A stretch of DNA of 63,454 bases, counting the filler, from Octopus bimaculoides (taxonomy: Eukaryota), in the NCBI RefSeq assembly GCF_001194135.2. It is 6 parts of 6 records of this genome, joined end to end, with 100 filler letters (N's around TTAATTAATTAA, not from the genome) between each part and the next. Parts side by side here need not be neighbours in the genome. Positions count along the whole stretch, not along the records: positions 1 to 11,118 come from NC_068998.1; positions 11,219 to 28,837 come from NC_068988.1; positions 28,938 to 49,826 come from NC_068984.1; positions 49,927 to 54,526 come from NC_068994.1; positions 54,627 to 61,997 come from NC_068983.1; positions 62,098 to 63,454 come from NW_026420048.1. One strand, 5' to 3'. The stretch's first letter is position 1. Every line of letters begins with the position of its first letter. Of this stretch, positions 1 to 63,454 are shown piece after piece. The notes beneath the pieces are model-generated. The model was given only the letters and a program-made list of their open reading frames with translations. It had not been told where the DNA came from and searched no databases. The translations under genes were made by a program, and so were the position numbers.

Positions 1-324
1 CTATAACAGATAGTATAAATATCTTTTCCTATTGAAGAGATGAAAATTTGGTTAAAATATAAGAAAATGGCGTAGGCGGCATGGTGGCGGATTAGGATCA
101 TGGAAGATGATGATAACGGTAGCTGACAACATTCGACATGGGTGGGGTGGGTAAGTTAATGTAAGAAAGGGGATCGGGTTGTAACAGGAGAGCGGAGTGT
201 GGGGGGTATTTAGAAATGTGATGGGCTGGAGGACAATGGCGGAAGAAGTAGGGATTTGAGAGTTAACGTGGAAGTGGTGCAAACTAAAGGAACTTACCTT
301 ATCTAAATATGGAATAGGAAGGGG

Positions 325-509
325 GCACACACACACACACATGTATGTATATACATCTACACATATACACACACGTATATATATATAATACACACACACA
401 CACACACATATATATATCCAGGTATCTATATACATATTTATATGCATATCTATGTATATATACACATAGATATATATGTGCATGTATACGTATGTATGTG
501 TATATGTAA

Positions 510-560
<51 letters not shown>

Positions 561-641
561 TAGACATACTTATATATACATATATATGTACGCACATACA
601 TACGCACACACACACGCATATATATATGTATATATATACAT

Positions 642-672
<31 letters not shown>

Positions 673-687
673 AAATATGTAAGTATG

Positions 688-721
<34 letters not shown>

Positions 722-780
722 TGTATGTATGTATGTATGTATGCATGCATGTATGTATGTATGTATGCATACATATACAA
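325..780. repeat. Compound microsatellite field (AC/AT/ATGT); similar tracts flank almost every gap
   Basis: Direct inspection; these tracts explain most of the spurious ORFs in the supplied track. Confidence 0.95.
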
Positions 781-1229
781 TGACACATACGTGTGAACAC
801 GAAGGAATCATGTGTAATTTATGTGAGGCTAGGCTATCAAGCTTCTTGCTGCTAATGGGAGACAAACAAAAAGAAACCAGAAAGAATTCCTCAAAATATT
901 TGGTGAATATCTCTTGCAAATATTTCTGTTCTATCTTTACATTGGCATCGTTACGTGATTACACCTCTTGCCATTTCGTCAAAATACCGGGCAATATTCT
1001 TTAACTCTTTGATAAACTTCGCTCAGAGGTCGTTCAATCGTGTTTCTGTTTTTTCAAAGAAATAAACTTAGTAGATACTCTGGCTAGGGGGTTGAGAGAG
1101 GGAGAGAGAGAGAGTGAAAGAGAGAGAGAGAAAGAGTGTGTGAAAGAGAGAGAGAGAGAGAGAGACAGTGAGACAGACAGACAGTTTGTGTGTGAGTGTG
1201 CGTGTGTGTTTTGATTAAAAATTCCAATA

Positions 1230-1282
<53 letters not shown>

Positions 1283-1618
1283 NNNNNNNNNNNNNNNNNN
1301 NNNNNNNNNNNNNNNNNNNNNNNNNNNNNNNNNNNNNNNNNNNNNNNNNNNNNNNNNNNNNNNNNNNNNNNNNNNNNNNNNNNNNNNNNNNNNNNNNNNN
1401 NNNNNNNNNNNNNNNNNNNNNNNNNNNNNNNNNNNNNNNNNNNNNNNNNNNNNNNNNNNNNNNNNNNNNNNNNNNNNNNNNNNNNNNNNNNNNNNNNNNN
1501 NNNNNNNNNNNNNNNNNNNNNNNNNNNNNNNNNNNNNNNNNNNNNNNNNNNNNNNNNNNNNNNNNNNNNNNNNNNNNNNNNNNNNNNNNNNNNNNNNNNN
1601 NNNNNNNNNNNNNNATAT

Positions 1619-1965
1619 GTAGGTGCAGGCCTGTCTACATGGTAAGAAACTTACTTCCCAACCACATAGTTACGGGTTCAGTTCTACTGCGTGATACCTT
1701 GGGTCAAATGTCATCTAATATAGCCTCGAACCGACCAAAGCCCTGTGAGTGGATTTGGCAGACGAAAACTGAAAGGAGCCCGTTGTGTGTGTGTGTGTGT
1801 GTGTGTGTATTTGACCACCGCCACTACTAAACAACCAGTGTTGGTGTCTCTATGATCCCATAACCTAGCAGTTCGGGAGAAGGGAGCGATAGAATAAGTA
1901 CCAGGCTTAATAAGTGCTGAAATCGATTTCTTCAGTTAAAACACTTCAAGGGGGAGCCCCGGCGT
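1619..1965 (+). mobile_element. tRNA-derived SINE family A, diverged copy
   Basis: TGGTAAG/CCAACCACAT head, GGATTTGG.AGACG.AAACTGAAAG core, GATAGAATAAGTAC tail. Confidence 0.8.
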
Positions 1966-1999
1966 TTCCATGACTTAGCGGTTAGTTAACATACAAGTC

Positions 2000-2278
2000 A
2001 TGCGAATGTGCCAGTAGTCTGCGATTTGGCTTGGTGGAGATTACCCTCTCAAAGCACCTAGTGTTAAACCACCTGAAAGTTATGAACAGGTGAGACAAAC
2101 CAACCCAATTCCCATTGAGGAATGAACGGGAGACAACTCACTCTAAATCCCGTTCACTGCTGAATTGGATTGGGGTGAGTTGTCTCACCTGTCCATGACT
2201 TTCATGTGTTTTAACACCTGGCGCTTTGAGACAGTCATCTCCACTACACCATTTCGCAGCCTACTGGCATATACGCAT
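2000..2278. repeat. ~280-bp imperfect hairpin (foldback/MITE-like)
   Basis: Arms 2000-2131 and 2148-2278, 16-nt loop, roughly 80% complementary by eye. Confidence 0.85.
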
Positions 2279-2478
2279 CGCGTATCTGTCAATCATGTGA
2301 GGTCGATAATGTATATATATATATATATATAACATAATATAATATATATTGTATGTATACGTATATGTATATATTTATAAAATATGTCTAATTCGAAATA
2401 TATTTTGTCGGACTAACGATCGTTATTCAATTCACTTTCAAATTTATCTTTCAGCTTATAACTGCAACTAGCTCTTTT

Positions 2479-2526
<48 letters not shown>

Positions 2527-3173
2527 NNNNNNNNNNNNNNNNNNNNNNNNNNNNNNNNNNNNNNNNNNNNNNNNNNNNNNNNNNNNNNNNNNNNNNNNNN
2601 NNNNNNNNNNNNNNNNNNNNNNNNNNNNNNNNNNNNNNNNNNNNNNNNNNNNNNNNNNNNNNNNNNNNNNNNNNNNNNNNNNNNNNNNNNNNNNNNNNNN
2701 NNNNNNNNNNNNNNNNNNNNNNNNNNNNNNNNNNNNNNNNNNNNNNNNNNNNNNNNNNNNNNNNNNNNNNNNNNNNNNNNNNNNNNNNNNNNNNNNNNNN
2801 NNNNNNNNNNNNNNNNNNNNNNNNNNNNNNNNNNNNNNNNNNNNNNNNNNNNNNNNNNNNNNNNNNNNNNNNNNNNNNNNNNNNNNNNNNNNNNNNNNNN
2901 NNNNNNNNNNNNNNNNNNNNNNNNNNNNNNNNNNNNNNNNNNNNNNNNNNNNNNNNNNNNNNNNNNNNNNNNNNNNNNNNNNNNNNNNNNNNNNNNNNNN
3001 NNNNNNNNNNNNNNNNNNNNNNNNNNNNNNNNNNNNNNNNNNNNNNNNNNNNNNNNNNNNNNNNNNNNNNNNNNNNNNNNNNNNNNNNNNNNNNNNNNNN
3101 NNNNNNNNNNNNNNNNNNNNNNNNNNNNNNNNNNNNNNNNNNNNNNNNNNNNNNNNNNNNNNNNNNNNNNNNN

Positions 3174-3590
3174 AAAACATCCAGACAGTTAGGTGATACA
3201 AGAAAGGGACAACAAAACATCCAGATAGGCGATACAAAGAAAACAAGGACAGGTCATTCGGAGTTTTCTTTCCTCAGTCGAGATCCAGATTATCTTTGCA
3301 ATTTCGGCTGGCTTTTCTAGATATGGCTCCAATCTGGCCAGCGCCAAAGAAAAACTAAGCTAAGAGCATTAGATTCCTTGGAAGAAAGTAGCGAATGTAT
3401 ACAAAAACAAGGACGGAAAAAAACGAACAATGTTACACAAATACAGGACATAACAACAGATGTCTTTCGACTAAGGACGAATTAAATTAAGCTGGCGTGT
3501 CTGGAAATAAAGCCCTACGGCAAGGATACAAGATTTCACAGACACTGGGAGGAATATCGATGGTGTATACGTCTGTAGGTGTGTAGTGAC
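3174..3590. repeat. Dispersed repeat family F (inverted partial copy at 7880-8069)
   Basis: GTCATTCGGAGTTTTC..CCTCAGTCGAG..CCAGATTATCTTTGCAATTTCGG shared in reverse complement. Confidence 0.75.
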
Positions 3591-3759
3591 GTAATAATAA
3601 TGTCAAGTGGTTTTGTGCAGCTGTGTGGAACTTAGAAGATATCCGTTAAAAAAAGTTATCTCCAATAAAACATATTCTCAATAAGTCGCATTCAAACAAT
3701 GGGCTTGTGTGAGCGTGTGTGTGTGTGCATGTATGTATGTAAAATGATGTCTGTATGTA

Positions 3760-3791
<32 letters not shown>

Positions 3792-4043
3792 CAAGTGTCT
3801 GTACGCATGTATGAGGTTGTGTGTTTCCCTCTGCGTCTTCCAGTGTGGATGTTTTTTTAGCGTGTCTAAATGTGTGTGTGTGTGTGTGTGAGTGTCTGTT
3901 TACTCCCGTGACGGCAAGTGCGTGTTGGTTTGTATGTGTGTGTCTGTCTGTTTGTGTGTATGTATGTGCGTGTGTGTGCGCGCGTGCGTGCCTCTGAAGA
4001 TATTCGGCGCATGTACCTCTTTCTCCCTCCTCTTTGTCCCACT

Positions 4044-4085
<42 letters not shown>

Positions 4086-4208
4086 NNNNNNNNNNNNNNN
4101 NNNNNNNNNNNNNNNNNNTATATATATATATATATATATACATATATATATACATATATATATACACATATATATATACATATATATATACACATATATA
4201 TATACATA

Positions 4209-4240
<32 letters not shown>

Positions 4241-4309
4241 CATACATATATGTATAAATATACATACACACACACACACATATATATATACACACTACAT
4301 ACATAATAT

Positions 4310-4770
4310 GCGTATATATCTATATTATTTAATAGACACGATACATATTTTATGTCTTTATGTGCTACTTATAGTTTCATGTGTTGAGAAATACCTCGAA
4401 CATATTCATCAGGCACAAACCACATATCACAACGAACTAAAAATTGAATGAAAGGAAAAACGCGAAAAGTTGTGAAGAGATCTTATAGAAAACGTGAAAG
4501 GTTAAAAAACCGATAAACGAAAACCGGAAAACGAAAAAGTAAAACGTAAAAAGTAAAAAAGAAAGTTTTAAAAATTAACTCCCTTAGACCTTAAATCGTA
4601 AGGTTGGAGAGATATCAAGTAAATCAGGTATAAGCGGAATTTTCCAGTTCTTCAAAATGTACTTAGATATATGTTTACAACCGCTGAAAATTTCAGACCT
4701 AGAGTTCAGTAGCGAGTTAAGGATCTGAAAAGGGCCTGAGCTCTTTCAGCTAAACGGAAGAGTGCATTGT
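4310..4770 (-). mobile_element. Short HHR-bearing repeat (solo pLTR-like)
   Basis: Non-coding U-rich block ending in the 4361-4417 HHR and flanked by (AT)n; boundaries approximate. Confidence 0.45.
4361..4417 (-). ncRNA. Type I hammerhead ribozyme, complete fold
   Basis: Minus strand: UGUGC-CUGAUGA-AUAUGUU...AACACAU-GAAA-CU-AUA-AG-UA^GCACA. Stem I 5 bp, stem II 6 of 7 pairs, stem III 3 bp, GUA cleavage triplet, predicted cut at 4366/4365. Confidence 0.8.
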
Positions 4771-4949
4771 ATATATTTATATATAATTATAGCGTGGGAG
4801 ACATATTGGATATATTGGACATATTCTTTTATGCTTTTACGTGTTTCACTTATTTGACTGCGACCATTCTGGAGCACCGCCTTGAATATATTAGCTATTC
4901 AAAAACACTGGACGATCCTGTGGAGTTTCATCTTTTTCACATCACAAAT

Positions 4950-5165
4950 ATGATAAGAAAGCATGGGTATTTGGTATAACCAGATGTCCATGAGAAAATC
5001 CACCATCTTAAATCAATGCAGATGACCCATTTTTGACCATGATACAGCATCTTCTCTAAAATCAACTTAATTCCTTCATATTTTTCCTTCGGAGTTGTTG
5101 AGTGGCCCCGAGTGGGACAGAGCCATACACACGCGAGTACATGCATAAAACTAAAGATACCAATC
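4950..5165 (-). mobile_element. DNA transposase fragment, Chapaev3-like (CMC/Transib-related)
   Basis: YGSVPLGHSTT.KEKYE, KWVICIDL, SGYTKYPCFL across frameshifts; family name assigned from memory of the motif. Confidence 0.55.
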
Positions 5166-5402
5166 TACACATGCAATGTCTCCAAATACTGCACATATAC
5201 ACACATACATGAAAAAATACCATGTTGATGTTAAAATTCCAGTGAAGGGTCCTTGGTTCTAGATTAGAAACCGGCTCTCTATTGGCAAGAAATCTTGAAA
5301 TAAAATTGAATAATGACATACATACATACATACATACATACATATGTACTACGTATGTACCAGAGGCATTGCTATGTTCTAAAATGAGAACAAATTTATT
5401 TT

Positions 5403-5940
5403 CAGGAGTGGCTGCGTGGTAAGTAGCTTACCAACCACATGGTTCCAGATTCAGTCTGACTGCGTGGCACCTTGGGCAAGTGTTTACTATAGCCGACCCA
5501 AGCCTTGTGAGTGGATTTGGTAGACGGAAACTGGAAGAATATGTGTGTGTATGTGTGTTTGCGTGTGTGTGAGTGTGTGTCTGTTTCCCCCCCCCCCNNN
5601 NNNNNNNNNNNNNNNNNNNNNNNNNNNNNNNNNNNNNNNNNNNNNNNNNNNNNNNNNNNNNNNNNNNNNNNNNNNNNNNNNNNNNNNNNNNNNNNNNNNN
5701 NNNNNNNNNNNNNNNNNNNNNNNNNNNNNNNNNNNNNNNNNNNNNNNNNNNNNNNNNNNNNNNNNNNNNNNNNNNNNNNNNNNNNNNNNNNNNNGTACGT
5801 CCTTGTAACTTAGCGGTTCGGAAAAAGGGACAGATAGAATAAGTACTAGGCTTACAAAGCCCTGGGGGTTGATTGGTTCGACTAAAGGTTGTGCTCCAGC
5901 ATGGCCGCAGTCAAATGACTGAAACAAATAAATGAGTAAA
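5403..5940 (+). mobile_element. SINE family A, interrupted by a gap
   Basis: TGGCTGCGTGGTAAG head to CAGCATGGCCGCAGTCAAATGACTGAAAC tail. Confidence 0.85.
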
Positions 5941-6530
5941 AGAATGTGCATTTCAGCATGACTAAATCTCATTTTTTAAAGAACTGAAACCGGTAGCATA
6001 CATTGGTAAACACTTTTCCTATGATAAAATTTAATACGTTGACTATTGAATTTATTCGTTTTTCCCGCTGAGATCAATCTTGCTTTGATCCCGCTGAGAT
6101 CAATCGGGTGTGGAAGAGGTGGCTGTCGGTAAGTATATCGTCAGTCAATTACTACGGTCCTGCCGCGGTGAGGGGCCGAGGTGTTGGGAGAGCAGAACGT
6201 TTCTGCGACAACAGAACGGGTGGAGGAAACCTGACACACGCCGTTTAAAATCCACAGAGTTTTCGGAAGTTATGCGCGCATTCCAAGTGTCAACAGAGAG
6301 ACATATGCTAGAGATGACGACGACGACGGTGATGATGATGATGGTGGTGATGATGATGATGGTGGTGATGATGATGATGGTGATGATGATGATAAAGAAG
6401 AAGAAGAAGAAGATGATGATGATAGCTATGATAAAATCATGATGACGAAGATGACGATGATGATGACGACTACGATAATGAGGTTGATGACCGTGATGTT
6501 AATGAAGAAGATAATGGTGTGATGATGGTA

Positions 6531-6730
6531 GTGGCGATAATGATGATGATGGCGATGATGATGATGGCGATGATGATGATGGCGATGATGATGATGGCGA
6601 TGATGATGATGGCGATGATGATGATGGCGATGATGATGATGGCGATGATGATGATGGCGATGATGATGATGGCGATGATGATGATGGCGATGATGATGAT
6701 GGCGATGATGATGATGGCGATGATGATGAT
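6531..6730 (+). repeat. 15-bp minisatellite (GATGATGATGATGGC)n, about 13 copies
   Basis: Near-perfect higher-order repeat within a (GAT)n field. Confidence 0.92.
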
Positions 6731-7246
6731 TCCGACACTTCCCGCCACTACCATCACACACACACACACAGGTGTCAATGAAATTAGTAATGTAGCTGAA
6801 AAACGTTAAACACTCCCATACATACGCACGCACACACGCACACACACACATATACACGCACGGTGATATTAATACTCAAGCACGTGTATGTATATGTAAT
6901 TATACATGTTATGTATTTCTATACTGTACATGTGTATATTCACATGCGTATATATACATATACATGAATGAACATAGAAAGCATTATATACACAGACATG
7001 TTATATATATTTTATAAATACATACGTATATATATATACGTGTGTGTGTGCGTGTGCGTGTGCGTGTGTGTGTAATTATGTATGTCTATAGGATAATTGT
7101 AAGTATATAAGTTTCCCTTTGGGGCTATAGATTTATATACACTCGCGTATATACACAACGTGGTCATTTACATCCATCATAAAGTCAGCCGTACTTTAAG
7201 ACAAACATATGTTATTTTTCCATGAGTGTGTGTGTGAGAGAGAGAA

Positions 7247-7330
<84 letters not shown>

Positions 7331-7636
7331 TGTGTGTGTGTGTGGGTGTGTGCGTGTGTGTAATGCAATGGGAAAGAATATGTGATTTAATTACTTCATC
7401 AAAATAGCTACTATCAAACGAGGGGACTGAGAATTCGGCGTTTTCAGAAGCCGTCACCAGATAAGAGCGAGTCGCTCTAGTAACGAGTAGCTTGTACTTT
7501 TCCGGATCTGGTACTCTTAAAACAATATAAACATGTACTCCACTCACGTGCGTGATGGACTGTAATAATACAGAAAGCTGAAACTGCTCAGGAGAATTCA
7601 AACGTGTACTCCCACTGCTACCCTCTTAAACGGTTA

Positions 7637-7693
7637 GATGGGTGCTGATGAAGAGGTAAAAAACATTCCTGAAATATAGCATATACGCACATT
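7637..7693 (+). ncRNA. Type I hammerhead ribozyme-like motif
   Basis: CUGAUGA 7645-7651; AGG/CCU stem II after two extra nt; GAAA 7671-7674; AUAU/AUAU stem III; AUA triplet; stem I pairs at 7 of 8 positions (two are G.U). Confidence 0.6.
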
Positions 7694-8434
7694 ACTCATT
7701 TTTCATCTTCGATCTCATTGTTTGTTTAAATCTGAAGTCTCGGATACGAAACGTCGTAACAAAAGCAATGAGGCTATAATTTCTATACAATAACGAAATA
7801 CTGAGTACCTACAATTCATTAACCTTTTATAAATGCCATAAAGTAGGCACGGCCTAACATAACATTGGTTAAAAGACTGTTTCGATAAAAAATGTATAAC
7901 CAGATAAATGGAGCAATCTCCGAAATTGCAAAGATAATCTGGAACTCGACTGAGGATAGAAAACTCCGAATGACCTATCCTTGTTTTCCTTGTATCGTCT
8001 TTCTGGATGTTTTGTTGTCCCTTTTTTGTGGATGTTTTGCGTTCTTGTCCGATTTTTGTATTATATATANNNNNNNNNNNNNNNNNNNNNNNNNNNNNNN
8101 NNNNNNNNNNNNNNNNNNNNNNNNNNNNNNNNNNNNNNNNNNNNNNNNNNNNNNNNNNNNNNNNNNNNNNNNNNNNNNNNNNNNNNNNNNNNNNNNNNNN
8201 NNNNNNNNTTCGCATCGCTTTAACTCTTGACTGATGCCGCTCAACTGTTAGGTGGGTAGGCCACGAACACCCCTGAACGAGACGCTAGTCTGTAGCCTGT
8301 CTAGCTATTGGTTGACTTTGCCTTTTATCTTTTCGGGGTCGATAAAATCAACTAGCCCCCTGGCACGAAATTTCTAGCGCTTGCCAAAATTTGAAACCAT
8401 CATTAAATAACAGTTTAAAACGGCGATTTGGCAT

Positions 8435-8600
8435 AATCGTTAGCATCCTGGACGAAATGCTTAGCGGTATTTCGCCCGTCGCTACATTCTGATTTCAAAT
8501 TCCGCCGACGCCGACTTTGCCTTCCATCCTTGGAGCTCGATAAATTAAGTACAAGTGAAACACTGAGATCGCTGTAATCGACTATTCCTCCTCAGAAACA
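8435..8600 (+). mobile_element. tRNA-derived SINE family B (other copies at about 14440-14810, 29270-29715, 30960-31130, 32755-32960, 36555-36750, 46735-46880, 55065-55310)
   Basis: CGTTAGC...AAATGCTTAGC...TCAAATTCCGCCGA...GACTTTGCC...GATAAATTAAGTAC. Confidence 0.8.
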
Positions 8601-9050
8601 AAAAAATTTCAGGCCTTGTAATTATAGTAGAAAGGATTATTAAATAACAGTTTTATTAGGCTCCATGCAACTTAAAATTTCGTAGATTCGTCAAACGAAC
8701 CATCTCGTCAGGATCGTTGAAACCGAACGAGTCCAAAATGGGCTCAGGATTTTGAGCTGCTATTTATTGGTCAACGCAAGGTACATAGCGTTATCAATTT
8801 GGTAGCGACAGCGATAACAATTGTGTAATCCATCTTGAATTCCTAGTACCACCTGCTAGAACAGGATGTTCAAATTCTGTACTCCTATCAGAATTCCATC
8901 GTGTTATAAGTAGGTGAATTGGGATACGCTGTTTGCTAACTCCGTTATTCTATATTTATACACAAGTATACATTACACAGAAACGTATACACACATATAT
9001 ATATAGCCTAAGCACATGCACATATACACACACAGATAAAAACCTACTTT

Positions 9051-9129
<79 letters not shown>

Positions 9130-9229
9130 TATATATATATCAGTTAACAAACATTAAATATGCAAGAACAAGCAGAAAACAAACACAGAAAGTTGCCAAA
9201 TCCTGTTCTTTACATATACATTTTCAATG

Positions 9230-9430
9230 TGACTGCGTGTGTATCGTTGGCGACTTTCTTTCTCCGTCTTCCCTTCTTTGGAATTTTTCTACATTTCTGA
9301 TGAAGAGCTCCGCTCGAAACGTGAAATCCTCTTTTTTGTTTCTTTCCTTTCCTGAGCGTCCAATAACACAGTACTTGTACCACGCCCTCGCGCTGCTGTT
9401 TTTTCTTGCTTGTTCTTGCTTGAATTGACT
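9230..9430 (+). mobile_element. Short HHR-bearing repeat (solo pLTR-like)
   Basis: Pyrimidine-rich block around the 9293-9327 motif, ending in an AT/AC microsatellite. Confidence 0.45.
9293..9327 (+). ncRNA. Minimal PLE-type hammerhead motif, probably inactive (G at cleavage position)
   Basis: AUUU-CUGAUGA-A-GAGC(UCC)GCUC-GAAA-CGU-G-AAAU, with palindromic ACGU stem III. Confidence 0.55.
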
Positions 9431-9504
9431 GTATACATATACATACATACATACACACATATATATATGTGAGAGAGAGAGAGAGAGAGAGAGAGCATAT
9501 ATAT

Positions 9505-9672
9505 GTAGGTGCAAGAATGGCTGTGTGGTAAGAAGCTTGCTTTCCAACCACATGGTTCGGGGTTCAGTCCCACTGTGTGGCACTTTGGGCAAGTGTCTAC
9601 TACTATAACCTTGGGCCGTTCAAAGCCTTGTGGGTGGATTTGGTAGGCAGAAACTGAAAGAAGCCCATCGTA
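9505..9672 (+). mobile_element. SINE family A, 5' half
   Basis: TGGCTGTGTGGTAAG...GGTTCAGTCCC...GAAAGAAGCCC. Confidence 0.85.
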
Positions 9673-9963
9673 TATATANNNNNNNNNNNNNNNNNNNNNN
9701 NNNNNNNNNNNNNNNNNNNNNNNNNNNNNNNNNNNNNNNNNNNNNNNNNNNNNNNNNNNNNNNNNNNNNNNNNNNNNNNNNNNNNNNNNNNNNNNNNNNN
9801 NNNNNNNNNNNNNNNNNNNNNNNNNNNNNNNNNNNNNNNNNNNNNNNNNNNNNNNNNNNNNNNNNNNNNNNNNNNNNNNNNNNNNNNNNNNNNNNNNNNN
9901 NNNNNNNNNNNNNNNNNNNNNNNNNNNNNNNNNNNNNNNNNNNNNNNNNNNNNNNNNNNNNNN

Positions 9964-10002
<39 letters not shown>

Positions 10003-10329
10003 GAGAGAGAGAGAGAGAGAGAGGCAGAAAGCAGAAGGGAGAGAAAAAGCGTAGTAGTAATGGTGATGGTGGTGACTATGGAGGTAGTCATGGTGGTGGT
10101 GGTGGTGGTGTTAAAGTAGTGTTGCTGTGACCTCTCTTTCCATCTGGTGACCCCTAAACCAGTCACACTACTTGAACACATCCTTGAATCATTGATAAAA
10201 GCACATTATTGGCATACCAGCATGTGTTACTGGAGCTGTTGTTGTTGTTGTTACTGCTGATAATCTGTTTTCTTTTATAAGTTTTGTTGTTTTTCAGTAA
10301 ATTCGCTATTTCAGTAAACCACAACACAG

Positions 10330-10659
10330 TGCCGCGTAACCCCCACCTTCTACCTTCTATCTTTCACTCGTTTCGGTCATTAGACCGTGGCGACGCGGGG
10401 ACACCACCCTGGAGAATTTTAGTCGGAAGAATCGACACCTGTACTTACATTTTAAAAGTCTGGTACTTGCTCTATCCTTCTCTTTTGCTGAACCGCCAGC
10501 TTACAGGGTCGTCAACACCAAACACCGGTTGTCTCGCGGTGATGGGGAACAAACACCAGCACACACATACACATACACACACAGAGGACAGGCTTCTTTC
10601 AGTTTCCGTCTACTAAATTCACTCACAAGGACTTGGTCGGGCCGAAGCTATTGTAGAAG

Positions 10660-10662
<3 letters not shown>
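10330..10662 (-). mobile_element. SINE family A
   Basis: Reverse complement of family A body and tail. Confidence 0.75.
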
Positions 10663-10693
<31 letters not shown>

Positions 10694-10785
10694 GGATGGA
10701 TGGTTGTGCGTGTGTTTAGTGGAACAAACGGAAGAAATAGAGCAAACTTAATATATGAGTAAATATTCTTTCTTCTTTTAAATTA

Positions 10786-11110
10786 TCTATATATATAAAA
10801 ATGAGAATGTGTGTCTGTCTGTCTGTCTGTCTGTCTGTGTGAATCCCTAAAACTCGAGAACTACGCAACCAATTTCATTCAAATTTTACAGATGTCTTAC
10901 TTAGGGTTCCAGTTGTGTTTTAGTCAAAAAACATTTTAACTTCTTGCAGAGTTCGAGCCCACAGCAACATAATATCTCCTCCACTATTTAAGTATTACGT
11001 GTCAAAAGTGAAACAAAAACACTCATGTCAAATACTTTCACTTTAAAAATGAAACTATTCTACTAACTGAAACAATCACATTTCGATACTGTAATGACAG
11101 ATACTTTCAG
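10786..11110 (+). mobile_element. Non-autonomous Helitron-like element, 5' end
   Basis: A|TCTATATATATAAAA start followed by a (TCTG)n tract and CCAATTTCATTCAAATTT, the DINE-1/Lep1-type layout. Confidence 0.55.
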
Positions 11111-11118
11111 AGAGAGAG

Positions 11119-11218
11119 NNNNNNNNNNNNNNNNNNNNNNNNNNNNNNNNNNNNNNNNNNNNTTAATTAATTAANNNNNNNNNNNNNNNNNNNNNNNNNN
11201 NNNNNNNNNNNNNNNNNN
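11119..11218. other. Artificial scaffold-join spacer N44-TTAATTAATTAA-N44 (also at 28838-28937, 49827-49926, 54527-54626, 61998-62097)
   Basis: Five identical 100-bp blocks; the 12-mer puts stop codons in all six frames. Confidence 0.95.
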
Positions 11219-11261
<43 letters not shown>

Positions 11262-11303
11262 CATATATATATATATACACACACACATATACATACATAC
11301 ATA

Positions 11304-11339
<36 letters not shown>

Positions 11340-11340
11340 T

Positions 11341-11375
<35 letters not shown>

Positions 11376-14300
11376 TAAATATAAGAGGTACAAATATATT
11401 TATATATGCTAGGGAACTACGTAAGAACCTGCCTCGCTAAAAATAGAAGTCAAAATACTTCTAAGCCACGGAAGAATCACTAAATTAATACAGGCATGTA
11501 GAAAAAAATTTACCGAACAAGAATAGCGTCTTACCTCCACCAAAGATACAGGAGGAATGTCAGTTAATTTGATGTCATGATTTCGAATTTAGCGCCTATT
11601 TCTCTTTAATCAAATCTGCCAGGATATAGCTACTAGAATTCACTACCATCATCGCTATAAATTCATTTGAGTGGTCGAATACCATTGAAAGAAACGAACC
11701 ACGTAAAATTACTTATAAATATAAAAGAACAATATTATTTCTAAAAATATAAACGTTAGTGGCGGCGAGCGTAAAAAAACGTATAGGCAAATTGATAATT
11801 ATATATAAGATATATAAATATATTTATATATACTAGGGTACTATATAAGCACCTGCTTCGCTAAAAATAGAAGTTAAAATACTTCTAAGCCATAGGAGAA
11901 TCGCTAAATTAATACAGGAATAATAGAATAAAGTTACTGCATGGCTACTACCGTTATCATTTTTAGAAATAATATCGTTCTTTTATATATAATACCTGTA
12001 TAGTATATATCATAATGATATTTATTCTCCGATTTGAAGCGACAATTTTTTTAATATAAACAAATGACTGAAAAATGATGAGCGTTATCCATACTTTTGT
12101 CTCTGTCTGGCCCTAAAGCCATATTCTCTTTATGTATTACGCTTTTGTCCCTCGTCCGCCCACAAACGGTCTCGTCTTGAATCACATTTATCCATGTTCG
12201 TACATCTAAAAATAATAACTCACAGATCGATGCTTTCATGGCTCCTTGCTAATCTGATTGACCAAATGCTCACCCATCAATTTCAGTCAAATTTAGTTAA
12301 TATATATTTAAACCGCCTTGACACTACATAAATAATATATTTCTAAAGAAACCCAAAAGGCTTTGCGATTTACGGAGAGAAAGCTACTACGGAAGGTTCA
12401 TAGTATAATAACTGTATAATATATATCATAATGATATCTATTCTCCGATTTCAAGCAACAATTTTTTAAAAATAAAAACAAATGACTGAAAAATGATGAG
12501 CTAACCTCAGGCAGAATCAAACTCACAAACTGTCACTTTTGTGGCTCCTTGCGAATCTGACAGGCCTGCTCACCCATCAATTTCAGTCAAATTTANNNNN
12601 NNNNNNNNNNNNNNNNNNNNNNNNNNNNNNNNNNNNNNNNNNNNNNNNNNNNNNNNNNNNNNNNNNNNNNNNNNNNNNNNNNNNNNNNNNNNNNNNNNNN
12701 NNNNNNNNNNNNNNNNNNNNNNNNNNNNNNNNNNNNNNNNNNNNNNNNNNNNNNNNNNNNNNNNNNNNNNNNNNNNNNNNNNNNNNNNNNNNNNNNNNNN
12801 NNNNNNNNNTATATATATATATATATATATATCAAGGATCGAGCAGACAGAACAAGGAGAAAAAGTTAGACGAAAGTAGCGCAAACGGGAAACTAGACGT
12901 AAAATCAACATATATATATATCTATATATTTATATTAGAAGAGCAAATCAGTAACAATAATAGCAATTTTAGAAGCAATGAGACATTCTTCGAGAGTTAA
13001 ATTCAGTTAATTGTACCAATTACTAGCGCTAAAAAATACTCGTTGAACGGCAACATTTTAATTCTCATGTTAAATTTATGCTGCTTGACTTACTAATGTA
13101 ATTAATGAAAGAGAATTTCGTGAAAGCTGATCATGTAACCACTATGATTATTCATAACAAGTTTATTTACATTCCCGTGAACGAGTTAGATAAACCAATT
13201 GAATACATATAACAACCAAAATGGCGATTTCTAGAAGTCGTGAAAGAAATGGTTTACATGACTCAAATGTTGTTCTTTTAAAATTTCGAGTCCGAAATCC
13301 GACCAAGTATTTCATCTTCCTTTGTGTCGTTCCGTGAATGATAAAATTGATCCTCATAATTTACTGCAATTAACTTTATCCTTGTTACAAGCACAGCTGT
13401 ATTGAAATCACAATGCTGTTTCTATCACTTCAAAGTGAAGCAAATACATTTTTTAATGCTTCTAAATTTTGCGAGAATTGCTTCACTGTCACTACATCCA
13501 TTTTTGCTTGAAACATAAGGTCACCTACCCATCTTAAAGTATGCTATCACATAACGAATAAATAGAGAAAAAAATGTCATGAATAAAAAAAATATGAATT
13601 CAAATTCTTAAAAGTAGTTTTAAAAGTGTCTCACTTAACTAGAAATGATCTATACATTGATTGTTTATAAATAGAACTAATGATGAGGAATGATATATTC
13701 GTGAATGAGGTTACTTAGTAGCTTCGCTATATGTAAAGTCATAACTGGAAACCAAGTAACATTTAAACTGACTATTTAGTATTCGTTAAAAAAATTTGTT
13801 AACTTCCATTCGGTTGAAAAAATAAGGAAAAACTTGAAATATTAAACAAACATGACGAAAGAAAAGTAAGATTTTTAAAAAGTATGTCTGTTGAAATTTC
13901 CATTTACAAATATCCATTTATACAAAGCAACGATATAGTTGCAGAAAGGGGATACAGATGAATGATTCGGTTTAGACATTCAACGCGTTACTTTGTAAAG
14001 AATAAAATAGTAATCGATCAAATTTGAAATATCAAAGAAAAATTATACAAAATTACAGTTGTAAAGCGTAGTAAGTGTGAGAAGTAAGATAACTTTAGTC
14101 AATCGAAAACTACTTTTGAACAACAGTTAACAAAAGCTAACAAAAAGAAAAGCTCTATCTCAAAATAATAAAAATAAAATTGCTTCTGATTCTTGTGGGG
14201 GAAAAGTTAGTCGATTACCAGTACTTCACTACTTTGCTACCTGATCCACTTCAGCACTTGACTAGCAATTAAAGTTGATATCTACGGAATTTAAACTCAG

Positions 14301-17300
14301 GACATGCACTAAATAAATAAATAAATAAATAAAAACTCGTCGATGTACTGCAAGACGCTGCTAATCTACCGCCATGTTTATAGGAAAATGTTTCTAATTC
14401 AGGTAAAATGCCAATAGATTTTTGAAAGGAAAGGATAATCAATTATATCGACCCTAGTACTTGATTGTAATTAATCTTATTGACCCCAGAGGGAAGAAAG
14501 GCAAGTTGGCCACAGTAGAATTTGAACTCATAATGTAAAGAACCGAAACAAATAGAGTAAAGTATTTTCTCCGATGCTCTAATGATTCTTCCAATCTGCA
14601 GTAAAATCAATAACAACAATAGCATTATGGATTCTGCTTTAGGCGTAAGACTACCAATTTTGAGGGGAGTGATTAATCGAATACTTGAGTACTTTGTTTT
14701 ATAGATACCCAAAGGATGAAAGGGAGTTGGTCTCTGCGAGCTTTGAACCCTGAATGTAAAGGCTCGGAACAAGCTATTTTCCCCGACACTCAAACGATTC
14801 TGCGTGTCTGATCTTTGACAAAATACTTACTTTTTTCTTCATCTTGCAAATTTTAACTTTAGTAGTTCAAATGTGTTAAAATTGTGAGGATTCTAAGGTG
14901 GGGCGCTTTCAAATCCGTTTGAACTCCGGATAAAATGCCGAGTGGTGTAACTTCAAAGTTCAAATTCTGCTGAAGTCAACTGTCCCTATCATCGTATCAG
15001 GGTCCACAAAATAAGTACCAGGCGAACACTAATGTGACTGAGAGGGATACATCAAGGACACGTGTTTGTAATGATAAGAGCATAGAGAATCAAGGACAAT
15101 TATCTTCTCAGTCGCCCGCTCGTATGCTCTCAACACCACTGTGGTCGTTTCCATAGCCTCATTAATATCATTAATCTCTGCATGACTCATGAATAGTTAC
15201 CTCATGTTTTCCAAGAAGTAATGTATTCACTTATTTAGTATAATGTGTTGCTGATAGTAATATTTTTTTGATTGAATACTATCAACTCTTAATAAAACAC
15301 TAATTTCTCTGAATTAAAAATTGAATAGAGAACTAAATATTCATTAAGTCTCTTGATAACTACAAACGTCACATATTTTGTGTTAATCATTTAAGAATTA
15401 TAAATTCATTAAGGAATCGAACAAACAAACAGTCGAATTATCTTTTAATATTTCAATAATTATATTTAGATGTTAGATAATGAGTGTTTATATATAGAGC
15501 GGTATTTCGGAAAAAAAAAACAGAAAAATGTGTGTGCATGTGTATGCGTTTGTGCGTGTGTGTGTATGTGTAACGCTGTGTGCGAATATGTTTTTGGCGA
15601 GCACGTGGTAGATTTTTTGCCCAAATATTTGGTTTTAAAAATCCAGACATATCGGTTTGACTGTATGATAAAGAAGTTCGTTTCGCAATCACGAAAATTC
15701 TAGGTTATATTCCACTGCACAGCGCATCGAATTAACTCGGGTCTTCTGAATGACATTCGATAAATAGAAACATGTTTTCGTCCAGTAAATTAGTAATTCG
15801 ACAAAATATGAATAAAATAAAGAATGGGATCGAGAGGAGGAGGAGGAGGAGGAGATCTAGGTAGTTGGCTGTAGCTGAAAATGTCTCTGCATTATATAAT
15901 GCACTAAATACTGGGTTCTCATAGTAGTGGCGATGACTAACTAAGGCTGCTGGACAATTATTAAAACTTGTTCAAGAAAAAGAAAATTTATACAACTATA
16001 TTAGAGAATATCAGTATAAGCGCCTACATACTTTGGTTATTCCATCATACTTGAACTGAAATCATATAATATTTCTTAAAATGAAAATAGCATCACGGTT
16101 AATCTCTGTTTAATAATAGTAAATATAAATGTTAGTTGGTTAGTTGATTTTGAATCATGCTTTACATCGTGCAAAAAGTGGAGAAGAGAGAGAGTAGAAA
16201 GGAGATACGAAGAGAGTTAACATGATAAGTGTAGAATGAGTGCACATATAAGGCTTAGTGGCAAACAATAAGTCAAAGAACGCTGCGCACTCACAATGAG
16301 ACAGAAAGAATCATAGAGACGGAAAGCGAAACGGAGGAGGAGGGGGAAACAGCAGAAAAATTGGGTATGGCCGAAGTCTAATGGATGAAACAAGGAAAAA
16401 ATAAAGGAAAGATACATACAATATGTATAATTTAACTATAACCAAATTACCATGTGGAAAAAGTGTTCTACCAGAGTTATGTTATGAGGGTAACACACCA
16501 GTCAGTTTATAATATAGCTTATCTGTTTCGATACATCGACATATAAACAACAGTCTATTATTTACGATATTTATGACGCTGCTAATATTTAATTTTACCA
16601 TATTCCTATGTGGCTTCCGCTTTCTATGATTCGTCGTTGTTTTAACCATCACAATAACAGCAAACAACTATTCACTCTCCATACCTAATACTATTAACCA
16701 GACCCGTGGGGTTAACACATACATATGTACTTACATATATACATATATACATACATACACACACACACATCACATCACATAAATGTATCTCTGTATCTCT
16801 ATAGATTTTCTATAGAATTCAGAGACAGTACTATAAGTTACAACGTTTCATATACGAATACGTCTATGTAAACAACGCATATTTAATTGAACAATGCAAT
16901 CAGTACAATGCAATCAGTACATCAATTTAAATGCAGTGCTATCATCAGCTGCACAAATAAATAGAATCGTAACCAGTTCGACATATTAATATAGTCTTTC
17001 TCAAATATTTCAACAGAGCTAGTAGATGGAAGAAATTCATGTTGTCGTTATTGTAGCTAAGAATAGACTAGACTAAAAGAAGGCTGGCTAGAGGAAGACT
17101 CTAAATCATGATGTTAATTACCAGTTAAAGGGGCAAGACACTAATAAAACCTGTGATGTTAATACAGAGGAAATTTTATCATGGGGTACTATGGATGATT
17201 GTTTATAAACAATATTGTTATGTTGTATAAAGATAAAATTTAAGATTATCAAAAATGATATTATAACCAAAATAGATAAAATGTGTGTATATATCAATTA

Positions 17301-17661
17301 TCAACATTAAAAAAGAAAGATTACATAAAATCAGTTTAATATGCATTCATGCATTTAATTAATTACTCATTAGATGGTTTCTATAAAGACTGCACAGGGC
17401 GTTAACTTGTAGAATACTGGAAAGATAAACATGCTATCTATATAATAATTATAAGTCAAGAATAAAAAAAAAATTAAAAAAGACTAAAGATGTGTACAAA
17501 TACACACACATATTTATATATGTGCACACTTACACAAATATTTATACGTTTATATGGATATAGTATAACCGTCTCGCATAGATTTAAGTAACTGAAAAGT
17601 ATTTATTTATGAACAAGAAAAATAATTTATAAGGGATAAGAGGTTAATAGGTCATGCACAT

Positions 17662-17988
17662 ATAAATAAAAAGGAGCACTCCGTCGGTTACGACGACGAG
17701 GGTCCCAGCTGATCCGATCAACGGAACAGCTTGCTCGTGAAATTAACGTGCATGTGGCTGAGCATTCCACAAACACGTGTACCCTTAACGTAGTTCTCAG
17801 GGAGATCAGCGAGACATAAAGTGTGACAAGGCTGGGCCTTTTTTGAAGTACAGACACTACTCATTTTTGCCAGCTGAGTGGACTGGTGAAACGTGAAATA
17901 AAGTGTCTTGCTCAAGGACACAACGCGTCGCCGGGAATTGAACTCACGACCTTACATTCGTGAGCTGAATGCCCTAATTACTAGGCCA
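17662..17988 (-). mobile_element. tRNA-derived SINE family D (head also at 53715-53885, plus strand)
   Basis: A box TGGCCTAGTAATTAGG and B box GAGTTCAATTCC on the minus strand. Confidence 0.8.
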
Positions 17989-18699
17989 TGCACATATATG
18001 CATATATACACATATACAAATATTTATACGTTTATATGGATATAGTATAACCATCTCCCATAAGCTTATGTAGCTGAAAAATCTCTAAGAACAGTAACAA
18101 CTTATAATGGATAAGAGTTTAATAGGTAAGGATATCAAAATAAGAAAACAAAATAATAAGAATTTATAGAAAATAATAAGAAATACATATAACCTCTATT
18201 TAAAGAGACGGGGTATTAAAATTTGAGGTAAGGAAGAAACAGAGGTAACCCGAAAAGAGGAGGTAGTAGGTATGGATCTAGTGAGGGCAGTTAGAGGTAT
18301 TCAGACCGAAGAGACTTTATAAATTGTAATGTTACAGGTGCTATTATAGATATATGATTTTATAATACCTAGGGGGCATATAATCAGGAGACTTACTTAC
18401 ATAAAGTCATTAAATATATATACATATTATCAGTAGTGTAGACATCATAGAAAAGAAAATAATAGTTTAATTACCAAAAATATGATGAAGTCAGACTAAT
18501 TGAGCAGGAGTTATCATGGAATAGTAATTACATTTTGCGCACCACATACCATAACATATAGCTTATAACATATGCAATGCAATTTAATTCACCATATAAC
18601 ATAATATCCCATGATTTTATTATATTTAATACTAGAGGGTAAGTTTACAACGGATACGATACCAAAATTAATTTCCACCATCAAAGTTCAAGTATGGCA

Positions 18700-20570
18700 C
18701 CTATAATCGGTAATTTCGAAAATACTTAAATGTACGGGTGACACAATGCACGCATAATACCCTTAGGTCTAATCTATTATCATTCAGGTTGTTCTTGTCC
18801 CTATACTTAAAAATCTGATAAGTTTCCGTAGAGTACAGCTCACACCCGTATCGACGATCTCTCTAAGGCTGCGCTTTTTGTATTATATTTCATTTAAGGC
18901 TAAATTCGATCCCGCTTTCCTTCAGTTCCCAAATCTTTCTAGATAAGGATGTACAATTGGCTTTATATTTTAGTCTAAAAGATGAAAAATGGTTATTGAT
19001 ACGGTTTTTCATATTTATCGAACATCCTATTGTACATTTATAAATTATGTTTTGGATTAAACATCGGCCTAATAACTGACAGTGGGATTTAACTCTACAA
19101 TTGGAACAAGGAGAATAACTGCTATTAATATTATTGATATTCCTATTATCATCATTATTATTGTTGTTGCTATTATTATCATTATCACTATTATTATTAT
19201 TCTTCATATTACTACTATCGTTTGTGTTATTTTTAATTCTGTTATTATTTATACTTCCTTCAACTGTAGTATCATTCAAATTCATCTTAGCATTAAGAGG
19301 CATTGTGTCAGTAATCCCTGAGCTAGTATAAACCTCGGAGTTACAGTCTATATTGTACATATTAGATGTGTTAGTACTGTTGTTTCTAATTCCTACATCA
19401 CTATTAATATTATTCTCATTGTCGAGGGTTAAACTAGTGTTGATAATAATATTATTATTAAACCCTCTTGCCGATTTTATATTATGTCTATTTAACCTGG
19501 CTATGATGGTACTTATATTGGGGAGGGTAGAATACGAGATTCTAACTGTCTTACGGGAAAATATTTTATTATATCTATGAGAAGCAGGGCAGTTTTTTTC
19601 TGAAATTGCCATAAATTTGTTATATATGTTTGTGGATATGGCACAATTGAAGAGAACGTTATACCAGACCAAACCTTTATTTTCAAACTTCTTACGTATG
19701 TAAGGGCGGAATTTACCTGCTCTTTCAACGCCTCCCAAAATCGCGACTTGATTATTAGGTACGGCTATATTATCAATATTTTCCTCATCATTAGAGGGTG
19801 GCATAATACACTCAGTCACCTCACTACCTTTATTATATAAACTGATATTTCTACTGGTTATTGCATCTAATTTCATGTTGTTACTTATCTTTTTATTTAA
19901 ATTGATGGGTTTGTTTGATGCTTTCATAGTTGGTCTGTTTTCCCGACCAAGGAAGACTGTATTCCCCCTCTCACTTAAAATCTCATTTTTTTCTACTATT
20001 AGTAGGTGTTATACTTTCTGGATAATGAAAAGTAATTCCATGGTTGTATCCTGCCTTAGACAAACCGAAGTTATAGTGGTGGTAATGGGTATTAAAAATA
20101 TCTTTATTTGCTGATAATTTCGTAATTATTTTCGAAATACTTTTGACTAATGATCTTAATACATTGGGTGCGGGATTTGATGTTTTGTTCACATACCTCG
20201 TAACTTCACCTAGTTTCCTATAGGGGTGGTATAATCCTGAGTTAATGTTTAATGTAGTATCCAAGAAGTTTGTCACCTTTGTGGCATATTCAAATGTAAT
20301 TCCTAAGATGACCGGTTTGTTGTCGCTAGGGATAATAAATAGAGCATTATCTCTTTATAAACCTCCCTGCAATTCAGGGATTTCACTATCAAGGTACTTT
20401 AAGAGATACGCACCACCTAGGTTAGTAATTTCCGCCGAATCACTGGAGCCCATAGCTATATCAAACCTTGACTACGGCTTACCCTCAAATTCTATGAAAG
20501 TCATCCTGGCTAAAAGAATAATGTAATTTTTATCCTTAGTTATGAGATAGCGGTTTTTTGCGAAAATTAG
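18700..20570 (-). pseudogene. Penelope-like element ORF remnant: 5'-truncated RT, thumb, and C-terminal GIY-YIG-type endonuclease
   Basis: FDIAMGSSDSAEITNLGG, GL*RDN (YRDD motif), NFLDTTLN, YHPYRK, WYN, KIFSRKTVRISYSTLPN, CSNCRVKSHCQLLGRCL, KNRINNH, TSLSRKIWELK; several in-frame stops and one frameshift. Confidence 0.9.
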
Positions 20571-20789
20571 AGATATTTTTCTTTTTCATATATAGATACT
20601 TTTCAGTTACTTAAATCTATGCGAGACGGTTATACTATATCCATATCAACGTATAAATATTTGTGTAAGTGTATGTGTTCACATATATAAATATGTGTGT
20701 GTATGTGTACACATCTTTAGTTTTTTTATTTTTTCTTATTCTTGGCTTATAATTAATATATAGATAGCATTCCATAAGTAGTGGGTAGC

Positions 20790-21135
20790 GATTTTCTTCA
20801 CTACTTCAGAGAGTGACGACCCTGCCTGACACGAGTCCCAGGCTCAGCTGGCTCCGGCTGACAGTACCCGGTATGGGCTCCTATTCAGGGTTACGGAAAG
20901 GAGACAACCTTCAAAGAAATCCTGAGTGGAGCCCCGTAGGCGGTTTAGTGTTTGATTCGACACTCTTCCGGCAGCTCCTGCAACCAAGCTGGTGTCAAAC
21001 GTAATGCTCTGCACTCCTTTGGACTACGTCAGCAAGGTCGATAGAAGAATCCTGATGATTGAGCTATCCAGGATTTCCTTACATCTAGCCCAGGCTTGCG
21101 CAAAACTGGAGAGGAAATTGGAGAGGACATGAAAT
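20790..21135 (+). mobile_element. GC-rich block resembling an RTE-LINE 5' UTR, present in the right arm only
   Basis: GGTGTCAAAC...GCACTCCTTTGGA...CCAGG motifs; absent from the left arm; family assignment from memory. Confidence 0.4.
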
Positions 21136-24041
21136 GTAAAAACTACACTAGATTAGTTTATGCGCACTCCATTATCTCCCGAGACAAAAGGATGCCAACA
21201 ACAAATTCTATAAGTAAATGCCCTGTGCAGTCTTTATAGAAACCATCTAATGAGTAATTAATTAAGTATATGAATGAATATTAAACTAATTTTATGTAAT
21301 CTTGCCTTTTTAATGTTGATAATTGATATATACACACATTTTATCTATTTTGGTTATGATATCATTTTTGATAATCTTAAATTTTATTTTTTATATAACA
21401 TAACAATATCGTTTTTAAACAATCACCCTTAGTACCCTAAGATAAAACTTCTTCTGTATTAACATCCTAGGTTTTTATTAGCGTCTTGTCCCTTTAACTG
21501 GTAATTAACATCATGATTTAGAGTCTTCCTCTAGCCAGCCTCATTTTATAGACAGTTACTTTATATCCAATTGAGTACTCCTAATACCTTCTTCCCTCCC
21601 TGAAGAAAAGGGATACATATGACAATATTTATGATCATACCTAGCCATGAGCTGTCAACTCACTCTTGCCCATCATTCTAAACAGGCACAGTCCTCTAAT
21701 CTTAGATTTAGTAATCGATAAAAAGACAATTAAATTAGAAATGAACCACAATCATTCACAAGCTATGACTCCAGTGGGCTTCGTGCCATTCTTGGAAGTC
21801 TAGTCTATTCTTAGCTACAATAGCGACAACATGAATTTCTTCCATTTCTTGCTCTGTTGAAATATTTGAGAAAGATTATGTTACTATGTCGAACTGGTTA
21901 CAATTCTATTTATTTATGCAGCTGATGATAACACTGCATTTAAATTGATGTACTGATTGCATTGTTCAATTAAATGGAGCCACTTGAAACGGTCGTACTG
22001 CATCCCTTCTTGATATCCAATTGCTTATTTATATATATATATTAAATGCTAGCAAGAACACAATATTTCGTTTTGCAACCATAATATACTACAAAGTATA
22101 TTACTAGTATACATGTTAATATTGCGCTTTACTTTTGTGTTAGCAGTGCGATATTCTAACTCTTAAGTGTATGTAAATTGGCCTATCCAACCGTGTTACA
22201 CCGCTAAACTTAGTGGCTAACACAGGTAGTTCATGAATAGTTGATTGATTGATGTGGTACAGATGAAAGAGTAATAACTCTTTAAATATGCGTTGTTTAC
22301 ATAGACGTGTTCGTATATGAAATGTTGTTACTTGCAGTACTGTCTCTGAATTCTATAGAAAATCTATGGAGATACAGAGATACATTTATATGTGATGTGA
22401 TGTGTGTGTGTATGTATGTATGTATGTATGCATGTGTGTATGTATGTATGTATGTATGTATGTATGTATGTATGTATGTATGTATGTATGTATGCAGGTA
22501 CGTATGTATGTGTTAATCCCACGGGTCTGGTGAATAGTATTAGGTTTGGCGACTGAACTGTTGTTTGTTATTATTGTGATGGTTAAAACAACGACGAATG
22601 GTACGTATGAGAGAGAGAGAGGGGGAGGGAAATGAGAGGGGAGAGTTGGAGGGAGAGATGGAACAAGTTGTAACTATTTTTAGCTGAGGTAGTAAAGAGA
22701 AACTAAAAACAATGGAACGTTGTTGAATCGATACAGGGGTGTATCGTGCGCCGGTGTGCGCATGTATGCACATACACATACTTATATACATACACTAATA
22801 GGCACGAATGGTTATAATATAGATAAGGTATTCATTAATGGAGATGGCAGTAGTGGTGTTTGTACTTAATAAGGAACGGATATCGAACAATTTATTTTTG
22901 TATACTGAAAACTTGAAAGCCAAAATCCATATGATATAGCGCATGCGCCTCAGTGCAAGTGATTGTTTTCACTGCCACCAATACTCCATGAACATCAACA
23001 ACAAATAAACAACAACTATCAAAAACAACTGAACATCATCATTACCGTTCATACATTTCGAACTATCATATCAACTTGTTTACTTTTTATTCTATTTCAT
23101 CTCCTCCCTGTCTCCGTTCAGTAACTTCCCTTTGTGTAACGCAAAAAGTAGGAGATATAACCAAATAATCTTTTTAATACATAGATTATATTAGACATTA
23201 TAATTACTAATTCTAGCCACAAAAATAAGTGGGCCCATTGACGTCAGTCAGTTTTTTTTGCTTCTCTCTCGAATAGCCTAACAGCATTTCACACTGAAAT
23301 TTTAGCTGTTAATCTCTAAATAATTTCATTTATACAATTATCATAGAAAGCGGAAGCCACATAGGAATATGGTAAAGTTAAATATTAGCAGCGTCATAAA
23401 TATCGGAAATAAACTGTTGTTTATATGCCGATGTATCGAAACAGATAAGCTACATTATAAACTGACTGGAGTGTTACTCTCATATGTATCTTTCCTTTAT
23501 TTTTTCCTTGTTTCATCCATTAGACTTCGGCCATACCCAATTTTTCTGCTATTTCCCCCTCCTCCTCCGTTTCGCTTTCCGTCTCTATGATTCTTTCTGT
23601 CTCACTGTGAGTGCGCAGCGTTCTTTGACTTATTGCTTGCCACTAAGCCTTATATGTGCACTCATTCTACACTTATCATGCTAACTCTCTTCGTATTTCC
23701 TTTCTACTCTCTCTTCTCCACTTTTTGCACGATGTAAAGCATGATTCAAAATCAACTAACCAACTAACATTTATATTTACTATTATTAAACAGAGATTAA
23801 CCGTGATGCTACTTCCATTTTAAGAAATATTGTATGATTTCAGTTCAAGTATATATACACATACACACACATACATATACATTAGCAATGCACCCCGGCG
23901 TTGACTAGGTGTTTATGACCTATAGCAACATTGTATTATTTATTCCTTTTTCATGGGCAGAATCGGCATACGAGGATTGTGAAGCAAACAACTCTTCTTT
24001 ATAAACATGTTTTTTCGGTCATTTTCCAATGCACAACGCTG

Positions 24042-24183
24042 CAGTTTCCGTCTACCAAATTCAGTCACAACTCTGTGGTTAGCCTAGGGCTATAGTAGAA
24101 AACACTTGCCCAAGCTACCATGCAGAGAGATTGAACGTGAAACCATGTGGTTGGGAAGCAAACTTTTGAACCACACAGTCATT
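24042..24183 (-). mobile_element. SINE family A, 5' half
   Basis: Reverse complement of family A head. Confidence 0.75.
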
Positions 24184-24429
24184 CTTGCACCTAATATGTG
24201 TGCGATTACATTTGTTGTTAAATCGAAACATAGTGTCCCACTACGTCTCAAAGTTAGCAGTTCATCAAGCAGGGTTCTATAAAATAAATGCCAGACTGAC
24301 ACTTTTATTGAGGTCAATATGATCAATTAAACTTTGAAGGAGATACCCCATCATGGCGACAATCGAAAGACGAAACTTAGTAAAATAATCCTTTCTATTG
24401 TAGGCCCAATGCCTGGATCTTGTGGGGAG

Positions 24430-24602
24430 GGTGAAGTCGATCATATCGACCCAGTACTCAACTGGTACTTGATTTATCGACACCGAAAGGATGAAAGGCA
24501 AATTCGACCTCGGCGGAATTTGAACTCAGAACGTAACGGCAGATGAAATACCCCTAAACATTTCGCCCGGCGTGCTAACGATTCTGCCAGCTCGCCGCCT
24601 TC
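24430..24602 (-). mobile_element. SINE family B, near consensus
   Basis: GGATGAAAGGCAAATTCGACCTCGGCGGAATTTGAACTCAG. Confidence 0.85.
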
Positions 24603-25081
24603 AAACCCAGTAAAATAATGTTTAAAGACTTAATGGCTTCAAATGTAAGGTAATTGATTACTAGCCACTAGAAACTGGGTTTAAAACTTCGTGTTGAACT
24701 TCCACTGTATACAATGACACTATATGTACATCTCAATGTACTTGACTTCTAACAATCAACAATTGTAATTTGAAGTTGAATGTTTAATAGTAAGAAAGAT
24801 ATTGTCTATTAAATAATACTAATAAAGTTGACGGTATATCTTCTAAGTTTCATTCCCTGGTAAAACTCCATGTATTTTAAACATTTTCGCATCATGCTTT
24901 ATCTAAGACATATTGTTCAGGTAGAGTTGCCTCCCTTAGATAAGGACCTCAAAATTATGTGACCTGACCTCGTTTACGAGGTTATTTTTGTGGTAAAAAA
25001 GAGTTGTACTTTATTTGGTGTCCAAAAGATTATTGAATCGGCAAATCAGTTTTCGAATCCATAAGGAACTCATACACGCAT

Positions 25082-25125
<44 letters not shown>

Positions 25126-25374
25126 NNNNNNNNNNNNNNNNNNNNNNNNNNNNNNNNNNNNNNNNNNNNNNNNNNNNNNNNNNNNNNNNNNNNNNNNNNN
25201 NNNNNNNNNNNNNNNNNNNNNNNNNNNNNNNNNNNNNNNNNNNNNNNNNNNNNNNNNNNNNNNNNNNNNNNNNNNNNNNNNNNNNNNNNNNNNNNNNNNN
25301 NNNNNNNNNNNNNNNNNNNNNNNNNNNNNNNNNNNNNNNNNNNNTATATATATATATTCATGTATATGTTAAAT

Positions 25375-25610
25375 AAATTGAGATAACAAGGCTAAGGCAG
25401 TGTGATATTTCTAGGACATTTTATAAAGAGAAAAGTAGTCTTACAGCTGCTTCGTGGATATAAAAGATATCCTATCATCAGAGACGATATGTGAGAGTTT
25501 CAATATAAGGAAATGGTAGAATTCATTATCTAAGAAGTTATTTCGGAAAGGGAGAGATACAGGAAGTATAAAGGGAAATATGGGAATCAAAATATTTTTG
25601 GGGATGTTAA
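25375..25610 (-). mobile_element. Short HHR-bearing repeat (solo pLTR-like)
   Basis: Block around the 25438-25485 motif, adjacent to (AT)n. Confidence 0.45.
25438..25485 (-). ncRNA. Hammerhead motif with GAAA>GAAG core change
   Basis: GUCU-CUGAUGA-UA-GGAUAU(CUUUU)AUAUCC-AC-GAAG-CAGCUG-UA-AGAC. Confidence 0.55.
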
Positions 25611-26149
25611 AGTTGCTTTTTCATTATCCTAGGAATGTTCATGAGTCTAGCAACGGTCCTTGACATAGCCTTACCTGCCTTTTGGGTCTTCTGGCTACCA
25701 AACCCTCTCATATATGTTCATGTATGTATGTTCAGTTGGCAGTTGTAAATTTAACATAGTACCGTCCTGTGTAAAATTGTAAGTTCTTTTCGAATTCAGA
25801 TTGGTTTAATTCCAGTAAGATATTCAGATCACCATTTGTAAGACAAGGATGCTGCAAAAACTTCAAACTGTGCTGGGCTGCATGTACAGAGCATTTTCTC
25901 TACTGACTGTTCTGATTTATAAACCTTCCCAAGAGCGACACGGTATTTCTGTTTGCATGCAAATTAACTACAGTATTGATTATAGTGAACACCGTTAGTG
26001 TTGACAAACATACGAACTGACCGGGTGGTACAATCTTTTTACATCACAAATACTGACAATAAACCGTATACCACAATGTGATGTTCTACAGTCTGCAACG
26101 TAGCATACGGCTAATATGCATTGACGTGGACAGTTCAAGGTATGTAACA

Positions 26150-26560
26150 TATTTAACGGATCATTTATTCGCTGGAAAAACAAAACATTGCCTTCCAGAC
26201 AGAGCAATACAACAAAACTTAGTAAAAACTAGCAGTAAAACCCGCCGTTGATAGGGTAATTACTTCTATTGTTTATCGGAAGCCACATTGAACCTGTATC
26301 TTTGCATTTTTAGAAGAGAAAACTATGTAATAATTGAAGTAGAAGAAAGATCAGTATCATACATGAACTTGTGTTTGTTTATATGACAATAATAAGTGAG
26401 TTTTATGTGTTTATTTATCTAGCATTTCTTTGATGTTCGGTTTCAGATGCACGTCGTGCTTTTCTTTTCTTTCGCTGATCTGCAAGTTGTGCGCGTGTCT
26501 TATCGTCGTTTTCTGATGCACGTCGTGCGTTTGTTTGGTGCTCGTTTTGTGACGTTCTTT
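26150..26560 (-). mobile_element. Possible Helitron Rep/Hel N-terminal remnant
   Basis: Repeated ARRASE(N/T) peptide (MFHKKRTSQ...ARRASENDDKTRAQLADQRKKRKARRASETEHQRNAR*), then a C..G.V..P-like segment. Confidence 0.4.
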
Positions 26561-27853
26561 TTTTATGAAACATTTTTTGATAATAAATATCAGTAAGAAA
26601 TAGTTAAATGAAATTCGGACTCTATGTTGCAGTAAAGCAAGGAAAATAGGTATCTCATATAGAAGAATAGTAAGTTATAGTAAAATGAAAGTACAAATGC
26701 TGAGTGAATATTAGAAAGTAATAGTGAAATGAATTTACAAATGCTGAATGGTGTCAATGTTTTTGCTGAAATTCGGACGATATATTACAGCAATGCAGGG
26801 CAAGGCGTTGTGTGGTTGTCTTTTAGTTGGTGTGTCGATGATTTTCGTTTCGCTGTGAATTTGTGTCTGTTTTTGAAAGAAATTTGTATATTTATATCTG
26901 AACGGAGAAGTCAGAAAAATAGGTATGTCCGAAACATGAATGAATATACATATGGTGAAAGTGGACAAAACACTCACTCTTACAATTTTCTTTTATCTTT
27001 TCTTTCTTTTCCCCCTTTACTTGTTTCAGTCATTAGGTTGTGGCCATGCTGGGGCACCGCCTGGACGTATTGATTGACTGCAGAATCTTTTTTTTTTAGT
27101 TTTACTTGTGACAGTCATTANNNNNNNNNNNNNNNNNNNNNNNNNNNNNNNNNNNNNNNNNNNNNNNNNNNNNNNNNNNNNNNNNNNNNNNNNNNNNNNN
27201 NNNNNNNNNNNNNNNNNNNNNNNNNNNNNNNNNNNNNNNNNNNNNNNNNNNNNNNNNNNNNNNNNNNNNNNNNNNNNNNNNNNNNNNNNNNNNNNNNNNN
27301 NNNNNNNNNNNNNNNNNNNNNNNNNNNNNNNNNNNNNNNNNNNNNNNNNNNNNNNNNNNNNNNNNNNNNNNNNNNNNNNNNNNNNNNNNNNNNNNNNNNN
27401 NNNNNNNNNNNNNNNNNNNNNNNNNNNNNNNNNNNNNNNNNNNNNNNNNNNNNNNNNNNNNNNNNNNNNNNNNNNNNNNNNNNNNNNNNNNNNNNNNNNN
27501 NNNNNNNNNNNNNNNNNNNNNNNNNNNNNNNNNNNNNNNNNNNNNNNNNNNNNNNNNNNNNNNNNNNNNNNNNNNNNNNNNNNNNNNNNNNNNNNNNNNN
27601 NNNNNNNNNNNNNNNNNNNNNNNNNNNNNNNNNNNNNNNNNNNNNNNNNNNNNNNNNNNNNNNNNNNNNNNNNNNNNNNNNNNNNNNNNNNNNNNNNNNN
27701 NNNNNNNNNNNNNNNNNNNNNNNNNNNNNNNNNNNNNNNNNNNNNNNNNNNNNNNNNNNNNNNNNNNNNNNNNNNNNNNNNNNNNNNNNNNNNNNNNNNN
27801 NNNNNNNNNNNNNNNNNNNNNNNNNNNNNNNNNNNNNNNNNNNNNNNNNNNNN

Positions 27854-28681
27854 GCTGCTCGTCCAGAATACCCAAGTTTATGCAAATATGTAACACACGT
27901 TCTTGGACTAACTTCTAGCTATTCAATAAAATCGCCATTGGCTTTAACCACGTCCTCCAGACGACTTCGGAATCTCCTGCAATTCTTCTGGACGGTCTCC
28001 TTATTTATGTTGGTGAATGCTGCCATAATGCTTGACTTCAGTTCATCTTTGGTGCTACAATGAGATTTGTTGGTCTCTCGCTTAACTGTGCTCCACACAT
28101 AATAATCAAGGGGGTTGCAGTTTGGGGAGTTAGGTGGCCAGATGTTAGGGGTGATGTGGTTAGAGAAATTGTCTGACACCTATGACTGGGTTCTCCTCCT
28201 TGTATGGTATGGTGCAGAGTCCTGTTGTCAGACATAGGGACTTCCAGCAGCCATCCTCTTGATCAAGGGCAGCACTACTTGCTCCGGGCATTTCATGTTG
28301 AGTTTGAGGCCGTGTGGGAAGATGAATGGAGGTATAACATCACTATTACTAGAGATCACTCCAAACATCATGATGTTGACTGGATGTTTAATTTTTATCA
28401 CTCTCGGTACATGTCCTTACTGTCCTTAGATTGCACTGTCCTCAGATTGTCACTCAGATACTCTGATATGTTCGTACTGGAGCTTCCGGTATGAATGCCA
28501 AGCAGTACAGCATGTCATTTCCAAATTTCTGACAGAGTGAGTTGCGCCATGGTGCTGTTTTTCTCACAGACGATGCTCAACTGACCCTCCTATACTGTGT
28601 AGTCAACAAAATCAAAAACAAACAATGCGCATGCGCGATATCAAAAATATAAAATGGCAACAATTTACCCATTGCACCCTG
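27854..28681 (-). mobile_element. Tc1/mariner transposon remnant
   Basis: TA|CAGGGTG terminus at 28681; QQDSAPYH, WPPNSPNCNPLDYYVW, RFRSRLEDVVKANGDFIE. Confidence 0.88.
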
Positions 28682-28689
28682 TATGTATG

Positions 28690-28744
<55 letters not shown>

Positions 28745-28937
28745 GACTTACTTGTAAAATAGGACGTGTGCGTTCAATAATGTAATAATACAAAGAATAT
28801 ATATACATGTATACACACATATATGTACATACTTACANNNNNNNNNNNNNNNNNNNNNNNNNNNNNNNNNNNNNNNNNNNNTTAATTAATTAANNNNNNN
28901 NNNNNNNNNNNNNNNNNNNNNNNNNNNNNNNNNNNNN

Positions 28938-29224
28938 TGGCCGCATCTCTGTACATGGCTCGCACAGCTCTCACTAGCCATTCTTCTATCCCAAGTTTCC
29001 TCATTGACCACCAGATAAGGGATCGGGGGACCCTGTCAAAGGCTTTCTCCATGTCAACGAAAGCCAGGTACAGAGGTTTATCCTTGGCTAGGTATTTCTC
29101 TTGCAACTGTCTCACTAGAAATAAGGCATCAGTAGTGCTTTTACCTGGCACGAACCCAAACTGCATCTCATCTAAATTGATTCGCTCCCTAATTAGTTGG
29201 GCTATGACCCTCTCTGTAACTTTC
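28938..29224 (-). mobile_element. RTE-clade LINE RT fragment, 5'-truncated, running into the scaffold end
   Basis: QFGFVPGKSTTDALF, LAFVDMEKAFDRVPR. Confidence 0.92.
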
Positions 29225-29774
29225 GAACAATAATAAGAACAATAACAACAACAACAACAACAATAATAATTTCAAATTTTGGCACAAGGCCAGCAGATCT
29301 AGGGTAGGGGTGAGTCAATTACATCGACCCCAGTGCTCAACTGGTACTTATTTTATTGACCCTGAAAGGATGAAGGGCAAAGTTAACCACAGTGAAATTT
29401 AAACTCAGAAGCCAAAGTCAGAAGAAATGCTGCTAAGCATTTTGTCAGGAGCAGTAACAATCTGCCAACTCACTGCCTTAATAGTAGTAATAATAATAAT
29501 AATAATGATTTCAAATTTTGGCACAGAGTCAGCAGTTTTGTGGAAGCCAATTAAATTGCAAACCCCACACAGTACTTGACTGGTGCTTATTTTATTGACA
29601 CTAAAAAAATGAAAAGTGAAGACAACTTCACAGCCTTTGAAGTGAGAATGTAAAGCCAAAAGAAATGCCGCAAAGCGTTTTGTCCAGCGTGCTAAAGGTT
29701 ATTCCAGCTTGCTGCCTTAACAATAATAATAACAACATCTTACAGTAGCACAAGAACAAATTTTTTTTTTTTTT

Positions 29775-30026
29775 GGCATGTAAAAAACACCTTTTTGAGC
29801 GTGGCCGTTGCCAGTACCGCATGACTGGCCTTCGTGCCGGTGGCACGTAAAAGCACCCACTACACTTTCGGAGTGGTTGGCATTAGGAAGGGCATCCAGC
29901 TGTAGAAACTCTGCCAAATCAGATTGGAGCTTGGTGTAGCCATCTGGTTCACCAGTCTTCAGTCAAGTTGTCCAACCCTTGCTAGCATGGAAAGCAGACG
30001 TTAAACAATGATGATGATGATGATGG
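29775..30026 (+). mobile_element. SINE family C with (GAT)n tail (RTE-type 3' end)
   Basis: AAGGGCATCCAGCTGTAGAAAC...GCATGGAAAGCAGACGTTAAAC-(GAT)n. Confidence 0.85.
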
Positions 30027-30262
30027 TGAGTTAAGTAAAAAAAGAGAAACTACTAGTACTAAACTAGAACTTAATTTCATGAAACCCCCCACAAAAAGTC
30101 AAATGCAAAGTAGACCCCAGTGGAATTTAAATTCAGAATGTAGAGAGGCACAAAAAAAACAAACTGCAAGACATTTATATTTGGTACTGTATTGATTTTG
30201 TTACCCTATAACAAACACATCAGATAAATACATTAATTTGTACACATAACAAAAAAACAAAC

Positions 30263-30391
30263 CTTGTGATTTTCTGCTTTCACTTCCATTCCTCCTTTAC
30301 GAGAAGAAGTAGGGGCTTGAAGTGCAGAAACTGCATGCAAGTTAGGATCATTTTCAAGCTTCCCATCTCTCTCTTCAGGGATTACCATTAG
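30263..30391 (-). CDS. ERCC4: XPF exon n ([43 protein letters not shown])
   Basis: tcacag| acceptor, |gtttgt donor; 129 nt, phase 0/0; matches XPF MVVPEERE...TRKAGG. Confidence 0.93.
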
Positions 30392-32440
30392 CTGTGAATG
30401 GAAAGTGGTTAATGATAAGATATTGATATCACAGGGATGTGAGGGTGGATGAGTGAGTGTCAGTTGTTGTTTAGACCTAGACTTGTCCAATCAATCAATC
30501 CTGAAAGATTAAAAAGAAAAAAAAATAAGGATATGGTCCCAGCAAGATATGAACTGAGTAGACACAGAGACATGACTTAAACATCCACAAGCATTTTGTT
30601 CAGCATTCAACTATATCAGTGACTTGACTGTCATCATCATCATCATCATCATCATTTAACGTCTGCTTTCCATGCTAGCATGGGTTGGACGATTTGACTG
30701 AGAACTGCTGAACCAGATGACTACACCAGGCTCCTATCTGATTTGGCAGAGTTTCTACAGCTGGATGCCCTTCCTAATGCCAACCACTCCAAGAGTGTAG
30801 ACCACTCCGAGAGTGTAGTACCACTCCGAGAGTGTAGCACCACTCTGAGAGTGTCATGTAATGATAATAACGGTTTCTAATAAAGACACAAGGACAGTCA
30901 TTTTGAGAGTTGAGGGTTAGTCAATATCAACCAAGTATTTGATTAATACTTTATTGACCCCCACAAGGCCAGCAGTTCTAGGGGAGGGGTGAGTCAATTA
31001 CATCGACCCCAGTACTCAACTAGTACTTATTTTATTGACCCTGAAAGGATGAAGGGCAAAGTTAACCACAGCGAAATTTAAGCTCAGAAGCCTAAGTCAG
31101 AAGAAATGCTGCAAAGCATTTTGTCAGGTGCAAGGTTGACCCTAGTGGTATTTGAATTCAAAGTGGCTGTGTGGTAAGTAGCTTGCTTACCAACCACATG
31201 GTTCCGGGTTCAGTCCCACTGCGTGGCACCTTGGGCAAGTGTCTTCTACTATAGCCTCGAGCCGACCAAAGCCTTGTGAGTGGATTTGGTAGACGGAAAC
31301 TGAAAGAAGCCCGTCATCATCATCATCATCATCATCATCGTTTAACGTCCGCTTTCCATGCTAGCATGGGTTGGACGATTTGACTGAGGACTGGTGAAAC
31401 CGGATGGCAACACCAGGCTCNNNNNNNNNNNNNNNNNNNNNNNNNNNNNNNNNNNNNNNNNNNNNNNNNNNNNNNNNNNNNNNNNNNNNNNNNNNNNNNN
31501 NNNNNNNNNNNNNNNNNNNNNNNNNNNNNNNNNNNNNNNNNNNNNNNNNNNNNNNNNNNNNNNNNNNNNNNNNNNNNNNNNNNNNNNNNNNNNNNNNNNN
31601 NNNNNNNNNNNNNNNNNNNNNNNNNNNNNNNNNNNNNNNNNNNNNNNNNNNNNNNNNNNNNNNNNNNNNNNNNNNNNNNNNNNNNNNNNNNNNNNNNNNN
31701 NNNNNNNNNNNNNNNNNNNNNNNNNNNNNNNNNNNNNNNNNNNNNNNNNNNNNNNNNNNNNNNNNNNNNNNNNNNNNNNNNNNNNNNNNNNNNNNNNNNN
31801 NNNNNNNNNNNNNNNNNNNNNNNNNNNNNNNNNNNNNNNNNNNNNNNNNNNNNNNNNNNNNNNNNNNNNNNNNNNNNNNNNNNNNNNNNNNNNNNNNNNN
31901 NNNNNNNNNNNNNNNNNNNNNNNNNNNNNNNNNNNNNNNNNNNNNNNNNNNNNNNNNNNNNNNNNNNNNNNNNNNNNNNNNNNNNNNNNNNNNNNNNNNN
32001 NNNNNNNNNNNNNNNNNNNNNNNNNNNNNNNNNNNNNNNNNNNNNNNNNNNNNNNNNNNNNNNNNNNNNNNNNNNNNNNNNNNNNNNNNNNNNNNNNNNN
32101 NNNNNNNNNNNNNNNNNNNNNNNNNNNNNNNNNNNNNNNNNNNNNNNNNNNNNNNNNNNNNNNNNNNNNNNNNNNNNNNNNNNNNNNNNNNNNNNNNNNN
32201 NNNNNNNNNNNNNNNNNNNNNNNNNNNNNNNNNNNNNNNNNNNNNNNNNNNNNNNNNNNNNNNNNNNNNNNNNNNNNNNNNNNNNNNNNNNNNNNNNNNN
32301 NNNNNNNNNNNNNNNNNNNNNNNNNNNNNNNNNACTACTAACTTGGTCGCCCAGATAGCGGAAGCTATCGACTACCTCTAGTTTTTCACCCTGGAATGAG
32401 ATAGAAGTTGTTTCCTGTTTGCTTACAGTCTTTATTGTGT

Positions 32441-32486
<46 letters not shown>

Positions 32487-35381
32487 GTCTCCCCAACATC
32501 GCTTGACAACCGATGCTGGTGTGTTTACGTCCCTGTAACTTAGCGGTTCGGCAAAAGATATCGATAGAATAAGTACTAGGCTTCCAAAGAATAAGTCCTG
32601 GGGTCGATGTGCTCGACTAAAGGTGGTGCTCCAGCATGGCCGCAGTCAAATGACTGAAACAAGTAAAAGAGTAAACTAGAACAATATATTACCAGGTACT
32701 TATTCCGACACAAATGACTTACGCAGCTCACTGTCCTTTTATTTAATAATAATGGTCTCAGACTTTGGTACAGAGTCAGAAAAGTTAAGGAGAAGGGTGA
32801 GTTGATTATATTGATCCTAGTGCTGAACAGGTACTTATTTTATAGATGCCAAAAGGATGAAATGTAGAGTCAATCTTGTAGAATTTGAACTCTGAACATA
32901 AAGAGGTGGAAGATATACCGTTAAGCATCACAAGTTAACATGTCTGCCAGCTCGTCACCTTCAAAATAATAAAAGTCTTTGCTTTTACAAGCGAATACAG
33001 ATGTTAGAGAAGGAACAGAACCAATCAAACCAACTCCAAATTAGTACTTACTTAATTTGCACCAAAAGGTAAAGGCAAAATTTGAATTTGGAATGAGACG
33101 GGAGATAACTAAGGCAATTTTCTTGTTACTCTGACAGGTTTGCTATCCATTGCCATTATGATAACAATAACAATACATTTAATAATAAATAAACAAGTGG
33201 AAGAAATAATGATGACTACTTACAGCCTTTTCTTTGATAAGGAACTCAAAGGCTTCTTTTTCTTTACGAAGAGTAGTTAGATACTGTTGTTCTTCAACAG
33301 AATTGCTGTATATTAAGAAGTAGACCCGTAAAGGAACATGTGGCCTTGTAGCATGATAGACCTGTTGAATGAAAGAGAAAAACATGAATATTTTAATAAA
33401 GAGAAGAAAAACTTATTCAAGAGAGATGTGGATAAACTGAATTATATATCATAAGCGAAATCGTCAGGCAAGCAAATGACATGATAACCCATCTAATGTT
33501 GGTGCTATGATAAAATACACCCACTACACAGTAAAATGGTTGGCAATAAGAAAAATACTCAGTTGCAGAAAACATGCCAAAAACAGAACATACAAAAACA
33601 AAATGTGATCTCCAACCATTCTAAGAGAGCAGTAATGCAAAATAAGAACTGACTTAGTAAGTGATGACTTATCTAATCCATGCCAGCATAAAACAGCAGA
33701 TGCAAATATCAGCTATGATAACAATAATGATCAATCAAGTGCGTGTGGTTTCAAAGTGTTTTATATTTTTAAGGTTATCAACATCAATTATATTTTAGCA
33801 TCTGTCTTTTCATGATGATTATCAGCATCTCTATCACCATTATCAGTTTTACACCAATCATTTTTATCTGTTTTGCATGTTGGCATTAGTTGTCCAAGTA
33901 TAGTATCAAAAAACCATTCAGCTTCATGCAATCACTAGTTAGTGCACTACATAAAAACCTTCCAAATTTTCAGTCTTGTTTTGACTTTTGTTAAATCCAA
34001 TGCACTCAGTTCTGACAAAATTACTTCTCAGGTTTGACTATCTTAGGTTGATCTTTTTTCATCTATTTTGAGAATGGCCACTTCATATGACCATAATTTA
34101 CCCTCTTAGACCTCTACTCCACATTAGTCTACTTTTTCCATGAGATGACAAAGTACTAGATAATCTGTTAGGGAGGGAAGAGTGATGGTTTAATCCAATA
34201 GCACAGTGGTGTGTCTGTGGCTAAGATGCTTAGTTGTCAACAGTCAAATCCACCACTTAGTTTTTGAATGCCTTAATAGAGTTCATTATGTTGCAAGTAC
34301 TGGGTTGCAAGCACTAGGTCACCGAGTTGAGAATCCCTTCTTCTTTCCTCCCACCAGGGGGTCCTAAATAAATTTAAAAAAAAAAGAGATGGGCACTGCC
34401 TTTCTGACAATAAATTTAAAAAAAAAAAATGTTTAGCCTCATAATCCCTTCTGAGATCACAATCAGGTATCTTAAGTGATCATATCTTAGATATAGTTTG
34501 AACTCCTTAAACCCTCAGTCTTATACCCAGTTCAGTAATAATAAGAATTTATTGGAGACATAGGACTTTAAAAGGACTTGCCTCCAGTTCTCTCACAAAC
34601 TTCATGCAGGAATCATACAGGATTACATAATGTGGGTTTATCTCCCAGAGAGTACGCTGCAATCCAAGAGAATCAGAGCCGCCATGGATTGGATGGATTA
34701 TGACAGCTGGTTGTGAAAGGATTCCATAGTAAGCATCCTGAGAAGAACACCTGAAATTCTCTTCCTCGTTGATTTCCTACAAAGTCAAAATTAGATCAAT
34801 GTTTAATATGTTTAGTTGCAAAATGGAAAGACAAGATATACAACAGTGTAGTTTTTAAAATATATTCACTAGAATTTGAAGATCAGTCACAGATCAGCCC
34901 TGGAGGAACAGATATATGATCAAAAAGTGTTCTGGTAATGACCTCACATTTCGTTTCTAAGCATCAGTTATCTAGTTAATACTACATTAGTCAGTTTTGT
35001 CTTAGATATCACCATTTTAAAGACAGTGAAGTATCATTTTAAAGAATTTTGTTGCTATTTCTTACACAACAAGTATTGGCTGCTCCCTTGTCAGCTTGTT
35101 AGGAGACTTGTTGTGGATCTGTGTTAGTAGGAGTAAAAGTAAAAAAATATAAAAATATAAATGGTCAATAGGAGATGTATATCTAACATTTTGAGCAGCA
35201 CAGCACTTCAACAAATCAGCAATGTCCTTCTTATTTCATAACAACAAAGTATTTATTATTTCCTCTGAATCAAAATAACACATCTTAATTACATATAGTT
35301 TTTTTCAACAGGTAGTACTTACCACTTTGACAGCAAAAGGGGACCAGTCAATAAATAAATATTAATTAAATTAATAAGTGA

Positions 35382-35414
<33 letters not shown>

Positions 35415-38049
35415 TGTTAGATACCTCTTCAGTGTTTAACCTTGAAGCTATGTCTTCTGGCTCCATTTCTGTCAACTCAACTGAAGTTGCTTCTTTAGTA
35501 GATTTTGTTTTTGTTATTTTTTGTTTCTTCTTCTTTGGAGACTGTAATTATATATGCATGCATATATATATATACCGGAGTAAACATAAATGTGCAACAA
35601 GGTGGAAAAAAAGAGTACTCAAATACCAGAGGTCGAGTAATATGCTTTATTTAAATGCAGCAGAAACATAAGAAAAAACTTTTACTCAGAGTTTCACATT
35701 CCCGTTCATCTGATGAACGGGAATGTGAAACTCCGAGTAACAGTTTTTTGTTATATTTCTGCTGCTTTTAAATAAAGTATATATATATATATATATATCG
35801 ACATGCATATGCATATGTATGTATATAAGAGGAGAGCAGAGAGGGAAGACAACAAAGTGAGAGAGACAGCAAGGGATAAAGTGTGAGAGAGTGATGAAGT
35901 ACAAAGTAAGAGAGAGGGAGAGAAAAAGAAAAAAGAATTAAATTAAAAACTACAAAAAGGTATAAATGCTTATTCTAAATACTAGATAAATAAATTTATC
36001 TAAATTTGATATCATGTTATGATCAGAAGTAACAATTCCTCTCTGACTTATTACATTTACAGAAAATGGCTAAATTCCATAGTGTAATCTAATAAAATTC
36101 ACCAGTTTTACAATGTTACAACTGTTTAAAACACTTGAAATGCTTAGCCCTTTAGCATTCAGATCACCCAGTCAAATGTAACCATTATTTATTCATATAG
36201 TTTTGAACTATCAAGCATTATCCTGTAGCTTTGATTTCAATGATGTGATTTTTATTTTCAGAATGACATTGTAGGATAGGAGAGAAAGGCTGGATTTGGC
36301 CATTTTGAACATAAAACTGGTAGAATATTTGGGCCTGAAATGGCCAGTTTAAATGCTAAAAGGCTCAAGTGTTTTAGCCAATGCATACAGTAAGTATTCT
36401 TACAACATCAACTGTTGATCTCCATGACAAGTACTATGTACTTGTCATGGAATTTTCATGGGTTTCTTATTGTCTTCCTTTGGGTACTGTTTTTATAAGA
36501 CACCACATTGTCCGCTAGACCCAGACAAGTTTGCTACACTAAACTGCTTGTTTGGAGAGTTAAAAATAGAAATAACACAAAGCATTTTGTCCAATGCCCT
36601 AAAAATTCTGTCACCTCAACACCCTGGACTGGTACTTTGTACTTTCAATCCCTAAATGATGAAAGGTGAAACTGACCTCAGCAAGATTTGAACTCCAAAC
36701 AATGAGCATGAACAAATACTGCAAAACATTTTATCTAATGCTACCAATTCCCTACAGCAGTTAAAGGACTCAGCAAGCTGATAATTTGCTGTTGTCGAAT
36801 ATGTAAATGATACAAATGTTGTTGCTTAGCCCCAGGTCAGCTTTCATTAAGTAGACTATAGTCAAAATGCATTAGAATTGTGATCATCCAGTATATTTTT
36901 CTTTCTTTCTCATTTTTTTTTTTTCAGATACAATATATCTAGGTCCACATTTTACTATTTGTCCTTCCCTACTCCTTAAGACAAGAGGGTGCAATTTGAA
37001 GGAAATAGAGTTCCCTTCATGACTTGGCAATTTATTAATATTCTGTGATACTGCTTTGCTGATGTCAAATCAAATCATAGGTAGAGCTGGAGTAAAAAGG
37101 GCCTCTACTAAAATGACTTGCCCTTAAAAAATAGAAGTCATCCGATATTTTAATAGATTTAGGGAATTATCATTATGATCATAAACAGACTCCAGTTATC
37201 TTGGTCTACTATCTAAACACTTATTTAATCATCTTGATAATGGAGAAATACTGGAAAATTTGGAAATATAGCAATAGGAATTCTTACTGTAACTTCCATA
37301 TATTTGCCTTTTGATGCCAAATATTTGTTGTAGAGAGAAGCTAGAGTATTTTTACCACCTCTTGATAAAAACTGAAATAGAAAAATATAAAGACAGAGTA
37401 TTAAATGAAAACTCACACATGAACACACATATACAGATGCAAATACATACACACATACAGACATATATACACATATATATAAACAAATACATACGTTGAA
37501 AATCATGTCATCACATACCCCTTCACATATATCATCATCATCATCATCATCATTTAACGTCCGCTTTCCATGATAGCATGGGTTGGACGATTTGACAGAG
37601 GACTGGCAAGCCAGAAGGCTGCACCAGGCTCCAATCTGGTCTGGCAGAGTTTCTACAGCTGGATGCCCTTCCTAATGCCAACCACTCAGAGAGTGTAGTG
37701 GGTGCTTTCACGTGTCACCGGCACGAGGGCCAAACCATTTTATAGGGTGTAGCAGATGTACTTTTTATGGCACCAATACAAGATAAGCTATCATGCCCTA
37801 GGCAAGACTAGAACCCACCGCACTTGAGAGGGAGAATAGGAGAGAGGTTGATGACTTTTGGGAAAATGTTGAGAGAAGTTAAAGTATGACTGAAGGAACA
37901 TTTTAGTGTTGGTGTCATAGAAATTGCACCTGCTACACTCAGTAAAATGTTTGACAAATCAAGCAGATACAATGCAAGATCAGTGCTGGTACAATGATAA
38001 CATGAATGCAGTATGGTGTCTGTGAACTGTGGCATTAGTGTGTGTGTGT

Positions 38050-38081
<32 letters not shown>

Positions 38082-38468
38082 AAGAGATAGAGAGAGAAAG
38101 AGAGAGATNNNNNNNNNNNNNNNNNNNNNNNNNNNNNNNNNNNNNNNNNNNNNNNNNNNNNNNNNNNNNNNNNNNNNNNNNNNNNNNNNNNNNNNNNNNN
38201 NNNNNNNNNNNNNNNNNNNNNNNNNNNNNNNNNNNNNNNNNNNNNNNNNNNNNNNNNNGAGAGAGGTTGATGACTTTTGGGAAAATGTTGAGAGAAGTTA
38301 AAGTATGACTGAAGGAACATTTTAGTGTTGGTGTCATAGAAATTGCACCTGCTACACTCAGTAAAATGTTTGACAAATCAAGCAGATACAATGCAAGATC
38401 AGTGCTGGTACAATGATAACATGAATGCAGTATGGTGTCTGTGAACTGTGGCATTAGTGTGTGTGTGT

Positions 38469-38500
<32 letters not shown>

Positions 38501-41500
38501 AAGAGATAGAGAGAGAAAGAGAGAGATGCACATCAACAAACAAAATGGGGAATTATCTATAAAACAAGCAGAAAAAGAATGGGAACATATGACAGAGGTA
38601 GGTAGGAAAATGAAATGATATTTAATGAAACAAAAGACCAATGGAGCTACTGACCTCCCTCAGTTGATTACAAGTTCGGTCATCTTCAGCTACAATTAAG
38701 ATTTTTCCTCTCCCAAAGTCAGGATCCAGTTCAGCATTCTCATTTTGAATCTCAGCAAGGATTTCTGACAAACCAGTCCATTTGGGTGGGATTTCCAAGT
38801 CTGGAATACTCTCTAGGAGGTAAAACAGATATAGGCGTTAGTGAAAAAAATAAAAGTCAAGAGACGCAGTGGAAGACTCATCTATCATCTACTTAAAAGC
38901 TACAGAATTGGATTCGTTCTGTTAGATTCAATATATTTAATGCAATGAATATAAAAAAACTTAATTTGACAAAAGACAAAATTAGCTCAAAGTATATTAT
39001 ATTCTTAATTGTTTTGAGAAGTTGTTTGTTCATTTGTTTTACATCCATTTTTCCATGTTAGCATGGGCTGGATGAAGTATATAATGAAGCTTTTATTTTA
39101 CAACAGGATGCCTTTGCTGTCACTAACTCTTACTGTTTTCTAAGGAATGAACTTTTGATTCCCCTTGTTTATGAAAGCATACAGCTACAAGGGGATGTGT
39201 CAGAAGAAAATGTCAACAAATGTCACCATTTTTTTGGTTAAAGTTTTTAATGTAAGATGTGGAATGTAAACAGACATAAGCGCACACACACACACATACA
39301 TACATAGATACATACATACAGGTATGTATGTGTGCATGCATACACACACACACACATACATATACTCACACAAACATTATGGACCTCCACAATGTTTTCA
39401 TCTACTGATACAAAACTAGAGAACTTGCTCAAGGTACCACACAGTACGATACTCCAGATATGATCCAGTTTTATTCAGTCCCCTGAGCAACATACAAGCT
39501 TGAATCTGCAATGTTTATTCTTATTACAACATTAGGACATGTTCACATGTAGATATACTGCACTTGAAGAGGGATGAGGAGCATGTTCTGAAGAAGGTGC
39601 TAGAGTTTGAGGTAAATGGACAGCAAAAGTGAGGTAGACCGAGGTAAACATGTGGAGGAGGAGATTGAGAGGGTTGGCTTGAGAAGGGAGGACACCCAAA
39701 ACCGAGCAAGATGGTAAGATGGTGTGAGGACAGTTGCTATGATATTCAGGTAGATCCGGCCACCCCCGTTAACGGGGACAAAACCCAGATTCAAAATGAT
39801 GGATGATGATAATAAATGAGAATGAGGAATCCTCAGTGCAGCAAAAAATGGAGATGGGATATAAGACTCATAAACACTTTGGTCAATAGCCTGGCAATAT
39901 ACTGACCCTACAAGATAATTCTCAGCAAAAGTTAGAATGTAAAGAAAAGTAATACAAGCCTTACCATTTTCTCTGTTTTCAGATGCAACACCTTTCAGTT
40001 TAGAATCTTCCTTCTTTTTAGAACTTTTGCTAGTTTTGTAAACCCTCATCTTTGAGTTCTGTAAACCAAAATACCAAAAGTATATATCTGTTCTACCTAT
40101 TATATTTTTTGGAAAGTGAATAAAAAAGACATATATTTAAATATAACATAAACATATATATATTTATGAGATATATAAATATTTCTTGCAAAATCTGAAA
40201 ATTTTGAATTCAGTATTTAATTTCATCTTTATGTTCAAAGTTCAAATTCCAGCAAGATCAACTTATACTTTCCTTGCTCCAGAATCCATAAAATAGGTAT
40301 CTACAATGCAATGAAGTTGAATTAATAATACACACACACACACAGATATATGAATGTGTGTGCTAGTATTCGTTTATGTATATGGACAGATCTACTGCTG
40401 CTTTATATCTGTTTTAACATATGAGGAGTGCTAAAAGTAGGGGGGAAAATGAAAAAAAAAAAGAAAACAAAACAAAGAACATGAAAAATGCACAAAGGAA
40501 TATTTGGTTTTAAAAGTAAATAAATTTATTTCATATAGCTTCAATTGTTGGTTACACATTTGTCCATCTGTTTATTTCAACTATGAAATGTAGATGCAAA
40601 ATTATCTCAGGCTTTTTCTGCAGTAATGTTTTCAAATATTTCTTTAGTTTCCATAATGCTTTGACCTTTATATGTCAATTGAGCTGATACAAAAATTACA
40701 TAATGCTATATAGGACTATATGGCAACCATGGAAAATTGTGAGGTTATTCTGACAAACGGATTCAGCGCAAATACTGACATGATCAAACAAGATTCCACT
40801 TGATAATTTTCCTTCGCATTTGTCAAATGATGTTCCTTAAATTCTTAATTGCTGTTACAGCCTTAAGTCATAATGTCATCTGCATTGAGATATTCAACAT
40901 AAACACCTTTAGATTCATAAAACACACATACTGTCATCCTGCCTGAATTGACTTTGCTATTATTTGTTTGATGGGATGTCAATATACTTTAATACCCCAT
41001 TCTATGAATTGTTGTTTCTTTGTTGAATAATATCCAGAAGCCATGTCTCATTACCAGTAAAATTTGCTGTGAAAAATCTTTAGAGATCATTGTCAGAAAT
41101 ATCACTGCAATTGTTGCACATCTCAACTCTTTTTTTGCCAATGAATACTTGTCAAAATATAAGGAATCCACCTAAAACTACTCTTGCACATCTTCAAAGG
41201 TTTCTGAAGTATTTGCAGAACTAAGCTTTCCACATACATGTAGTGTTTCTTGTTGTCATCTTTGAATCTGCTTCAAGTAGGCTTTTCACAAACTCAAGGT
41301 TGCTTTCAGTTCTCAAAATTGAACAATGCCCACAATAATCTTCATCATATATTGAGTCCTAATCAACAATAGTGACAATAATGATAAGGCATAAATTTAC
41401 AGTTAAAACACCACATTTCTTAATTACAATATAGATTTTCTTTGTTTTGCTTTTCTTTTTTTCTCTCATTTTCTTTACATATTTTAGAGGCACCACCATA

Positions 41501-42074
41501 CTGGTTCAGTGGGATAGCACTTGTAAATTTATAGATTTGCTTAATATTAAGAAAAGAAATAACTCACCACAATCAGACTATCAGCTGAGTCCAGAAAAAG
41601 CCAACCAGAATTTTCCCCAAATGTTTTCTCACTTGTACTGAAATACACAATAATTTCTTGTTTGTTGTAAACCTCTATTACTTTAGTTTTCATTTTGATT
41701 TCTTTTTATGTGTTTTTTTGTTTTTTTTTGCAAAGAATAAATACACCTAGCCAGTTTACTCAAGTCTTCAATGATCATTCTACAACATAAAGATGTTAGA
41801 AGATTATACAATCTACTGTGTATAATGTATATTATGTGTCTTACATCACTGAGACAAGTGAGGTTACATGCATCAAGATTAAAGATCTTCTACCCCATAT
41901 CAGATTTTATTCGGACTTACTACTCTCCCAGACAAAGATGTCTCTGCAACAGTTTGCAGAATTCACTTCTCTTTCATTCTTCCTTTGATTTTATACAGTA
42001 TAATTTTACAGCTAATGTCTTTCTCATTATCAATCACTATATAGCTTGAAATGGGTAGCTTTTATTACAGATGT

Positions 42075-42112
<38 letters not shown>

Positions 42113-45100
42113 TGCTTCTAATACCAGAAAAATTTCAATGTACATATAAATATATCAAAATTTACTTACCAAATAGAATTCACCACACTAAAAAATGTGA
42201 CACAGTCATATTGGGTCAAATCTCTGGAAAAGAAATAACAATTAACATAGATAAACAAACAAATGAGAGGATTCTTGAAATGTATTTGTGTGAGAGTGGA
42301 GAGGGAAAGACAGACAGACAGATAGCATGTATATATGACATATTTACATACACAGATGTAAACAAATACTTACATACAAACAGACATATGCATATAAACA
42401 TGCACACTTGTGTGTATGTTATACACTTCAGAGAATCACTATCCATTAAATGATCAATATTCATTAGAGATATGGAATACTTAAAAGCAATCAGTTATTT
42501 AGTTAAAAGCCCTGGCTGCACGGTTCACCTCATGATCTGAGCTGATCTTTTAGATAATTTATACTACCATACTCTAACCAATTTAGGTGAATCAAGCTTG
42601 ATTCACTCCAAGATACTAGAGATTACTACAACAACAAAATTCAGATTTACAACAGTTTATTGTGTAGTGTCACGAACAAGAGACATAACTCTGCTTATTC
42701 CAGTTAGGCTGATTAAACAAAAACCCGGTTTAAATCTTACCAGGTCTACATTGCCTTTTATTTTTTAATAGCTGACACCAAGTACAACTACTATATTGAG
42801 TACAACTACTTAAATTCATTACTTCTAATTAATGTGGTAAATATATTACATAATGCTACAGAAGAAACTGATACCAAACACCTAAACTATGTAGCCTTGA
42901 GTTTTGTAACTATATCACTTATTATAAAGTAGGAGAGTATGGATGGTATGATAGTGATAGAGGTAGCAAGCTGAGAGGTTAGCAACTCGGATCTTGTCAA
43001 TGCTACAGCAGATTTTGATTTGTTTGTTTTTAAATTATTAATTAGACAGAGAATGGCAATGAACATGGCTTTTGTAAGAAGGACCCCAGACTAGTAGAAT
43101 TAACGTTCAGTTTAAATTCTTTGAAGGAGGGACAGAATTCCCAAGAACTTCAGTACTGAGGAGGCAAAGGTTTAATGTGTTTTGTTGGGGTAAAAAGGTA
43201 TTTCCTGTCTCCTTAATGCCGCAGCAATGATGATAAGCACCAGCCCAATGAATCAAAAAGATATGTAAAGAGTTAGATAATTTATACTAAGATTTGTCTC
43301 AGATTTACGAAAGGTTCAACATCTCCACTGCAATATCCTAAAACATTTAGTAAACAACCTTGCACGGAAAAGAGTGATAATGCTGACAGACTTACTGGCA
43401 AATCATCCTCAAGGTTTTGAGATCAGAGACAATCTGCTTGGCTTTGCTGCTGAGCTGGTTCCAAATAGGATTCAGTTGATGTCGAATCATAATATCAAAG
43501 GACTTGCCAATCGCATTTTCCACTGTTATCTCGTCAAAATCAATCTGAAGAAGATAGAAGAAAGAAAAAGTTTATCGAAATGATAAAAATGAATATACTA
43601 AGCTGGCGCCCCAATATGACTGCAGTCTAATGACTGAAAGAAGTGAAAAATAGAAGATACAAATAAAAGACAGGCCACTAGAATGTCTTCTTTTGTATCA
43701 GTAAATTATCGATCATGCACTGCAGTGCATTAACATGAACATAGTCCTGCTCTTAGATTTGTGGATTTGCTCTAAACTAAGAAATCATAATCATCATTAC
43801 TGTTGTTGTTAATTTCCTTTGATTACAAAGAAATGGAGGTTACAAAATCATTTTTATATATTCAGTTTCAAATCTCGTTTAAGTTGGTTTTATCTTTTAT
43901 TCCTCAGTGGTTGATTTAATCAAATGTTTCTTCCCAAGAAATGTGTTGTCTTGTAACAACATCAGGAATTTTAATTTTTGTTATTTATTAATGATGTTTT
44001 TCTAAAAAACAGAAAATATTACAACACAGGATGACAGAATAGGTGGAGAGCCAAACAAAGAAAAATGCTTTGCAGGGTTTAGTTAAACTTCTTTTTTATG
44101 TTCTAAGTTCAAATCTTACTAAGGTACCAGAAAAGTACCAGTAACATATTGCAGTCAATTGAATTGATGCCACTCTTTTACTATAAATTTGTAACCTTGA
44201 GGCAATATTAGAAGAAACCTGTATTACCACAGAATAAAATATCACCTACAGCAGAGGTAAATCTTTTGAGATCAGAGATGCAGGCATTAATAAGATCAAG
44301 AAGAGCTGTTTGGCAAGCAACCATTGTACTAGTCATCTGGATGTGCAGCTCAACAACCTCTATCTAAAACAAAAGAAAAACAAGAAATGAATCACAGAAG
44401 CAAAAAATGAAACATTTAAAATGAGTGAATAAAGAATGGAAAGACAAGAGACAAACTAAAGAAAATTTATCATAATCATAGTAATAGCTAAGACAGAGAT
44501 CAACAACATCATTGCTGATGCAACTCTAAGTCATCAAGAGTGGCCAGCAGAGTTATTGAGGAATGTGTGCTTTTTGAGTAAAAGAAGAGTGGTTACCAGT
44601 TGACTAGCTAAGAAATTATTAGACCAATAAGTATATATTTACTTTCTACCGTCTATATATTAATCTGCTTTACCATCTATATATTAATCTGCTTGTCCTT
44701 CAACCAAATTGTTATGCATTCCTTAATACCTTTTTAGACAACATTGATATACTGCTATTTATGCAAGTCAATAAGAAGGTATGTATGTGGCCTCTGACTT
44801 GTTAGAAATGGTAACCAAATCATTTCAAATCACATCCAACTGTCTTAAAATAGAAAGGAAGCTAAAAAAATGTAGCACATGAGATTATCATGGCTAGAAT
44901 TTCTGATAAAAGATCTGCTCAATCAGGACTGACTCAGGGATAAGCATCAATAAAAGAAATGTCTGAAGTAGTTGTATGCTGTCAACTTCATGTGAGAGTC
45001 CCCTGAAGGGAATAATACTACTGTTGGTTAGACCTAGGAAGCTGCACCGCTTCCTGTCGGCCTTGCCACATTTCCTGTGTCCTTATGTTTACAAGGGGGA

Positions 45101-48100
45101 GACAAGCACCTCCACCCAGCTTAGCCTGCATCCAGAGACATGTTTCTGAGTCTTTGCTTGTCATCAGTCTGGAGTTGCATGACCTGCTAGTCGAAGATGC
45201 CTGTCAAGCTCTTGTAAACATATAATAATTCTAGTGATATACATTCACTGATTTCAAAAATGGAAATAATACATTTCTAAATCTCTCAGAGAGATTTATG
45301 CCGTAGCAATACGATGAAGTAGTTGTATGCTGTCAACTTAATGTGACATATCTCTGGATGCAGGCTTAGCTGGGTGGAGGTGCTTGTCTCCCCCTTGTAA
45401 ACATAAGGACACGGGAAATGTGTCAAGGCCGACAGGAAGCGGTGCAGCTTCCTAGGTCTAACCAACAGTAGTATTATTCCCTTCAGGGGACTGCCACATT
45501 AAGTTGACAGCATACAACTACATCGTATTACTACTGCATAAATCTCTCTGAGAGATTTAGAAATGTATTATTTCTAAAAAAAAAGAAATGTCTGCTCAGG
45601 TTAACATCCACTAAACTGATCACAGCCCACTTTGATCCAGTGCTGATTCTTCAATCTAACTATATATTAGTACAAAAGTAAATGACGATCACAGGATGTA
45701 AATGAAACAAAACACATACAAAAATAGAAACAAAATTATTAACATAAATCAACAGTTTTAAATGAAATCTTACCTTATGTTTATCTAAGCAGCTTGCAAC
45801 ATTAGCATGGAACCGTGGCCACAAGAACAGTTTCTTGAGAAAAAGATTTTTCATTACGTTTTCAACATGGGCAAAACCAGTTGTGAAACCAGAAGGCCGG
45901 TCAGAAAAAGCCTTGATAAAACCAGTCTATAACAGATAAATATTTAGTATTTAGAACAGAACATGAATACTGCTGCCAAAGCATTAAAAATGTTATTTTT
46001 GTTGTTGAATAATTGTAATTAACCCCATCTGAACAACGGAAACCTTATGACACAGATGTAGTAGCAAGATAAATTACAAGATTATTACATCCAATTAGAC
46101 TATGCTTCAATTAGCTCTGCAAACATATTGCATTTTACAGCCATACAGGTTATGTAGGGGAGGTGCAATGTGATAGTGGATGATGATGATAATGAACATG
46201 TAATATCTAGATTTCAACTCGGTCCATTTATTTAGCTTCCTAAGAGACACAATCAAAAAGATTGGGAAGAAGCTGTATTACTGTCAACAAGTCCAACATA
46301 TACCAGCATAGAAAATAGGAAATAGAATGGATGATGACAGAAAATGCAAAAGTCAAGGTGATGCAACATTACTGTAATTACTATGGATTTTGACCTTTGT
46401 GTTTTATAACTGTTGTCTCAAGCTATTGCTATCTAGCACCTTTGGATGATCTCTACTCAACCGCTACACAACTGCTACTCAACACTCCTACCACGGCCAG
46501 ACTACCTCTATTTATATGTCTTGGGAGATCTTACTTCTTTGCCTGGGGGCGTCAACACAACAATAACCCAGCTCAGACTACAAGATTTAGAGGAAATTGG
46601 CAAAGGGACTACACTCTTCTGAGGTACATGTGTATGCTTTCTCCCCATAATAATAGAAACAAAGAGAAGAGAGAGAAGGAAGATTGATACTACAATAGTA
46701 TGTTGCCAATATTTTTATAAGGTATTTATCTATCTTTATGTTCTGAGTTCAAGTTCTGTCAAGGTCGACTTTGCTTTTCATTCTTTCGAGGTTGATGAAC
46801 TAAGTACCAGTTGAGTATTGATGTAACTGACTTAGCCTCTCCCCAAAAATTGCTGCCCTTGAGCCAAAATCTGGAATCAATATTTTATAAGGTATTGGAT
46901 ATATTAGTTGAAAGCAACCATGGATAAGTGAGGTATGTTAAAATTGCTTTGTAAGTTACCTCTTCAAACTTTTAGTTTTCTTATCTAATTAGAATATAAT
47001 GGGATATACTTTAAACTCAGAATTTCCACTTACTTTGTTTTTCTGTCGATAAAGTCTGAGAATAAATGCTTCCTGACATGAATCCAAGATTCTAAAAATC
47101 AGAAAAAATAATTATTTATCTTCAGTAAAAAAAACATTGCCCTTGAAAAATTTAAAAAGAAAGGAAAAAAAAAATTCTTTCACAATAATTTGAGACATAT
47201 ACCTCCCATCTTAACGACAGAGATGAAATGGGATTGCAAAAACGTCAATGTCATGTGGCTCACATTCACTACAGGCATTCCACTTGGATTCTAGAATGAA
47301 TCAGTTGAAGAATTTTCAAGCAGAAGACATAACACTTAAGTGAAAATATTTTCAAAAGATTTGGTAGTTAATTCTTGATATCTGTACAAACTGATAAATG
47401 CATAAAGAAGATACTGAGTGAATTACAATTTACATCTAGGAGGTTGTGAGGTACTTCCAGTCAGTTACTTCATATCAGAACTCTACTCCAGTAGAGTTGA
47501 CTAAGATATATTCATCATCATAATCATTACCACCACCACCTCCACTATTATCACCAGTGGCAAGTACAAGAGTTTATTAACTTATTTTATCAAAGTAGAG
47601 TGAAGGATGAATGGTATAGTCAACACTCTAGTGAAATTTGACCAAAGAAATGAAAGAAACACATTTAACTCATACAGAATAGATATACAAGTTCATTTAC
47701 TTTTTTATTTTTTGTAGAGGAAAGAAAGTAACTGACTGAGAAAAAAATCAAGCTTAATACACTATCAACACTGAAGAGGGCAAGAAATATGAAATGCAAA
47801 CTCAATTCAAATCGTGGAAGAATTTATGGTTAGAAGACTTAGCCTTTTGATACCAACCCACTCGAGACCAACCTGGTTCCAGAATACAAATTTCATATTT
47901 TAAACCCTTTAGCATTTAAACTGGCCATACCTGGCCCAAATACTCTACTTGTTTTATGTTCAAACTAATCAGATCGAGCTCCTCACACCTACCATGCAAT
48001 GCCATTCTAAAACTATACAATTACATCATTGAAAGCTCAAAGCTACAATGATATTGTTTGATAAATTCAAAACAATGTGAATGAAAAGCATTACATTTGA

Positions 48101-49031
48101 CAGAATAATTTGAATGCTAATGGGTTAAATTGATCTAAATTAGAACCTTCTATGAAAATACCATGTTAATTTACCCACTTAATAATCCTTTCTACTATAG
48201 GCACAAGGCCTGAAATTTTGCGGGCAGGGGCCAGTCGATTATATTGACCCAGTACGCAACTAGTACTTAATTTAGATACACACTAAAACCAGATGGTTAC
48301 ACCAGGCCCTGCCAAATCAGATTGGAGCCTGGTGTAGCCATCTGGTTCACCAGTCCTCAGTCAAATCAGCCAAGCCATGTTAGTATGGAAAGCGGACGTT
48401 AAACGATGATGATGATGATGATGATGACTAAACATAGGTGATGTAATTTGACAGATACTTGGTAACAAATCTGTTGTGAACTAAGCTGGCTTACTGCTAA
48501 CATTTGCATGAGAATAATAATAATAGTATTAGAAGCCACAGCAACAAGAAGCGCAACAGTTGTAATTAAAAGTGTGTTAAAACTATTCATATAGCTCAGG
48601 TTTCTGTAGAGCTGGTGCTTCATTCATCTGTAAGCAAATGGGCAACAACTCTCACACTGGATAGGTTGCTAGTTTATCAAAAGTTAACTTTCTCAGCTGA
48701 TCTGGAACCTATTTTTGACAGCTTGGTAAACTGTGAAGCAAAGTGTGCAATTTAGAAACTCAGCAAAATACATTCAATATTCTTATCCAATATGATTTTA
48801 ACTCTTACAAATCAAACAAACTAGAATTTGATTAAAAGAAAAGAAAAAAACATTTAGCAAAAAGATAAACAAAAGAAAATAACATTAGAAAGATCTAGAA
48901 CATCTTACTTATGAGCTTTACAGACGATAATGCCTGTGATGAGGTTTGCTGGAATATTTTCTGTGAGAAAGTCAACGACAAGAATTCTTGAAGTCACAAA
49001 CAACACACCTCCTTCTGTGTAAATTTTCTGC
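30263..49031 (-). CDS. ERCC4: DNA repair endonuclease XPF, partial gene: 14 internal exons encoding the helicase-like N-terminal region up to just before the nuclease domain
   Basis: Manual exon assembly with compatible phases throughout, 1636 nt total. Peptides match XPF motifs: [77 protein letters not shown]. Confidence 0.97.
30632..30855 (-). mobile_element. SINE family C with a 4x ~19-bp tandem at its truncated end
   Basis: Reverse complement of family C; ACCACTCCGAGAGTGTAG unit repeated at 30783-30855. Confidence 0.85.
31163..31315 (+). mobile_element. SINE family A, 5' half, near consensus
   Basis: TGGCTGTGTGGTAAGTAGC...GAAGCCCGTC. Confidence 0.88.
32470..32675 (+). mobile_element. 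SINE family A, 3' half
   Basis: CCCCAACATCGCTTGACAACC...GACTGAAACAAGTAAAAG. Confidence 0.85.
33224..33361 (-). CDS. ERCC4: XPF exon m ([46 protein letters not shown])
   Basis: caacag| acceptor, |gtaagt donor; 138 nt, phase 0/0. Confidence 0.96.
34582..34776 (-). CDS. ERCC4: XPF exon l ([29 protein letters not shown]...[16 protein letters not shown])
   Basis: ttgtag| acceptor, non-canonical GAG|gcaagt donor; 195 nt, phase 0/0. Confidence 0.93.
35425..35541 (-). CDS. ERCC4: XPF exon k ([39 protein letters not shown]), basic linker, NLS-like
   Basis: ttacag| acceptor, |gtatct donor; 117 nt, phase 0/0; poorly conserved low-complexity linker. Confidence 0.75.
35575..35781. mobile_element. Palindromic element in (AT)n with its axis on a hammerhead core
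   Basis: 70-bp arms 35641-35710 and 35712-35781; CUGAUGA-ACG(GGAA)UGU-GAAA-CUCCGAG-UA on the plus strand at 35710-35739, stem I absent. Confidence 0.6.
36143..36366. mobile_element. piggyBac-type MITE, same family as 47900-48128, opposite orientation
   Basis: CCCTTTAGCATT ... AATGCTAAAAGG terminal inverted repeats; internal homology to the other copy. Confidence 0.6.
37288..37371 (-). CDS. ERCC4: XPF exon j ([28 protein letters not shown])
   Basis: tttcag| acceptor, |gtaaga donor; 84 nt, phase 0/0; position fits the XPF region after DDRTC. Confidence 0.8.
37523..37732 (-). mobile_element. SINE family C (other copies at 31314-31420 and 48310-48427)
   Basis: (CAT)n-TTTAACGTCCGCTTTCCATG...GGATGCCCTTCCTAATGCC. 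Confidence 0.85.
38655..38812 (-). CDS. ERCC4: XPF exon i ([22 protein letters not shown]...[17 protein letters not shown])
   Basis: ctcctag| acceptor, |gtcagt donor; 158 nt, phase 1/0. Confidence 0.95.
39965..40058 (-). CDS. ERCC4: XPF exon h ([31 protein letters not shown])
   Basis: ttacag| acceptor, |gtaagg donor; 94 nt, phase 0/1; NSKMRVY aligns with the XPF NARARVY motif. Confidence 0.88.
40560..41380 (-). mobile_element. Highly decayed mariner-like transposase remnant in an XPF intron
   Basis: Frameshifted RWIPYILT and IFTGNETW-like motifs. Confidence 0.45.
41568..41637 (-). CDS. ERCC4: XPF exon g ([23 protein letters not shown])
   Basis: tttcag| acceptor, |gtgagt donor; 70 nt, phase 2/0. 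Confidence 0.95.
42170..42223 (-). CDS. ERCC4: XPF exon f ([17 protein letters not shown])
   Basis: ttttccag| acceptor, |gtaagt donor; 54 nt, phase 2/2. Confidence 0.93.
43396..43544 (-). CDS. ERCC4: XPF exon e ([49 protein letters not shown])
   Basis: cttcag| acceptor, |gtaagt donor; 149 nt, phase 0/2. Confidence 0.95.
44250..44363 (-). CDS. ERCC4: XPF exon d ([38 protein letters not shown])
   Basis: ttttag| acceptor, |gtaggt donor; 114 nt, phase 0/0. Confidence 0.93.
44966..45580 (-). mobile_element. Non-autonomous HHR-bearing retroelement (retrozyme or PLE pLTR-like) with inverted 5' arm and 14-bp TSD
   Basis: TSD AAAAGAAATGTCTG at 44952-44965 and 45581-45594; 44966-45140 is inverted relative to 45348-45520; ~31-nt terminal redundancy. 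Confidence 0.75.
45131..45173 (-). ncRNA. Type I hammerhead ribozyme in an XPF intron, sense to the pre-mRNA
   Basis: UCCAGA-CUGAUGA-(CAAGCAAAGACUCA)-GAAA-CAUGUC^UCUGGA. Perfect 6-bp stem I, palindromic ACAUGU stem III, GUC triplet, weak stem II. Confidence 0.7.
45774..45926 (-). CDS. ERCC4: XPF exon c ([11 protein letters not shown]...[17 protein letters not shown])
   Basis: ttatag| acceptor, |gtaaga donor; 153 nt, phase 0/0. Confidence 0.95.
47034..47091 (-). CDS. ERCC4: XPF exon b ([19 protein letters not shown])
   Basis: tttttag| acceptor, |gtaagt donor; 58 nt, phase 2/0. Confidence 0.95.
47900..48128. mobile_element. piggyBac-type MITE
   Basis: TTAA-ACCCTTTAGCATT ... AATGCTAATGGG-TTAA termini; reverse-complement relative at 36145-36365. 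Confidence 0.65.
48909..49031 (-). CDS. ERCC4: XPF exon a ([40 protein letters not shown])
   Basis: tttttag| acceptor, |gtaaga donor; 123 nt, phase 2/2. Confidence 0.95.
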
Positions 49032-49431
49032 CTAAAAAATTCAATTTAAAAAACTCAAAATTGAACAAATCAGCCACTAAAGGAAACACACAATATTTCA
49101 ATTTATTATTATTTTTCAGTTACCTTTTATCTTTTTATCTTTTACTTGGTTCTCTGATACAAATTCTGTTTCATAGTGACCTAAATTAAAACCTGTCTGT
49201 AAACAGCAGAAGTGAGCTAGAATGTTAAAATTTAGTGCACACATACAGTAGAGTTCAAGGTCAATCTTTACCAAATGGCTTCACTCTGCGTGCTTTAGTC
49301 TTGTTACTATGGCAACATTCCAGATACTTACTGATGAGACCTCATATGTTAGATGATACAATTAGGCTTTCCCTGATATTTTCATAAATTAGTACAATGA
49401 TAACAATAAACAGGATTATTTTGATAAATAT

Positions 49432-49826
49432 GAAGGAGTATGAAGACCGGGAAAGCCCCTGGCCCATCAGGAATCACTGCAGAGATGCTCAAAATATCTG
49501 GCAGTGTTGGCTATAGCCTAGTCACCCGTATTACGAACCAGGTGATACACGAAGGAGTCATACCCAATGACTGGTGTAGCAGCATCATAGTCAACTGCTA
49601 CAAAGGTAAAGGTGACGCTTTAGATACAAATAATTACAGAGGCATCAAGCTGTTAGATCAGGTTATGAAAGTTACAGAGAGGGTCATAGCCCAACTAATT
49701 AGGGAGCGAATCAATTTAGATGAGATGCAGTTTGGGTTCGTGCCAGGTAAAAGCACTACTGATGCCTTATTTCTAGTGAGACAGCTGCAGGAGAAATACC
49801 TAGCTAAGGATAAACCTCTGTACCTG
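49432..49826 (+). mobile_element. RTE-clade LINE RT fragment running into the scaffold end
   Basis: MKTGKAPGPSGI, YKGKGD, NYRGIKLL, QFGFVPGKSTTDA; open frame. Confidence 0.92.
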
Positions 49827-49926
49827 NNNNNNNNNNNNNNNNNNNNNNNNNNNNNNNNNNNNNNNNNNNNTTAATTAATTAANNNNNNNNNNNNNNNNNN
49901 NNNNNNNNNNNNNNNNNNNNNNNNNN

Positions 49927-49973
<47 letters not shown>

Positions 49974-50165
49974 AGATCTTTTTGAAAGAATTTTTGATAC
50001 AGTTTATAATATTTGAAGTAAGTTTTTCTTGAATTAACATTCATTAATTACATAAACAGTATTAAGAAAGCTATTTTGCATATTTGTGACGTTCCGTTCT
50101 TGTCAAAGATTTTTTATATAACTAACAATTTCAATAAAGTCTTTTAAAACATACTCTCTCTCTCT

Positions 50166-50202
<37 letters not shown>

Positions 50203-50467
50203 GTTCATGTATATGATATATGACAATGCACATTCCTTTAATTTTCTTCCATTTTTCTTCAGTTCTTCAGCTGGTTTCCCAATTATTCGGATAATTATTC
50301 GTACTGCAAAAATAAATGATGATCTCATCTGTTTTTACAAAACCTTAAATTTAACGTCAGCTGTCGATGCAGAGTGACTTCTATTTAGATATGGATTCTA
50401 TTTCTTAAATATATTTTATTTTTGTCATGTTCGTTCGGTAATGTATGTATGTATGTATGTATGTATG

Positions 50468-50719
50468 TATATATTAAAAAAAATAATAAGGTACTCAGAT
50501 ATCTAGATGGTTGTACATTTACAGATTTTTATTAATATGGCAAATGTTTTATAAATATTAGCGCTTGCACCTATTCTTGTAGGTTTTTCAAATATTTGAA
50601 ACACCTACAAGAATAGGTGCAAGCGCTAATATTTATAAAACATGTGACATATTAATAAAAATCTGTAAATGTACAACCATCCAGATATCTGAGTACCTTA
50701 TTATTTTTTCTAATATATA
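50468..50719. repeat. 252-bp near-perfect palindrome (MITE/foldback)
   Basis: Axis at 50593/50594, no loop, few mismatches, TA-rich flanks. Confidence 0.92.
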
Positions 50720-51652
50720 ATTCCTGTACATCGTCTCCAAACCTTCCAATATATATATATATATANNNNNNNNNNNNNNNNNNNNNNNNNNNNNNNNNNN
50801 NNNNNNNNNNNNNNNNNNNNNNNNNNNNNNNNNNNNNNNNNNNNNNNNNNNNNNNNNNNNNNNNNNNNNNNNNNNNNNNNNNNNNNNNNNNNNNNNNNNN
50901 NNNNNNNNNNNNNNNNNNNNNNNNNNNNNNNNNNNNNNNNNNNNNNNNNNNNNNNNNNNNNNNNNNNNNNNNNNNNNNNNNNNNNNNNNNNNNNNNNNNN
51001 NNNNNNNNNNNNNNNNNNNNNNNNNNNNNNNNNNNNNNNNNNNNNNNNNNNNNNNNNNNNNNNNNNNNNNNNNNNNNNNNNNNNNNNNNNNNNNNNNNNN
51101 NNNNNNNNNNNNNNNNNNNNNNNNNNNNNNNNNNNNNNNNNNNNNNNNNNNNNNNNNNNNNNNNNNNNNNNNNNNNNNNNNNNNNNNNNNNNNNNNNNNN
51201 NNNNNNNNNNNNNNNNNNNNNNNNNNNNNNNNNNNNNNNNNNNNNNNNNNNNNNNNNNNNNNNNNNNNNNNNNNNNNNNNNNNNNNNNNNNNNNNNNNNN
51301 NNNNNNNNNNNNNNNNNNNNNNNNNNNNNNNNNNNNNNNNNNNNNNNNNNNNNNNNNNNNNNNNNNNNNNNNNNNNNNNNNNNNNNNNNNNNNNNNNNNN
51401 NNNNNNNNNNNNNNNNNNNNNNNNNNNNNNNNNNNNNNNNNNNNNNNNNNNNNNNNNNNNNNNNNNNNNNNNNNNNNNNNNNNNNNNNNNNNNNNNNNNN
51501 NNNNNNNNNNNNNNNNNNNNNNNNNNNNNNNNNNNNNNNNNNNNNNNNNNNNNNNNNNNNNNNNNNNNNNNNNNNNNNNNNNNNNNNNNNNNNNNNNNNN
51601 NNNNNNNNNNNNNNNNNNNNNNNNNNNNNNNNNNNNNNNNNNNNNNNNNNNN

Positions 51653-52015
51653 CACCACCATAACCTCCACCACTACGGCCATCACGACCACCTCCACGAC
51701 CGCCGCCGCGACCACAACGACTACCATGACCACGGCAGTGAATTCGACGACGACCACCACCATTACCACTACCAACACCAACACCACTACACAATCACAC
51801 TACATCTATACTAGCAGCACCACTCCACCTCCACTAACCCCACCATAAGCACCAGCAACCAGCATCAACACAACCACAATTACACGCACTTCTTACCACC
51901 ACCACCACCACCACCACAACCACTACTACTACCACCACCTCTGCCGTCACCACCACCACCACCACCACCACCATCGCCACCATTACACCTATTGCTCATA
52001 CCACTATACCACTAC
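51653..52015. repeat. (ACC)n-rich low-complexity tract
   Basis: Direct inspection. Confidence 0.85.
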
Positions 52016-52256
52016 CATACGGTACATTATCAAGATATGACTTATCGCCTGTCATCATGAAAATGCTTATGATAGCCGACATGTTTACTCCATGTTATAT
52101 CAGGTTTGGTTTAAAAGTGATAGCTTCGTTCCCACAAAAGTTTCAGTACACTGCTATAAATAAACTTCAGAAAGATGGCAGCACCTACACACGACACAAA
52201 TATTCATTTAAACTTTCATAGTGACTTGTATGTATGCATGTCTGTCTGTCTACTTG

Positions 52257-52309
<53 letters not shown>

Positions 52310-52332
52310 GTCTGTCAATATACATAATTGTG

Positions 52333-52390
<58 letters not shown>

Positions 52391-54059
52391 NNNNNNNNNN
52401 NNNNNNNNNNNNNNNNNNNNNNNNNNNNNNNNNNNNNNNNNNNNNNNNNNNNNNNNNNNNNNNNNNNNNNNNNNNNNNNNNNNNNNNNNNNNNNNNNNNN
52501 NNNNNNNNNNNNNNNNNNNNNNNNNNNNNNNNNNNNNNNNNNNNCACACACACACTCACACACACACACTCACACACACACACATATTTTGGAATTGTAT
52601 GGATAATACCGTACTTAATTTTGGTGCCTAAATTCCATATTCACTTTGAATCTAAATTTTATATATATATATATATATATTCTGGATTTTAAATTTTTCT
52701 TCTCTTTAATTCTTTCGAACGGTTAGGAATACCTACAATGCATTTGGTTTTTCTTTTTTTTGAGACTGGTTGGTTGTAAAGATGAAATACTGATCGCTGT
52801 CGTTTTACCTCATCCAGGATACGCAAGCTTTTATAGAAACACTGCTTTTGAAACAAATAATACAAACGATCAATTTTATGCTACATTTCGCCAATTGAGT
52901 TTTTAAAACTAAAATCAGAAAGAAACAAAAACTTATGCACTAAACCGAAATTGACATTATTTGCATGACTAAAATACCGATGGATTTTAAATAGATTAAA
53001 TGCTAAGCGGCCAGGTGTTCTGTAAATGTATGCAATTATCCGGTATACAGTTTAATAGTAAAAACCGATATGAGCTCTTTCATGCGATTCATGCACACAC
53101 TCACACATGCACATACATACACATACATACACATACATACACACATACTTGCACTGTGAATATGTCAATCTATCTTTAGTATTCTAAGCCTCGGGATCTG
53201 TTTATCTGTTTGTGCGTACCTTAAATGTTACGAACTGTCCATTGTAACTCAAAAACTGTCTCGATTAATGTATTTTTAACTAGAACCGCCCTCACCCCAC
53301 GTTATTATCATTATTTTTTTCTGCTCTTGAAATCGTCTCGAAACACAGGAAATTTTGTTCCTTATTTTATCAGCATGGAAAAATAATTTCCTTCTATTTA
53401 TGGAAGAGTCAATGGAAAATAATACATTGCGGGCAAAAACACACTGATATTCAAGCGAAAATAGACACACAGACATACAAACACATGAGTTTCGTACAAA
53501 GGTAGCGAGATATAAACACATCAAGCAAACACACAATCGCAAACGCACACAAACGCACGCAACTATTAGTGAGCATGCGCTCAAACAAACACAAGGACAG
53601 AATATACGAAAACAAACACACACACATCTACTTGTGAACGTGCTTACAAGCAAACCCAAGGACAGATTTTATGAAAACAGACGCACATAGATAAATAGGT
53701 ACATTTATAAGACGGTGGAGGCGTGTAGTTTAGTAGTTAGGGTGTTAGACTCATGATCGTAAGATTGCAGTTTCGATTCCTGCACCGGGTGATGCGTTGT
53801 GTTCTTGAGCAAAACACTTCATTTCACGTTGGTCCACTCCTCTCAGCTGGCAAAAATGATTAATCTTACAATGGACCAGCTTCCTGTCCACTGAGGGCCT
53901 GCAATCAGCGTGTGTACGCTTTAAACCCGTTAACAACTGGGCTGGAGAGCAAGTCGGAACCAACAGCTGCCGTAACTCCGGCTGCTGCCAACGCACAAAA
54001 TTCTCGGCTTTTGAGGCGCTCAATAGCGTCTATCGATTTATAATAATAATAATAATAAT

Positions 54060-54095
<36 letters not shown>

Positions 54096-54626
54096 GTATG
54101 TTTTTGTGTATACGTGCAAGATATGGCTGTGGGGTTAAGAAACTTGTTTTGTAGTTATGTGGTTGGTTTCGGGTTGAGTCCCACTTTGGGTGACTTTTTT
54201 ATACTGTAGCTCTGGAGCTACCATTGTGTGCACGTTGTACACACATGTGTGTGTGTGTGTGTGTGTTGTGTGTGTATGTGTGTGTGTGTGTGTGTGTGTG
54301 TTGTGTGTGTGTGGGTGTGCAAGTGTGCAAAACTTCAGTTCGTAGTGCCAAGGAAATCGAAATTACGTTATTAAAATCTGAAACATGGAAAAAGGGCACC
54401 AACATATGTTTTAATATTTTCCATGTACATACATAGAAATTAACAGAAACTCTTTAATTGATAATTATATGTAATTATAAATATTCTGCTCTACTTGCTT
54501 CATGAATCTCAACATGTGACTGGCTGNNNNNNNNNNNNNNNNNNNNNNNNNNNNNNNNNNNNNNNNNNNNTTAATTAATTAANNNNNNNNNNNNNNNNNN
54601 NNNNNNNNNNNNNNNNNNNNNNNNNN

Positions 54627-54880
54627 TTCAGGTTAACCGTCGACCTCTCGAACGAATGAAAACATGAAAATAATTCATGAACTGATCTTGGAAGACCGTT
54701 ACCGAACAATTGACAAACGTGTTGATATGATTGGTGCGTCCTGGAGCTCCTGCCAACACATTTTCTGTGAGGAATTGCGATGAAAAGAGTTGCAGCAAAA
54801 TGTGTGCTTTGCTTGCTCACGGAAGATCAAAAGCAGTCACGACTGAATGCGTGTCGTAAACTGAAAGAATAGTTGGAAAT
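54627..54880 (+). mobile_element. Mariner transposase N-terminal (HTH/linker) fragment
   Basis: Frameshifted RPL..NEN, ELILEDRYRTID, MKRVAAKCVLCLLTEDQKQSRL. Confidence 0.7.
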
Positions 54881-55984
54881 TCTCTCGGTGTAGCGATTTC
54901 GGATTGATCCCGCCTCATTCTACTTGCTAACCGCTAACTTGAAATCGGTTTCAGATTATCAGCGGCTAGGATGAAACCGATTTCAAATTACCTCCTATGA
55001 TTTCAATTAACACTCGTCAAATATAACAACTCTTTTAATAATCCATCACCATTGAACTAGTAATAATGTTTCAAATTTTGGCACAAGACCGGCAATATTA
55101 GAAAGAGGGAATTAGGCTACTTTATTTTATCGATTTCGGAGTGACGAAGTGTAAAGTTGATCTCGGTGGTATTTGAATTCGGCGCAGACGATTCAGCCTT
55201 CTTTCTGGTAGCTATAACTGCTACTTTTTTTTATTGATTCCGGAAGAGCGAAAGGGAAAAGTTGGCCGCTGCAGAATTTGAACTTGGAATGTAAAGAGCT
55301 TGAAGAAATACCAACCCTCAAAGCAATACATTGATCTATCAATGTTTAAATAATGATAGTAATTGTTTCTAACACAGGCAGAAAATCTTAAATTAGCCAG
55401 GAAGGGTTTAGTCATACCAACTATCTCATACTTGACTGTTACTTTATTTTATCGATATATATTGTTGCTATTATGCAAAAGTGGCGTAAGTCTAAAACGT
55501 TGCTTTTTCAGAAAACGAAATAGTTTAACCATTCTATAGTAAAATCCGTTGTACTACACATTGACAATTTTTGATATCTTGGCATCTAAAGCAGCTGGAG
55601 AAACGATAGTTTGACCAAAAGAACTGGCTATTAGAAGCAAAAATAAATATTGAGAAAAAAAAAATGCATTTGGCCAAATTTGGACATACGACAATTTAAC
55701 ATAATAGCAATGATGCGTTCACTTTTTTTGACTTGAATATTAGTTTACTTTGGCCCACCAGCTCAGAGGTAAGATTGTAAAAAAAAAGATGCATTTTTTT
55801 TAAAGGAAAGAGAGCTTTGTTCTCTCCGTCATTAGCGTCACCATTCACTCTTCAGATTTTACGAAAGTCTTTCACAATTCTACCGTCCCAGAAAGTGTGA
55901 TCAACCGTAGAGCTATTTTCTTTCTTCATATTTTGATCTAAGTGACTTGGTAGTATCCTGTTGCTTCAATAATAATCTTTTTTT

Positions 55985-56265
55985 ATATTTTATCTTTTAC
56001 TTACTTCAGGCATTAGACTGCGGCCATGCTGGGGCACCGCCTTGAAAGGTTTTTAGTCGAACAAATCGACCCCAGTACTTATTTTTTTAAAGCATCGTAC
56101 TTATTCTGTCGGTCACGTTTATTGGGCCACCAAGTTACAGCGACGTAAACACATCAACACCCGTTGTCAAGTGGTGGTGGGGACAAACATAGACTCGAAC
56201 ACAGACATACACGCACACACATATGTGACGGGCTTCTTTCAGTTTCCGTCTACCAAATCCACTCG
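55985..56265 (-). mobile_element. SINE family A
   Basis: Reverse complement of family A body and tail. Confidence 0.8.
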
Positions 56266-57202
56266 TCTTAACCATTTATTTGAAATAAATACCAGACTAG
56301 CATGATTACTGAGGACGATTTGGACAATTAAACATTTGAAAGCGGTGCTCCAGCTTACCCGCTGTCCATTGACTGAAATCACGAACAGGATAAAAGAAAA
56401 CGTGTGCGCGTGCACGAGGGAATTGCATAAATAAAACAGCCAGATGAACTAACTGACAGCTCTTCACTTCCACTAGCCAAATACTAACATTCAGCATTGT
56501 ACCTTACTGCATGACCTCTATCAGGTATGTATGTTAACATCTACTTCAACAGCGGCTCTCTTTACAACCGAATCAAGGACCTGCTTGTAATACAGCGAAC
56601 GCCTTGAGAAGATAAACAAACACTTCAGTAACGTGTGCAACATCTATCTACATAGCACTTCATACAATCATTCCATTGACCAAGCTTAACACTTTCCATT
56701 CGGTAAAAACGACACCTCGCTGTGTATGTGCACCTATGTATATGTATATATAATACGTGTCCTGGGTAAGGGGTTTCAGGGTTTTAAGGAGCGTGGAACA
56801 ACCTCTTAACCACTATTGTTCTCAGATCGATTCTGACCCGGAGTAGTGGCACCTGTTAGAGTCCCAGTTATGGATTTACTAGCATGTAGACTAAGCCCTG
56901 CCTTATCTTCTTTTGTCAAATCCAGAACAGCGACTGTTACATCTGGCAGCTGCCCTGGCCACACACACACCCTTTGCGTTTCTCCGATCTTCGGCAGAAA
57001 GTTGTGTTATTGGCTACAAGAGGACAAAGCTAAGCAAACTAGCTGTAAAGATGCCCCACTATATACCATAAAAGCTACAGCTCGTCCTTGATCTCTTGTT
57101 TGCTATTCGATCAGTCGTAGATAAGTCAATTTTTACGAAGGATTGTGCGCCCTTCTCATCATCGGAAACAAATTTTTGCGCAAACTTCGATCGATATAAC
57201 AC

Positions 57203-57268
<66 letters not shown>

Positions 57269-57303
57269 ACACACACATACACAAATATGCATATGTGTGT
57301 ACA

Positions 57304-57334
<31 letters not shown>

Positions 57335-57899
57335 CTGCGTCTGTGTCTGTGTATGCGCGATCGTGCTCGTGTAAAATAGTGCATATTTCCTTTATATCAT
57401 CGTCGGAAATAATTGCTTACATGGACATTTGTTGGGCACTTTCGATGTAAATAACTTCGCTAAAACTAATTATTATGTAGACTATGGAGTACGTATTTGT
57501 CTTGTTTCGACTTTGTGTACCCCCAGGAAGCTAATACCAATTTGAGATGTTTTTTTTTAGGGTTGAATATAAAACGATGGGTTTTTTTTTCTTTTTCGGT
57601 TTGAATATAAAACATGTCTATTTTTCAAGTACATCCATCCATTCTAGTTAGCCTTAGAGAAAGTCTCTGTCTTTTTTGTACACCACCTGATGAAAAATAC
57701 AGTTTTCGAAACAACGTTCGCTTAGCGTAAGACTTACAACAAGAAACGTTCACGCATATTTTCATTATATCGTACATCGGAAGCTGATATTTTCTGTTTA
57801 TTCTTTTACTATTATAAAATTGTATAAACCAAAATAATTCGTTCAAGGATAAAACAGTGTGTTTTATTGGACTCATTGTTTTAATAATAATAATTATAA

Positions 57900-58105
57900 T
57901 AATCCTTTCTACTGTAGGCTTAAAATTTCAAGGAAAGGGACCAGTCGATTACGTCGATCCCAGTGCTCAACTGGTACTTATCTTATCAACCCCGAAAAGA
58001 TGAAAGGCAAAGTCCACCCCGGCAGAATTTGAACTCAGAACGTAAAGACGGACGAAATATCACTAAGCATTTCACCTGATGTGCTGACGATTCTGCCAGC
58101 TCGTC
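57900..58105 (-). mobile_element. SINE family B
   Basis: Same motifs as the 24430 copy. Confidence 0.82.
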
Positions 58106-58119
58106 GATGTGCTACAGTA

Positions 58120-58577
58120 AATATTCTTCTCAATACCATAGATTTGCTTGTCAATTGTTTGACCGTAACCAATTAAGCATGTCCTTTGGTGCATAACGAT
58201 ATGTACATCTCTGATCACGCACAGAAGTAGTGGGTAAGCATTATAGCCATGTGTTGAGAGGAATTCTTGGAAGTTTGAATAATTCACCTCTGGAAATATG
58301 GGTGTTTCGTTCAACATCCTTAAACAACCCTTATTCAAGGACCATTTGAGCGGGATGGGCTACTCGATCTGAAGAAAATTCTAACTGAACTCCACCTGCA
58401 AGGTCATGCACTGTTTATCTTGATATGTGATTACCATGTCGGCACATATGGTTGTGATGCTTGTGTCTGATGTACCCTTATCAGATGGGTAGTCATGATG
58501 GGTATACCGGGCTTCATATATCTTACCCCAGTGTCACTTTGATGGCATGCACTGCTCTCTCACTCAATAATAATGAC

Positions 58578-58610
<33 letters not shown>

Positions 58611-58620
58611 TTTCATTATT
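58120..58620 (+). repeat. Retroposon-like 3' segment ending in (AAT)n
   Basis: Non-coding block with a simple-repeat tail; family not identified. Confidence 0.4.
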
Positions 58621-58757
58621 ATTATTATTTTTATTTTCTTTGCACAACTTCTAATGCTGGAGATGTACTATGGTGTCAGCTGTCAGCTGTTCACTATCAG
58701 TGAACCAAGGTAACACCTCTTATTTTTCGAGCACCTTCCAGAGTATTCGAGCGGTTC

Positions 58758-58806
<49 letters not shown>

Positions 58807-58894
58807 GGCACAAGGCCTGTAATTTGGGGTAGAATGTAAGCCAATATATCGACTCCAGTACGTAACTGGTACTTATTTCATGGACCTCGCATTC

Positions 58895-58968
<74 letters not shown>

Positions 58969-58977
58969 AAGAAGAAC

Positions 58978-59935
58978 TATTTTGGGCATTTGCCGACGAT
59001 GTGCCATACCGTTTCACGCCTCTCACCACACAATTTGCATTTGTCGCTATTGGTAGTGTTGTCTATTCTATCGCTATCGGTAGTATTGTCTATTCTGCAC
59101 TTCGTGAGCTGCGCATATGAGTGCTTCTGTCTCAATCTTCAGGTCACTCCTCCTCATCCATAGCCACCGGTCTTCTGTATCTATCTTCGCATTCACATCC
59201 CTTGCAAACTGGCTGTACATTTTCTTTTCCTTTCATACTTTTTCTTTTTTCTTTTTTGTTAATTTCCTGTCTAAATTTTTCTTTAGTTGCACAATTTTCA
59301 GTTTTGATGACGCCGGCCTTCTTCGTGTGTTTCAACAGTGGCTCCATGGCATTTTTTTATATACCACCCTAAGCTGTTCTTCTCTTCTTCGATAAAGTCT
59401 TGTCAACTGATCAAACCTCTCCCACCCTTTATTCTGGACAGTACAGCCTATCAGTGTTACTCTTAGGTAGGAAGGTTCCGTGTGCTGTCAGCATTTTTCT
59501 GGTCTTGGTATCCATTTTCTTCACTCCTCTCTTTGCCGTTTTATAATTCCCTCTCCATACCGAAGTGATGATATCGCCCACTTATTAACTGCTTGGATTT
59601 TATTCCATCCAGTCAATTTTGAGCTCAACACCAACCACAGTCTTCGGAAATACTTGCACTTTCATTTCCTTTTCTATTATCTTGTTCAACTCTAGTACAC
59701 TGAGATATTTGTATCCTTCCGTTTCAATTTGTTTAATCAAGTCTCTATTCGGTAATTCTATCCCTGCTAGGGGCTGTACCTTGCTTCTTTTTAGGTAGAT
59801 TATTCCGCACTTCTTGAGTCCAAATTCCATTCTAATATCAGAGCTAGAACAGTGGACCGTGTTCACCAAGGAACTCACTTATGTCTCATCTTTTCCAATT
59901 TCAAATCATCCATTAAGAGAAGGTGGTTTTATTGT
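58978..59935 (-). mobile_element. R4/Dong-clade (RLE-type) non-LTR retrotransposon remnant: RT C-terminus, thumb, CCHC knuckle
   Basis: NHLLLMDDLKL, MEFGLKKC, GYKYL, SNTDRLY..KGGRGL, KCKLCGERRETVWHIVGKC; frameshifted. Confidence 0.85.
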
Positions 59936-60629
59936 TTGGGATTTTCCCTTTAGTTGGTACCCCAGGTTCATTTTATTTAATTTGCTTTGCGGGAGCAACT
60001 GTCTTATCGAAAGCGTATATTGTTGTTAATGCTCGAAATGCGAGAGTAGAANNNNNNNNNNNNNNNNNNNNNNNNNNNNNNNNNNNNNNNNNNNNNNNNN
60101 NNNNNNNNNNNNNNNNNNNNNNNNNNNNNNNNNNNNNNNNNNNNNNNNNNNNNNNNNNNNNNNNNTATATATATATATATATCATTTATATCATCATATG
60201 ATTGAACGCCACGCATTCTCTTCCACGTAAGTTTTATCTTAATAATTCTGATGCGCACTCTATACGATCTTTTTACTCTTTCATTTTTCTCTCTTTCTCT
60301 CTCTTATTCTTTTACATCTTCTTCTCCCACTATTCTATCCTTTTACTCTCCCTTCCTCACTCCTCCTCCCTTGCTCACATGACTCCCACGTGACCATCGG
60401 TCATATTTCTTTCTTTCTCTCCGTTGTAGCTGGAACAAGGAATACTTGTCTTGTCTGTCTCCTGTCCAAGCTTGATTTACGCGTTCGCCACCACAACCTT
60501 TCTTAGGCTTAGCAACCTTTCCTGTTTGTCTTCACTGTCCTGTTTGTGTTACCAATTTTGACCCTCTGCAAAATCGTATAGATGTATGTACATATACGTA
60601 TGTATATATGCATATACATATATCATTTA

Positions 60630-60688
<59 letters not shown>

Positions 60689-61783
60689 TAATTACATACA
60701 TACATTCATAATTACACATACACAAGCATACGCATACACACACATACATACATACATACATGCAGTCAGTTATGTTATCCTACACTAAGAAGGTAGTTCA
60801 GTCAGTCAAACGCTGGAGTGGTTATGGCTGACACATATGGAGTCTATAAGAAAGGGAAATTGTATGTTTGTGAGCGAGCTCAGTCATTGCATAATTATAT
60901 GTTTCTTGCTACAAAGTTACATACATCCAGCCTCTGCACTTCACAGTCCGTCATTTACTTCCACGTCAATCGATTATACGAGCCAACGAAGAAGCTTCAA
61001 CGAAGAAGCGCTCGTCATGCTAGTTATAGAAGTCAAATACCTTTTATAATGCATGCTATCTATTTGAATGACTCATAGATTGATGTAGTTCTAGATGCAG
61101 AATGATCCGTCAAAATACAGGATACTTTCGACTGGAACGCTTTCTTTTTTATCATAGGTCTGCGCAAACAGGACTGATCTGAGGTTAAACAACAACTATC
61201 TGTAATTGTTGGATGGTGACATGGTGTCATGGTTCCAAGCTAAATTTCTTTACAAATTATGAATATTGCAAGGTATGTTTGTATGGAGAATTGGAAGTTT
61301 TTCTGCTCCCCCAACGAAAATAATAAATAAGCCAACTAAATAACCAAATAAAACAAGAACACTGTCAACAAGAACAACGACATCAACAGCAAGTACAGTT
61401 ACAGTAACACCAACACAGTTGAAAGAGGGTCCTGTATACGTCATAAATGTGAAATCCCTAACGTATGCTGCTACAAACTATTCAAACAATTGGTTTCTTG
61501 ACACATGTCTAGATGAATGTATATTCATTCTTTCGTTCCGTTAGAATAGCCATTTCGGTTTTCTATAGCAAAGACAAACAGCGAAAGCTATGAATGGGAG
61601 AAAATGTAAAAATCTCATTCTGGCCCAAGAGTGAAGGCAACTGACAACGCCAAAGAGCTAAAATGGCGCCTTATACCTAAGCGTTTTTTGCAATGAACGG
61701 TCTTTGCGTTTTTCAAAAATGAAAATAAAATACAATCATAGCAAAATATCGATAATAATAATTGTGATGTTAATAATAATAAC

Positions 61784-61854
<71 letters not shown>

Positions 61855-62098
61855 TAATAATAACACTGACATATTCCAAGTATTAAACATTGTCCAGAAA
61901 TGTGGGAGAAATATGTCAAAGCGATCGCAGTTGATATATATGTCATAAACTAGTCTTCAGTTGAGATAATATACATTTTTTTTTTACTGAAAACGAGNNN
62001 NNNNNNNNNNNNNNNNNNNNNNNNNNNNNNNNNNNNNNNNNTTAATTAATTAANNNNNNNNNNNNNNNNNNNNNNNNNNNNNNNNNNNNNNNNNNNNA

Positions 62099-62719
62099 AG
62101 AAGAGAAAAACAAGAACAAATCATACCATTTATAGTGACACACAATCTAAGCCACCAGAACATCTTCAATATCCCTAAAGCAAACCTACCAATCATTGCC
62201 CAAAGTAAGGAATTGAGAAATATCATTACAGATCAAAGTATAACTCTCAGTAAAAGACAACCTAAAATCTTGAAAAAGCTATTAACAAAGGCAAGGTTTG
62301 ACCTCAGCAACAAAAATCAAACATTCACTGTTTCCAAATGCAATTATAGCTGATGTGGTACATGCCAATCAATTCATACCGGCCCATATATGAACACAAA
62401 AACAGGGAAAATATTCACCAATGTGAACATGAACTACAAAAGTAGAAATCTATTCTACTGCATCAAATGCCCAAATTTTGAAGAACTGTACATTGGCCAG
62501 ACAGGTAATGCACTATCGGAACACTCACGTGTGCATCGACAACAGATTAAAAACCCAGAGGTCCACCAAATACCACTGAGTAACCATATGGCAACATGTG
62601 GTCGAAAATCTTTTATGATATTTCCATTTCATAAACTTTACAATCTGAATGAAATTGACAGAAAACGGAAAGAAAAGGACTTTATTAAGAAATTCAAATC
62701 CAATCTTAACAAACAATGA
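62099..62719 (+). mobile_element. Penelope-like element 3' end (linker Cys motif plus GIY-YIG endonuclease), Neptune-like
   Basis: IPFIVTHN, SKRQPKILKKLLTKARF, KCNYS*CGTC, NLFYCIKCP...LYIGQTG, RVHRQQI, HMATC, FIKKFKSNLN; one in-frame stop. Confidence 0.9.
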
Positions 62720-63454
62720 TTAAATTAATATTACATGGGGTTTAAAAATCTTATCCCTATAACTAAAACACAAAACATCTCTCAAATGTCATCATTTCTA
62801 AAAATAAACATTGAAAAATGGTTTGGCATCATCTCTAAAAATAGCCAAATACCTACTGCTGCTGTCCAAAGGAATGTGTATAAAGGACAAAAAGACAGCC
62901 AGTCAACTACAGTTAAAACACATCTGTCTAGATGACTGCTAGAAAGCAGGAAAGTATACTAGTCCTTATATATTTAATACTCAATATTTCATTTATGCAA
63001 TAAGACATTCAATACTTCATTTCATTTTACTATTCATATTATATATTCCATATTCTGTATCCCACATTAATTTTATAGGAATATAAATAAAACATAAAAA
63101 ACAGACAGAGTTGGAACACTTTTGAATAATATATATATATATATATTTATATCTATATATATATATCCATGTTACATGCATATAAGAAGGGATGACCACT
63201 AAGTGGACATCCAATATGCTAGAAAGAGGTCATCAAGTGGTCAGAGCTGAGATATTTGTAAATAACCCCAATGTAATCGGTAGAACTGTACGCACGTCAA
63301 ATTTTATGAAGACAATTTTTGTATAGTTCTGCAAATTATATTGAATTTAGAATCATTGTACTGATGAACCATTGGACGTTTTTACATAAGTAAAAAAGTT
63401 GATGGGGGAAACCGGTATACAATTAATTCTTTATTTTGTATATTTTTCATTTGT

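What the first reader, a model, noticed from the sequence alone, without database searches (positions are those of the whole stretch)
4361..62965. Seven hammerhead motifs in apparently unrelated short repeats within 63 kb
Seen: CUGAUGA...GAAA-type cores at 4361-4417(-), 7637-7693(+), 9293-9327(+), 25438-25485(-), 35710-35739(+), 45131-45173(-) and 62928-62961(+, degenerate). Their stems differ in sequence but keep pairing, I see no shared flanks, and several abut (AT)n tracts. Four have palindromic or near-palindromic stem III, the hallmark of PLE-associated HHRs reported to cleave as dimers. Inference: this genome hosts many independent HHR-bearing non-autonomous families, parasitic on PLEs such as the two found in this window.
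Basis: partly seen in the sequence, partly recalled or inferred. Interest (0 to 1): 0.75.

Follow-up and report, generated by a model that had tools for sequence, protein, structure and literature searches.

The report
Penelope retrotransposon tail-end hammerheads
The seven self-cutting-RNA (hammerhead) motifs are real but ordinary: five are broken-off tail ends of protein-coding Penelope-type jumping genes and two sit in short non-coding units that likely borrow such a gene's enzyme, a pattern already described in many animals, and cutting was not tested.

Summary
All seven motifs are present, and two more were missed (21916-22003+, 63355-63423+). Each belongs to a different high-copy repeat family of this 2.34-Gb, octopus-like genome. 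Family consensuses restore stems that have decayed in the window copies, so these are true type I hammerhead motifs. The window is six unlinked stretches; its density matches random stretches of the genome.

The reading 'non-autonomous families' is mostly wrong. Five of seven (six of nine) families run upstream into a GIY-YIG endonuclease gene on the same strand (four Hydra-type, two Neptune-type). They are 5'-truncated stumps of Penelope-like elements (PLEs), often ending in (TA)n and often with an inverted copy. Only sites 2 and 6 and the missed 63361 site are ORF-less permuted units (about 400, 350 and 535 nt), i.e. retrozyme-like.

Side result: three families amplified with cores predicted to be impaired (G17, U4C, a one-base insertion). 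That fits in vitro data that cleavage is dispensable for PLE insertion. The general picture is published (PMC4209133, PMC7229834, PMC8557442), and the scan noted similar elements elsewhere in this genome.

The parts
4361..4417 (-). Site 1 (family F1): type I hammerhead in the 3' UTR of a Hydra-type PLE; window stump about 4322-4750, next to (TA)n at 4119-4324
   Evidence: 760 first-look candidates; consensus intact; endonuclease remnants about 300-750 nt upstream in L015, L024, L004
7637..7693 (+). Site 2 (F2): hammerhead in an ORF-less, circularly permuted unit of about 400 nt; window stump about 7626-7792
   Evidence: 1024 candidates; consensus restores stems I and II; downstream sequence recurs at 390-460 nt offset in L035, L045, L053
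9293..9327 (+). Site 3 (F3): minimal hammerhead with G at the cleavage position (G17), in the long CA-rich 3' UTR of a Neptune-type PLE; stump ends near 9430
   Evidence: 2269 candidates; G17 in 25 of 25 aligned copies and 149 vs 24 exact matches; endonuclease 1.1-1.8 kb upstream in L300 and L301
25438..25485 (-). Site 4 (F4): decayed copy of a hammerhead in the 3' UTR of a Hydra-type PLE; stump about 25361-25730
   Evidence: 1204 candidates; consensus has GAAA and a 7-bp stem II; endonuclease upstream in L302-L304, Pfam GIY-YIG E 1.2e-4 for L302
35573..35782 (.). Site 5 (F5): head-to-head palindrome of two 3' stumps of a Hydra-type PLE, broken at the core (35710-35746 +); the family core is CCGAUGA (U4C)
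   Evidence: All 40 scored places matched on both strands with the palindromic query; 92 of the first 100 listed of 736 exact matches have C4; endonuclease 1.8-2.5 kb upstream in L365, L366, L368
44964..45575 (-). Site 6 (F6): 350-nt ORF-less permuted unit (44964-45348) with a canonical-looking hammerhead at 45131-45173 (6-bp stem I, CAAAGA loop, GUC site), plus an inverted partial copy from 45346
   Evidence: 2392 candidates; 340-350-nt direct offset in 25 of 25 loci; circular fold z -6.8; compensatory stem I changes in RNA reads
62098..63127 (+). Neptune-type PLE 3' part: GIY-YIG region 62354-62719, 3' UTR with site 7 (F7, 62928-62962; stem I 5' strand deleted here; family core CUUGAUGA), ending in (TA)n at 63129
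   Evidence: Pfam GIY-YIG E 4e-4; 14 of 24 distinct loci carry the endonuclease upstream; CTT in 20 of 24 copies
63176..63454 (+).
   Evidence: 500-550-nt offset in 6 of 24 loci; circular fold z -5.5
21916..22003 (+).
   Evidence: (1941 candidates)
16905..20354 (-). Hydra-type PLE, 5'-truncated: coding remnant about 18700-20354 and 3' UTR down to 16905, where it is cut inside the hammerhead (half motif at 16948)
   Evidence: ORFs; endonuclease aligns with F1, F4, F5 at E 1e-10 to 1e-13; UTR collinear with F9 loci L339, L344, L359, L362

Best explanation
The motifs are type I hammerhead sequences in the 3' ends of nine separate repeat families, six of which continue upstream into a Penelope-type GIY-YIG endonuclease gene while three are short ORF-less permuted units likely copied by such elements. 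SHOWN: family membership, consensus folds, upstream endonuclease, fixed 3' ends with ragged 5' ends, inverted partners, (TA)n adjacency, unit lengths. INFERRED from published PLE work: the PLE protein nicks AT-rich DNA and starts reverse transcription at a fixed internal site 80-340 nt past the ribozyme, then usually stops early. Most copies are therefore stumps that keep only the hammerhead region, often with a second inverted stump, and they then decay. The ORF-less units would be copied from multimeric or circular RNA, which explains ends that run back into their own start. Cleavage, if any, would need two motifs pairing through the palindromic stem III, or help from the protein. It is probably not required for insertion, since G17 and U4C lineages reached hundreds of copies or more.
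For: Endonuclease upstream on the same strand: F1 (3 longest of 30 loci), F3 (L300/L301 collinear at 81% over 902 nt and 80% over 844 nt including the motif), F4, F5 (3 of 7 fetched stretches), F7 (14 of 24), F9. The six endonucleases form two groups: four with CxCx5C-PL..C as in the Hydra alignment of PMC8557442 and two with Cx4CxxC...YVGQT. (TA)4 lies at the 3' end in 13/30, 10/25, 12/23, 29/29, 14/24, 12/24 and 17/29 copies of F1, F3, F4, F5, F7, F8, F9, against 3.6% background (the F5 query included the end, so that count is biased). Inverted upstream copies: 6/30, 7/24, 1/25, 14/23, 14/29, 16/25, 1/24, 7/24, 6/29 for F1-F9. Consensuses, built without regard to structure, repair the window's mismatches at sites 1, 2, 4, 5, 6, 7. 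In RNA reads of F6 relatives about half show A1631G and T1663C, and about half C1627T and G1667A, i.e. both sides of two stem I pairs (the table does not show that they lie on the same reads). PMC11167929 (main text read) reports internal RT initiation and no effect of hammerhead mutants on insertion in vitro.
Against: No full-length copy with an RT core was recovered; only thumb and endonuclease remnants. Pfam support for the upstream proteins is weak: 1 of 6 reached the cut-off, 2 more were below it, 3 had no GIY-YIG hit. Clade names rest on motif comparison, not a tree. For F2 and F8, 'no ORF' rests on 24 loci each, and the F2 unit on 3 loci. Within-family copies show little covariation because they decay neutrally. 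RNA reads show no pile-up of ends at the cleavage site and no sign of circles. Samples are the best 24-30 hits of each search, not random copies.
Confidence: 0.88

Rival explanations
1. All seven sites are dedicated non-autonomous families parasitic on PLEs.
For: Most copies of every family are short and non-coding. F2, F6 and F8 close on themselves without an ORF.
Against: Five of seven families run into an endonuclease gene with ragged 5' ends. Candidate counts fall upstream: F3 2269 to 214, F4 1204 to 93, F5 1018 to 323, as 5' truncation predicts.
Confidence: 0.06
2. The motifs are chance matches in AT-rich, repeat-rich DNA.
For: CTGATGA is not enriched; Rfam finds none; four window copies are incomplete.
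Against: Shuffles; consensus repair of stems; compensatory changes; all nine lie in sense orientation near a fixed 3' end.
Confidence: 0.01
3. The palindromic copies (sites 5, 6) are MITE-like DNA transposons with terminal inverted repeats.
For: Site 5 is a near-perfect palindrome found at many loci; site 6 has 179-nt inverted arms.
Against: The inversion point varies from copy to copy and the arms are unequal; non-palindromic F5 copies lead to a PLE endonuclease; inverted 5' copies are a described PLE feature (PMC8557442, passages).
Confidence: 0.03

Closest known systems
Minimal hammerheads of metazoan PLEs (Cervera and de la Pena 2014, PMC4209133; parts 1-2 of 4 read)
   Same: Type I motifs, short stem I, long stem II, extra base after CUGAUGA, palindromic stem III, many consensus families per genome, mostly single copies ascribed to truncated PLEs, opposite-strand pairs 100-700 bp apart; 4,000-9,000 per genome in coelacanth and Xenopus.
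   Different: No octopus is mentioned in the parts read. Here a rough estimate is 1-6 x 10^4 strict motifs. Three families have G17, U4C or an insertion at consensus level; the core variant described there is U3-A8.
Hydra-clade and Neptune PLEs (Craig et al. 2021, PMC8557442; passages and supplement rows read)
   Same: C-terminal GIY-YIG, CxCx5C or Cx2-5CxxC linker, (TA)n targeting, 5' truncation, inverted 5' copy, 3' hammerhead; Hydra-1_Obim from an octopus is listed with its hammerhead.
   Different: The listed Hydra-1_Obim hammerhead and linker differ by eye from F1, F4, F5, F9, so these look like further families. Some have long UTRs (1-2.5 kb).
Metazoan non-LTR retrozymes (PMC7229834, passages; bioRxiv 10.64898/2026.07.22.740005, abstract to methods read)
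   Same: F6, F2, F8: ORF-less units of 350-535 nt, low GC, one type I hammerhead, strongly folded as circles, PLE-like insertion marks.
   Different: Sampled copies are at most about 1.3 units or inverted pairs, not arrays with two complete same-strand hammerheads; circular RNA not shown; F8 is longer than the 220-390 nt units.
Anolis Poseidon PLE in vitro (Frangieh et al. 2024, PMC11167929; main text read)
   Same: Fixed internal 3' ends, sometimes two per family (F4, F6, F8); no RNA-seq reads ending at the cleavage site.
   Different: Another clade; here only genomic evidence.

Membership tests
Type I hammerhead (PLE minimal type) | CUGANGA, GAAA and UH core between stems I-III | tested here: met
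   Met in consensuses of F1, F2, F4, F6, F8, F9; 15-21 of 23-30 copies equal the consensus core
Type I hammerhead (PLE minimal type) | Canonical core in F3, F5, F7 | tested here: not met
   F3 G17 (149 vs 24), F5 U4C (92 of 100), F7 extra base in CUGAUGA (20 of 24)
Type I hammerhead (PLE minimal type) | Palindromic stem III allowing dimers | tested here: met
   CG, CATG, CCGG, CAGCTG, GTATAC perfect; four near-palindromes. Short hairpins are near-palindromic by nature.
Type I hammerhead (PLE minimal type) | Self-cleavage | not testable with these tools
   No end pile-up in RNA-seq, which is not a test of cleavage
EN+ Penelope-like elements (F1, F3, F4, F5, F7, F9) | C-terminal GIY-YIG endonuclease upstream of the hammerhead, same strand | tested here: met
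EN+ Penelope-like elements (F1, F3, F4, F5, F7, F9) | Telomerase-like RT core in the same ORF | tested here: inconclusive
   Only thumb-region remnants seen (F4, F7, F9); no full-length copy sought
EN+ Penelope-like elements (F1, F3, F4, F5, F7, F9) | 5' truncation, inverted 5' copies, (TA)n targets | tested here: met
EN+ Penelope-like elements (F1, F3, F4, F5, F7, F9) | Clade placement by RT phylogeny | not tested
   Hydra and Neptune names come from linker motifs only
Non-LTR retrozymes (F2, F6, F8) | Short ORF-less unit with one type I hammerhead | tested here: met
   F6 350 nt, F8 535 nt, longest Met ORF 53-54 aa; F2 about 400 nt, ORF content of a whole unit not computed
Non-LTR retrozymes (F2, F6, F8) | Tandem arrays with two or more complete units | tested here: not met
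   Only partial tandems in 24-25 loci each; arrays may be collapsed in the assembly. Filed as retrozyme-like only.
Non-LTR retrozymes (F2, F6, F8) | Expressed as linear and circular monomer RNA | tested here: inconclusive
   F6 relatives in 3 RNA runs, both orientations, 77-78% running on into other sequence

The most novel reading that the evidence does not exclude
Whole PLE lineages with catalytically impaired hammerheads (G17 in F3, U4C in F5, an inserted base in F7) amplified to become the majority form of their families. This would be natural evidence that ribozyme cleavage is dispensable for PLE retrotransposition in vivo and that the fold is kept for another role, such as a protein-binding handle near the RT start site.
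Probability: 0.35. Interest if true: 0.5.

Novelty: new member of a known kind. Interest (0 to 1): 0.25.

Why it matters
The main result is annotation: more hammerhead-bearing PLE families, and three retrozyme-like ones, in a genome type where one such family is already listed. The part of wider use is the natural series of canonical and core-variant hammerheads in successful families. It allows a direct test of the open question of what PLE hammerheads are for, which PMC8557442 calls unclear.

Tried and rejected
Rfam scan: no hammerhead hit, only microsatellite-driven miRNA matches.
Repeat finder on the whole window: swamped by microsatellites and N runs.
Half motif at 16948(-) read as a permuted type-SGC-like hammerhead: rejected; the family consensus is an ordinary type I with a long stem II, and that copy is cut by an F2-like fragment.
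Shared 3' signal pairing F2, F6 or F8 with a helper family: none beyond a 20-nt F8/F9 match.
Genome count of the F7 core by gapped pattern: 5 forward-only matches, fewer than the alignments hold, so not used.
Run search: no RNA holder listed on record; raw-read runs came by species label only, and that organism may differ from G000.
The paper on dimeric cleavage of PLE hammerheads (Lunse et al. 2017) was not held and is recalled only.
Searches for prior print: 'hammerhead, Penelope, octopus' 5 papers; 'retrozyme, octopus' 3; 'Penelope-like, hammerhead, catalytic core, dispensable' 1. By their listings, none describes these families or family-level G17/U4C cores. The library lacks most subscription journals and Repbase, and bioRxiv supplements are closed.
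Full report
Setting. The window is six separate stretches of a 2.34-Gb assembly in 145,327 contigs, AT-rich and full of microsatellites. It is probably an octopus; this is an inference from size, repeats and earlier notes. The sites lie on C18, C8, C4 and a 1,357-nt contig, so they are not one cluster.

Observation. My first scan, written after seeing the sites, gave 7 hits at score >=9 against 0.30 in 200 shuffles; CTGATGA itself is at chance level, 12 against 9.8. It also found an intact motif at 63361, and a rescan allowing a long stem II found another at 21922. Rfam found no hammerhead. A strict descriptor found 7 motifs in 502,791 non-N bases from 60 evenly placed stretches (0.1 in 20 shuffles) and 2 in the window (0.015 in 200 shuffles). 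That is one per 72 kb, very roughly 27,000 genome-wide (Poisson range about 11,000-56,000), and the window is not clearly enriched. The nine families hit 14 places in the same sample.

Families. Each site has 752-2,392 first-look candidates, which are lower bounds and not copy numbers. I aligned the best 24-30 loci per search, leaving out loci that were the same place seen twice. Consensuses restore pairs or core bases that the window copies lost at sites 1, 2, 4, 5, 6 and 7. They were not chosen for structure, so this is an independent test. All nine have palindromic or near-palindromic stem III. In three RNA runs of a related or identical species, about half the reads on F6 carry changes on both sides of two stem I pairs (A1631G with T1663C, C1627T with G1667A in L160).

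Architecture. Copies have fixed 3' ends 80-340 nt past the core and ragged 5' ends. Seven families often end in (TA)n, in 40-100% of sampled copies against 3.6% background; F2 (0 of 24) and F6 (2 of 25) do not. Inverted upstream copies occur in all nine.

Six families lead to an endonuclease on the same strand. F1: Hydra-type, in the three longest of 30 loci. F4: Hydra-type, after one walk (Pfam GIY-YIG E 1.2e-4). F5: Hydra-type, after two walks, in 3 of 7 fetched stretches. F9: the window's own element at 16905-20354(-), whose UTR is collinear with family loci and is repeated inverted at 21205-22038. F3: Neptune-type, in 2 of 30 walk loci, collinear with each other. F7: Neptune-type, in the window itself and 14 of 24 loci. 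The four Hydra-type proteins are 27-37% identical to one another, the two Neptune-type 34%. No RT core was recovered.

Three families close on themselves. In F6 the sequence after the hammerhead runs back into the sequence before it with a 350-nt period in 25 of 25 loci, in F8 with 500-550 nt in 6 of 24, and in F2 with about 400 nt in 3 of 6 loci tested. F6 and F8 units have no Met ORF over 54 aa and fold as circles at z -6.8 and -5.5 against 40 shuffles. No array with two complete same-strand hammerheads was seen, and reads show neither end pile-ups nor proof of circles. I call them retrozyme-like, not members.

Core variants. F3 has G at the cleavage position in 25 of 25 aligned copies and in 149 exact genome matches, against 24 with A, C or T (8, 7, 9). 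In other runs a C17 form makes up about 12-34% of reads or depth, with G still the majority. G17 lowers rates at least 300-fold in minimal hammerheads and 8-100-fold in stabilised ones (PMC3884650, discussion read), which also mentions unpublished genomic G17 motifs. F5 has CCGAUGA in 92 of the first 100 of 736 matches; the window's CTGATGA is a minority form. U4C lowers activity considerably yet allows viroid infectivity (PMC3088659, passages). F7 has CUUGAUGA in 20 of 24 copies; insertions near C3 impair cleavage in the same paper. Reduced is not zero, and protein help or dimers may compensate, so dispensability is inferred, not shown.

Mechanism. Most likely (0.88) these are products of PLE target-primed reverse transcription that starts at a fixed internal site and stops early, sometimes with a second inverted event. 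PMC11167929 showed internal initiation, protein-assisted cleavage and no effect of ribozyme mutants on insertion for an Anolis PLE. The ORF-less units likely use PLE proteins in trans; the lack of (TA)n preference in F2 and F6 suggests a helper other than the Hydra and Neptune types seen here (inference).

Comparison and verdict. PMC4209133 described this pattern, including single motifs from truncated PLEs and opposite-strand pairs. PMC8557442 lists an octopus Hydra element with a hammerhead. PMC7229834 and a 2026 preprint cover retrozymes and their PLE origin. Earlier notes of this scan reached similar readings on other pieces of this genome; they are not independent support. Interest 0.25.

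Noticed in passing
window 16047-23852: Nested inverted repeats around the Hydra-type PLE extend beyond the element (16047-16886 vs 22282-23852, 75-97% alike), so flanking DNA was duplicated in inverted form too; cause not worked out.
   Followed up: partly
window 16794-16875 (-): F2-like fragment without hammerhead directly after the cut sense copy of F9.
   Followed up: partly
window 7730-7765 (+), F2 consensus: A second GAAACGUC followed by a helix lies about 100 nt after the F2 hammerhead, without a proper CUGAUGA; a decayed second motif or chance.
   Followed up: no
window 57687-57725 (+) and 43545-43585 (+): Further CUGANGA...GAAA candidates with weak or no stem I; not searched in the genome.
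   Followed up: no
window 28882-29271 (-) and 49434-49826 (+): Near-identical RT fragments of a LINE (Pfam RVT_1 E 1e-4 for the second) at the two ends of the third stretch; unrelated to the hammerheads.
   Followed up: partly
L386, L412, L424, L436, L443: Five more hammerheads of other families in the random stretches; those in L386 and L412 resemble each other.
   Followed up: no
L365:2377 and 6550: Two same-strand F5 hammerheads 4.2 kb apart flank the endonuclease remnant; possible pLTR pair or two insertions.
   Followed up: no
window 37990-38530: Direct duplication around an N gap (38050-38107 and 38469-38526 and flanks), probably an assembly artefact.
   Followed up: no
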